Positions 1 to 64,000 of a stretch of DNA of 64,000 nucleotides are shown in pieces. Origin of the DNA: Scenedesmus sp. PABB004 (Eukaryota). The stretch is from contig JABVCE010000007.1 in NCBI GenBank assembly GCA_014905635.1, positions 124,001 through 188,000 on the forward strand, read 5' to 3'. Every line of letters begins with the position of its first letter. Position 1 is the stretch's first letter. The notes under the pieces were generated by a model. It was not told where the DNA came from. It did not search any database and saw only the letters and a list, made by a program, of their open reading frames with translations. The position numbers and the translations under genes were made by a program.

Positions 1-1116
1 GGCCGGCCGACCCGCTGCTGGCGGCGCTGCTGGACAAGCACAACGCCTTCCGCGCCCGCTACGGCGCGCCGCCGCTGACGTGGAGCGCCAAGCTCGCCAC
101 CAGCGCGCAGGCCTACGCCGACATCTGCGCCAACGGCCAGCTCGCGCACAGCCAGCTGGGCCAGAACCTGGGGTTCACGGGCGGCGACCTCGCGCCCGAC
201 TCGATGGCCACGTCCATGGCCACGCAGTTCAAGGGCTGGTGAGCGCGGCGCGGGCGCTGCGGACGCGTGCCCGCCCGCTGGCGGGCCGCTCCGGCTGACC
301 CAGCGCGCCGCGACCCCGCGACCGCGAAACCGCAGGACGGACGACGAGGCGTCGCTGTACGACTACAACAAACCCGTGCTGGACGCCAGGTACGGCCACT
401 TCACGCAGGTCGTCTGGTACAGCTCCACGCAGATCGGGTGCGGGTACAAGACCAAGTGCAGCTTCCCGTCCGCGCCGGTCGCGGATTTCAAGGTCGCCGA
501 CTTCACCGTCTGCCACTTTGACCCGCCCGGCAACTTTGGGTCGACCTTCAGCTGGAACGTGCTGCGCCCGGGCACGCCGGTCAAGGTGCCCACGGCGCGC
601 ATCACAGATCTGTCGACCAACCGCGCCGCGCTCGACGCCGACACCAAGGTGTCCATCCAGTCCGACCCGCCCGAGTGCCTCACCTCCGACACGATGATGA
701 CCTACGGCTCGGTGCGCCGCGGGCGCTGGGGGGGAGCGGGAGAAAGGGCGCGGCGGCACCACGCGCGCAACAGCGCGGCCCCCCGCGCCCCGCCGACCCG
801 CTTGCCCGCGCCGCGCCGCCGCGCTCCGCGCGGCGCAGGGCTACATCGGCTGGCGCTGGTGCTTGGGCAGCCTCCGGGGCGACATGGGGCTCATGAATAA
901 GCAGTTCACCCTGCTGCCCTCGGCCAACCTGTACCCCACTCCGTGGGTGGCGCTGCAGCAGAACTACAGCATCTCCACGGTTGTGCTCAACCCCGCGTCG
1001 GGCGCGCTGTTCAAGTCGCCCTTCAGGCTGGAGCTCAAGGGCGGCGCCGGCACGACGCGGCTGACGCTCAGGCGTGAGTGCCCGCGCCGCCGCCTGCTGT
1101 CGAGTGCCGCGGCGAC

Positions 1117-1159
<43 letters not shown>

Positions 1160-1444
1160 GCACGCCGCCCACGCGCCGCCCTCGCCCGCGCCGCCGCCGC
1201 CGCCGCCGCCGCCGCAGTGCTCAACGCGGACGGCGCGGTCGTCCGGTCGCTGTACGACGCGCGGCCGCCGGCGGGCTTCCGCGCGCCGTACCGCCTCATC
1301 GTGCGCATGGTGCTCGTCATCGTGGACGCGCGCGGCCGCTGCGTGTGGCACAACGGCGCCGACGTCCAACCCAAGCCGCTCACGAGCGCCCTCCTCAACA
1401 CCCTCTCCTTCTACTCTGATAGGCAAAAGCTCACCTGCCCCTGA
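1..1444 (+). CDS. CAP/SCP/PR-1 (cysteine-rich secretory) domain protein, 5'-truncated by the window edge; 4 exons visible
   Basis: Exons <1-238, 336-711, 839-~1074 and ~1218-1444 are joined by GT-AG introns. They give LDKHNAFRARYGAPPLTWSAKLATSAQAYA..GQNL..W..E...YDY..GHFTQVVWYSSTQIGCG..VCHFDPPGNF, the CAP signature motifs. The C-terminal domain is unidentified. Confidence 0.85.
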
Positions 1445-2025
1445 GCACCTGCCCCTGAGCACTGCCGCCAAGCCCTGGCTGGCCTGACCGGGCCCGCCAA
1501 GAACGCAACGCATCACCGCACTGCATACGTCGTCCCCGATGATTGATCGCCCCGGACCCCGCCCCTCCAGGGGCGCATCCACCCCTCTCCGCGCCCTCGC
1601 TGCGCCGCGCGGCGGCCTTGGCCCCCCGCAGCGGCGTGCGAGGGCGCGCGCTGATCCTTGGGGGGAAAGCACTGAGCCCGTGGAGCCTAGGCAGCGATGC
1701 CAGCTCACCCTGGTCGCAGCGCTGCGGCACAGCGCCGCGCTGGGCGCCAGTATACTGCTTTGATTGTGTCATGTGACATCCCATCAGCAACAGCCCGCAC
1801 GCAGGCAGCGGGCTGCACGCGCGCGGCCTGAGGCGGCGCGGCCAGCCAGCACGGTGCCCGTAGGAGGCCTGCTGGGGGGGAGCTGCCTGGTGTGTCCGAT
1901 GATCGCACGCGCGCGGGGAGGCGGGGTGTGAGTGAGTTGAGTTGCCCCGGGACACCGCCAGCGCGCGCCTGCAGGCTGGCTGCGCTGGCAGCAGCCCCGG
2001 CTGTGGCGCGGTCTTGGGGGAGCTC

Positions 2026-2037
2026 CTGTAATTACAG
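2026..2037. terminator. Palindromic double TGTAA polyadenylation signal between convergent genes
   Basis: CTGTAATTACAG is a perfect 12-bp palindrome carrying TGTAA, the chlorophyte poly(A) signal, on both strands. It lies between the stops at 1444 (+) and 2208 (-). Confidence 0.5.
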
Positions 2038-2207
2038 CCCGACCGCCCGCCGCTGCGCAAGCAATGGCCCGCGCGCAAGTGCGTCCCACGCGGGCAGGGC
2101 AGCCCGCTGGGTCAGGAAGCCCGCTTCCCCGCGCGCGTGCGCCGATCACAGCCGCCGCGCGGCGCCCGCGTGCCGCCCGCGTGCCGCCCCCGCCCGCGCG
2201 CCGCGCG

Positions 2208-4541
2208 TCACGCCCAGCGCCGCGTGCCGACGACGGTCTTGTAGCGCGCGAGCTGCGCGCGGAACTGGCTGTCCACGAGCAGCGCCTGCAGGCGGGCGAG
2301 GCTGGTGAAGGCGTAGTCGATGACCACGTCCACGATCGGGTACTCGCAGGACCCGCCCGGGATGATGGTGCAGAGGTCGGTGCCGCTGCTGATGCCCGCG
2401 TTGGCGAGCTCGTTGATGAGGTCCTGCACGTCGTCCCCGGGCGCCGGCTCGATGCACACGTCCACCACCAGCGTCGCGTTGCCGCCGTCCGTCTGCGCGG
2501 CGCCGCGGCGGCGCGTGAGCAGGGGCAGGGGCGGGCGCGGCGAGCGCGCCGCGCGCCGCGCGCTGCGCGCCGGCGCCGCGCGCCGCGCAGCCTGGCGCTG
2601 CAGGGCGCGCGCGGCGCCAGGGCGCGGCGGCGGCGCGCGCAGCGGCCCACCCCCGGGATGCACTGTATGTTGCCGATGGAGAAGCCGCCGAAGACGTCTG
2701 GGAACTGCTGCTCGAGGTAGCGGAAGATGGCTGTGAGGTTGGCCTCCACCTGGGCGAGGTTGATGTCGGCGCAGTTGACGCCCGCCGCGAGCACGATCGT
2801 CAGCTTGACGGGCAGGCAGTTGGCGGGCGCGGGGGCGATGTACTTCTTGTTCCACTTGAACTTGTACACGTCGTACACGTCGTCGGCCTTGGAGCACTTG
2901 ACCTTGAAGCCCGCGAGCGGGTAGACCTGGCGGTAGTAGAAGTCGGGCTTGGCGTCACACGGGGCAACGCCGCAGGCCGTCTCGTACTTCTTGTAGTTGT
3001 CATAGTCCTTGTAGTAGTGCGTCTTCTTGCCGTCGGCGCCGTCGTGCTTGTAGTAGCTGTCGTACTCGGTCCAGCTCTTGCCGTACTTGTTCTGCACGTA
3101 GCCGTACTTGTCGCTGCCCTTGCCGTGCTTGTACCAGTCGGGGTCGCACGAGCCGCTGCAGCCGCTGCAGCCGCAGTCGGCCCACTCGGGCTTCTTGGGC
3201 GCCTCGTACACCTCGCACTTGCTGCGCGCGCACAGCAAGGCAGGAGGTGGGGCGCGGGCGGCGGCGCACGGCGGCGTGTCAGGCGGCCGGCCAGGCAGGG
3301 CAGCAGGGCCAGGCAGTGTGCGCGTGCGTGTGGGTGGGAGGGCAGCGTGCCGGATGGCTGCCCGCGCGCAGCCGCGGAGCTGACCGCCTAGCCGCGCGCC
3401 GGCTGCCGGCCGCCCAGCCGCGCGCTGGCTGCCAGCCCCCGGCTGCTCAGCCGCTGGCTGGCAGCCACCCCGCCCCGCCACGCGCCGCGCCGCCGGCAGT
3501 GGCCCGCGCGCCGCCACCGCGCGCGCGCCGCCGCGGCCTCACCTGTCCCAGCCCCAGCCGTAGCCCTTGGTTGTGTAAAAGTCGAGCCCCGCCCCCGCCG
3601 CGGCGCCGTCGAGCAGGTGGCGGCCGTGGAAGCGCGCGCTGTCCTTGGCCCACTTGTAGGTCTGATAGTCGCGGCCGTACGACGCGTAGTCGCCGGGCGC
3701 GTAGTCGTAGCTGCCGCTGCCGCAGGTGAGGTTGCGGTCCATGTCCGTCCAAAAGGTCACAGACGTGTAGCCGTACCTGCGCGCGCGGGGCAGCGCCGCG
3801 GCAGGGGCGGCGGCGGTCGCGGGCCGCGCGCCGCGCGGCCGGCCGGCAGGGGCGGCGCGCGGCGGCCGCGCCGCGCCGCGCGGCGGGCGCGGCACGCACT
3901 TGCCGCCGCGGCAGGCCTCCACGCGCACGATGTTCTCCACCGGCCCCAGCACCAGCTGGCTGCAGCCCTGCCCCGCCGCGCAGTCGGAGCCGTAGTAGCC
4001 GCCCGGCGGGCGGGAGCAGTAGGTCTTGTACCCCAGGTACTCGTTCTTGTACGCCATGCCTGGCCGCCGGCCGCGGCGGGCGCGGTCGGCGCGGTCGGCG
4101 CGGCGGGGGGCTGGCGCGGCGGCGGAACGCGGCACGCGCGCCCCGCAGGGCGCCGCCGCCGGCGCCGGCGCACCGGTGAGCATGCCGTTGGGGTCTGCGT
4201 AGCAGTAGATGTGGCTGATGCGCCCGGGGAAGGGCTTGCCGTCGACATCGAGGCCCATGTACTTGTCGCCATCCTTGGTCAGCAGCGGGCCGCCGTGGTC
4301 GGGGGCTGCGCGCGGACCGGACCGGCGCGGCTGAGCTCGCGCCGCCCCGCCCCCGAGTGCTGCCGCAGCCGGCGCCAGGCGGGCGCGCGGCGCGCAGCTG
4401 CTGGGCCAGCGCGCGCCGCGCGCGCCGGCAGCAGCGCGGCCTGCTGCCAGCGCGGTGCCAGCTCCGCCGCCGCTCACCGCCCGCCGCCGCGGCGCCGACC
4501 AGGACCGCCAGCGATGCGAGGGCGAGCAGTCGGCGCGCCAT
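2208..4541 (-). CDS. Secreted Tyr/Lys/Gly/Cys-rich protein with a split jacalin-like domain; about 6 exons
   Basis: ATG at 4541 begins the signal peptide [21 protein letters not shown]. Five GT-AG introns join exons with strong coding bias. Motifs include [38 protein letters not shown] and [16 protein letters not shown]. The 3' end (stop at 2208) is uncertain. Confidence 0.75.
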
Positions 4542-5385
4542 GCTGCTGCCTGCGGCGCGCGGCGGCGGCAGCTGGTGTTGTTGGGCCGCGCGCCGCTGTC
4601 GGTTGCGCCGCCCCGCTGCTCCCGGCGCTGGCGCCGGGCCCAGAAGCTGGAAAAACGCACTCTGCCTCGCTCGCGCGGTGCGCGGGCGCCTGACTGCGCT
4701 GCCGGGCGGCCGGGCAGCGCGGCCGTAGTGCTGCGCGGTCGCCACGCGGCGCAGGAGGCGCTGGGGGGGGGGGGGCACGTCGACGCAGCAGGCGCGAGCT
4801 GTGCGAGCTCTCTGACGCACGTGGCTTGCCTGCTGTCAGGCGCGTGGCAGAGCTGCGATCGCTGTGCGCGGCCGAGTGTGAGCGTTGCACCCCGGCCGGG
4901 CCCGCCGCCGGCACCCAACCGCCGCAACCGCCGCCGGCCAGGCTGGTTGACGAGCGCGCGCTGTTCCTCGTCCGACCCGCACGCCTGCGCAGCTAGCTCC
5001 TAGCTAGCTCCTAGCTCCTGAGCGACAACCTCACCAGCCTGTCCTACGCGCGACCCTCTGCCCAGCTGGCGAACCGCCGCAGCTTGAAAGAACCGCAGCA
5101 GCTCGAAAGAACGGTGAGAACGCCGGCGCCGCCGCAATGCACGGCGGCGGCGCCGCCGGCCTGGGGGGTGAGGGTTCAGGCGGGGCGCGCACTTTCAGCG
5201 CGGGCGCCCGCGGCCAATGCCAGGGAAAGCAGTGCAGGTTCAGCGGGCAGATGGCCCACGCGCGCGCGAGGGACACGCCACGGCCGCCGCCGCCGCCGCC
5301 GCCGCGCCGGAGGCGAGGGCGGGCCGCCCCCGCCGCGGCGCGGCGCCGCGCGGCCAGGCCCGAGCACACGTGACGCCGGCGGGCG

Positions 5386-6697
5386 TCACGCCCCGTGCAC
5401 GGTGAGAATGTAGGCCATCATCGCCGGCTCCACCCCCGCGCGCCCGCCGGCGGACTGGATCGCATACCAGTTGGAGGTGTGCCGCGCCGCGAGGCCCTTG
5501 AGCGCGTCCGCCGCCTGCTGCCGCACGCCGGCCGGCTGGGCGCGGTCCAGCAGGTCCAGCAGGCCGCTCAGCGCGCCCAGCATGGCCCCGATGCGCGTCT
5601 GCGGCGGCGGCGGGCCGCGCGCGAGCGGGCGGGTGAGCGCCCTGCCGCGTGCCGCGCCCGCGCCCGCCCGCGGGCGGGCGGCCGCCCCTTGAGCCCCCCC
5701 CCCAGCGCCCGCGGCTCACCTGGTTTGTTACATGCCGCGCCGCCAGCGCCTTGATCGCCGCCGCGGCCTGCAGCCGCACCTCGGCGTGCCCGTCGCGCAG
5801 CGCGGCGATGAGGCCCGTCAGCGCCCGCGGCGTCGCGGCGACGGCCTCGCGGATGTCGTCCTCGCAGCACGCGAGGTGCGCCAGCGCGGCCGCAGCCTGC
5901 TGCCGCGCGCGTGGGCACGCGTCGCGCAGCAGCGAGGCCAGCCCCGGGAGCGCGCCAGGGTGCGCCGCGACGGCGCGGCGGTTGCCCTGGTGCATCCACG
6001 CCAGCTTGCCCAGCGCCGCCGCCGCCGCCGAGCGCACCGCGCCCTCCGCGTCGGCGAGCGCCGCCACGAGGCCCGCGAACGCGCCGTGCTGCGCGGGCAG
6101 GCGGTCCTGGTTGGCCGGCGCGAGGCTCTCCAGCGCGCGCGCCGCCGCGATGCGGGCCCGCGCCGCGCCGGGCTGCCGCAGCAGCTCCAGCAGCGAGGTG
6201 AGAGCGCCGGGAAGGCGGCCCACCGCCAGCTGGTTGAAGGTGTGGCCGTGCACGAGGTTGGTCAGAGCCGCCGCCGCGGTGGCCGCCGCGCCGGCGTCGG
6301 GCCCGGCCAGCAGGCTGCAGACGCGCTCGAGCGCGCCGCCGTGCGAGCCGAGCGCTGCCTTATTGCCCTCATGCCCACACGCGAGGTTGCAAACGATGCC
6401 GGCCCCTGCCTCACGCACCGCTGCATCGGTGTCATCCAGCAGCGCCGTGACGGTGCGCAGCGCGCCCGGCAGGCCAGCGAGCGCTCCGCGGTTTGCGGGC
6501 GCGCGCGCGTGGCGGCGGAGCTCGCCCGCTGCCGCTGCGCGCCCGGCCGCGTCCAGGCCCGGCCGGTCCAGCTTGGCGAGCTGCTCGGCCATCATCATCA
6601 CGCTCGCCAGCGACGCCTTGCCCGGCGAGCGCGGCTCCGCCGGCGCGGGCGTCGGCCGGCCCGCCGGCCGCTGCGCCACCGCTGCCGCCGCCGGCAT
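5386..6697 (-). CDS. Armadillo (ARM) repeat protein (VAC8/U-box ARM-like repeats)
   Basis: About 8 repeats of the type GAL..L..LL......VR..AA.AL.NLA..H..N...I/V. One intron (~5719-5599), stop at 5386. The start may lie in an upstream exon, since there is an acceptor at ~6716. Confidence 0.8.
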
Positions 6698-7274
6698 CTG
6701 GGGCACCGCCAGCACCTGCGCGGGCGGCGGCGCAGCACGGCAGGGCCAGCGGCGGTGGCGTAAGGCGTTGAGGCGGCGGCGCGAGAGCAGCGCGCGAGGC
6801 GTCCGGGTGTGTGCGCGCTGGCGCCGCTGCAGTGCGGCCGATGTTGCTATGGAGATCAAAATACACCTGTAGCGAGCTGTGTGGCCTCGCGCGAGCTGCT
6901 GGCGCACGGTAGCGAGAAGAAAAACTGCCAACGGGCGGCTCACCTCCCGGGGCCACGGCAGCGCCCCGTACGCGGCACTTGAGCTGCAATTGTTGTGTGC
7001 TGCTGCGGCGAAGCAGCTGCGCGGAGGCGCCGGCGCGACCACGGCGCCGCCGCCGCCCATCTCGCGCTGGGCCGCTCTGCGCCTGCTGCCCTGCGAGCGA
7101 GCACGGTGGTGTGTGTGGAGCGCACTGTGCGGGAGCGCCGCGCTGCGCCGGGGCTGTCTCGGAGCTGGCGCGGCCGGGGCGAGCTCCGACCGCCCAACTC
7201 CTCCGACGCGCGCCGCAGTACGGCCCCGACGCTGCCGAGCCGTGTCACACACCGCAAGCCGCAGGCAAGCGCGC

Positions 7275-9420
7275 TCAAGAGATGTTGGGGCCGAAGGTAA
7301 AGACGCCGGCGCAGAGCGACTGCACCTCGCGCAGCGCGCTGATGCCCTTGGACGCGCGGCCGGCCTCGTCGAACAGCAGCGCGCCGCTCTTGGCCACGAT
7401 CGGCACGACGTACGGGAACGGCCGCACGCCGCCGGCGGGGCTGCCCGGCCGCGCGCCGTCGCCGCCGCCGCCGCCGCCGCCCATCTTGGCCGCCACGTAC
7501 GCGCCCATCGACTTGCTCGCGTGCCGCACCGCCGCGCGCAGCGCCTCGACAAACCTGCGGCAGACGCGGCGCGGCCGCGGAGGCGCGCGGCGGTCGGCGC
7601 GCGCGTTGGGCGCGCGCGCGCGGGCGCGCGGCGCGCGTTCATTCCTTCCTTCCCCGCGTGGCCACCTGAAGTCTGTGATGATGTCCCGCAGCTCGCCCTG
7701 CAGCTCGTCCACCATGCCCGCCTCCACCGGCGACAGCAGCGCCTCCACGCCCGCGCCTGCGCGCCGCGCACAGCGCGCGCCGCGGCGGCGTCAGACCCGG
7801 CGTCGCCGGCCACCCGCGGCTAGCGGCGGCGCGCCGCGGCGCGCGCCGCGGCGCACCCGTGCGCACGCTGACGGGCGCGGGGCCGGGCGGGACGAGGTAG
7901 TCTGCCCACAGGTCCTCCGCGCGCACAAACGAGTCCTCAAACGCGGCGTGCATGGTGATGACCAGCGCCTCAACGTCCTGCGGGCCCCAGGGCGCAGCGG
8001 CGCGACAGCACGCGCGGCGCGCGGCGTGAGCGCAGGGCCCCGCCGCCCGCCACGCCGCGCCGCGCCGCGCCGCGCCTGCTGCGCCATGCTGCCGCCAAAG
8101 TCAACGCCCGCGAGGCCGCGCTGCACCGCGGCGCGCAGGCGGTGCAGCAGGCCCGCCGCGCCGGACTCGATGAAATAGTCACACCGGAAAAACTCCTGGG
8201 GAGTTCGGGTGGGCGATGGGCGGGTGAGAGGGCGGGTGGGCGGGTGTGCGGCGGAGGCGGCGGGCGCGCGGCGGCGGGCGCGGCGCCACGCGCGCGTCAG
8301 CGCACCTCCTTGGCGCGGTCGCTGAGGCACGGCGGCAGCGCGAGCCGGCCGAGGTGCGCCGCGCCGCCGAGGCCCGGGCCCAGCCCCGGCGCGCCCAGCA
8401 GGCCGCCGGCGCCGCCGCTGCCGGCGGGCTGCAGCTGCGGCAGGCGGCTCTCGAGGTACATGTGCCTGCGGGGGGAGCGGGCGGCGCAGCGGGACGAGGC
8501 TGGCCCGCCGCGCCCGCCGCCGCTGGCAGGCCGCGCCCCAGGTGGCCGCGCCTGCGCCGCGCCGCCGCGCGGCGCGCACACCTGCCGACAATGTGCAGCT
8601 TCAGCCGCACCAGCAGGTCCAGCAGCGGCACGAGCCACACCGCACCCAGCGCGCGCACGAAGCTGTGCGCCGCGAGGCCGCGCCAGAGCGCGAGCTTCTC
8701 CTCGCTGCCCAGCGCCGCGGCGGCGGGGGAGCGGAGCTGCTCGCGCAGCGGCTCGTAGTTGGTCGCCGCGAGCAGCACCTCGTGCAGGCGCGGCAGCAGC
8801 TCCTCCAGCGCCTGGCGATCGCTGAGCTCCTGGATGGACGCAAAGTGCGCCGCCAGGCTCTCGTCCAGCTCGCCGCCGCCGCCGCCGAGCTCACCGCCGC
8901 CGCCCCGCTCGCCGCTGCCCTGCGCGGCGCCGCCCGGGCCGCGCCGCGCCGGCTGGCCCGCGCCGGTGATGCCGCCGAGCGCGGCGAGCTCCGCCGCGCG
9001 CTGCCGCTCGCGCTCCTGCTGCTCCTCCTCGCTGCTGTACCACCTGGACCGGCGGCGGCGGCGGCAGGCCCCCGGGAGGGGGGGGGGGCGTCAGCGGCCG
9101 CGGGCGTCGGCGGCCGCGCGACCCCACGCGCGCTTAGCGCCGCCGCTCGAACGCACCAGTAGTAAGCCGCCGCGCCCGCTGCACCGAGGGCACCCACGGC
9201 CAGGATCTTCCGTCGGTGCCTTGGGGGCAGGCGGGGCGTCGGTCGGCAGCGGCGCGTCGGCGAGAGCAGCAGCGGCGGCGCGCGCGCCGGCGGCGTGCGT
9301 GCGGCGGCGGCCTGGCGGCGGCTGCCTGGATGCTGGCCGCGACACGGGGCAGCTGCTGGGCAGGCGCAGCGCCCCTGCCGGGCCGCAGGGGCGCGCCCAC
9401 CTGCGCCAGAAGGTCGACAT
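7275..9420 (-). CDS. PEX3: Peroxisome biogenesis protein PEX3; 8 exons
   Basis: Spliced product MSTFWRRHRRKILAVGALGAAGAAAYYW...AHFASIQELSD...EEKLALWRGLAAHSFVRALGAVWLVPLLDLLVRLKLHIVGRHMYLE matches plant PEX3 motifs (N-terminal basic stretch plus TM, KL.LW, GR..Y). Confidence 0.9.
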
Positions 9421-9630
9421 CCCGCTGCTGCGCGGCCCAGCGGCCGAGCGGCCGCGGTACGCGCGCGCGCAGGGCCGGGAGTCGCCCGCCGACACCAGGT
9501 GCCGCCGACAGCACGGGCTCGGCGGCCGCAGGCGTGCTCAGGCGACAGGGCTCGGCAGCAGCAGGGCGGTGCTCGTCGTCGAGCGCGGCGCGCAAGCCTG
9601 GTGGCCGCCTTGACACGAGCGGTGCGGCAT

Positions 9631-9650
9631 CCTCGAGAATCCTCGAGAAT
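9631..9650. promoter_or_regulatory. 10-bp direct repeat resembling a heat-shock element in the PEX3/USP39 divergent promoter
   Basis: CCTCGAGAAT x2 reads as cCTCg-aGAAt-cCTCg-aGAAt: alternating nGAAn and one-mismatch nTTCn pentamers. Confidence 0.25.
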
Positions 9651-9923
9651 GGCAGACGCGGGCGCCGCGAGCTGGGCGTTCGTGAGCGCGCAGGGCGCAG
9701 CAGCAGTCGGGCCCGCGCCGCTCCCCTGCCGCTCCCCACGCCTCCCGCTCGCGCCCCAGACCGCCACGGCGGCGATCCCGGACAAGCACCGCCCACGCGC
9801 TCCCAGCGCGCGCGGCCGGCCCCCAGCACGCATCTGCTCTGCAAGCCAGGCCTCTCCCGCACCCGGCACGCCCAGGCCCAGGCCGCGCGCCCGGACCACC
9901 TCCAGGCGGTCTAGCTACCAGCC

Positions 9924-16398
<6,475 letters not shown>

Positions 16399-16914
16399 GC
16401 GCGCCGCCGAGCCCGCCGGTAAATCGCGCGCGCGCGCGTGCGGCCCGCCGCCCCTCCTGCGGCGGCCCCGGGCGCCCGGCGGCGCCGCCGCCGCGCTCCG
16501 GGACTTTCCGTGCGCCCGCGGAGTGCCGCCAGCGCGCACGTGGGGTGGCGAGGGGCCTGGAGTCGTCCCGAACGTTCTGGCGAACGCCGCGGTCAGCCGG
16601 GTCCTGATGACCGCGCCCGCGGTGTCCGCGCGCTCAAAGGCCCCGCGCGTCGTCGGCCCGTGCCCACACCACGCGATCGCGCGCACGACCCAGCAGGTCG
16701 CAGCAACACCCAGCACGTCCCGCGACCTCTCGCAAATGCAGCCTGCCGGATGCAGCCTCCCGTTCGCCTGCTGAGCGGACTCATCGCACGACACGCAACT
16801 CGTTCTAGCGAGCTCCTCCGCTTGGCTGCCCCCGCGGGAGCAGCAGCAGCAGCAGCAGCGAGGCGATTTGCGACGCGGCAGCCGCTGAGCTCGTTCCCAC
16901 AGATCAGCGCCAGC

Positions 16915-19900
16915 ATGCAGCTGGCCGCGCGCACCGCCCCGGCGGGCGGCCTGGCCGCACGGAGGCGCATGCATGCCGGGGCGTGCGCTCCCGTGGCCGT
17001 GGCCGCGCTGGCGCCCGGGCGCGCCCTCGCGCCGGCGTCCCGGGCGTCCACCCTGGGCGCCGCACGCTGGGGGAGCTCGGCCCTGCCCTTCGCGGCCGCG
17101 CCCCTGCAGCAGCACCGGTGAGCAGCGGCGGGGCGCGCTGCGGCGCGCGCCGCCGCCGCGCACGCCCGCGCATTCGTCGCCCGCCCCGCCCCACGCGGCG
17201 TGCCCGGGACGCCGCGGGGTGTGGTCGCCGCCGCTGCCAGCAGCCCGCCGCCCACGCGCCCGCCCGCCCGCGCCCCGCCCCGCGCGCCGCAGCGCGCCCG
17301 CCGCGGCCTCGCCGCGCGCGCCTCGAGCGCGCCCGGCTCCGGCGGCAGCGGCAAGCGCATCACGCAGCAGGAGTTCACCGACAAGGCCTGGCAGGCGGTC
17401 GTGGCCGCGCCCGAGATCGCGACCGAGTACCAGCAGCAGGTCCGCCGGGGGCCTGCCGCGCCGCGCGACCCGCGCGCCGGCGCCGCCCCACGCCCCACGC
17501 CCCAGCGCGCGCGCCGCGAGCGCCGCACCCCCGGCCGCCCGCGCCCACGCGCCCACGCCGCCGCCGCGCCCGTCCGCCCCGTGCCCCCCGCCCCGCACGC
17601 GGGCAGATCGTTGAGAGCGAGCACCTGCTCAAGGCGCTGCTGGAGCAGCCCAACGGCCTCGCGCGCCGCATCATCAGCAAGGCCGGCAGCGACCCCACGC
17701 GCCTGCTGGACAAGGCCGACGCCTTCATCCGCCGCCAGCCCCGCGTCTCGGGCGACACCGCGCAGCAGGCGCGCGTCTCGCGCGCGCCGCCACGGCCGCC
17801 GCCGCCGGCGCCGCCTCCCTCGAGCGACGCCCCCCGCGCCAGCCTGCCTCCTCACACAACACGCGCGCACGCGCGCACGCGCACACGCGCAGGTGCTGGG
17901 GCGCAACCTGGAGGGCGTGGTGAACAACGCGATGTCGCTCAAGGCCAAGATGGGCGACGGCTTCGTCAGCGTGGAGCACCTCGTGCTCGCGCTCGCCGAG
18001 GACACGCGCTTCGGGGAGGCCCTGTTCAGGGCTGAGGGCCTCACGCGCGCCAAGCTCGACGAGGCGGTCAAGGAGGCGAGCAAGCGCGCTGCGCGCTGCG
18101 TGCTGCGACGCGCGCGCTGTGTGCTGCGTGCTGCGACGCGCGCCACGCGCGCCGCGCCGCTGCGCCCGCCTGCCTCCCCGCGCTGTGCGCCGCGCCTCTG
18201 CCCTCCTCCCCCCACACACACGCACACTCACCCACGCACTCTCCACTCCGCTCCCCTCCCGACCCGCGCCCCGTCGGCGGCGGCAGGTGCGTGGGAGCAA
18301 CAAGGTGGTCGACCAGGACCCCGAGGGCAAGTACGAGGCGCTGTCCAAGTACGCGCGCGACCTCACCGCCGCGGCGCGCGAGGGCAAGCTCGACCCCGTC
18401 ATCGGGCGCGACGACGAGATACGCCGCGCCATACAGGCGCGCACGGCCGCCCCCCGCGCGCGCCCGCGCGCGCGCCCGCCCGCGGCCCGCGGCGGCGGGG
18501 CTTGGGGGCGCTGTCGGGCGCAGGGCTGGGCGCTCGCGCGCGCCGCGCCGCCGCCGTCGGGCGCGCGCCGCGCCGCACACCTGGGCCCACCCACCCCGCC
18601 CGCGCCGCCCCGCCCGCCCTGCCGCAGATCCTGTCCCGCCGCACCAAGAACAACCCGGTGCTCATCGGGGAGCCCGGTGCGCGGCGCACGGCGGCGCGGC
18701 GCGGCGCGGGGCGGGGGTTGGGGCGCGGCGGCAGTGGCGGGCGGGGGCAGGGGGGCGGCGGCGGCGGCGCGCCATGCGGCGCGGCCCCGACTGACTGGCG
18801 CCCGCGGCGCAGGCGTGGGCAAGACTGCCGTCGCGGAGGGCCTGGCGCAGCGCATCGTCGCCGGGGACGTGCCCGAGGCGCTGCAGGTGCGGGACGCCGC
18901 ACGCCGCGCTGGGTGGCACCGCGCCGCACGCCGCGCCGCGCCGCGCCGCCAGGTGCAGCCGGGCGACGCCGGCCGACCCCGCCCACGCGCGGCGCCGCCG
19001 CGCCGGCCCTGCCTGCAGGGTCGCACGCTGATGGCGCTGGACATGGGCGCGCTCATCGCGGGCGCCAAGTACCGGGGAGAGTTTGAGGACCGGCTCAAGG
19101 TGCGGGCGGGGCTGGTGCAGCGCGGGCTGGTGCCGCGCGGGCTGGTGCAGCGGGCTGGTGCAGCGCGGGGCGCGCGCCCCTCCTCCCGCACGCGCCCCCA
19201 TGTGACCGCCCCCCCTCCCGCCCGCCCCCCCTCCCGCCCGCCCGCGCCCGCCCGCGCGCCAGGCTGTGCTGAAGGAGGTGTCCGACTCCAACGGCAAGAT
19301 CGTGCTCTTCATAGATGAGATCCACACAGGTGAGGCAGGAGGCAGGGTTTAGGGCGGCGGCGTGGGGCGCGGCGGCGTGGGGCACAGCACGCACAGCACG
19401 CGGCGCGGCGCGCGCCCCCAAACCCACGCCCGCTCACGCCGCCCCCGCCCCCGCCCCCGCCCGCGCGCGCGCAGTCGTGGGCGCGGGCGCGACGGGCGGC
19501 GCCATGGATGCTGGCAACCTGCTCAAGCCGCAGCTCGCGCGCGGCGAGCTGCGCTGCATCGGCGCGACCACGCTGGACGAGTACCGCAAGTACATTGAGA
19601 AGGACCCCGCGCTCGAGCGCCGCTTCCAGCAGGTGGGGGGGGGGGGGTGCACGCGCACGCACACACACGGGGCGTGTGTGTGTGCCGGACGTGTGTGTGT
19701 GTGTGTGTGCCGGACGTGTGGGGGGCGCGGCGGGGGGGACATGTGAGGTCGCCTGCTGCGTCTCGTGCCTGCCGACGCGCACCCACGCACGCGCACGCGC
19801 ACAAACACGCGCCCTCGCCCGCACCCGCGCCCGCCCGCGCAGGTGTACGTCGACCAGCCGAGCGTGTCGCAGACGGTCTCCATCCTGCGCGGCCTGCGCG

Positions 19901-22900
19901 AGCGCTACGAGGTGCACCACGGCGTGCGCATCAGCGACAGCGCGCTCGTGGAGGCCGCGGTGCTCAGCGACCGATACCTCGCCGACCGGTGACCGCCGCC
20001 GCACCCCGCGCGCGCTGGTGCCGCCGCGCCGCCGCCGCGCAGCCTCGGCGGCGTCAGCCCCCGCTGGCCGACCCGGCTCCTGGCCCCGCTCCCCCCCCCC
20101 CCCCCCCCCGCCCGCAGGTTCCTGCCGGATAAGGCCATCGACCTGGTGGACGAGGCGGCGGCCAAGCTCAAGATGGAGATCACCAGCAAGCCAGAGGTGC
20201 GGGCGGCCCGGGGGGGGGGGGGGGGGGGGCGCGGGCGTGGCGGCGTGGGCGTGGGCGTGGCGGCCGCACCGCCGGGGCGCAGCGCGCGCTCTGCTCCTCT
20301 CTCTTGCAGCGCCGCCGGCCGCGGCGCCTGGCGCTCACCTCACCCCTCCCCACCTCCCCCCCCCCCCTCTCTCCCAGGCGCTGGATGAGATTGACCGCAA
20401 GGTGCTGCAGCTCGAGATGGAGCGACTCTCACTCGGCAAGGTGGGGGGGGGGTGGCGTGTGGGTGGGCTGGGGGCGTGGGCGTGGGCTGGGGGTGTGGGT
20501 GTGAGGGCCTGCAGCACGGGGGCGCGGCGGCAGCGCAGGCGCGCGCGCGCGCTCACGCGCTCACGCCGCCGCGGCCCGCCGCGCAGGCTGCGCCGAGCGA
20601 CCGCGCCGCCGCGGCGCGGCTGGCGGGGCTGGACAGCGAGCTGGCCAAGCTCAAGGCGGACCAGGGGCGCATCACGGAGCAGTGGCGGGTGGAGAAGGAC
20701 GAGATGGGCCGCCTGCAGGTGGGGGGGTGGGGGGGGTGCTGTGTGTGTGTGTGGGGGGGGGTGCTGGCTGCAGCGGCACACGGCAGCGGTGCTGCGGAGC
20801 CTGCTGAGCTCCCCCCCTCCTTCCCTCACCCCCGCAGGACATCAAGGAGGAGATCAACCGCGTGACGCTGGAGGTGGCGCAGGCGGAGCGCGACTACGAC
20901 CTCAACCGGTGCGTGTGTGTGTGTGTGTTATGTGTGTGTGTGGGGGGGGGGATGTGTGTTGTGTGTGTGTGTGGTGTGTGTGTGGGGGGGGGGGGGGGCT
21001 GTGGGGGCGGTTGTGAGGGGCCTGGGCAGCAGGCGCCCAGGGGCTGCTGGGGCGACCGTGCCGCGCTCCCAGCCAGCACCCTCGCACCAGCAGCCCCTGG
21101 GCGCGTGCCGCCCCCCCCCTCCTGCCCTGCCCTCCCCACCCCGCCACGCCGGGCGCGCGGCGCGGCGCGCCGCCGCCTCCCTGCCCTGCCCACCCCGCCC
21201 TGCGCGCCCGCCCGCTGACCGCCACCGCTCGCGCCCTCACCCCCCCCCCCCAAAAAAACCCTGCAGCGCGGCGGAGCTCAAGTACGGGACGCTGATGGAG
21301 CTGCAGAAGCAGCTGCGCGGCGCCGAGGCGGCGCTCGCGGCGCGCGGGGGCGGGGCGCGCATGCTCAAGGAGGAGGTGACGGAGGCGGACATTGCCGAGG
21401 TCATCAGCAAGTGGACCGGTGAGGTTTCATTGGGGGGGGTGGTGTGTGTGTGTGGTGGTGGTGGGGGGGGGGGGGGGGGGGGGGGGGCGTGAGCGGGCGG
21501 GCTGAGGGGGCTGTGTGTGCAGGGCAGCAGCAGCCGCGTCTGCGAGGCGAGGCGGCGCCCGACCCGCCGCCCGCTCACACCCGCCCTCGCGCCGCGCCAC
21601 GCACCCACCCGCCAGGCATCCCAGTGGCCAAGCTGGTGGAGAGCGAGCGCGCCAAGCTGCTGCACCTGCCCCAGGAGCTGCACAAGCGCGTGGTGGGGCA
21701 GGACGACGCGGTCGAGGCGGTCGCAGACGCCATACAGCGCTCACGGTGACGCTCGCGCTGCCGCCGCCGCGCCGCCGTCGGCTGGGGCTCACCGCCCGCC
21801 TGCTGCGCGCCGCGCGCGGCGCGCGCGCGCCCTCCCCGCCGCCCCTGACGCCACACTCTCCCCCCTCCCTCTGCCCTGCCCTGTCCCTAAACCCTGCACC
21901 CCGGCGCGCAGCGCGGGCCTGGCCGACCCGAACCGCCCGATCGCGAGCTTCATGTTCCTGGGCCCCACCGGCGTGGGCAAGACGGAGCTGGCCAAGGCGC
22001 TGGCGGGGTTCCTCTTCAACACAGAGGATGCCATGGTGCGTGTGTGTGTGTGTGTGTGGGGGGGGGGGACGGTGTGCGCGCGCGTGCGTGTGTGGAGGGG
22101 AGGGGGCGATGTGGGAGCGGGGCCGCAAAGGCCCGCCGCCGCCGGCGCGGCGCGCCCGCCCCGCGCCCCGCTCGCCCCGCGCCCTAAACCCCGCCGCCCC
22201 CCTGCCCCCCCCTAAACCCCAGGTGCGCATCGACATGAGCGAGTACATGGAGAAGCACAGCGTGAGCCGCCTCATCGGCGCGCCGCCCGGCTACGTCGGC
22301 TACGATGAGGGCGGCCAGCTCACAGAGGCGGTGCGACGCGCACCGCACCGCACCGCACCGCCGCCGCGCCGCGCCGCGCTGCCCCCGCGCTGCCCCCGCG
22401 CTCGCCCCGCGCTCGCCGCGCCGCCGCTGCTGCTCGGCCGTCGTCTGACGCCCGACCCGCCACCACCGTCACCCCCCCCCCCCCCCCAAGGTGCGGCGCC
22501 GGCCGTACGCGGTGATTCTGTTTGATGAGGTCGAGAAGGCCCACGCAGACGTGTTCAACGTGCTGCTCCAGGCACGGCACAGCGCGCGCACAGCGCGCAC
22601 AGCGCGCACAGCGCACAGCGCGCAGCCCCGCGCCCGCGCCGCCGCGCCGCCGAGAGTGTCGCCGCCGGCGCTCACGCCCGCACCCCCACGCTCCCCCCCT
22701 CCCCCAACCCCACACCCACGTGCACACAAATGCGCAGGTGCTGGACGACGGGCGTGTGACCGACAGCCAGGGGCGCGTGGTGAGCTTCAAGAACACCATC
22801 ATCATCCTCACCAGCAACCTCGGCTCCGCGAGCGTGATGGAGGCGCTCGGCGACAAGGACGCCGCGCGCGAGAGCGTCATGGCCGCCGTGCGGGGGCACT

Positions 22901-23677
22901 TCAGGCGCGGCGGCGCGCGCGCGCTGGCGGCGCGCGGGGCGCACGCGCTGGCGCCGCGCGCACCTCCTCCCCCGCACCTCCCTCACACGCCCCCTCCCTC
23001 ACACCCACACACCCACACCCACACCCACCCCCGCGCAGGCCAGAGTTCATCAACCGCATCGATGAGTTCATCAGCTTCGACCCCCTCGAGCTCGACCAGA
23101 TCAAGGCCATTGTGCGGCTCCAGGTGACGCCGCGGCGACACGGCGCACGGCGCACGGCACGCGGCGCGCGGCGCACAGCGCGCGGCTGCAGGGGCGCCTG
23201 CCGGACGCTCCTCCTCCGCGCTTCCCCCCGCCCCCCTCGCCGCCTGCGGGCCCGCCCGCACGCCACCTCACCCCCGCGCCACCTCCCCCACCCACCTCAC
23301 CCCCCGCCACCTCACCCCCCCCCCCGCCACCCACACACACACGCGCGCGCGCGCGCACACGCGCGCAGGTCAAGCGCGTCGCGGAGCGGCTGGAGGACAA
23401 GAAGATGCGCCTCGTGCTGAGCGAGGCGGCGATCGACCACCTGGCCGCGGTGGGGTACGACCCCGTGTACGGCGCGCGCCCGGTCAAGCGCGCGGTGCAG
23501 CGCGAGCTCGAGACCGGGCTCGCCAAGGCGCTGCTGCGCGGCGAGTTTGAGGAGGAGGACACCATCCTGGTCGAGCCCGCGCCGGGGGGCGGGCTGTCGT
23601 TCGAGCGCGGGCCCAAGGCCGACGCGGTCGGCGCGCCCGCCGGCGACGGCTACGCGCTCGCGGGCAGCCGCGGCTGA
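16915..23677 (+). CDS. CLPB3: Chaperone ClpB/Hsp100, probably plastid-targeted (ClpB3-like); 23 exons
   Basis: Ala/Arg/Ser-rich transit-like N-terminus, then [28 protein letters not shown], Walker A GEPGVGKT, LFIDEIH, coiled-coil middle domain (AAELKYG), second Walker [37 protein letters not shown] and [13 protein letters not shown]. Confidence 0.97.
19633..23367 (+). repeat. Intronic (GT)n/(CA)n microsatellites and long poly-G/poly-C runs in ClpB introns
   Basis: Examples are the G run at ~20209-20229, (GT)n at 20909-20983 and C runs at ~20091-20109 and ~21240-21251. They are concentrated in this part of the window. Confidence 0.8.
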
Positions 23678-24163
23678 GCGCGAGCGGCGCCGCCGCCGGC
23701 GCGCCGCTGAGGCGGGAGGGGGCCGCAGCACCTTGTACATGTGTTCTTGCACCGGGCCGGAGGCAGCTGTGCAGCGTGTGTTGTGGGTTGCAGGGACTTC
23801 CGCTCGACATGTTGGACTGCAGCACGCATCGCAGTCTCACGGCGGGGCCGGCAGCAGCCGGCGTGTCGCACGAGCCCCGCTGAAAGAGGCTGGGCGCAGT
23901 GGGCGGGCTGAGGCAACGGCAGCAGCACTTTTCCTGGACGCCGTGAGCCGCCGGCGCTGAACCCTCGAGGGTCATCTGTGCCACCAGCCGCCGCTCTTGC
24001 CAGCGCCGCCGCCGCCCACCCCTGCCTCGCCCGCCTCCGCGTCCATTCCCGTCGCTGCTGCCGCGCCAGGGCGACCTCCAGGCCCGCGCCCAGGCTGCCC
24101 CCACACACCGCCGCGCGCGCCGCCGAGCTCTCAGCAGCGCCGCGCCGCGCCGCCGCCGCCCCC

Positions 24164-25100
24164 ATGCGCGCCCTGGCGGCCCGCCCCGTGGCAGGGGCGC
24201 CGCTGGGGCGCCCCGCTGGACGCCTCGGCGCCGCGTGCCGCGTGGCGCCGTCGAGGCGGCGCGTGGTGCCGCGCGCGCAGCAGGTGTGTGGCGGCGCGCG
24301 GTGACGCCGGCAGGCCCCGCACGGGCCGTGCAACGGCTGCCGGCAGGCCGCGCGGCCAGTGGAGCTGCCGCCGCCGCCGTCCCGCCCCGGCCGCCGTCCA
24401 GGCGGCGGCGCTGGAGGTGCACCACGTGCACGAACGCTTGCCGCTGAGCTCTGTCGCGCTCGGCGACGGCGATTCGTACGCCGTCAGCTACGAGGACGGC
24501 CGCTTGGGCTGGAATGGGATCTCGGACGAGCTGTGGGACGTGCTCAAGCGGACGGAGCGCTACAAGCGGCCGGTCGCGCACATCGCCCTGGGCCGTGACG
24601 ATGGCAGTGACACCTACGCCGAGTCGCTGAGCGCAGGTGACGTGTATTTCATGCGGCGAGAGACAGGCACCACCTACCTGGGTACCGGCTGCGAAGAACA
24701 GCTTTGCGACTGCTGGTGGGAGGGCGAGGGTGACGACCGCGTCGTGCGCGTCGCGTTTGCGCCGAGCAACGGCTGGTGCGCGTTCAAGCGCAGCGGGGCG
24801 ACCTGGTGCGGCCTGCCACCCTCGCTGCGGCAGGAGCTTGACGAGCACTGGGAGGAGCGCGGCGGCGTGGCGGCGCTGTCGGTGGGCCACAACGGCGAGT
24901 GGTTTGTCAAGTACAACAACGGAGAGAGCTGGTGGCTCGGCGTGCACCCTACCCTGGACAGGCTGCTCGAGGAGAGCGCTGACCTGACCGGCGGCGTCGA
25001 GTGGGTGGAGCTGGGCCCCGACGGCACCTTCGTGGCGCTGTTTGCCCGCTACACCGCGTGGCGCGGCGGCGAGGACCTGACCAGCGCGCTGCTGGTGTGA
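24164..25100 (+). CDS. Uncharacterised five-repeat protein with a predicted plastid transit peptide; 2 exons
   Basis: Exon 1 (24164-24283) encodes MRALAARPVAGAPLGRPAGRLGAACRVAPSRRRVVPRAQQ. A GT-AG intron spans 24284-24401. Exon 2 has 5 repeats of V..valG..g.w.v.y..G...W.g.p..L...l. Confidence 0.75.
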
Positions 25101-25285
25101 CGCAGCCAGCCTGTTGGTGCGGCGGCGCCTGGAGCGCGGCGACGCGCGGCGCCCGGGCGGCGGCGGCTGAGGTGGCGGCTGAGACGGCTGAGGCGGCTAG
25201 GCTCGGCCGGGAGCTGATCGGCAGAGTTGGCAACGACAAGCCCACGCGCGCGCCTCGCGCGCACCGCGCCGCAGCCGCTGCCCGG

Positions 25286-27392
25286 TCACCGCCCCGCAGA
25301 CGCAGCCGCCGCGGCCGCGCGCTGGCCGGTGGTCAGCGTGTCGGCGCGCGTGCGCGACGCGGGCTGCGCCGCCGCGAGCGCGGCGCGCGCGTAGCCGCGC
25401 GCCGGCCCCGCGAGCAGCCCCGCCCGGCCCAGCGCCTCGGCCAGCCGGAAGCGCGGGTCTGCCGCAACCTCCGCGGCGGTCCAGCCGTGCACGGGCCGGA
25501 ACGCGGCGCCCGCCGCCTCTGCTGCCGCCGCCGCTCCGCCGGCTGCTGCTGCCGCGCTGCTGCTGGTCGGCTTCAGCAGGCGCGCGGGGTCGTGCGGCGC
25601 CTGCGGCGCGAGCGCCGCCGAGATGGAGGCCAGCCGCGCCTGGCGCGCGGCGAGCGCGGCCTGGCGCCCACGCTGCGCCACCAGTTGCGCGCGCTGCTGC
25701 TCCTCCGCGGCCGCCTGCCGCGCGGCCACGGCGGGCGCCGCCGCGGCGACCTCCGCCTCAGCTGCTGCGCGCGCCGCCGCAGCGGCCGCGCCCGCCGCCT
25801 GCCGCGCCTGCTCCGCCTGCTCCTGCAGGTGCTGCTTGTACTCCTGCACGCGCCCCCGCTGTGCCGCGTGCGCCTGCTCCCACTCTGCCCGTGCGGCCGC
25901 GGCGCGCGCGGCGGCCGCCTGCGCCGCAGCGTCACGCTGCGCCGCCAGCTCCTGCGGTGCGCGGCCGTGGGGCCCGGCGCGTCAGCCCTGGCTCGCCCAG
26001 CGGCCAGCGCCGCTGTGCCTCCCCCCAGGCTCACCTGGTCGGCCGCCGCTCGGGCCTGCTGCAGGCCGTCGAGGCGGGCGTGGAGGCTCGATCCCGCCGC
26101 CGCCCAGGCCAGGGCCGCCGCCGCCGCCTCCGCGCCCGCCGCCGCAGCGGCCGCCGCCTCGCCCAGCATGCGGCCAGAGTCTGCCAGGAACGCGCCCCGC
26201 TGCCGCCGCCAGGCCGCGTTGACGTCCGCGGCGCGGCGCTGGCGCAGGCAGGCCGCGGTGTGCCTGGCGGCCGGGCGGGCGGCGGTGGGCGCGCGCGACG
26301 GCGCGCGTGTGGTCCGTGCGCGGCTCGGCCGGCCTGCCGCCGCGTCTGTCGCGACGCCCACGCCCGGCCGCCTCACCACGCCTCGTGCGCCTCCAGCTCG
26401 CGCAGCGGCCTGCCGGGCATCATCAGCGCCAGGCGCTCGAGCACCGCGCCACGCGCGCAGCCGCCGCGCGCGCCTGCGCCTGCGCCGAACGCCAGGCGCC
26501 GCAGGCGCACGAACAGCGCGTGCTCGTCCGCTGGCCAGCCGCCGTGTCGGTCGCCGCCGTGTCGGTCGCCGCCGCAGCCGTCGGGCGGGTCCGCCAGCTG
26601 CTGCTGGCGCTCCGCGTGCTGCCGCGCCAGCGCCGCAAACGCGTCGCGCACCTGCTGCCGCAGCTCGGCCGGCGCGAGCGGGTGCGCCGCGAGCAGCTGC
26701 TCCAGCTGCGCGTCCGCCGCGGCGCGGCCGTCGTCCGCGCGCCCGCCGTCGCTCGCGCGCGGGCTGCCCGGATCCGCGCCGCTGGCGCCGCCCGCCCGGC
26801 CGACGGCCGTCGCCGCCGCGTCGTCGTCGGCGCTGGCGCTGCTGCTCGACCGGCAGCGCAGGCTCGCGCTGCGGCTCGGCGCGCCGCGTGATGCTGGCAC
26901 ATCGGCCGCCAGCTCCTCCGCCTGGGCCGCGAGCTGCGCTGCCTGCTCGTCCAGGTCGGCGCGCAGCCAGGCCAGCTCCTGCCGGAGCGAGGCAAGCGCG
27001 TCGTCGTCGCCGCCCGGGCCGGCGTCAGAGCCGCGGAGGCCAGCGCAGCGAACGAGGTGCGCCAGCTCCTGCACTTGCGCCAGCAGCGACAGCCGCTCGC
27101 TCTGCGCAGCCTCAGCTCTCGCAAAGCTCTCCTCCAGCAGCTGCGCTACGAAATTATCTACCGCATCGAGCCCCGGCGAGCGCGAGAGCGCCGCGAGCGC
27201 CGCGCGCGCTCGCCGCTGCTGCGCCTCGCCCTCCTCCGCGAGCTGCTTGTGCGCGGCTGCCCAGGCCGCGCGGGAGGCCGTCTCTCGCCCGCGGGCGCGC
27301 TGGGCGGCGACCGCGGCCTCGAGCCGGTCCGCGAGCTCGAGCAGCGGCACGCGAGATCCGCCGCCGCGCGGGCCGCGGCGCGGCGCCGGCAT
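25286..27392 (-). CDS. CCDC148: Coiled-coil domain-containing protein 148-like; 3 exons
   Basis: GGWPADEHALF..LERLALMMPGRPLRELEAHEAW and the C-terminal DPARLLKPT...GWTAAEVAADPRFRLAEALGRAGL...YAR match the remembered CCDC148 C-terminal motif (DPR.R.E.ALR.AGL...YA). Confidence 0.7.
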
Positions 27393-27645
27393 CTGACGGC
27401 TGCGGTTGATCAGGGAGTCGCGCCTCCGTCGCGGCGGGGGGTGAGGGACGCGGGAGGGCTGCCCGGCGGGTTCTCAGGGCGGCGTGGCGCGTTTGACCGC
27501 GTTTGACCGGCCGACAGCTCGCACGTTTTACGGTCCGTCCCCGCCGCACCAGCCCGCAGCTGCCCCGGCGGCCGCCGCCGTAGTACGCCTCGCCCCGCCG
27601 GCACGCCCCCCGCCCCGCCGGCGTGCGCGCGGCGCGCCGCCGGCC

Positions 27646-28562
27646 CTAGTGCGCGGCGGGCTTCTTGTCGATGACGACCGGCCCCGTGGGCTTGATGTCG
27701 CCCACGAGCGCGGGGACCATGGCCGACAGGAACTCGGTCACCACCATCGCGCCTGCGCGCCCGGGCGCGCAGCGAGAGGGCCGTGAGCGCGCGTGGGCGG
27801 CGGGGGCGGCGGGCGCGGGCAGCGCTGCTGCTGCTGCGACTCCCGCCGCCGCGGCTTCTCCTGCCGCCGCGCCCGCGCCGCGCCGCGCGCGCCGCCGCAC
27901 CCGCGAAGAGCGCGCTGTACTTGAGCGCGTTTGGCGCGCTGTTGGTCTTGAGCCCCAGCACGCAGCCCGCCGCGGCACCGCCGACGATGCCGCTGAGCAC
28001 GTCGCGGCGGCCGAGGTACCGCCGCGTCTCGCACTCGGCCGCGGCGTACGCAAAGCCGCACGCCGCAAACGTGGCCATCGGGTTAGCGAGCAGCCGCGCC
28101 GTGAGCTTGACGTTCTGCCAGCGCTGCATCTTCTGCGCGAGCGTCAGGTCCTGCGGTGCGCGCGGGGCCCCACGGGGGAGGGGGGAGGGGGGAGGGGGAG
28201 GGGGTGGGGCGGCCGCACGCGTCGGCGCCGGCGGCGCCCCGCTGCAGGCGCCGCTGCTGCTCTGCCCCGCCGCGCCGCCGCTGCTCTGCGCCCGCGCCGC
28301 ACCTTGAGGGTCACGTGCGCGCGGAAGAAACCGACCGGCACCCCCGCCGCGCCCAGCGCCATGGCGGTGGTGGTGGCGCTCGACAGGCAGTCGCCGCCGC
28401 CCTGCACGGCGCGGCGTGGCGCGGCGCGGCGCGCGCGTGAGCAGCGGCGCGTGAGCAGCGGCGCCGCTGCCGCGCCGCGCGGGCGCCGCGCCGCGGCCCC
28501 GACGCGCGTGCCCGGCTGCCGGCGCGCATCAAGGCTGCGGGGCGCGCCCTGGCGCGCACCAT
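27646..28562 (-). CDS. Tim17/Tim22/Tim23 (PRAT) family membrane protein, B14.7/NDUFA11 or OEP16-3-like; 4 exons
   Basis: M|GGGDCLSSATTTAMALGAAGVPVGFF..NPMATFAACGFAYAAAECETRRYLGRRDVLSGIVGGAAAGCVLGLKTNS contains the PRAT motif F...g..y...Ec......r..D..n..igG..aG..lG. Confidence 0.8.
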
Positions 28563-28946
28563 GGCTGCTCCTGCGCGCTGCCCGGGCGCCGCGTGCGCCG
28601 AGATCCGCCTCGCGCGCCGAGCTCAGGCGCCCGTCGCCCAATCCGCTGCGCCGGGCGGCCCCTGAGATGACACGCGGCTGCCCCCCGCTGCAATGGGACC
28701 GGCAGGCACGGACCGGCCGCGGCAGCAGCGACCGGCAGCAGTCGGGCCCGGACGTCGCGCGTGGAGCGCCGCGGGCTGCGTGCGGGCGTCGAAGGTGCGG
28801 CGTGTGCACGACTCTGCGCTGGGCACGAGCCGGGAGCCCCTGGAGCAGCGGGAGCGCCGGGCGGGGTTGGGGCTCGGCCTTCGCGGCCTCCTGGGCCTTG
28901 CCCGCCCATCTCCCGGACCACTGCGCCTGCAGGCGACGCCGCCACC

Positions 28947-31900
28947 ATGGCGAGCAAGGAAGAGAAGGAGCGCGCAGCGGCGGAGCTCCAGGCCGCGGCG
29001 CGCCCGCTGTTCGCGGGCATCGGGCTGGAGGAGAAAGTGATAGAGTGCGTCGCTCGGACGCGCCACGCGCGATCAGGGCCCCCCTGCGGCCCGGCGCAGC
29101 GCGGGGGAGGCCATCGCCGCCCGCGATGGCGTCTCCCGGCGCCTGGCGGGCCGCAGAGCCGCCCCCGCCCGCCGCACCGCGCCCCCAGGAGCGCGCTAAA
29201 GAACCTCAAGTTCACGCAGGCCCTCGTGGACGTCATCAGGGAGGCGGGCCTGAGCGGCGGCTGCGCCAAGCCCAAGGGCAACCTGCTCTACACCACCGCC
29301 AGCAAGGTGGGGCCGCAGCTCGCGCGGGCACACAGCCGGCGGGCTGGCGCCACCGCGCCGCCGCGCGGGCGCCGCCGCCGCTGCCGCTGCGGCAACCGCC
29401 GCGGCACGGCCGCGCTGCGGGCGCGCCGCGGTGTCGACAGCGGCCGCCGCGCCGAGGATCGCCGCGTCGCGCCGAGGATCGCCGCGCCGCGCCGCGCCGC
29501 AGCACCCCGCCAATGCGCTGGTGCACCGGCCCATGCTGCTGGCGTACGTGGCGGAGGACAAGATCAAGGCGCGGCGCCTCGCGCGCCGCGGCGCACGCGG
29601 CTGGTTCAGTCTGGCGCGCACGCGGCCAGCGCGGCTGGCGCGGCTGGCGCGCAGCAGCAGCAGCAGCGGGCAGCGGCGGGCAGCGCCCGACGCGCGGCCG
29701 CCGCGCCGCCGCCGCGCCGCGCAGTCGATGCCGCAGCTGGACGGCGCGTTTGAGTACCTAAGGAAGCTCGGCGGCGAGCCCGCCGACGCGGCGAGCTTTG
29801 AGGCCGCCGCGGGCGTGGGCGTCGTGGTCAGCGCCGAGGAGATCGCCGCCGCCGTCGCGGCCGCGATCGAGCCCAAGCGCGACGCGCTGCTGGAGGAGCG
29901 GTGCGGCGCGCACGCTCGCGCGGCGGCAGCGGCCAGGCAGCTGCCGCCGACGCACCGCGCGCCGCGCGCCGAGCCCGCCGCTCGGCCCCGGCGCCGCCCC
30001 GCGCGGCCCCCTCGAACAGGTATCAGTTCAACACCAACGTGCTGCTCGCGCCGGTGACCAAGGCGCTGCGCTGGGCCGACGGCGGGTCGGTGCGTGAGGA
30101 GCTGGTGCGCCAGGTCGAGGCGCTCCTGGGGCCCAAGACCGAGGACGACCTCAAGCCGCCGGAGAAGAAGAAAAAGCCCAAGGCGCGGCGGCACCTGCGG
30201 AGGGGGGGGGGGCAGGCTGCCTTGCCCCCGTGCACACCGCGCCGCGCCGCGCCGCGTGGCGCCGCGTGGCGCATCCATCGGAGGGCCGCGGCCGCTCACG
30301 CGTCGCGTCGGCGCGCGTGTCGCCGCAGGCTGAGAAGCCCAAGCCCGCCAAGGAGGAGGCGGCGGCCAAGGCAGCGGCGGCGGCGGCGGAGGAGGTGCGG
30401 CGGCGGCGCGGCAGCGCGGCTGCCGGGTCAGGGGGCCTGGCGGGCAGCGCAGCAGCAGCAAGAGCCTCGGGGGCTGCGCGCGCTCGTTCGCCGCGGGCGC
30501 TGGCGCTGACGCGCCGTGCGCCGCGCCGCCGCCGCCGCGCGTGGCGGGCGCAGGCGGTGCCGGACGACCCCTATGCCTTCATGCCCCGGCCGGAGGACAA
30601 CAACCAGGCGCGCCGCGCTGCGCTGCGCGGGGGCAGCGGCCGGCGGGCGGCAGCGGCCCGCGGGCGGCAGCGGGCGACAGCGGCTGGGCAGGCGGCGACG
30701 GCGCGTCGCCCGCCGCCGCCCCGCGCCGCGGCGCGCGCAGGTGCACACGACGGTCAACTGGAGCGACGGCAGCGTGCTGCGCATCGCCAACAGCCCCGCC
30801 GTGCTCGCGGCGCACCTCGCGGCCACGGGCGGCAAGGTCGTGACGCGCTTCCCGCCCGAGCCCAACGGCTACCTCCACATCGGCCACGCCAAGGCGCGGC
30901 CGTGCGGCGGCGCGCCGGCCGCGCCGCCCGCAGCGCCCGCCTGCGCCGCCCCGCACCTCACCCCCTCTCGCGCGCGCGCCTCTCACCCCCTTGCGCCCCG
31001 CCGCGCCCCGCCGCTCGCGCCCCGCCGCGGCGCAGGCGATGTTTGTTGACTTTGGCATGGCGCGGCAGTACGGCGGCGTGTGCTACCTGCGCTTTGACGA
31101 CACCAACCCCGAGGCGGAGAAGCAGGAGTACATCGACCACATCGAGGTGTGATGATGGGTGTGTGACACACACGCGGTCACACTGTCACTCTGTCACACA
31201 CGCGCGCGCGGGCCGCCCGAGGGACGGCCCGCACTGCAGCGCCCTGCGCCCGCGCGACGCGCGCGCCAGCAGCCGCGGCGCGCGGCGCAGCACGGCGCGG
31301 CGCAGCAGGCGCGGCGCAGCAGGCGGCGGCACAGCAGGCGGCGGCGGGGCTCACGCGGCGCTGCTCCTGCGCTGCCGCGGCCGGCCGCGCTGTGCCGGCG
31401 CGCAGGAGATTGTGTCGTGGATGGGGTGGTCGCCCTGGCGAGTCACCTACGCGAGCCAGTACTTTGAGCAGCTCCACGCCTACGCGGTCGCGCTCATACG
31501 GGCGGGCAAGGCCTTCGTCTGCCACCAGGCGCGCCGCCCCGCCCCGCCCCGCGCGCAGCCGCGCGCAGCCGCCGCGCCGCGCCGCGCCCGCCGCGTCCGC
31601 CGCGCCGCGCCCGCGCCCGCGCCGCGCCGCGCCCGCGCCGCCGCCCACTCCTTGTCCCCGCTTCCACCTGTCCGCCCTGTTTAGACCAAGGCGGAGATCG
31701 AGGAGGCGCGCGAGAAGGGCCTGCCCAGCCCCTGGCGCGAGCGCAGCGTGGAGGAGAACCTGGCGATCTTTGAGGACATGCGCCGCGGGCTCTACGCTGA
31801 GGGCGAGGCCACGCTGCGCATGAAGGCGCGGCGCGGCGCGGCCGCCGCCTCGGCCGGCGCTCCCCGCGCCCGCCCTGGCTCAAGCCCTAAACCCGGCCTC

Positions 31901-34176
31901 CCTGCCACCCGCAGATGGACTACAAGAACGAAAACCCCAACATGTGGGACAGCGTGGCCTACCGGTGCGCGGCGCCGCCGCCGCAGCTCACCCGCGCCCT
32001 GCCGCCGCAGCTCACCCTCGCCCCCGCCCCGGGGCTCGCCCCAACCGCCGCACCCCGCCCGCCCCGCCCCGCCGGCGCGCGCGCAGCATCAAGTACGTGG
32101 CCCACCCCATGGCGGGTGACGCGTGGTGCATCTACCCCAGCTACGACTTCACGCACTGCCTCTGCGACGCGATCGAAAACATCACCCACTCACTCTGCAC
32201 GCTCGAGTTTGAGTCGCGCCGCGCGAGCTACTACTGGTGCGCGGCGGCCGCGCGGCCCGGGTGCCCCGCGCGCGCGTGCGTGCCTCGTGTGTGTGCGCGT
32301 GCGCGCGCGTGCGTGCGCAGCGGCGCCGGGCCCACGCAGCCCGCCCCCGCCGCCGCGCCGCTTGCCCATCTGCGTCCAGGCTGCTGGATGTGCTGGGCAC
32401 GTACAAGCCGGTGGTGTGGGAGTACAGCCGGCTCAACATCACCAACACGGTCCTCTCCAAGCGCAAGCTCAACCGCCTCGTTACAGACGGCCACGTGAAC
32501 GGCTGGGACGACCCGCGGTGCGTGCGGCGCGCGTGCGGCGCGCTGCTGCCGCGGCTCGGCGCGGCACCCCACGCGCGCCCGTCCACAGCCTCCGCGCGCC
32601 GCGCGCCGCGCCCACGCCGGCCCCCCTCCCGCGCGGCCACCACAACGCGCGCAGGCTGCTGACGCTCGCGGGCCTGCGGCGGCGCGGCGTGGCGCCGGGT
32701 TCGATCAACGCGTTCTGCCGCGAGGTCGGCATCACGCGCAACGCCAACGTCATACCATACCACAAGCTCGAGCACCACGTGCGCGCGCACCTCGACGCAA
32801 CCAGCCCACGCACGCTCGCGGTGCTGCGCCCGCTCAAGGTGCGCGCGCCGCGCGCGGCGCCGCGCCGCACGCGGCGCTGCGCTGCGGCACGCCCGCGGCC
32901 GCCGCCGCGCCGCGGGGCGCGCGGCGCCGCGCCGCGCTCCTGAGCTGACCCCCGCGCCCCCGCGGCGGGCGGGGCGGGCGGGCGGGCGGCAGGTCGTGCT
33001 GACCAACGTGCCCGAGGGCGAGGCGCGCACCGTGAGCGGCGCGACGCTGCCGGGGCGGCCCGAGAGCGAGTCGTACGGCCTGCCGTTTGGGCGCGTGGTG
33101 TACATCGAGGCCAGCGACTTCCGCCTGGCCGACGCCAAGGACTACTACGGCCTCGCGCCCGGCAAGAGCGGGATGCTGCGGTGCGGCCCGCGCCGCGCGG
33201 CGCGCGCGCGCCGCGGCGCGGCGTGGCTGGCGCGCGCGCCCTGCCGCGCGGCGCGTCCTGCGACCCGGGCCGCCGCCGCCGGCTGCCGGGGCCGGCCGCC
33301 GCGGCGGGGGCGGGGGCACGGGCGGCGCGCTGCGCGCGCTCCCGCGCCGCCGCGGCGCGCGTCGCTCACTCGCGCGCGTCCCTCGCTGTCACGCGGCTGC
33401 GCGGCCTCCAGGTACGCGTGCCCCATCACCGTCACCGGCTACTCCACGGGCCCCGACGGCGCCGTGGCGGAGGTGACCGCGGAGGCAGACCTCGACTGGG
33501 ACGCCGCGGGGCGCAAGCCGCCCAAGGGCGTGCTCAACTGGGTCGCCCAGCCGTCGCCGGGGACCGACCCGGAGCGCTGCGAGGTGCGCGGCGGCTGCGC
33601 CGCGCTGCGCCGCGCTGCCCCGCGCCCGCGCTCACAGGCTCGCGCTCACAGGCTCGCGCTCCCTGCTCCCCCCCCCTCCCTCGCTCCCTCTCTCCCTAAA
33701 CCTCCCCCCGCGCCCCGCCCCCCGCGTCCACGCAGGTGCGGCTGTACGACGTGCTCTTCCGCAGCGAGGCGCCCGACGCGCTCGGCGAGTCCTGGCTGGA
33801 CGACCTCAACCCCGGCAGCCTCGAGGTGCTCAGCGGCGCGATGGTCAACCCACACCTCGCGGCAGCAGCGCAGGTGCGCGCCGCGCCTTGCACCGCGCTG
33901 TGCGCCGCCCCGCCTGCCCGCCCGCAGCCGTGCCGCGCCCCTCGCCCGCGCCCCTCTGCCCCCCCCCCCCGCCCCGCCCGCTCCCCCGCTCACCCGCCCC
34001 GGCCCTCCCCTGCCCCCTCCCCTGCCCCTGCCCTGGCGCCGCCGCGGGCGCAGCCGTTCCAGCGGTACCAGTTTGAGCGGCTCGGCTACTTTTGCGTCGA
34101 CCCCGACAGCCGCCCCGGCGCGCTCGTGTTCAACCGCACCGTCAGCCTGCGCGACAGCTTCCCCAGGGCCAAGTGA
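28947..34176 (+). CDS. QARS: Glutamine--tRNA ligase (cytosolic GlnRS with eukaryotic N-terminal domain); 19 exons
   Basis: [20 protein letters not shown] (HIGH), [43 protein letters not shown] (KMSKS equivalent), GWDDPRLLTL and [15 protein letters not shown]. Confidence 0.98.
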
Positions 34177-34598
34177 GGCGCTGCGCCGCGCCACACACAC
34201 CGCCACAGCGCGCAGCGCGCGGGGGGCCGGCGCCGCGGCGCGCGCGCCGCCAGCTGGGCGGCGCCGCCGCGGGCCGGCGCTGCAGCAGGCGCTGCAGCGC
34301 GGCCGCGCGCGCGTGCGGGGCTGATGCGGGGGCGGCTCGCGTGCTGCTCTCCCTTTTGTGTCTGCTGTCCCTGAACTCGTCTGTCGTCTGCGCGTTTCTC
34401 GCGAGCGGCTGTGTGGCGCGGCGGCCATTGCCGCGCGGCGCGCGCGGCGGCGGGCGGCGGCGGCCAGCTCGGCCTCGGCGCGCTGCTGAGTGACACGCGC
34501 CCTGGCCCCCCGCCCTCGGCACCGAGCCGCGACGCACCACCGCGCCCGCGCCTGCTCCGCGCCCGAGCCCGCCCCCGCCGCCGCCGCTGCAGCGCCAG

Positions 34599-35913
34599 CT
34601 AGCCGTCGGGGCGGCGGGCAAAGACGGCGTAGTTGATGGGCAGCCCTTGAATGAGCAGCGGGCACTCGATCACCACCGCCATGCCCGCGCCCGCCAGCAG
34701 CGCAGCGACCGCCAGCACGCGCCCGCCCTCGCGCGGCGGCGGCGCGCCCGGCGCGCCCGGGTGCGGGACAAAGACCACCGCCGCGCCGTCGATGCCGCCG
34801 CCGCGCGGGCCGCGCAGCTCCGGCGGCGCGGCGGCCGGCGGCGCGCGGCCGGGCGGCGCGCCGGGCGGCGCGTCAAACTCGCCCGGCAGCACGTCGTGCA
34901 CCTCCGCCACGACCTGGCGCACGGACCGCCAGGCGTCGGGGCCGCCGAGGCCCTGCAGCACCTCCAGCTCCGCGCCCTCGCAGTCGACCTTCAGCAGCGC
35001 CACGCCACCGCCGCCGCCGCCCGCGAGGCCGTGCGCGGCCAGCAGCTCGCCGAGCGTACGCAGCGGCGCCGTGAGCAGCGCGCGGCTCGCGAAGCGCTCG
35101 GGCATGGCCGCGCCCTGCAGCGCCGCCTTCTCGGCCGCCCAGCCCGCCAGCGTGGAGTTGGCAGGCATGGCGGGAAAGAACACGAGTGTCGCCGCCTCGC
35201 CGCCGGGCGGCGCCTCGCGCGCGAGCGCCGCGCGCTCGAGCGTCACGTTGCCTGCGCGGCGCGGCGCGGCGCGGCGCGGCGCGGCGCGGCGCGGCGCGCG
35301 TGGGGCGGGCGCGAGGGCGCAGCGCGGCGCGCGGCGCGGCGCGCGGTGCGGCGCGCGCTGGGCACTCACGCGGGTACGGCGGCGACACGCGGCCCGGCGC
35401 GGGCGGCGCGGCGACGTGGCCGTACGCCGGGTTGAGCTCGAAGAAGGAGCCGCCGCTGCTGGCGGCGCCGCCGCAGCCGAGCAGGTTGGCGGTCAGTGCG
35501 GCAAACGTGGGCGGGGCGGGCTCGACGCCGAGGTAGGTCACGTCGCCGCCGGGCACGGACGCGAGCGCGGCCGCGGCAAAGGCGCCCACGTGCGCGCCGA
35601 CGTCGACGACCGCGTCGCCGGGGCGCAGCGACACGCCGTGCCGGAAGTAGCACCGGTCGAGCAGGACCTCTTGCAGGATGAACGCGTCTGCGGCGGGCGG
35701 GTAGGCGGCGGCTGGCGGCTGGCGGGGCAGCTGACCGCGAGCGGCCGCGGCAGCTGGCGGCCAGCCTCGCGGCCGCTGGCAGCTGGCTGGCCGGCGCGGC
35801 AGCGGGCGCGGCGCGCCTTCGGCGGCCGCCGCGGGGCCGGTCGTGTGCAGCTCCAGCGTGGTGCCCCGCAGACAGAACTCCAGGAGCGCCGGCGCCGGCG
35901 CCGCGCCGTCCAT
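34599..35913 (-). CDS. FkbM family (Methyltransf_21) SAM-dependent methyltransferase; 3 exons
   Basis: FILQEVLLDRCYFRHGVSLRPGDAVVDVGAHVGAFA..VEPAPPTFAALTANL; LLKVDCEGAELEVLQGL..W.SVRQVVAEVHD. Confidence 0.9.
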
Positions 35914-36162
35914 CGCGCCGGCGCCGGCGCCGCGCCGCGCGCTGCTGCTCCCGCGCCCCGCCGCGGCGCGCGCAGGCGGCGGCGCTGCCCCGCTGCGGGC
36001 CGGGGGCTGCCGGAGCCGTGCGGGGCGCAGGCTGGCCGGGTGCCGGCCTGGGTGGGGGGCAGCTCGAACGCCCTGAGCCCTCAGCCCTCCTACCAGCATC
36101 ACACAGCACTGCTCCCGCGCGCTGGGGGGCCGCGCCAGTCGTCCGCCCCGCCCACAGACACC

Positions 36163-37072
36163 ATGGCGCTCCGTCAGCTCGCCAAGACCGCCGGCGCGTC
36201 GTGGGGCCTGCGCGCCAGCGCGGGGCCGGGCGTCGCGGAGTGGGGCGCCTGCTTCAGCCGGGCCTTCGCCTCGGGTGGGGCCCGGCGCGCGCTCATTGGC
36301 GGCCCGTGGGCTGGACCGAAGCTCACCCTGCCCCCTGCCCGCGCAGTGCTGCCGGAGCTCAAGTACGCGACGAGCCACGAGTGGGCAAAGCCGGGCGGCG
36401 ATGTCGCGGTGGTGGGCATCTCCGACCACGCGCAGGTGGGGCCCGCTGGCGCCGCACCGCGCGGCGGGTGCCCCGGGCGCCCTCCCCCGAGCCCGGCGCG
36501 CCGCGCAGGGCGAGCTGGGCGACGTGGTGTACGTTGAGCTGCCCGAGGTGGGCTCGTCCGTGACCAAGGGCGAGACGTTTGGCGTCGTGGAGTCGGTCAA
36601 GGTGCGCGGGGGACGGGGCCATCCCAACCGGCGCGGCGGCGCGGCCAATGCAGCGCGGCCGCGCGCGGAGCGGCGCGACGAGTCGCGCGCGCCGCTGCTG
36701 CTGCTGCCGCGCGCGCGCGCGCCCCGCCGAGCCCGCTGCGCGCCGCCGCCGCGTGGCCAGGCGGCGAGCGACGTCTACTCGCCCGTCAGCGGTGAGGTGG
36801 TGGAGATCAACCAGGCGCTCGTCGACGAGCCCGCCAAGGCACGCGGGCGGCCGGGCGAGCGCCCCGCGCAGCGCGGCGCGCGGCCGCGCAGCCGCCGAGC
36901 CAGCAGCGCGGGGCGCGCCGCGCTCAGCCCAGCGCGCGCTGCGCCGGGACGTCCGCAGGTCAACGGCTCGCCGTACGAGGAGGGCTGGATGATCAAGGTC
37001 AAGCTCTCCGCGCCGGCGGAGCTCGACGAGCTGCTGGACAGCGCGGCGTACGAGAAGCACTGCGAGCACTAG
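36163..37072 (+). CDS. GCSH: Glycine cleavage system H protein, mitochondrial; 5 exons
   Basis: Mitochondrial presequence, then LKYATSHEWAK, VGISDHAQGELGDVVYVELP, the lipoyl-Lys motif VESVKAASDVYSPVSG and VNGSPYEEGWMIK. Confidence 0.98.
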
Positions 37073-37525
37073 CTGCCGCGCCCCGCGCGCAGGCCCCGCC
37101 GCGCCCCGCCCCGCCCCGCCCGCGGCGGGCGCAGCCGCGCCCGCCGCGCAGCGCGCGAGCGGGGCGGGCGGGCGGGCGGGCAGCAGCAGCAGCAGCCGCA
37201 GCGGCCGGCTTCAGCAGCAGCAGCAGCTTGTTCGCTCCGGCACCGACAACCAGCACTGCATGACGATGGCGGCCCACCGCCGGCCGCGCCGCACGCGCGT
37301 GCGTGCGGCCCCACACAGGCGCGCGCGCGGGGGGTGGCGGCCGCCTCTTGCCTTTACCAGCGGGCGGCGGCCGGCCGGCCTGCAGGAACGGCCGCGGCCC
37401 GCCGCCGGCAGCGCGCGGCGCGCGCAGCACGCGCACGCTTGTAACGCACCCAGCCGAGCGCGGGCCGCCCTCTCTCCCAATGGCCGCGCGGCGCCTCGCC
37501 GGCGGGCCTCCACGGGCGCGCCGGC

Positions 37526-38536
37526 TCACTCCCAGGTGCCCTGCGCGCGCGCACGAGCCGGCGCGGGGTCGGGGGCGCGCGATCGGTCGCCGCGCGCCGC
37601 CGCTGCCCCGAGCTGCTGCCGCGGCCGGGGTCACGGGGCCGCACCTTCCCCTTGGCGCCCTTGCGGATGAGCTCCTTGCTCACGCCCTCCAGCATGCCCT
37701 GCGCGGCGCGGCGCCGGCGCGCGAGGCCGGCGCTCGGGCGCGCCGCGCGGCGCCAGAATGGCTGTGCGACCCGGGCCGCGCGCGCCCTGCTCCTCCTCTG
37801 TCGGCCCCCCTCCCGCGGCCCTGCCGCGCTGCCGCCTCCCTGCCCGCGCCCCTGCAGGCAGCCCGCGCAGGCAGCCCTGCGAGCGCGGCGCGCCTCGTTG
37901 ATGACCTCGTCGATGACCGCCGCGATGCGGGCGTACTTTTCGAAAAACACGCTCTCCGTCGGCGGCTTGCCCACGACGTCGGCGATGGCGATCATGATCA
38001 CGCGCAGCACGCCCGACACTGCGGCCCGGGCCCGCGCCGGCGCGCGCACGTGAAGCAGCGCGTGGGACAGCGCGGCGGCCGCGGCGGCAACAGCGGCGGC
38101 GGCGGTCGCCGCGCCGCGCGCGCGGCGCCGGGCCACTCACGCGCCATCTCGTCGTACTCGCCGCTGCCGAGCGCGTAAAAGACCAGGTCCATGGTCGGGA
38201 TGAGCACGAAGCAGCCCTCCCTGGCGCGCCGCGCGGCACCGAGCAGCGGCAGCGGCGGTTGGGCGCGGGCGGCGGGGGGCGGGCGCATGCGGCGGCGCGC
38301 CGGTGGTCGTGCTGCTGCGGCGGGCGCAGCGCGGTCCGCGGCCCAACCGCGCGCCTGAAGGCGCCCACGAAATCCTGGTTGTCGTTGGACAGGTTGACGG
38401 AGTCGGTGGCGGCCGCGAACGCGGCGCGGACTTCGGCCTTGTCGAGCTCGCTGTACGCGTCGTAGTAGCGCTCGTAGACCACCTCGCCGGCCTTGGTGGC
38501 CACCACCACGCAGTGTATTCGCCCAAAGTCGGCCAT
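37526..38536 (-). CDS. Sigma-adaptin-like longin subunit of the TSET/TPLATE complex (TSPOON/LOLITA); 5 exons
   Basis: IHCVVVATKAGEVVYERY...LGSGEYDEMALSGVLRVIMIAIADVVGKPPTESVFFEKYARIAAVIDEVINEGMLE closely parallels remembered plant LOLITA (G.DEYDELAL...DVCGKPPTE.VF..KY.RI...DE). The last mini-exon encodes GTWE*. Confidence 0.8.
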
Positions 38537-39015
38537 CGGCGCCACGAGGGGCGCTGGAGGTCGCGGCGATCAGCAGCGGCGGCGGCGCCGAGCAATCACC
38601 GGCCCGCGCCGGCGCCCATGGGCCGCGGCCGCGCCCGCACGCCCGCCCGGGACGCGGTGGGTGCCTTCAGCCGCGCGGATCGGATCGCTGCTGCTGCCTC
38701 AGGGCGCGGGGGTGTCGCGGCAACGGCAGCGGCGACAGCGGCGGCGCGTGCGTTCGGCGGACAGCGGCGTGGGCTTCGTCTCGCGCTGGCGCTGCAGATC
38801 AACAAGGCGGCGCCGAACACACCGCACGTTGCTGCGTTACTGCTTCGCCGCCGCCGCGTTGAACCCCGGCCGCTGCGCTCAAACGCTGACGACCGCCGCG
38901 GCGGGCACCGCGCGGGTGCCGGGCCCGCCCCCCAATACCGCTGCCGCCGCCGCTGCACAGCCTACACGTACATCGCCGCCGCTCCCCTCACGGCGCGCCG
39001 CTCGGGGCGCGCCGC

Positions 39016-42000
39016 TCACATCGGCGGCCGCCGGCGCCCCGTGACGCGCCGGCTGCGGCTGCCGCGCCCGCCGCTCGCCCAGCCCGCGTCGGCGCCGCCG
39101 GCGGCGCCGCCGCCGCCGCGGTCGCGCATGAGCAGGTCTGCCTCGCTCGCGCGGATGCCGCTCGCGCCGACCATGCCCAGCCCCGCGCCCTCGCCCGCAG
39201 CGCCCGCGCCGGCGCCGCCGCGCCGCGCCGCGCCGCGCGCCCACGCCGCCTCGGCGGCCGACAGCAGGCGCTCCTGCGGGTTGAGCCCGAGCTGGCGCAG
39301 CAGGTCTGCAAAGTAGCGCGGCCGCGCCGCGTGCGGCACGCGGCGCAGCTCGGGCAGGCGCAGCCAGAAGACCTCGTCGTAGCCGTTGCGCCGCAGCACC
39401 GCCTCCTCCCACTGCGCGGGCGCGAGCTTGCCGCCGTCGGCGTCGAGCCGGCGCTCGTCGAGCAGCTGCAGCGCGACGAGCCGCCCCCCGCTCGCGGTGA
39501 GCTCCACGTCCACCGGGATGAGCCCGTCCAGCCGGCTGCGCACGCCGACGCGCGCCTTGATGCCGAGCTGGCCGAGCAGCCACGACAGCTCGCCCAGCAG
39601 CGGCGCCTGCTGCTGGGCGGCGCCGCCGCCGCCGCCGCCGCCGCCGCGGGCGTGCGCGCGCGTGTTGCCGGCGAGCCACGCGCCGCGCAGCCGCTCCAGC
39701 ACGCGCGGCGGCAGCTCCACCGGGGCGTCCTCCAGCCGCGCCGCGAGGTACGCCTGGAACGCCTGCCGCGCGAGGCTGTCGGGGAAGGCGCGCGCGCGCT
39801 CGCGCAGCACCGCCACCTCCTCCGCGCCCAGCGCCGCCGCGGGCGGCGCCGCGCCGCCGGCGGCGGCCGGCGCCCCCGCCGCCGGCGCGTCCGCCGCGCG
39901 GCCGCCGCGGCGCGGCGGCTGCTGCGGCCCCGCCGCGTCGAGCGCCGCCTGCGCCGCATCGGCCGCCTCGACCAGCGCGGCGACGGTGTCTGTCAGGCGG
40001 CCAAAGAGCGGCGCCGTCACGCAGCGCGTCATCCCGAGGCCCCAGTACAGGCTCGCCACCTCGCTCGGCCGCATGCCCGGCAGCAGCGCCTCGCCGCGCG
40101 ACAGCAGCGCGTCGCGGAGCTCCGGCTGGCTGCTGAAGTCGTAGCCAAACGTGCCCAGCACGTGCAGCAGGCTCGCGACGTCGGCGGGCTTCAGCGCCTG
40201 GCGGCGGCGGGCGGCGGGCGAGCGAGTGAGCGAGCGGGGGCGCGCGGGCGAGCGGGGCCGGTGCCGCACGCAGGGCGTGCCGCCGCGCCGCCGGCGAGGC
40301 CCCCGCGCGCACAGCGGCGCACCTGCGCCTGGCTGGCGACGTGCTTGGCGATGGTGCCCAGCACGCGCGGGCGGTAGCGCCCCGCGCCCGCCGCCCACAG
40401 CAGGTTGAGCACCTCCTGCAGCTTGCAGTCCTGCAGGTGCCCCGCGACCCACTCGCAGCCCTTCTCCAGCAGCGCCGGCTCGTGCTGCCCGAGCTTCGCG
40501 GCCGCCCACAGGCTGTTGGCGACGCCCTGCGAGCCGAGCTCGTCGAACGAGAGCGACGGGTCGCGCAGCCGCCGCGCCGCCGTCGCCGCGAGCGCGCCCG
40601 CCGCGGCCGCGAGCTGCTTCGCGGCCGGCGGCGCACGCGCGCCGGCGCCGCCGGCCGCGAGCGTGGCCGCCGCCCAGAGCGCCATGGAGAGGCTCTGCCC
40701 GCCCATCGCGCCGCGGTCGATGAGCGACTGCGCCTGCGCGCACAGCGCGCACAGCGCGGGCACGCTGCTGCCGCCGCCGCCGCCGGCGCCGCCGCCGCCG
40801 CCGCGCAGGCCGAGCTGCGCGTATGCGTAGAGCGCGGACGAGACGTCGCGGTCGTTGAAGCGCCGCGCGCTCGCCTGCACCGCGGCCTCCAGCGCGGGCA
40901 GCAGGCCGCCCAGCCCGCCCGCGCCGGGGCTGCGCAGCGCCGGCAGCGGCACGCCGAGCACGGCGCAGCTGTGCAGGCTCGTGGAGAGCTGCATCGGGTT
41001 GAGCTGCCCCGCCTGCGCCGCGAGGCGCGCGAGGAGGCGCAGGAAGGCCGGCTCGCCCAGCAGCCCGCGCCGCGCCTCCCAGGGCAGGCCGCGGCCAAAC
41101 TTGGCGACCCGGTTCAACGCCGTCACGGTGTGGTGCGCGCCAAAGCGCGGCAGCTCGTCGCCCACGATGTCCAGCACGTCCTGTGCGCACCGCGCCTCCG
41201 CAAACTCAGCCTGCAGCTCCGCGTCGTACTCGTCGTCGCTGCTGGCGGCGGCAGGCGCCGCCGGCGCGACAACGGGCGCTGCCGCTGCATGCGCGGCGGC
41301 GCCGGTGCCGTTGCTGCTGCTGGCGCTGGCGCTGCCGCCGCTGCTGCTGCTGGCGCCGGCGCCGTTGGACGCGGCGTCCGCAAACGCCTCGCTCACCAGC
41401 GCCCGCGCGCTGTGCTGTGGCTGCGCCTGCTGCTCCTGCTGCTGCTCCTGCTGCAGCAGCCCGCCGTGCGCGTGCGGCTCCACCGCCGCGGCTGCCGGCG
41501 CGGGCGGCGCTGCGCCCTCGCTGGCGCTGCTGCCGCTGGCGGCCGACGCCCGCGTGCGGCTGCTGCTGCGCAGGCTGCGCACCACGCCCGCGGGGGCGGT
41601 GCCGGCGCTCGCGCGCAGCGCCACCGCGCCCGCCGCGCGCACGCGCGACCTGCTGCCGCCGCGCGTCAGGCCCGCGCCGGCCTCGCCGCCCGCCAGCACC
41701 GCGTCGGGGCCGTCCAGCGCGCCGCCGTCCAGCTGCGGGGCGGCCAGAGCGGGGCGCGGGCGGGTGAGCGGCGGGTGAGCGCCGCGCACCGGCGCCACGC
41801 ATGCGGGCGCCGCCGGCGCGCCGCGGCGGCCGGCAGCAGCGGCGCGCGCCGCCGGCCTCACCTCCAGCGCGGCCGCCAGGTGCAGGGCGCTGCTGGTGTC
41901 GTGCAGGTCGATGCTAGCGGCGCTCAGCGTCCTGCGCGGGCGGGGCGGGCGCGCGTGAGCCGGGCGCGCGGGGCGGGTGGTGGAGGCCGCCATGCCGCGC

Positions 42001-42136
42001 CGCCTCACCTGGCCGGCCGGGGCGAGCGGGCGGCGCGGCGGGGCATCGCTCCCGCGAGCCGAGGCCGCCGTGTGCATCCAGGGCAGGCCGCCCCCACGCC
42101 GGCGCGCCCGCGCGCAGGCACGGGCGCGGAGCGCAT
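39016..42136 (-). CDS. Octotricopeptide-repeat (OPR)/RAP-domain organellar RNA-binding protein; 4 exons
   Basis: Transit-like N-terminus; repeats such as LNPMQLSTSLHSCAVLG, FNDRDVSSALYAYAQLG, LGSQGVANSLWAAAKLG and CKLQEVLNLLWAAG; C-terminal RAP-like IPVDVEL..RLVALQL...VLRRNGY..FWL. Confidence 0.85.
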
Positions 42137-42470
42137 GCTGGCTGCGCCGAGGCCGCGCGCGCTGTGCGCGCCGGACCGCCCGCGCTCGCGCGGCGGGGTG
42201 GCCGGGTTAAGCCGCGACGCTGGAGGGTCTCGCGCCCGCGCTCGACAGCCGCAGCTCGAGCAGCAGCCCTTGTGGCGTGGGGCGCCTCTCGCGCGGGCGC
42301 CTGAGTGCGACGGAGCGGCGCGACGGGGTCGCGGCTGGGCGCGCAACGTGGCGCGCGCTGCGGTGCTGTCGCTGGGCCGCCGCGGCCGCGGCGGTTCCGC
42401 TGGGCGCCGCCGCCGCCGTGGCGTGCGCGGCCGCCGCCGCGGCCGCCGCCACTCCGCCGCCGCCGGCGCC

Positions 42471-43319
42471 ATGCTCGCCCTGCAGCAGCCGCCGCCCCTG
42501 CGGCACCCCGCGGCGCCCGGCGCCACCGCAGCGGCGCGGCGGCGCGGCGGGGGAGCAGCACGCGCGGCGAGCGGCGGCCCGCGCCGCCGGCCGCCGGGCG
42601 GCGGCCGGGCAGCAGCAGCCGGCGCCGCCGCTGGCAGCGACAGTCTCTGGCGGCGCGCGGTCGGCGCTGCGCCGCCGGCGTGGCCGCCCTTCCTGGGCGC
42701 GCTCGCGGCCGCCGGCGCGTCGCTGGGGACGGCGCTCGACCTCATCCACTCGCGCGTCGGCCTGCAGGTCTACGACGCCGCGCCGCTCACGCTCGGCCCG
42801 GCGCCAGGGCTGCCGACCTCCGCCGCCGTGCCGGCGCTGCTCGCGGCGTTTTACGCCGTGCTCGGCGCGCTCGCGTGCGGCGCGGACAACCTCGCGGGCG
42901 GCGACGGCGACGCGGCGACCGCGGCGGCGCGCGCGCGCGCGGCGCGCGGCCTCGCGGCGTGGGTCGCGCCCTGCGGCGCCGCGCTCGCGGCGAGCCTCGC
43001 GGCCTCGGCGGCGCTGTACGAGCGCGGCGCGCCGCCCGCCAGCATCGCCGCGGTGCTCGCCGCCCTGACGGCGGCAAACTGGGCCGCGTGGGACCGCACC
43101 GCGCAAGGCGCCGCGCTGATGGCGCTCTGCGGCGTCGGCGCGCCCGCGGCGGAGCTGGTGCTCATGGCGGCCACGCACTGCTGGCACTACCCGGCGGCCG
43201 ACTTGAGCGTCGGCGGCGGCCCGGGGATCGTCGCGTGGGTGCCCTGGTGCTACGCGTTCTACGTGCCGTTTGTAGCAAACCTCGCGCGCTGGACGTGGCG
43301 CCGCAGCGGCGGCGGGTGA
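42471..43319 (+). CDS. INSIG-like multi-pass membrane protein with a transit-like N-terminus; intronless
   Basis: GASLGTALDLIHSRVGLQVYD..VPALLAAFYAVLG..WAAWDRT..CGVGAPAAELVLM..CWHYP.AD..WVPWCYAFYVPFVANLARW resembles the plant/algal INSIG-domain family. Confidence 0.75.
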   Translation: MLALQQPPPLRHPAAPGATAAARRRGGGAARAASGGPRRRPPGGGRAAAAGAAAGSDSLWRRAVGAAPPAWPPFLGALAAAGASLGTALDLIHSRVGLQVYDAAPLTLGPAPGLPTSAAVPALLAAFYAVLGALACGADNLAGGDGDAATAAARARAARGLAAWVAPCGAALAASLAASAALYERGAPPASIAAVLAALTAANWAAWDRTAQGAALMALCGVGAPAAELVLMAATHCWHYPAADLSVGGGPGIVAWVPWCYAFYVPFVANLARWTWRRSGGG

Positions 43320-43415
43320 CGCGCGCGGCGGGGCGGCAGGCTGCAGCGGTAACACGGCCGGAGCACGGCCGGAGCACGGCCGGAGCGCCGCGGCGCCGGC
43401 CCGCGCTGCTCGAGG

Positions 43416-43821
43416 TCACCCTGGCGCCGCCGCCGGCGGGCGCTCCGCGCCTGCGGCGGGCCGCAGCAGCTCCGCGTAGAGCGCCGCCACGCCGCGCCGC
43501 AGCTCATCGCGCTGCGCCGCCTCCAGCGAACTACGGCGCGCGCCGCCGCGCGGCGCGGGGGGTTGGGCGCGGCTGAGCGACGCGCGCGCGACGCGCGTGC
43601 TGCCCGGCCGCGCGCTGCGCTCACACGTGCACCACCGCGCCGCGCGCCTCCACGCGCCCGGCGGCGCTGGCACGCGCCGCCGCACGCTCAGCGGCCGCGG
43701 CGGCCGCTTCGGCGGTGGGAAAGCCCAGCGACCCGCAGAAGCAGTAGCAGTGGCTGGCGCCGCGCAGCGGCGCCGCTGCCGGCACCGCGCCCGCGGGTGG
43801 CGCTGGCGCCGCGGCGGCCAT
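43416..43821 (-). CDS. Small Pcc1/LAGE3-like protein (KEOPS subunit fold), divergent; 2 exons
   Basis: ATG at 43821, intron 43624-43531 (GTGAGC..TAG), stop at 43416. The product ..[57 protein letters not shown] follows the Pcc1 pattern FP....A..a..-.v.g..l.v...A.....LR..v..f. Confidence 0.5.
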
Positions 43822-44057
43822 CGCCCCCGCCGTGTTTCTGACTGCCCGGAGCAGGAGGAGGAAGCAGCGGCGCCGACTGGCGACTGGAGCAGCGAGGCCG
43901 TCGCGACGCGGTTGACCGGCCACTACCGCACCACTGCGGCGCCACGGGCGACCTCTGGCAGACACCGCACTCCCACGCAGCCAGCGCGTCTCCCGGCGTC
44001 CTGGAGGAGATCAGGCCGAGCAGCGGTGCAGCGCGCGCTCGCGCGGCCGCCGTCGAG

Positions 44058-47052
44058 ATGGGCGACGTGCACTACATCGTGGACAAGCTCAACGCGCCGC
44101 CCTTCTCCCTGGGCGAGAGCCTCGTGAGCTTCAGGTCCGCGCCGCGGCAGGCGCTGCGGACGCCGCCGCGGGGCGCCGCTGCTGCTCACGCCGCGCCTGC
44201 CGCTGACCGCGGCTTGCAGCGAGAAGACGCCCGAGGAGCTGCTGCAGCTGCTGTCCGACGTCTTCGCCCGCATCAGCCCCACCACGCACCAGGCACGCGC
44301 GGCGCGGCTCGCGCGGGCAGCACAGCCGGCCGCCGACCGCCGCCGCGCGCGCGCCGCCCGCAGCGCCATGCCGGCGGCCACGAGACCGCGGAGCAGGCGG
44401 CGGAGCGGCTCGCCGCCTTCCTGCGCACCGTCAAGTTTGCGCCCGGCATGGACGCGTGAGAGGGCGCCGCGCGGCGCGGGCGGGCGGCTTGGCTCCTGCT
44501 GCCTGGCGCGGCTCTCACGTCGCCGCGCGCGCCGCGCCGCAGGCTGACCTTCCGGCAGCTGCTCGCGGCGGCGGACCGCGACACCGTGCACGGCGTGCTC
44601 AAGTGGGTGCTCGCGCAGGGCGCCGCGCTGGAGAAGACCGCGTTCGTGGGCTTCCACCTCAGCCTGCCTGAGGTGCAGCGGCGGCGCGTGGCTGCGCCGC
44701 GGGCACCCGCGCTGCCCGCGCCCGCGCCTGCGCCGCGCGGCTTCCTCCCACGCGGCTGCCCGGCCCGCCGCCAGATGCCGGAGGAGCTGGGGTACCACCC
44801 CGAGGTGCTGGAGCTCAAAGACGCCATCCGGTCGCTGCAGGGCGAGTTTGTGGCAACGCACAAGGCGCTCGACGCGGCGCACGGCGGCGTCAAGTGCGGC
44901 GCGCGCTCGCGTCTCGCGCTGGTGCCGGCGCCGCGCGTGTTGCTGCGTGCGATGCGGACCCGCCGCCGCCGCCGCCGCGCAGGGAGCTTCCGGCGCTGCG
45001 GGCGCGCATCAAGCAGATGGCGGAGGAGAAGGAGCGGCTGGGCGAGAGGGTCGAGGCCGCCGCGGCGGCCGCGGCCACGCTGCCGGACGCGGGCGGCTTC
45101 CGCAACGCGTGCGTGTCGCTGCGCCAGGAGCACGACCGCGAGGTCGCGATCAGCCAGAAGCTGCAGGCGCAGCAGCAGGCGATGGAGCGCGCCGAGGCGG
45201 CGTACGCGCGCAGCGCGGGGCGGCTGCGTGAGATGCAGGCGGCGCTCGCGGCGCAGGGCGGGGGCGACGGCGCGCGCGTGCTGGAGGTGCTGCAGGACGA
45301 CGTGGCGCGCCTGCGCGCGCAGGCACGCGCCGCGCGCCGCTGCGCCGCGCTGGGGCCCCGCAGCCCTGTCACCCTGTGGCGCGCGACGTGGCTGAGGCGC
45401 CGGCGCGGCGCTCCGGCAGGTGACGACGCGCTTGCCGCGCGAGCTGGAGGCCAAGCAGCGCCGCCTGGCGGCGGTGCAAGAAACGCTGAGCAACGGCATC
45501 AACACCGAGGCGCGCCGGGGGGCTGCGCATGCGCAGGCGCCGCGCCGCGCGGCGCCGCGGCGCGGCCCGCCCACGCGCCGCCCGCCCGCCCGCCCGCCGC
45601 GCAGGGCGACGTGCAGCGACTGGTGGCGCAGGAGGCGGCGCTGCGGCAGCAGCTCGATGCGACGCAGGAGCGCCTGGACGCGGCGGAGCGCGCGCGTGCG
45701 TCGGACCGGGCGTTCCTGCAGGCGCGCGCGCGCGCGCGGGGGCAGGGCGGCGCCCTGCGCCGGCGGCCCGGCGGCCGCGCGGGAGCGAGCTGCGCCGGGC
45801 CAAACCCCCGCCACGCGATCGCAGGTGCGGCAGGCCCACCAGATGGCGGCGCTGGTCGGCCGCAAGCGCGCCGAGCTGGCCGCCAAGCTGGAGCGCCTGC
45901 AGGAGCGGCGCGACGCGCTGGCGGCGGAGCTGGACAGCAGCGGTGCGTCGCGCGAACGCGTGCGCGCGCTGCGTGCTGCGCGGGCCGCCGCGACCCACCG
46001 CCTCGCTCGCCCGCCGCCGCGCAGGCGCGCGCGTCGGCGCGTGCGGCGTGAGCGACGCGGAGTGGGCGGCCAAGTACGCTGAGATCAAGGCCCAGCTGCC
46101 AGCGTTCAAGGCGCTCAAGCAGCAGCTCGCAGACCTGGAGGCGGAGGCGTTTGTGCTGCAGCGCACGCTGGAGGTGCTGGGGCAGCAGGAGGAGGAGCTG
46201 CGCGGCCGCACGGGCGGCGAGGAGCCGCGCGCGGGCGCCCCGGCTGCGGGCGCGGAGACTGACGAGGCCGGCGGCGCAGAGCTGGTGCGCGCGTGGGGTT
46301 GTGTGTGTGTGTGGGGGGGGGGGGGCTGCAGCTCCTGCCAGCCGGACCGGCTGACTGGCCGCGCCGCGCCGCGTGCTGCGGCCAGGCGGCTGACGACTCC
46401 GACGCGGAGGCCGTTGCAGCGGCGGTGGCGCACCGAAAGGCGGAGCTCGCGCCCGCCATCCAGGAGCTGCGCGCGCTGCGCGCGCAGCACCAGGTGCGGT
46501 GCTGCTGCGCGCAGCGCGGCCGGCCAGGCGCGCGGCGGCCTGGGCGGGCGCGCCCGAGCCGCGGCGGGCCGCTGCGCCGCCGTGCCGGCGCAGGAGCTCG
46601 AGGCGGTGCACGACGAGCGCAAGGCCGCGTACGGCGCAGCCCTGGGTGGGCTGGAGGCGGCGGTGTCGGGGCTGGAGGGCGACGTGGCCGCGCTGGCGGC
46701 CGAGGCGGACGCCGCGGCGGCGGCGCTCGCGCAGGCCAGGGCGCGCGTGGCGGAGCTGGGCGGCAGCGTCGAGCGCCTCGCCGCCGCCGGCGGCGAGGCG
46801 CTGCGCCGCCGGTGCCAGGCGCGGCTGGCGGAGGCCGAGGCCGACCTGCGCCGCCTGCGCGAGCAGCAGCGCGGCGCGCGCGACGCGGCCGCGCACGGCC
46901 AGGCGCAGGCGGCGATGCTGTCCGACCTCGCCGCCCTGCTGGACCTCAAGGCCGGCCTCGCAGCGCAGCAGCAGCACCAGCAGCGCGCGCTCGGCGGCGG
47001 GGCGCAGCAGCTCGGCACGGCCTCGTTCAACGGCAATGTCATGGTGCTGTGA
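44058..47052 (+). CDS. IFT81: Intraflagellar transport protein 81; 12 exons
   Basis: The N-terminal CH domain MGDVHYIVDKLNAPPFSLGESLVSFSEKTPEELLQLLSDVFARISP..LEKTAFVGFHLSLPEMPEE is collinear with Chlamydomonas IFT81, followed by long coiled coils and the C-terminal ..L.DL..LL..K..NVMVL*. Confidence 0.92.
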
Positions 47053-47239
47053 GGGAGGCCCGCCATCGACGACGCTGCTGGCCTGCCGGGGCTGAGGCGG
47101 GCGTGGCGGCGAGGGTCCCTCGAGGGGCGGGGGCGAGCCGTCACACAGCTGTGACTGACCGATCCGTCACACGGCGCGCCCTCTCGGTTGCCGGCCGCGC
47201 GCGCGGCCGCGGCGCGGTGCCGCGCCGCTCCCCGACCCC

Positions 47240-47310
47240 GCCGCCGGAGCGCACGCTCGGGGGGCGCCCTGCCGTGAGGCTTGGCGGCGCCCCCGTCATC
47301 CTCCGGCGGC
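47240..47310 (-). promoter_or_regulatory. SECIS element (type II) in the 3' UTR of the selenoprotein T gene
   Basis: Minus strand: GCCGCCGGAG-G-ATGAC-GGGGGCGCC-GCC-AA-GCC-TCAC-GGC-AG-GGCGCCCCC-CGAG-CGTGCG-CTCCGGCGGC. It shows a 10-bp helix I, AUGA/GA core, 9-bp helix II, unpaired AA and an apical ministem. Confidence 0.92.
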
Positions 47311-47367
47311 CGGCGGGCGGCGCGGCAGGCCCGCGGCCCAGCGCGCGGCGCGGCGCGCCGCCGACTG

Positions 47368-48526
47368 CTAGGCGGCGGCGGCGGCCGCCGCCTCCTGGCG
47401 CAGCTGCTCGCGCGCCTGCTGCTCGCGCGCGCGCTCGCGCGCCACCTCTGACTGCGCGTCCAGCGGCGCGTCGTCGTCGTCGGGCAGGCGCGCCGTGCGC
47501 GCTGCGTCGATGGCGGCCAGCAGCTCGTCCCCGCCCGGCATGCGGTCCACCGCCAGTTTCGAGAACACCTGCGAACGCCAGGCGGCGCGGGCGCGGACGT
47601 CGGCGTGCCGCGCCGGCGCCCCGGGCGGACGGGGCGCCGCCGCGCCCGCGCCCGCGTCCGCGCACCAGCGAGCCGTCAAAGTAAACCTCAAATGCGCCCG
47701 TCGACAGCAGCGCGTTCTGCGTGCGGCGCCGGCGCGGCGGTTTGGGCGGTGGCGCGCGTCCGCCGGCCGCCCGCGCTGCTCGGGCCCGCGGGCCTGGCGC
47801 GCGCGCCGCCGCCGCGCGCGCGCCTGCACCACGTTGCCGGCGAACCACACGCCCACGCCCACGCCGAGCTTGTTCGGCGCGACGTGGGCGGCGTACCACG
47901 CCGGCGGCGCGGCGCGGCCGAGCGCCTCAAACAGGCGCTCGCCGGCCGCGATGCCCACAAACGCCGCCATCTGCGCCGCCCCCACCACCTGCGCCGCGCC
48001 GGCCTTGACACGCGGCACGGGGAACACACTGCCCACCACCTGCGGCGGCCGGCGGCGGTCGTCGGCGGTCGTCCGCGGCCAATCGGCCGGTGACTCCGCG
48101 CCGCGCGCCGCGCCGCAGGCCCCCCCCTCCCCGCCGCGCCTGCATGCCAGGGTAGCGCTGCTCCAGCAGCTGCTTGACCTGCATGAAGGCGCCCCTGCCG
48201 GGGCGCGGCGCGGCTTAGCTCAGGCGGGCGCGAGCGCCGCGGCGCGGCGCAGATGGCGGCGCACGCACTTGTAGGATCAGGATGAACAGTAAGCGATGTG
48301 CGCGCGCCCGCCCAGGCTCAGGCCGCGGTCCACGTCCAGCTACGGCGCCGGCGGCGGCGGGGTGGGCGGCGCGCCGGCGCGGGCAGTCGCCGCTGCTCGG
48401 CCAGCGGCGCATACGCCGTGCGCTCACCTCCACGGGCGGCGGCGCGGCCGCCTCGCGCATAAAGCGCGCGATGTCGCCGCCGAATACGACCGCCAGCACC
48501 AGGAGCGGCACCAGCGCGGCGCGCAT
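47368..48526 (-). CDS. SELENOT: Selenoprotein T (Rdx family) with in-frame UGA selenocysteine; 6 exons
   Basis: Signal peptide; exon 2 (48339-48269) encodes HIAYCSS-U-SYK with TGA at 48279-48277 (CxxU motif). It continues GAFMQVKQLLEQRYPGMQVVGSVFP..NALLSTGAFEVYFDGSLVFSKL..RMP, and a SECIS lies downstream. Confidence 0.95.
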
Positions 48527-49302
48527 GGCTCCTGGCGAGCGGCGGCAACAGCGGTTGCGGCGCGAGAGCAGCGGCGGCGACGGAACACACAGCTGCCGGG
48601 CGCGACAGCCGACACGTGGGCTTCTGGCGGGCGTCCAGGCTCGCAGCCCCTCGTCCGCACTCGCCTCACGCGGCAGGCGAGCGGTCGGAGCGCTGCAGGC
48701 GCCGTTCACCGAATGTGCCACGCCCACGCGCTTCGTTCGTCTGCATGATCCCACTGCAGCGCGGCCAGCGGCCGAGCGGCGAGCGGCGAGCAGCTGGCAG
48801 GTGGGCGCTGCAGCGCGGCCACCGGCAGCGCGGCAGATCAGGTGAGGGGGCGCGACGCGGTGCTGTGAGCGCAGAACCGGCGCGCCGGCGGCGTCTCCAG
48901 CGCGCGCCAGGCCGGACTCGGGTGCCACCAGCCAGGCGCTGCTCGGCCTGGGGGCCCCCTGCGGCCGCGCTCTGTGGCGCGGGGGCTTCCGGGGGGTGTG
49001 AGCACGCCGAACGCGGAGGCCGCGCTGCGCGGCGGCCGCCCGGCGCGCGCGGCGGCGCCATCCAGCGGGCAGCAGCAACTGTTTCGCCGGCCAGCGGCGC
49101 CCGCGCGCGCCGGGGGGCGCCGCACCGGCAATCCTGACGGCTCGCGGACCGATCGGGCCGGCTGCGCCGCCCGCCGCCGCCGGCTCACCCGCCCGCCGCC
49201 CGCCGCTCGCGCGGCGCGCGCCGCAGGCCTCGTGTCGCCTGCGACGGGCCCCGCGCGCGCGCGCCGCTGCGCCCCGCAGCAGCAGCAGCAGCCTCCGGCG
49301 CC

Positions 49303-52300
49303 ATGACCCCGCGTGCGCGCCTGCTGGCGGCGGTGCTGGCGCTCGCGGCGGGCGTCGCGGCGGCCGCCGCGCCGCCGGGCGCGGCGCCCGCGCTGCCGGC
49401 CACGCTCGCCGGCACGGGGCCGTCGAAGGTGTGCAGCTGCGCCGCGGACACGCTCGACTCGCCCGCCTGCGCCGGCGCGGTCGACGCGTACTGCGGGCGC
49501 AACAAGACCGCCAACGCCGACTTTTGCGGCGCGCTCGGCGGCGCGGGCGGGAGCGGGGCGCTCGCGACCAACCAGACCGCCGCCGCGGTCGTTGCGGGCT
49601 TCCTGTCCGTCACCTGCAGCCCCGCCAGCAACACCACGCAGATGGAGCCGTGCGCCTGCTTCACGGTGCGCCGCCGCCGCCCTCGCGCGCGGGCGCGGCG
49701 CGCGCGCGGGCGCGGCGCGCGCGTGCCGCCGCGCCGCGCTCGCCCCCCGGCCCCGCACGGCCGCCCGCCGACGCCCGCCGGCGCCCGCCGGCGCCCGCGC
49801 GCGCGCACGCGCGCGCAGGACCCCGGCAGCGACGCGTGCGCGCTCGCGCGCATCAAGCTGTGCGCCCAGGGCGAGCCGCTCTGCGCGCCGCTCTCGCTCG
49901 GCGCGGGGGCGCTGCCCGAGCAGGCCGCGTACGGCGCGGCATATGACGAGGACAACTGCCAGTCCAACTCGGCGATCGAGCTCGAGCTCGTCTTCCCGGG
50001 TGCGCCGCGCGCTGCCTGCGGCGCTGCGCGCACGGACGGCCCGGGCGCAGCAAAACAAGAGGCAGCCGCGGGGGCGCCGCCGCGTTGCCGCAGGCGCGGA
50101 CGCTGGCGGCGCTGACCACACCGCGCCGCGCCGCCGTGCCCGCTGGCCCCCGCAGGCGTGAGCCAGGCGGCGTTCAACCGCAACTATGCGAGCAAGACCG
50201 CGGCCGTGCTCGCCAACGTGACGGGCGTGCCGCTGTCCGACGTGAGCTACAACGTGAGCGGCGTGGGGCCGACCGTGGTCGATGCCGCGCCGGCCGACGA
50301 GGCGGCGCTGCCCGAGCCGGAGGTCGCGGAGGACGCCAACGCGACGACCGCCAAGGAGGTCGCCGCCCAGGTGGAGGTGCTCGCGAAGCGCAACGAGGCG
50401 GTCGCCAAGACCGCGGCAACCGCCGCGGCCGCGGCGGCGGGCAAGGCGACCGCGGCCAAGGAGAGCAAGTCGGACGCGGCGGCCGAGCGTGCGGAGAAGG
50501 ACGCGGCGGACGCCAAGGCCGCGGCCGACGCGGCGGCGGCCAAGGCCGCGGCCGCCAAGGCCGCGGCGGCCAAGGCGGCCGCCGACGCGGCGGCCAAGGC
50601 CAAGGCCGAGGCCGAGGCCGAGGCCGCCAAGGCCAAGCCCGCCGCGGCGAGCGACGAGTCGGGTGCGCGGCGCGCGCGCGCATCGCGGCGCGCGAGCGCG
50701 GCGCCGGCGCGCGGGCTGCGCGCCCGCTCACGCGCCGTTCACTCCCCCCCCTCCCCTCCCCCTCGCAGCCGACGACGCCAAGGCCGAGGCGTCGGCCAAG
50801 TCCAAGTCGTTTGACTCCTGGGGCTCCACGCCGGCCTGCAACTACGCGCAGACGGCCAAGAACGTCAAGCTCGACAAGCTCGGCCGCCCCTGGGGCTACG
50901 ACTCGGCGACGGGCGAGTCGTGCGCGTTCAGGGCCGCCGGCGCCGCCGCCGCCGCGCCGGCGGCCGCGGGCTGGGAGGACGCGCCGGACTGCCCCTACCG
51001 CCTCACCTCGGCCAACGCGCTGCCAGACAAGGTCGGCCGCCTGTGGGGCTACGACTCGGCGACCGGCGACAGCTGCGCGTTCAAGACCCAGAGCTTCGCG
51101 CCTGCGCCTGCGCCCGCAGCCCCAGGTGCGGCGCGCGCGCGTGCCGGGCGCGGTTGGCCAGACTGCGTGCTTGACCAGGCTGTGTGTGCTTGACCAGGCT
51201 GCGTGCTTGACCGTGCACTTGACTAGGCCATACAGCTGTAGAGAGCCGGCCTGCACCTCGCGTTGGGGCGGGCGCGCGCGCGCCGCCGCATCACGCGCGC
51301 GCTCGCTGCCGCTGCGGGCGCAGCACCGAAGCCCGCGCCGGCGCTCCAGCCGGCGCCGGTGCCGCAGCCGGCACCGGTGCCGCAGCCGCAGCCGGCGGCG
51401 CGGCCGGCGCCCCAGCCGGCGCCTCAGCCGCCGCCGGTGCCCCGGCCGGTGCCGCAGCCGGCTCCGGTCGCCCCGGCGCCCGAGCCGGCGCCTGGTGAGG
51501 GCCACCTTCCAGCTGCGCCCCTTTGACCAGTGACCTTGACTAGGCCTTGACCAGAGAGATGCCGAGCCGCCTTGACCAACCCTGCCCCCCCCCTCGTTCA
51601 CACCCACCCGCCCTTTGCCCGCCCGCGCGCGCAGCGCCCAAGCCCGCGCCGGCGCCCCAGCCGGCGCCGGTGCCGCAGCCGCAGCCGGCGCCGGCGGCGG
51701 AGCCCGAGCCCGCGAAGGAGGCGCCCGCGCCTGCGAAGGAGGCGCCCGCTGCACCCGCGCCTGCGAAGGAGGCGCCCGCGCCCGCGAAGGAGGCAGCGGA
51801 GCCACAGCCGCAGCCGGCGGCGGAGCCTGCGCCCGCCGCGCCCGCCGCGTCTGCCAAGGAACGCGCGCCGGCCGCGGAGCCGCCAGCGGCGCCGGTGGAG
51901 GCGCCCCCGCCCGCCGAGAAGGCGGCCGAGCCCGCGAAGGAGGCGCCCGCGCCCGCGGAGGAGGCGCCCGCGCCCCCGCCCGTGTCGGCCGCGGGTGCGA
52001 AGGAGCGCGCCGTGGCGCCGCCCGCCGAGGAGCCGCCGGCGGCGGCCACGACGCCGCCCGCCGAGGAGCCGGCGACCGCTGCGGCGCCGCCCGCCGAGGA
52101 GCCGCCGGCGGCGGCCACGACGCCGCCCGCCGAGGAGCCGGCGACCGCTGCGGCGCCGCCCGCCGAGGAGCCGCCGGCAGCGGCCGCGGCGCCCCCGCCG
52201 AGGCGCCGGCGGGCGGCGAGGCGCCCAAGGGCGCGCGCCGTATGCTTCGCCAGGCGCCCGCGGCCGCGGCCGCGCCGGCGCCGGCCGGCGGCGGCGAACT

Positions 52301-52841
52301 CGCGGTCATGCGCTACAGCCTGGCCGCGCCCAACGCCGCGGCGGCGCGGTCGCGGCTCATGGCCGCGGTCGGCGGCGACGGCGCGGCCTTTTACGACGCG
52401 CTGTCGGCCGGCGGCGTGCCGTTCCGGCCGAGCCTCACGCTCGGCGGGAACAAGCTGCTGTCGGGCGACGTCCCCGCGACGGTCACGATCGACCAGACGG
52501 GCTTGCTCGGCGTGTACGACCCCGCCGCGCTCGGCATCGCGCCGACGCCGCGCGCCGCGCCGGCGGCGCCCGGCGGCGGCGGCGGGCTGAGCCGGGGCGC
52601 GCTGACGGGCATCATCGTCGCGGCGAGCGTGCTCGGCGCGGCGCTGCTCGTGCTGCTGACCTGGTGCTGCTGCTGCCGCAACCGCACGCGCGCGCCGCGC
52701 GCGGCCAAGGCGCAGCGCGTCATGGGCGCCGACGAGGGCATGGTCGCGGAGGCCAAGAAGGCACACGCCGCGCCGCCGGCCGGTGCCGCCGCCGCCGACC
52801 GCGACACGGGCTACGGCGCGACTCTGCGCGATCAATTGTGA
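49303..52841 (+). CDS. Type I membrane/cell-surface protein: Cys-rich N-terminus, two CBM10/dockerin-like repeats, Pro/Ala/Glu-rich stalk, TM helix; apparent 1-bp frameshift at ~52192-52196
   Basis: Signal peptide MTPRARLLAAVLALAAGVAAA; 5 GT-AG introns; two repeats W..P.C....t..N...DK.GR.WGYDSATG.SCAF; PAP/PAEE repeats; TM GALTGIIVAASVLGAALLVLLTWCCCC; stop at 52841. Confidence 0.8.
51171..51577 (+). promoter_or_regulatory. Cluster of 8 same-strand TTGAC(C/T) (W-box-like) motifs in two introns
   Basis: TTGACY starts at 51171, 51190, 51207, 51219, 51523, 51536, 51547 and 51572. Confidence 0.55.
52018..52180 (+). repeat. Coding tandem repeat with a 69-bp unit (PPAEEPPAAATTPPAEEPATAAA), about 2.3 copies
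   Basis: Near-identical direct repeats are visible in both the DNA and the translation. Confidence 0.85.
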
Positions 52842-53672
52842 GCGCCCGCGCCGCGCCGCGCCGCGCCGCGCCGCGCCGCGCCGCGCCGACGCGCGGGATG
52901 ACGCGGCGCCGCGCCGCCCGCCGCGCCTGCCGCAGCGGCAGCGCCACCACGGCCCAGAAGCCGGGCCACCCCTGAGCGGGGGCGCGCCCGCTGACCACGA
53001 CAGAGACTTGCCGCGTGACCTGACACGACACGCTGTGTGGAACCGGGCGCACGGCGCCACGGCTGCGCGCCGCCGTGCGGCGCCCGGCGCCCGCCCTGCG
53101 CGCCAGGCTCTCTCCAACGCACGAACGCGCGCGCGGCACGAAGAATCGCGCATGGGAAGAAGGGGGCAGGTGGGCTGCGGCCGCAGGGCGCCGGGGCCAG
53201 TGTTGTTGGCTTGGCCGCCCCGGCGATCAGAGCACAGCGTGCACGGCATCAGCATTATCAGCGTCGTTGCCCTTGACTAGAGCTTTTGACCAGAGGCTTC
53301 GTGATAAGACAACCACCGTGGGCGGCTTGGAGCAGAGGGAGGGCTGGCACAGAGGGGGCAAATGGCTGGCGCGTGGCGGCGGCGCGCGGCCGCGCAGTAC
53401 GACCACGCGAGAGGACCGCTGCGCCGCGCGCGGCGCGCGCGACCGCTGTGCGCGCACGTGCGCGCGCTGCGACGCCTGCACTCCCTGACCTTGACCAACT
53501 ACAGACGGCTCGGTCGAATGGTTTTGTTGGCGCCGCGCTCTGCCGCGCTGAGCCCGCACGTCACAACTGTGGGCGCTCGCATCGGAGCGCATGCGCTGCG
53601 GTAACACTTGGGCCGGACGCCCCTGAGCACGACAGCAGCCGCTCCGCCCTCAACAGCCAGCCTGCCCCGCGA

Positions 53673-55940
53673 TCACGCGGCGCCCTGGTCGGCGGCGGCG
53701 CACGCGCGCCGCTGGGCGAGCGCGGCGCGCGCGGCGTCCAGCGGGTGCTGCAGCGCCTCCGCCACCCGGCCACCCTTGGCACCGCCGCTGCCACCCTCGC
53801 TGGGCGCGGCCGCGGGCTGCGGCGGCGGCAGCTCGCGCGGCGCCTGGTCTGCCGGGGGCGCTGGGTCGCCTGCCGCAGCGCCGCGCCCCTCCAGCTCCTC
53901 CTCCAGCCCCTCCTCCGCCGCCGCCGCCGCCGCCACGTCGCTGCCGCCGAGCCGCCGGCTGCGTCCGCGCGACAGGCTGTGCCGCAGCTGGTCCGCGGCG
54001 GGAAAGACCCACGCGCTCAGCACCCGCCCGGAGGAGTTGAGCCCGCTGTGCATAAAGTCCTGCGGCCGCGCCGGCAGCGGCGGCGGCAGCACCGTCTCCC
54101 GCGCGCGGGGCCGGCTGCCCGCGCCGCGCGCCCGCGCAGCGCGCCGCGCTGCCACGCGCCTTGACGCTCGCCTTGGCGCGCTGCCGGTGCGTCGGCTCCG
54201 GTGGCGGCGCGCCCGCGAGGAGGTGGCGCGCGAGGAACTCAGACCCCTTGGCGCCGCGAAAGAAGCGGTGCCGCAGCAGCGCCTCCGCGCTCGGGCGCTG
54301 CGCCGGCTCCTTGCGCAGGCAGGCGCCCACGACGTCGCGGAAGGCCTGGGGCCCGGCGCGGCGGCCGGCGCACGCGCGGCGTGGGCCGCGAGGCGGCGCG
54401 GCGCCGCGCCACCGCGCGCCGCGCGCCCCCGCGCGCCGCGCCTTTGAGAACTTGCGGCCGCCCGGCGCGCCGTCGTCGGTGAGCGAGGGCGGCGGGTCCT
54501 GGATGGCGGCGAGGATGACGCGCAGCGGCGGCAGCCGCGCGCGCGGCGGGGCGCCGAGCGCGAGCTCCACGAGCGTGATGCCGAGCGACCAAATGTCGGC
54601 GGATGAGTCATAGCTGCCCGGGGTAGCGCAGGGGCGGCAGCGCGCGTGGGCGCAGCGGGGCGGCGGGGCGGGGGCGGCGAGGGCGAGGCGGCGCGGCAGG
54701 CAGAGGGCTCACCCCTCGGCTGCCTGGCTGAGCACCTCCGGCGCCATCCAGCACGGCGAGCCCACAAACGTCTTGGCGCGCAGGTCGCCCAGGCCGCCCA
54801 ACGCGTCGCCGGCGCCGCCGCCACTGCCGCTGCCACCGCCGCTGCCGCTGCCACCGCCGCTGCCGCCGCCGCCGCTGCCGCGCGGGCTGCTGGCCAGAAT
54901 CGAGCGAGACACGCCAAAGTCGCCCTGGCGGTGGGGCGGGTGCACGGGGCTCGGCCGGCGGCGCACGGTGCGCCGCCGCGCGCCGCGCGCGCGGCCAGCC
55001 GCGCGCCCTCGTCCGCCCCACGCGCGCACCAGCATGACCTGCCCCGCCTCAGAGACGAGGATGTTGTCGGCCTTGATGTCACGGTGGATGCCGCCCGCCG
55101 CGTGCAGATAGCGCAGGCCCAGCAGCACGGTGCGGCCGATCGCTGCGATCACAGGCTCGGGCAGGCCCTGCGGCGCAAGCACTCAGCACGCCGCACGGTC
55201 TGCCCCCGCCGCCGCCAGGCGAGCGAGGCGGCCTGACCTGACCTGACCGGCCCTGACCTGACCTGCTCGGGGGCCAGGGACTCGCCCTCACGCCCGCGCA
55301 CCTGCTTGTACGTCGCGTGGCGCAGCATGACCGAGCGCACCGAGCCCGCGCCGAGCAGGGGCGTCACCATCCACAGCGTGTCCCCGCACACAAACGCTGC
55401 CAGGAGCGGCAGCAGGCTGGGGTGCTGGAAGCCGCGCATGAGCGTCACCTCGCGCACGAGGTTTGCCAGCTCTCCGTCTCCGTCGGCGTCGATGTTGAGC
55501 TGCCGCACCGCCACGGTGGCGTCCAGCGCCTTGCAGCGCGCGCGGTAGACCTGCGCGCGGCGGCACGGCGTCGGGCGCTGCGCGCGAGCTGCCGTCCAGC
55601 CAGCTGGCGGAGGAGGTCACGCCGCGGCGGCGCGGCGCCGGCCAGGGCCTCACCACCGCGGCCGCGCCCTGCCCGATCTCCTCCAGCAGCTCGTAGCCGT
55701 CGGCGCTCGCCGGCCAGTCCCTGCGGCGGAGCGTTGTTGTTGGCGCGCGCGCGCCGCGCCTCTGCCGCGGCGGCGAGCGATAGCGACCCGGCGGCGGCGT
55801 GCGCCGCTGCAGCCGTGCACGGCCGGCACTCACGTCCGCATCGCGCAGTCGCTCTTGGTGCCCGACTTCGGCCGGGCCAGCGTGCGGCTCCCCGCCGCAA
55901 CAAAACTCGCCCACAAACGGTTCGGCGGCGTTGCGGCCAT
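53673..55940 (-). CDS. STE20-family (Fray/OSR1/BLUS1-like MAP4K) Ser/Thr kinase with Arg at the beta-3 Lys position; 8 exons
   Basis: DWPASADGYELLEEIGQGAAAVVYRARC..TVAVRQL..LVREV..HPSLL..GSVRS..GLPEPVIA..IHRDIKADNILV..GDFGVSR..KTFVGSPCWMAPEVL..SADIWSLGITLVELALG..RKFSKAFRDVVGACL..RPSAEALLRHRFF; C-terminal SAW.F motif. Confidence 0.9.
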
Positions 55941-56210
55941 CTCTTTCTGCGGCTCCCGCCGCCCCGCCGCCGCCGCAGCGACGCTGGGCGGGCGAGCAGC
56001 AGCGCCGCTCTGGCGCCGAGTGCCGCCGTGCGTGCTCGGGTTCCGAGCTTCACAGGAAGTGCGTGAGCACGCCGCGCGCCGGCCGGTGCTAGCTGCCGCC
56101 TGCCGGAGGCTGCGCGGGCTGAAGGGCGCACGGAACGCGGGCGTCACAACGACGGGGGGGCGAGCACAGACCACAGACCCACGCCTTGCGATGGAGGCCC
56201 TCCATCACGG

Positions 56211-57782
56211 TCACAGCTGCGCCTGAAGCACCAGGAACTCCTCGTAGCCCAGCCGGCCGCCGCCGCTGTCGCCGCCGCCCTGGCCGGCCGCCGCGGCGGC
56301 GGCCTTGGCGGCGGCGATCATGCGCCCCGCGAGCTCCGCGTCCCCGTCCATGCCCGCCGCCGCCATCGTCGCGGCCAGCTGGCGCGCGCTCACGGTGCCG
56401 CCGGCGTCGGGGCCAGCGCGGCAAAGAGGTCAAACAGCTCATCGGGCTCGCGGCCCCACGCCGGCGCGGCGGGCGCGCCGCCCCCGCCGCCGCGGCCGCC
56501 GCGGCCGCCGCGGCCGCGCCCCCGGCCGCCCCTGCTGCCCCTGCCCTTGCCCCGGCCGCGGCCGGCGCTCGCGCCCAGCGGCTCGCTGCCGCCCGGGCTG
56601 CCCTGCTGCTCGCGCGCCGGCGCGGGCGGCGCCTGCAGCTGCTGCTCGCCGTCGTCGCTGCTGCTGCCCAGGACAATGACGCCCTCGCCCCCGCCGCCAG
56701 CAGCGGCGGCTGCGCTCCCCGGCGCCGGCGCGTCCGCGTCGACCGGCTGCATCGACAGCTGCAGCGCGAGCTGCAGCTCCCAGTCGTCGCCCTCGTCCTG
56801 CCGCGGCCCCGGCGCCGGCACGGGCGCGAGCCCGCGCGCGCGCCCCGCCGCGCCCGCCGCGGCGACGACTGCGCCCAGCGCGCGGCGCAGCTCCTGCTGG
56901 CCGCCCGCGTCCGCCGCGTCGTCGCTGGCCGCCGCACTGGCGCGCCGCCGCCGCTTGGGCGCGTGGCCGGCAGCGCCGCCGCCGCGCTGCCGCGCGCGCG
57001 GCGCCCGCCCCCGGCGCGCGCCGCCGCCGCCGCTGCCGCCTGGCGGCTCCCCCTCCTCGCTCTCTGGCTGCTCGCTGCTCGGCCCGCCCGACGCGTCCGA
57101 CTCGTCCGACTCGTCCGACGCCTGCGCGGCGATGTCGGCCGCCGTAGGAACAAAATCCTCCTCCTCCCCCTCGCCGGCGCCGCCGCTGAGCCCCGCAGCC
57201 GCGCTGCGCCGCTTGCGGGAGGCGCCGGCGCTGCCACGCCGCGCGCGCGCGCCCGCTGGCGCCGCGTGGCGGCTGCCGCCGCCCTCACTGGCGCCCTCGC
57301 TGCTCTCGCTGCCCTCGCCGCCCCCGCTCCTGCCCCCACCGCTGGCCTCGCCGTCGCTGCTGCCGGAGCCGCCCGCGACCAGCCTCTGCTGGGCCGCCCG
57401 GGCCGCCGCGCGCGACGAGCGGCGCGCGGGCGCGCCCGGCGCGGGCCGCAGCGCCTCCTCCCGTGCCGCCGCCTCGGCGGCCGCCGCCGCGGCGTCCGCC
57501 GCCAGGCCGTCCGCGACCGCCCGTGCCGCGGCGTTGACCTGCAGCGCCTCCAGCATCGCCCGGTTGCGCGCGATGCGCTGCTGGCGCTGCCGCTCGATCG
57601 CCGGCACGCCGGCCTGCTCCTCCTCCTGCGACCCAGCGCGCGCAGTGTTGCTTTTGGGGGGGGGGGGGCGGCGCGCAGCGAGCAGCGGCGGCGCCAGCCG
57701 CTGGCCCCGCGCGGCGCGGCACGGCGCGCGAGCAGCCACACAGAGGGCCACGCACGGATTCAGAGCCAGGGGGCTGAGCCAT
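56211..57782 (-). CDS. Uncharacterised disordered protein with a UIM-like motif and C-terminal EF-hand pair; apparent 1-bp frameshift at 56409-56412
   Basis: MAQPPGSES|EEEQAGVPAIERQRQQRIARNRAMLEALQV; basic PKRRRR; DDWELQLALQLSMQ. Restoring one base gives LFDLFAALAPDAGGTVSARQL..MIAAA..GRLGYEEFL. Confidence 0.6.
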
Positions 57783-58114
57783 GAACTCCGACCCCCTGGG
57801 GGGCGGCCAGGGGGGCTGCCGCGCGGCGCAGCAGCGGCAAGACCCGCGTGCCGCGCCGCCGCCTGCGCGCTGCTGCCGGCCCCCTGGGCAGGCGTGCGAG
57901 CGGCCGGGCTCGAGACGGCTGCCTCGTAGGGCGTGCGGTGAAGGTGCTGGGGCCGTCCGCGCGCACGGAGCGGCTGCGCGGCTCGGCGCCGCTGCTGACT
58001 GCCGCGCTGCCGGGGCGGCGGCGGCGGCTGCGCGCTTGCAGGCGCCGCCAGGCGCGCGGTTCCTGCAAGACCTCGGGGCGGCGCCGCCTCTCGCCGGTGC
58101 GCCACTGACGACGA

Positions 58115-58804
58115 CTAAACCTTGCGCCCTGCAGCGCGCGCCGCCACGCCCGCGACCAGCGCCTGCTGCGCGGCCGCGAGCTCCGCCCGCGCGGCCTCGG
58201 CGGCGGCGGCACGGGAGGTCGCCTTGGCCGCCGCGTTGGCCGCGGCCTGCGCGTCAAGCGCCGCCCGGTAGCCGGCCTGCTGCGCGCGGCGCTGTGCGGC
58301 GAGCGCCGCGGGGTCCGGCCCCCAGAACGGGGACGGCGCCGCGTCGCCGCCGCTGCCCCCTGCGCCCAGGCTGGCCAGCTGCCGCCGCTCGGCGACCTGC
58401 TGCGCCAGCGCGTCCTGCGTGCGTGCGCACGCACGGGCGTGCGGCCAGGCGGTTGGGGGCGCAGGGGAGGCCTGGCGCCGGCCGCGCAGCACGCAGCGCC
58501 TCACCGCGAGCTGCTGCTTGCGCGTGCCCGCCGCCGCGCGCGCGGCCGCCGCTTCTGCGTCGAGCCGGGCGTGCAGCGCCTCCGCGCGCGCGGCGCACGC
58601 CGCCTCGCCGGCCGCCACCGCGTCGGCGGCGGCCGCGGCCCGGGCGGCGGCGGCCGTGAGCACCTGCGCGTGCACCTGCGGCCGGCCCCTGCCCTGCGGC
58701 GCACGCTGCTCCGGCGCCTCGTCCGGCCCGCCCGCGGGCAGCACAAACGTCGCCGGCCGCGCGCAGGCGTTGGCGACCGCCGCCGCGCGCGCCGCGTGAG
58801 CCAT
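58115..58804 (-). CDS. Ala-rich coiled-coil hypothetical protein, possibly a degenerate axonemal microtubule-inner-protein type
   Basis: Open frame with a probable in-frame intron (GTGAGG at ~58504 to CAG at ~58415). Motifs RKQQLA|DALAQQVAERR and QQAGYRAALDAQAAAN. Confidence 0.4.
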   Translation of the reverse strand: MAHAARAAAVANACARPATFVLPAGGPDEAPEQRAPQGRGRPQVHAQVLTAAAARAAAAADAVAAGEAACAARAEALHARLDAEAAAARAAAGTRKQQLAVRRCVLRGRRQASPAPPTAWPHARACARTQDALAQQVAERRQLASLGAGGSGGDAAPSPFWGPDPAALAAQRRAQQAGYRAALDAQAAANAAAKATSRAAAAEAARAELAAAQQALVAGVAARAAGRKV

Positions 58805-59003
58805 GTGGCCGTGCTGCTGCGCGACGCCACCCGCGAGCTGCTGCTGCTGAGCGCGTGGGCAGTGGGAAGCAGCAGGCAGGGCGGGCGCGGCTGTTGACCG
58901 ACTGCTGCTGCGGCCGCGCGGGTGTGCCGGCCGGTCAACGCCCGCGGCACTGCAGGTTGACCGGCGCCGTTACAGCCCTCACAGCCCTCGCGCCTCTCCG
59001 CGC

Positions 59004-60622
59004 TCACGGCACGTCGACCATCGCGCCCGCCGCCAGCGCCGCCGCGCCCTCGCGCCCCGCCGCGCCGCCGGCGCCGCCGCTGCTCGGCGCGCTCTCCCCG
59101 CCCGGCAGCACGCCCGCGGCCGTGACGATGATCGCCCGCAGCGGCTTGCCGTACTGCCGCCGCACGTTGTCGGCGCGGTCGTCGCCGATGAAGGCGGCAA
59201 AGCGGTTCAGCTGCTGGCTGCGAATGTCGGGCTGGAACGACGGCACCTGCCGCGGCGGCGGCGGCGGCGGCGCGCGGGGCGCGCCGTGTGGGGCGACGGC
59301 GGCGCAGCAGCGCAGCGGCGCGGCGCGGCGCGGCGCGGGCGGCGGCAGCTGCGCGCCTGCGAGGCGCGGATGACGGTGTCCATGCCCTCCTCGACGCGGC
59401 CAAACACGGCGTTGAGCCCGTCCAGGCGCGGCACGGGGCCGGGCCCCGTGGTAATGAGGAACTCCAGCTGCCTGCGCCGCGTGCGCGGGGCCCGTGTGCA
59501 TGCGTGCGCGTGTGCTTGTGTGTGCGTGGCAGCGGCGCGACGCGCGAGCGGCGGCGCCGCGGCGGGCGGCAGGCGCGCGCGGCGCGGCGCGCTGCTGCGA
59601 GCGCGGCGGCGGTGGGCCGCACCTGTAGGCGCTGCGCTCCCTGACCTTGGGGTCCTCGTCGTTCTCGCTCAGGCTCAGCGACACGGTGCCCGGGCGCGCG
59701 TGCGTCGCGCGGAACGGCCCCGACGCCGCGAGGTCCGAGTTGGGCTGCGCGGGCGCGCGCGGCGGCACGGCGGCGGGCCGCGCGTGTGGGCACAAGCGCG
59801 GGTGGGCGTGGGCGGGCCCGCCCCCGCCGCCCCCGCTGCCGGGCGCCGCGTGCCGCGCGCGCGCACCAGCAGTCCCGGCGGCGCCTCGGCGTCGCCCATG
59901 CGCCGGTTGCCCTGCCGCCCAAGCTGCACGTACTCGCCGGGGCTGATGCGGCTGAACGCGCTGCCCGTGAGCCCGCCGGCGCGCACTGCAGCAAGTATGT
60001 TGGCCGTCGTCACGGGGCGAGCCGGCCATACAGGCCTGCACGCGCGGGCGGGCGGGCGGGCGAGGTGGTGCTGCCGGCGGCTGGCCCCGCCCGTGCCGGC
60101 GCTGCGCGGGCGCTGCCGCCGCGCACCGATGACGACCCGCCCCGCCGGCGCCGCGTCGGTCGGCAGCACCGACTTGTCGCCGAGCGTGCGCTCGCCCGCG
60201 GGCTTGAACGCGGAGCTCGCGATGCCGATGTCCAGGTAGATGCGGTCGGTGACGGTGAGGTCCAGGTCGCCGAGCTCCGCGGCCGCGGCGGAGCGCGGGG
60301 ACGGCGAGAGCAGCAGCCCGCACGCCGCGCCCGCCACTGCCGCGCCCGCCAGCAGCGCGCGGCGACCGCTGGCGTCGCTGAGGGCGGGCTGCTGCTCGCC
60401 AGCGGAGTCTGGCAGGGCGCGCTCCGCCTGCTTCGGCTCCGGCCGCTGCTGCTGCTGTTGGTGCTGCGCAGGCTCCGGCCGCTGCTGCTGCTGCGTCGCG
60501 CCCGCCGCCGCCGCTGCGCGTGCCGACGCCCGCCCTGCGCGTGCGGGGGCGAAGGGGCGCCAGCTGGCACGCGTCATTGCTGCTGCTGACGCCCGGCGCG
60601 GCGCCTGGGGCGCGCGGTCCAT
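59004..60622 (-). CDS. CYP28: Thylakoid-lumen cyclophilin-type PPIase CYP28; 5 exons
   Basis: Bipartite transit peptide with twin-Arg SGRRALL..AAAA; VTDRIYLDI; GRVVIGLYG; HARPGTVSLSLSENDED; EFLITTGPGP.P.LDG.N.VFGRV; FAAFIGDDRA. An alternative start is at 60577. Confidence 0.92.
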
Positions 60623-60938
60623 CCCGCGATCAGTGCACGGTGACGCCTGCGTGCGGTGGGAGCGCGGCCGACGCCCTGTTCGCGGTTGCCGAGTCGCGCA
60701 GGGCCGCAATGACGCCACGCGGACAACCTGCGTCAGTTTCGCGGCGGCGCGGCGTTCAACCTGAGCTGTCGCGTGCGGCGGTCCAGCTCACCCCGCAGCC
60801 CCGCAGCCCCACCCCCCACACCGGAGCCCGGCCCCGCACCGCTCACTCCCTCGCCTTCCCGCCGCCCGTCCGCGAGCCCGCCGCTTGCCGCGAGAGCAGC
60901 AACGCCCCTCCCCTGGCCTCCGCACCGCCTGGCCCGCC

Positions 60939-63737
60939 ATGAACCGCTCGCTGCACGCCAAGGTGCGCAGGGGCAGGCGGCGCCCCGGGGCGGCGCTGCT
61001 CGCGGTGGCAGCGCTGCTCGCGGCGGCAGCGCTGCGCGCGGTGGCAGCGCTGCTCGCGGCGGCAGCGCTGCGCGCGGCGGCAGCGCTCCCGCGGTGGCCT
61101 GCCACCGCTGGAGGAGGCGGCTGGGGCTGCCCGCGCAGCAGCGCTGCGCGCACCACCACCGCAACCCACCGGCGGCACCCCTCCTGCCACCACCTGCCGC
61201 AGCCGGGTGCGTTCGCCGCCGCGGCGGGCGGCGGCGGCGGCGGCGACGGCGGGCTCGGCTTTGAGCTCGGGCGCCTGCAGAACGAGATCAAGGCCCGCGA
61301 CCGCGAGCTCGACGCCGCGCGGCGCGAGATCACCACGCTGCGCTCCACCCAGTGCAGCAACGAGCGGTGCGGCCCGCGCGCGCAGCGCCGGCCAGCCCCG
61401 CGCCAGCCCGCCGCCGCCGGCCAGCGCGCTGAGACGCGCCGAGACGCGCCCGCTGCGCAGGCTGCTGCAGCAGCGCGCGGGCGAGATGGACCGGCTCAAG
61501 GAGCGCCTGCTCAAGGCGGAGGGGTGCGGCGCGCGCGCGCAGCCGGCGCGGCCCGCTGGCGCGCCGGCGGCGCCTGGCCGGCCAACCGCCATCGGACGTG
61601 CTGATCCCCCCCCCCCCCCCCCCCGCCTCCTGCCTCCTCCCCGGCCCCGCGCGCAGCGCGTCCGCGGCACAGGCCAAGGAGCTGGCGCTGGTCAAGGCCG
61701 ACAGGCGCAAGCTCGAGTCGGCCGCGGCCGACCTGCAGCGCCACACCGACAAGCTCAAGGAGCGCGTCACGCAGCTCAGCAACAAGGCGCGGACGGCGAC
61801 GCGCCGCGCGGCGCCGGCGGGCCGGCAGGGCGGCGGGCGCACGCTCCTGCGCTCACGCGCGCGGCGCCCGCGTGCCCGGCCGCCCCCGCGCGCGTGCCGC
61901 AGGGCCCCGCGTTCAACGAGCAGGTCGCGGCGCTGCAGGCGGAGGTCAAGATGCTCAAGGCGACCAACGCGCAGCTGAGCGAGGACCACAAGGTGCTTGG
62001 CGGGGGCCCTACCGCCCCGCTGCGGCCGCCGCCAGGCCGGGCGGGCGCCCCTGACCGCGCGCCCGCGCCGCCCGTGACGCGGCCAGGCCGCGTGCTCGCT
62101 GATCCGCGCCAAAGACAAGGAGCTGGACGCCAACCGCGCCCGCCTCAGGGCTGCGGCGGCGCTGGAGGCGCGCGTGGCGGTGCGGCGCGGCACGGCGCGG
62201 CGTGGCGCCGCTGCGGTGCCGCTGCGTCGCCAGCCGCTCCACGCCGCCGCCCCCGCTCCGCGGCCAGGCCCTGGAGAACGAGCTTGCAGCTGCCAAGAAG
62301 GAGGTGGACGCGGCGGGGTCCGAGATCCGCACGCTGCAGCAGGCGCGGCGCGGCTGCGGCTGCGAGGCCGGCAGCGCGCGAGTCCGGGCGCGGGGCCACG
62401 GCTGACGCTGGCGCGCGGGCGCGCGTGCACCGCGCAGGTCGCGCGCGGCAAGGATGGTGACATCGCGTCGCTGACCAAGGCCCAGGCGGCCGCCAACAAA
62501 ACGCTCGAGGGCGCCCGCCAGGAGCTGAGCGCCGCGCGCGCGACGCTCAAGGTGCGCCGCGCCGCGGCCGCCAGGAGCGGCGGCGCCTGCCGCGCTCGCC
62601 GCCCAGCGCCGCCCCGCGCTCCGCCGCGCGCAGGCAACCGAGGCGCGCGCGGCAGAGCTGGCGGCGGAGCTGTGCGTGAAGCGCGACGAGCTGGCGCGCG
62701 CGAGCGCGGTCGCGGGCCGCGCCGCCGCCGCGGACGCGCGGCTCGTGAAGGGCGAGGGCACGGTGCCGGCGGGTGAGGGCCGGCCAGCTGCAGAGAGCCC
62801 GCCGCGTGGCCGGGGGCCCTCAGGTGCCGCGCCCCGACCCTGCTCCCGCCCGCCGCGCCCGCCTCGCAGGGCAGCACCTTGCGGAGGTCAAGGCGCTCAA
62901 CGGCCAGCTTTCCCGCGTGCGGGAGCGCCTCGCGCTGGCCGAGCGGGACCTCGCTGTGGCGCACGTGATCAAGGCCGGCGCGCGCGAGCGGCAGCGCCGG
63001 CACAGGCCGCCGCCGCGCGCGGCCCGGCGGCGGCCGGGCGGCTGGCGGGCTGACGCGCCGCCCCTGCCGCCGCCGCTGCTCCCCGGCCGCAGGAGAAGTA
63101 CCGCACTGCGCTGGAGTTTGCCAACATCAGCATCGGCGACCTGGACGCCGCAGCGGCCGCGGCGAGCGCGGCGGGCGCGGCCGCGCCCGGCGGCGCGTCG
63201 GCCGCGCGCAGCGCCGCGCGCCGCTCGCTGGGCGGCTCGAGCGCGCACCAGCTGATGGGCCTGCCCTCGCCCGCGGGCCGCGGCGCGGCGCGCGCCGAGC
63301 CGGCGGCGGCGCCCGCGCCCGCGGACGACGCCGCGGCCGCGGCCGCGGAGCTCGGCGGCGCCCTGGCCGGCCTCGCGCTGGGCGGCGCCGCGACCGAGGC
63401 GGCTGCGTCGGAGGCGGCCGCACCCGTGGCAGCTGCCCCGGAGGCGGCCGCCCCCGAGGCGGCGCAGCCGGCGGCGGAGGAGCAGCAGGCGGAGGAGCCG
63501 GCGGGCGCGCCGGACGCGGCCGCCGGCGACGCCGCCGGCGCCACGCCGGCGAGCAAGAACGCCAAGAAGCGCGCGCGCGCCAAGAAGGCCAAGTCCAAGG
63601 CAGCCGGGCAGCCGGCGGCGGAGGCGGGCCAGGCCTGCGACGACGACGGCAAGGCCAAGGCCGTGGCTGTGGCCGAGGAGACCACGCGGCGCAGCACGCG
63701 GCGCACGCGCCGCGACCAGGCGGCCGGCGAGGCGTGA
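60939..63737 (+). CDS. MAP70: Microtubule-associated protein 70 (MAP70)-like coiled-coil protein; 11 exons
   Basis: FELGRLQNEIKARDRELDAARREITTLR; VAALQAEVK..LSEDHKAACSLIRAKDKEL; TVPAGQHLAEVKALNGQLSRVRERLALAER..IKEKYR. These are collinear with remembered plant MAP70 blocks (ELNRLENEVRDKDREL; LQDDNRALDRLTKSKE; VMPVKQWLEERR.LQGE...LRDKLA). Confidence 0.75.
60993..61097 (+). repeat. 18-bp minisatellite (GCGCTGCTCGCGGYGGCA), about 6 copies, in MAP70 intron 1
   Basis: Tandem repeats are directly visible in the sequence. Confidence 0.85.
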
Positions 63738-63753
63738 AGTGCGCGACATGACC

Positions 63754-63787
63754 TGGGGTGACACGTGGGGTGACACGTGGGGGTGAC
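63754..63787 (+). repeat. 12-bp tandem repeat TGGGGTGACACG containing two CACGTG (G-box/ABRE-like) cores
   Basis: tggggtgacacg-tggggtgacacg-tgggggtgac lies just after the MAP70 stop and before TGTAA at ~63797. Confidence 0.6.
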
Positions 63788-64000
63788 TGCAGCGACTGTA
63801 AGCCCGGCTCGGCGAGGCGCGCGTTGCGCGACGCGCCGGCGGCACGCTCGCGGCGCCGCCAGCGCCAGGCCGACGCCAGCCCGCCGCGGCGGCTGCGACT
63901 GCGACCGCGCGAGCTGCCACGCGAGTGTGATCCTGCCAGCCGTCCTCCTCGCGCTCGGGCGTGAGCTGCGGCGGCGGCTCGACCGCGCGTGTACAGCGTA

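Follow-up and report, generated by a model that had tools for sequence, protein, structure and literature searches.

Introns with GC donors in the window

The window analysed here is a stretch of 64 kb of chlorophyte nuclear DNA from Scenedesmus sp. PABB004 with a GC content of 79%; the genome is listed in a paper at 78.5% GC. Seven plus-strand genes (USP39, delta-COP, ClpB, GlnRS, GCSH, IFT81 and a MAP70-like gene) hold the 25 introns given below. The exons of GlnRS are identical to the annotated protein P0123. A preliminary description of the window claimed that all these introns begin with GC after an exonic AG, and both this AG and an AG acceptor were found at 25 of the 25 sites.

Junctions were inferred from homologues alone: all donor and acceptor pairs were enumerated whatever the dinucleotide, each spliced peptide then being scored against as many as seven homologues from other species. 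A separate ab initio scan combined coding potential with a splice-site matrix that ignores position +2; its margins are given in bits. A slash marks the exon-intron boundary.

10239..10339, plus, USP39, GC-AG intron, cgccag/GCGCGG: homology-only optimum with 7 homologues; no GT-AG alternative
10843..10970, plus, USP39, GC-AG intron: score 635, best GT-AG 254
11357..11444, plus, USP39, GC-AG intron: homology-only optimum; no GT-AG alternative
11776..11939, plus, USP39, GC-AG intron: score 566, unconstrained maximum 571; no GT-AG alternative
12039..12163, plus, USP39, GC-AG intron: score 738, best GT-AG 598
15865..15991, plus, delta-COP, GC-AG intron, aaccag/GCGCGC: Pfam profile contiguity; ab initio margin 24 bits
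17769..17892, plus, ClpB, GC-AG intron: 662, GT-AG 616 (7 homologues); 743 and 689 in another run
18076..18286, plus, ClpB, GC-AG intron, aaggag/GCGAGC: score 624, best GT-AG 498
18437..18627, plus, ClpB, GC-AG intron: homology-only optimum; no GT-AG alternative
22572..22737, plus, ClpB, GC-AG intron, ctccag/GCACGG: score 829, best GT-AG 617
22905..23038, plus, ClpB, GC-AG intron: score 483, best GT-AG 218
29569..29724, plus, GlnRS, GC-AG intron: score 496, best GT-AG 262; positional orthologue GT in relative L020
30183..30328, plus, GlnRS, GC-AG intron: homology-only optimum; no GT-AG alternative
30608..30740, plus, GlnRS, GC-AG intron: homology-only; junction used by P0123; orthologues GT in L020, GC in relative L018
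30894..31035, plus, GlnRS, GC-AG intron: homology-only; GT in 7 of 7 relatives having the position
31529..31684, plus, GlnRS, GC-AG intron: score 556, best GT-AG 300; relatives 3 GT, 1 GC
31826..31914, plus, GlnRS, GC-AG intron: homology-only optimum; no GT-AG alternative
36839..36958, plus, GCSH, GC-AG intron, in-frame, 120 nt: H-protein collinearity; ab initio margin 11 bits
44293..44363, plus, IFT81, probable GC-AG intron, caccag/GCACGC: closest-homologue score; ab initio margin 27 bits
45323..45419, plus, IFT81, GC-AG intron: score 272, best GT-AG 123
45510..45604, plus, IFT81, GC-AG intron: score 224, best GT-AG -30
45722..45824, plus, IFT81, GC-AG intron: score 179, best GT-AG 67
61787..61902, plus, MAP70-like gene, candidate GC-AG intron: ab initio only, margin 15.7 bits
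62343..62437, plus, MAP70-like gene, candidate GC-AG intron: ab initio only, margin 16.5 bits
62974..63092, plus, MAP70-like gene, candidate GC-AG intron, atcaag/GCCGGC: ab initio only, 5.8 bits, weak donor score

The USP39 intron at 11776..11939 contains a tandem repeat of GCCCGC type.

Support for the junctions

The homology-only inference gave 56 well-supported introns in four genes, 37 GT-AG and 19 GC-AG, all 56 with an AG acceptor. They are distributed as 16 GT-AG and 5 GC-AG among 21 introns in ClpB, 7 and 5 among 12 in USP39, 9 and 6 among 15 in GlnRS, and 5 and 3 among the 8 introns of IFT81 that passed the filter. An earlier pipeline placed further GT-AG introns in GlnRS at 33181 and 33584, and one GlnRS junction near 30396, ambiguous by homologues alone, is GT-AG at 30395 when the annotated P0123 is used. 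The share of GC donors in this sample (34%) is probably biased upwards because the four genes had been picked in the preliminary description for their GC donors. The proportion of about a quarter given there (34 of about 140 introns, 24%) is plausible, but the sample is not an independent recount of it.

That GC donors are needed at these sites is borne out in the same four genes, where 19 of the 20 GC sites were recovered at the exact coordinate. With any boundary allowed, GC-AG ranks at each of the 19 among the tied best-scoring pairs or lies within tolerance of them, the GT-AG rival scores far lower or does not exist, and the peptides across the junctions match up to seven homologues in gapless alignments. 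A GC..AG pair is expected by chance in about 1% of arbitrary boundary pairs, judging from dinucleotide frequencies. The twentieth site, IFT81 44293, is a probable GC-AG intron on sequence grounds: it is not the unconstrained optimum (a non-canonical pair scores 65 against the closest homologue alone, and GC-AG, at 58, lies within tolerance) but it is the best canonical-type solution, the best GT-AG reaching 17. In delta-COP the coordinates of the Pfam Adap_comp_sub profile run on between the exons flanking the intron at 15865 (93-164, then 163-225), and in GCSH the intron at 36839 is an insertion between collinear matches to the solved pea H-protein chain 1dxm_A.

The GC donors could be artefacts of tracing or annotation: the true junctions might lie at nearby GT sites, the supposed introns might be coding insertions that stay in the mRNA, or the assembly might be wrong at +2. 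Splicing is inferred here from protein homology and one deposited annotation (P0123), stop codons are so scarce at 79% GC that wrong frames remain open, and the faulty IFT81 model P0339 marks gene models in this genome as error-prone. Three of the 25 plus-strand GC introns are also in-frame multiples of three, but the frame would be lost if any of the remaining 22 were retained. The homology scores and gapless peptides above speak against an artefact as well, and so do the introns that relatives carry at the same positions. Moreover, the scan blind to +2 chose T or C there in 36 of 36 high-confidence ab initio introns outside the training genes and never G or A, though G makes up 37% of intron bases. 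An artefact is thus very improbable, and the abundance of GC-AG introns in the window is confirmed as far as sequence can establish it.

On the minus strand, the ab initio scan yielded eight AG/GC candidates, six of which passed the strict filter:

59247..59356, minus, cyclophilin gene, candidate GC-AG intron, tcgcag/GCGCGC: margin 20.6 bits
54346..54441, minus, candidate GC-AG intron: ab initio only, margin 13.9 bits
54060..54159, minus, candidate GC-AG intron: ab initio only, margin 19.0 bits
48040..48139, minus, candidate GC-AG intron: ab initio only, margin 14.1 bits
47717..47823, minus, candidate GC-AG intron: ab initio only, 12.6 bits; acceptor below strict filter
38221..38354, minus, candidate GC-AG intron: ab initio only, 14.4 bits; acceptor below strict filter
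37699..37893, minus, candidate GC-AG intron: ab initio only, margin 9.3 bits
7978..8075, minus, candidate GC-AG intron, cagcag/GCGCGG: ab initio only, margin 20.3 bits

The exon upstream of the cyclophilin candidate matches Pfam Pro_isomerase.

Donor context

In the homology-inferred set AG occupies -2/-1 at 19 of 19 GC donors and at 19 of 37 GT donors (Fisher p=1.4e-4), and none of the 18 donors that lack this AG is GC. One high-scoring ab initio GC candidate, at 63162 (gccgcg/GC), lacks the preceding AG and, if genuine, would count against a strict AG rule. GT donors follow varied dinucleotides, as had been claimed: in ClpB, GlnRS and USP39 these are AG (16), CG (13), TG (2) and GA (1). On the intron side the two classes share a G/C/G consensus at +3 to +5, with G at +3 in 17 of 19 GC and 35 of 37 GT donors, C at +4 in 18 of 19 and 26 of 37, and G at +5 in 19 of 19 and 33 of 37. 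The +3 to +6 positions had been described as non-consensus, which holds relative to the classical AAGT but reflects merely the local GT-donor consensus, GTGCG, in both classes.

The non-canonical donor dinucleotide and the strikingly uniform AG/GCGCG context (GCGCGC or GCGCGG in 19 of the 25 plus-strand GC introns) might be taken to mark a separate class, U12-type or otherwise non-canonical, served by different machinery. However, a U12-like donor or branch-site motif was found in 0 of these 25 introns. In ClpB, GlnRS and USP39 GC and GT introns are alike in length (medians 138 and 148 nt), and the acceptor is AG in 48 of 48 introns with both classes pooled. Together with the shared +3 to +5 consensus and the ancestral positions that coincide with GT introns of relatives, this leaves a separate class with a negligible probability.

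Donors were also compared at nine positions with the canonical U1-complementary consensus CAG/GTRAGT. GC donors have 5-6 matches (mean 5.6) and GT donors 5-8 (mean 6.1; p=0.013), and 0 of 56 donors fall under five. A GC donor without AG would drop below this floor, which accounts for the absence of such donors, and at least five of nine matches in every donor is compatible with an unmodified U1 that demands a minimum of pairing. Among donors preceded by AG, C stands at +2 in 50% (19 of 38) whereas about 86% is the neutral expectation from intron composition. This shortfall means that T is still selectively favoured or that the site has yet to equilibrate.

Orthologous introns in related algae

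Comparison of orthologous intron positions, a check proposed in the preliminary description, was carried out on GlnRS. Four of its six GC introns share their position with metagenomic relatives, and the orthologous donors are GT in 12 of 14 cases, which indicates a T-to-C change at +2. Across 11 relatives (37-74% GC), 5 of 60 introns are GC-AG compared with 6 of 17 in the GlnRS of the window (p=0.012). The five GC donors of these less GC-rich relatives are all of the classical GCAAG or GCAGG form with the +3/+4 A that is absent from the GC donors of the window, where compensation is thus thinner than usual.

This difference is one argument for the proposal that 5' splice-site recognition itself is altered, by a variant U1 5' end or U6 ACAGAGA box or by less stringent U1C/Prp8 checking, with the result that C would be read like T at +2 and like A at +4 and the AG rule would reflect a shift to exon-end recognition (U5/U1 positions 9-11). 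With C at +4 in 44 of 56 donors and T at +6 in just 4 of 56, canonical U1 pairing past +3 is confined to +5. The exon end is unusually strict (G at -1 in 47 of 48 donors of ClpB, GlnRS and USP39), and an unmodified system would be heavily burdened by a mismatch in one third of introns. On the other hand, GT donors in the less GC-rich relatives already read GTG[ACGT]G with a variable +4, which makes weak +4 and +6 positions a habit of the lineage, and 79% C at +4 is just moderately over the 49% C of the intron background. The five-match threshold covers all 56 donors as well as the absence of GC without AG, and similar or higher GC-AG shares, attributed to genome GC in the available text of the reports, are reached in Emiliania huxleyi and pelagophytes. 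An altered recognition system is accordingly rather unlikely, and variant U1 or U6 snRNAs or relaxed U1C/Prp8 proofreading are not required. Rfam searches gave no hits within the 64-kb window.

Proposed origin of the GC donors

The GC-AG introns are probably ordinary U2-type introns in which GC bias has turned T at +2 into C, surviving where the exon ends in AG. Intron bases in the window are 85% GC (49% C and 37% G) and only 8% T, which implies strong pressure on any T. Strong GC bias, mutational or from biased gene conversion, would have replaced the +2 T by C in between about one quarter and one third of introns, and the C would persist only at donors with an exon-final AG. There, the C:A mismatch at +2 would be offset by two interactions, pairing of -2/-1 (often also -3) with a standard U1 5' end and contact with loop 1 of U5. 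The intron side would retain the usual G of the lineage at +1, +3 and +5, while +4 would have been taken over by C, which is more frequent than any other base in these introns. We infer that U1 is unmodified; the origin of the bias in mutation or conversion and selection on pairing strength as the filter on GC donors are likewise deduced from these patterns.

Of the suggestions made earlier, GC pressure as the driver fits the mostly GT orthologous donors, and exon-end compensation fits the restriction of GC donors to AG contexts. The earlier interpretation as a whole is partly supported.

Comparison with other lineages

In animals and plants, compensated GC 5' splice sites make up about 1% of introns according to the available text of PMC3167603 and PMC7072748. 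A T-to-C change at +2 is described there as a U1 mismatch offset by greater strength in the rest of the site (PMC3167603). By this published account the introns of the window resemble the classical sites in being U2-type with AG acceptors, in positions often common to GT introns elsewhere, and in a +2 C mismatch to U1 that is offset elsewhere in the donor, here at -2/-1. They differ in being 20-30 times more frequent and in a compensation that is on the exon side only, with GCG[CG] at +3 to +6 instead of AAGT.

The baseline of about 1% used in the preliminary description omits published GC-rich algae with 14-60% GC-AG introns. As far as the available parts of these sources extend, the GC-AG share is much higher in high-GC genomes and near 40% in Aureococcus (PMC3167603), 56-60% of donors are GC in E. 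huxleyi, where this is ascribed to GC content (PMC4028052), and pelagophytes have 14-17% GC-AG (bioRxiv 10.1101/2024.10.30.620910). Like E. huxleyi, Aureococcus and Pelagomonas in these accounts, the present genome is GC-rich with a two-digit percentage of GC donors and AG acceptors. The pattern is thus an extension of one already published for other GC-rich algae, and a high GC-AG share alone is no indication of a new splicing system.

Several differences are apparent from the same texts. The lineage here is chlorophycean and Sphaeropleales-like, unlike E. huxleyi and the pelagophytes, and its GC content is 78.5-79% compared with 63-70%, yet its GC-AG fraction (about 24-34%) is below that of E. 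huxleyi. The present analysis puts figures on the strict AG-before-GC rule and on the GCGCG intron side, of which the available text on E. huxleyi and pelagophytes contains no statement. GC-AG junctions of E. huxleyi are reported as confirmed by RT-PCR (PMC4028052), while those of the window are predicted from sequence. In both cases gene predictors that expect GT produce faulty models, reportedly the JGI models in E. huxleyi (per the accessible text) and here the deposited IFT81 model P0339, in which one in-frame intron is retained and exons are skipped.

Gene content and reconstruction of introns

Pfam searches of stop-to-stop frames located USP39 (zf-UBP and UCH domains), delta-COP, ClpB and GlnRS as many short plus-strand exons, with GCSH, IFT81 and a MAP70-like gene further along the window. 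The top protein matches are chlorophycean, among them Tetradesmus, Monoraphidium, Volvox and Chlamydomonas. The GlnRS exon cores are 100% identical to the deposited protein P0123, which is named at source as glutamine-tRNA ligase of Scenedesmus sp. PABB004, and HSP ends that extend into introns score lower.

Full-length homologues were collected for ClpB, GlnRS, USP39 and IFT81 and used with a custom spliced protein-to-DNA aligner, a dynamic programme in which introns with any boundary dinucleotide are permitted. For each intron all frame-compatible donor/acceptor pairs were enumerated, and the joined peptide was scored against at most seven homologues from other species. An intron was counted if three or more homologues (four or more for IFT81) supported it, if its per-residue score reached 2.0 (1.4 for IFT81) and if it was not classified as "other" or "ambig". 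This procedure replaced an earlier pipeline of ungapped tblastn chains because HSPs crossing in-frame, stop-free introns mis-chained the GlnRS exons at about 29569-30191, with P0123 as the primary protein.

Well-supported introns in four plus-strand genes
ClpB: 21 introns, 16 GT-AG and 5 GC-AG
GlnRS: 15 introns, 9 GT-AG and 6 GC-AG
USP39: 12 introns, 7 GT-AG and 5 GC-AG
IFT81: 8 introns, 5 GT-AG and 3 GC-AG
Total, four genes: 56 introns, 37 GT-AG and 19 GC-AG

All 56 introns have an AG acceptor. The preliminary description had placed GC donors after exonic AG, and 19 of its coordinates were recovered exactly by homology alone. Judged by homology, these 19 GC-AG junctions restore both the reading frame and the similarity to other species, and their best GT-AG alternatives are either absent or score far lower. 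At a twentieth site, IFT81 44293, the best canonical-type solution is GC-AG with a score of 58 compared with 17 for GT-AG, the unconstrained optimum being 65. The GCSH intron at 36839 appears as an insertion between collinear matches to a solved H-protein, and Pfam profile coordinates are contiguous across the delta-COP intron at 15865. All 25 plus-strand sites read AG/GC...AG, where the slash marks the exon end, and retention would break the frame at 22 of them.

On their sequence the plus-strand sites would belong to the U2-type GC-AG introns, which begin with GC and end with AG. U12-type introns are marked by a donor resembling [AG]TATCCTT and, close to the 3' end, a branch site resembling TCCTTAAC; a pattern search for these motifs found neither in any of the 25 plus-strand GC introns. 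The reading as a U12-type or otherwise separate intron class is rejected in view of these motifs, intron length and positions shared with relatives.

The GC-AG fraction in the four genes is 34%, above the approximately 10% taken as a lower limit for a GC-donor-rich set that keeps AG acceptors, although the choice of genes is biased to those already flagged for GC donors. For that reason the 24% of about 140 introns proposed earlier is plausible for the whole window. In typical animals, fungi and plants about 98% of introns are reported as GT-AG (PMC7072748).

Artefacts at gene ends (17112, 9799, 12984-13844, 33184-33655, 46959 and 47144) were left out, as were the junctions 30396, 44280, 45964 and 46309. 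The junction near 30396 is settled as a GT-AG intron at 30395, a placement for which the annotated protein P0123 was the sole guide. The tblastn chains added two further GlnRS GT-AG introns, at 33181 and 33584.

Donor consensus and the requirement for exonic AG

The claim that GC donors always follow AG, and that GT donors need not, is borne out in the four genes: AG occupies -2/-1 at 19/19 GC donors but at 19/37 GT donors (p=1.4e-4), and none of the 18 donors without a preceding AG is GC. Of the 48 verified donors of both classes in USP39, ClpB and GlnRS, 47 have G at -1, a strictness far exceeding the expectation from codon third positions (G 45%).

GC and GT donors look alike within the intron. 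G is found at +3 in 17/19 GC and 35/37 GT donors, C at +4 in 18/19 and 26/37, and G at +5 in 19/19 and 33/37. In USP39, ClpB and GlnRS positions +3 to +5 are GCG in 14/16 GC donors and 21/32 GT donors, a difference that is not significant. The GC donors had been described as non-consensus at +3 to +6, and they do depart from the canonical motif, but this is not a property of GC donors since the local GT donors share a GTGCG consensus. What had been seen is thus this local consensus with T replaced by C.

The canonical donor consensus CAG/GTRAGT and its pairing with U1 are treated in PMC3167603. Matches to its nine positions number 5-6 in GC donors and 5-8 in GT donors (means 5.6 and 6.1), and none of the 56 donors has fewer than five; a closer fit of GC donors is seen in the exon-side AG but not over the site as a whole. 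Loss of A at -2 would leave a GC donor with four or five matches, which would put many such donors under the floor of five. A simple pairing threshold with unmodified U1 therefore reproduces the AG rule. The restriction of GC donors to sites after AG, together with this floor, amounts to a natural dose-response on the need for U1 pairing.

Orthologous introns in relatives

A metagenome scan with P0123 gave 37 loci, and 11 intron-containing loci with 37-74% GC were analysed. These hold 55 GT-AG and 5 GC-AG well-supported introns, so that GC-AG introns constitute 5/60 in the relatives compared with 6/17 in GlnRS of the window (p=0.012). The comparison of orthologous positions suggested in the preliminary description supports a change from T to C at +2: four of the six GC introns in the window GlnRS lie at positions shared with relatives, where 12 of 14 orthologous donors are GT. 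At the junction following gccaag, all seven loci that have the intron use GT. The mostly GT state of the orthologous donors indicates that the GC introns of the window are old introns in which T at +2 has become C, and in which the A residues at +3/+4 are also gone.

The opposite arrangement is found at GlnRS residue 335 (P0123 numbering), where the window has GT (cgag/GTGTGA) and two metagenomic loci with about 64-67% GC have GC (cag/GCAAG; L017:97-373 and L030:501-713). The GT or GC state thus changes independently between lineages. All five GC donors in the relatives follow AG and are of the classical type, GCAAG or GCAGG; those of the window, by contrast, have GCGCG.

In a relative with 74% GC (L011:81-2994), which covers nearly the whole of GlnRS, just two introns are well supported and both are GT-AG. 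A high GC content is therefore not always accompanied by many introns or by GC-type introns.

Ab initio scan and minus strand

The MAP70 sites and the minus-strand candidates are based on an ab initio scan that combined coding potential with splice-site matrices in which position +2 was ignored. The scan reproduced 48/48 training junctions and recovered all nine plus-strand sites outside the training genes, including the three in MAP70. On the minus strand it proposed eight candidate AG/GC introns. A Pfam search of 10 minus-strand exons beside GC candidates identified only a cyclophilin exon.

Strict predictions outside the training genes (n=36) have T at +2 in 21 cases and C in 15, with G or A in none even though intron bases are 37% G; the strict filter favours AG by construction, and the AG rule therefore draws no independent support from this set. 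A looser set, also from outside the training genes (112 pairs with 52 C, 48 T, 9 G and 3 A at +2), was not used to estimate the GC fraction because it is contaminated with false pairs spanning gene gaps.

One ab initio candidate, gccgcg/GCGAGC at 63162-63467 on the plus strand (306 nt), is a GC donor without a preceding AG. An exon may have been overlooked within this interval, or the candidate may be a genuine departure from the AG rule.

Base composition and the proposed origin of GC donors

The GC content is 74-81% in each 4-kb bin of the window, and the genome of Scenedesmus sp. PABB004 is reported as 39.8 Mb with 78.5% GC, compared with about 57% GC for Tetradesmus obliquus, a relative of moderate GC content (PMC12571836). 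The GC values of the window and of the PABB004 genome are well over 60%, the level associated with algal intron sets rich in GC donors. Of dinucleotides in the window only 3.5% are GT compared with 21% GC, and 95% of third positions in aligned codons are G or C. Verified plus-strand introns of USP39, ClpB and GlnRS are 85% GC (C 49%, G 37%, T 8%, A 7%).

These data are best read as the effect of GC pressure with selection on donor strength acting as a filter, so that T to C at +2 would be tolerated only at donors with full U1 pairing of the exon end. The same explanation is already published for other GC-rich algae. For Emiliania huxleyi 56-60% GC donors are reported with RT-PCR support (PMC4028052). 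For Aureococcus and Pelagomonas 14-17% GC-AG is given, compared with 0.3% in Aureoumbra, whose GC content is low (bioRxiv 10.1101/2024.10.30.620910), and another account, which also sets out the general principle of compensation, puts Aureococcus as "approaching 40%" (PMC3167603). The published link between GC content and GC-AG introns concerns a haptophyte and pelagophytes; the window extends it to a green alga of extremely high GC content, with junctions placed mainly by protein homology. Introns rich in GC donors are thus seen in a green alga, together with an AG requirement that has been put into numbers. A search of the open-access literature found no account of GC-AG abundance in Scenedesmus sp. 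PABB004 or any green alga.

Alternatively, the spliceosome of this alga, which is among the most GC-rich eukaryotes sequenced, might have co-evolved with its genome, so that a change in the 5' end of U1, in the ACAGAGA box of U6 or in a U1C/Prp8 contact allows C at +2 and +4 and recognition depends mainly on the exon-end AG together with G at +1, +3 and +5. Compensation is thinner here than in the relatives, which leaves some room for a change in U1, U6 or a protein checkpoint, but no observation demands one and we regard it as improbable. Rfam models at gathering thresholds gave no matches in the whole 64-kb window. Altered snRNAs, if real, would make the finding considerably more interesting, and altered machinery would provide a natural example of a re-tuned 5' splice-site code in the major spliceosome.

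Consequences for gene models

In genomes of this kind, gene models will be wrong where the gene finder gives GC donors too little weight. For GlnRS the deposited annotation already employs GC junctions, five of which were found to be used by P0123 in one run of the tblastn-chain pipeline, and this lends them indirect support. P0339, the deposited IFT81 model (876 aa; 42471-47047, plus strand), is 100% identical to its query stretch and looks like a faulty model. It starts in an upstream open frame (42471-43235), keeps the in-frame intron 44673-44774 and omits three exons, each with a GC donor at its end. One of these ends at the GC donor 44293, and two more are lost where the model splices from the GC donor 45323 straight to 45824 as acceptor.

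In USP39, ClpB and GlnRS the introns are C-rich on the transcribed strand and C predominates in the 15 nt that precede the acceptor, making the polypyrimidine tract effectively poly-C. A run of GCCCGC-type hexamer repeats is found at 11820-11880 (plus strand) within the USP39 GC-AG intron 11776-11939, and short GC-rich tandem repeats of a similar kind occur in several further introns. At positions 1-900 (plus strand) one open frame matches the beginning and another the end of the Pfam CAP profile (cysteine-rich secretory protein), which suggests that the window has a CAP-domain gene in split form at its left edge.
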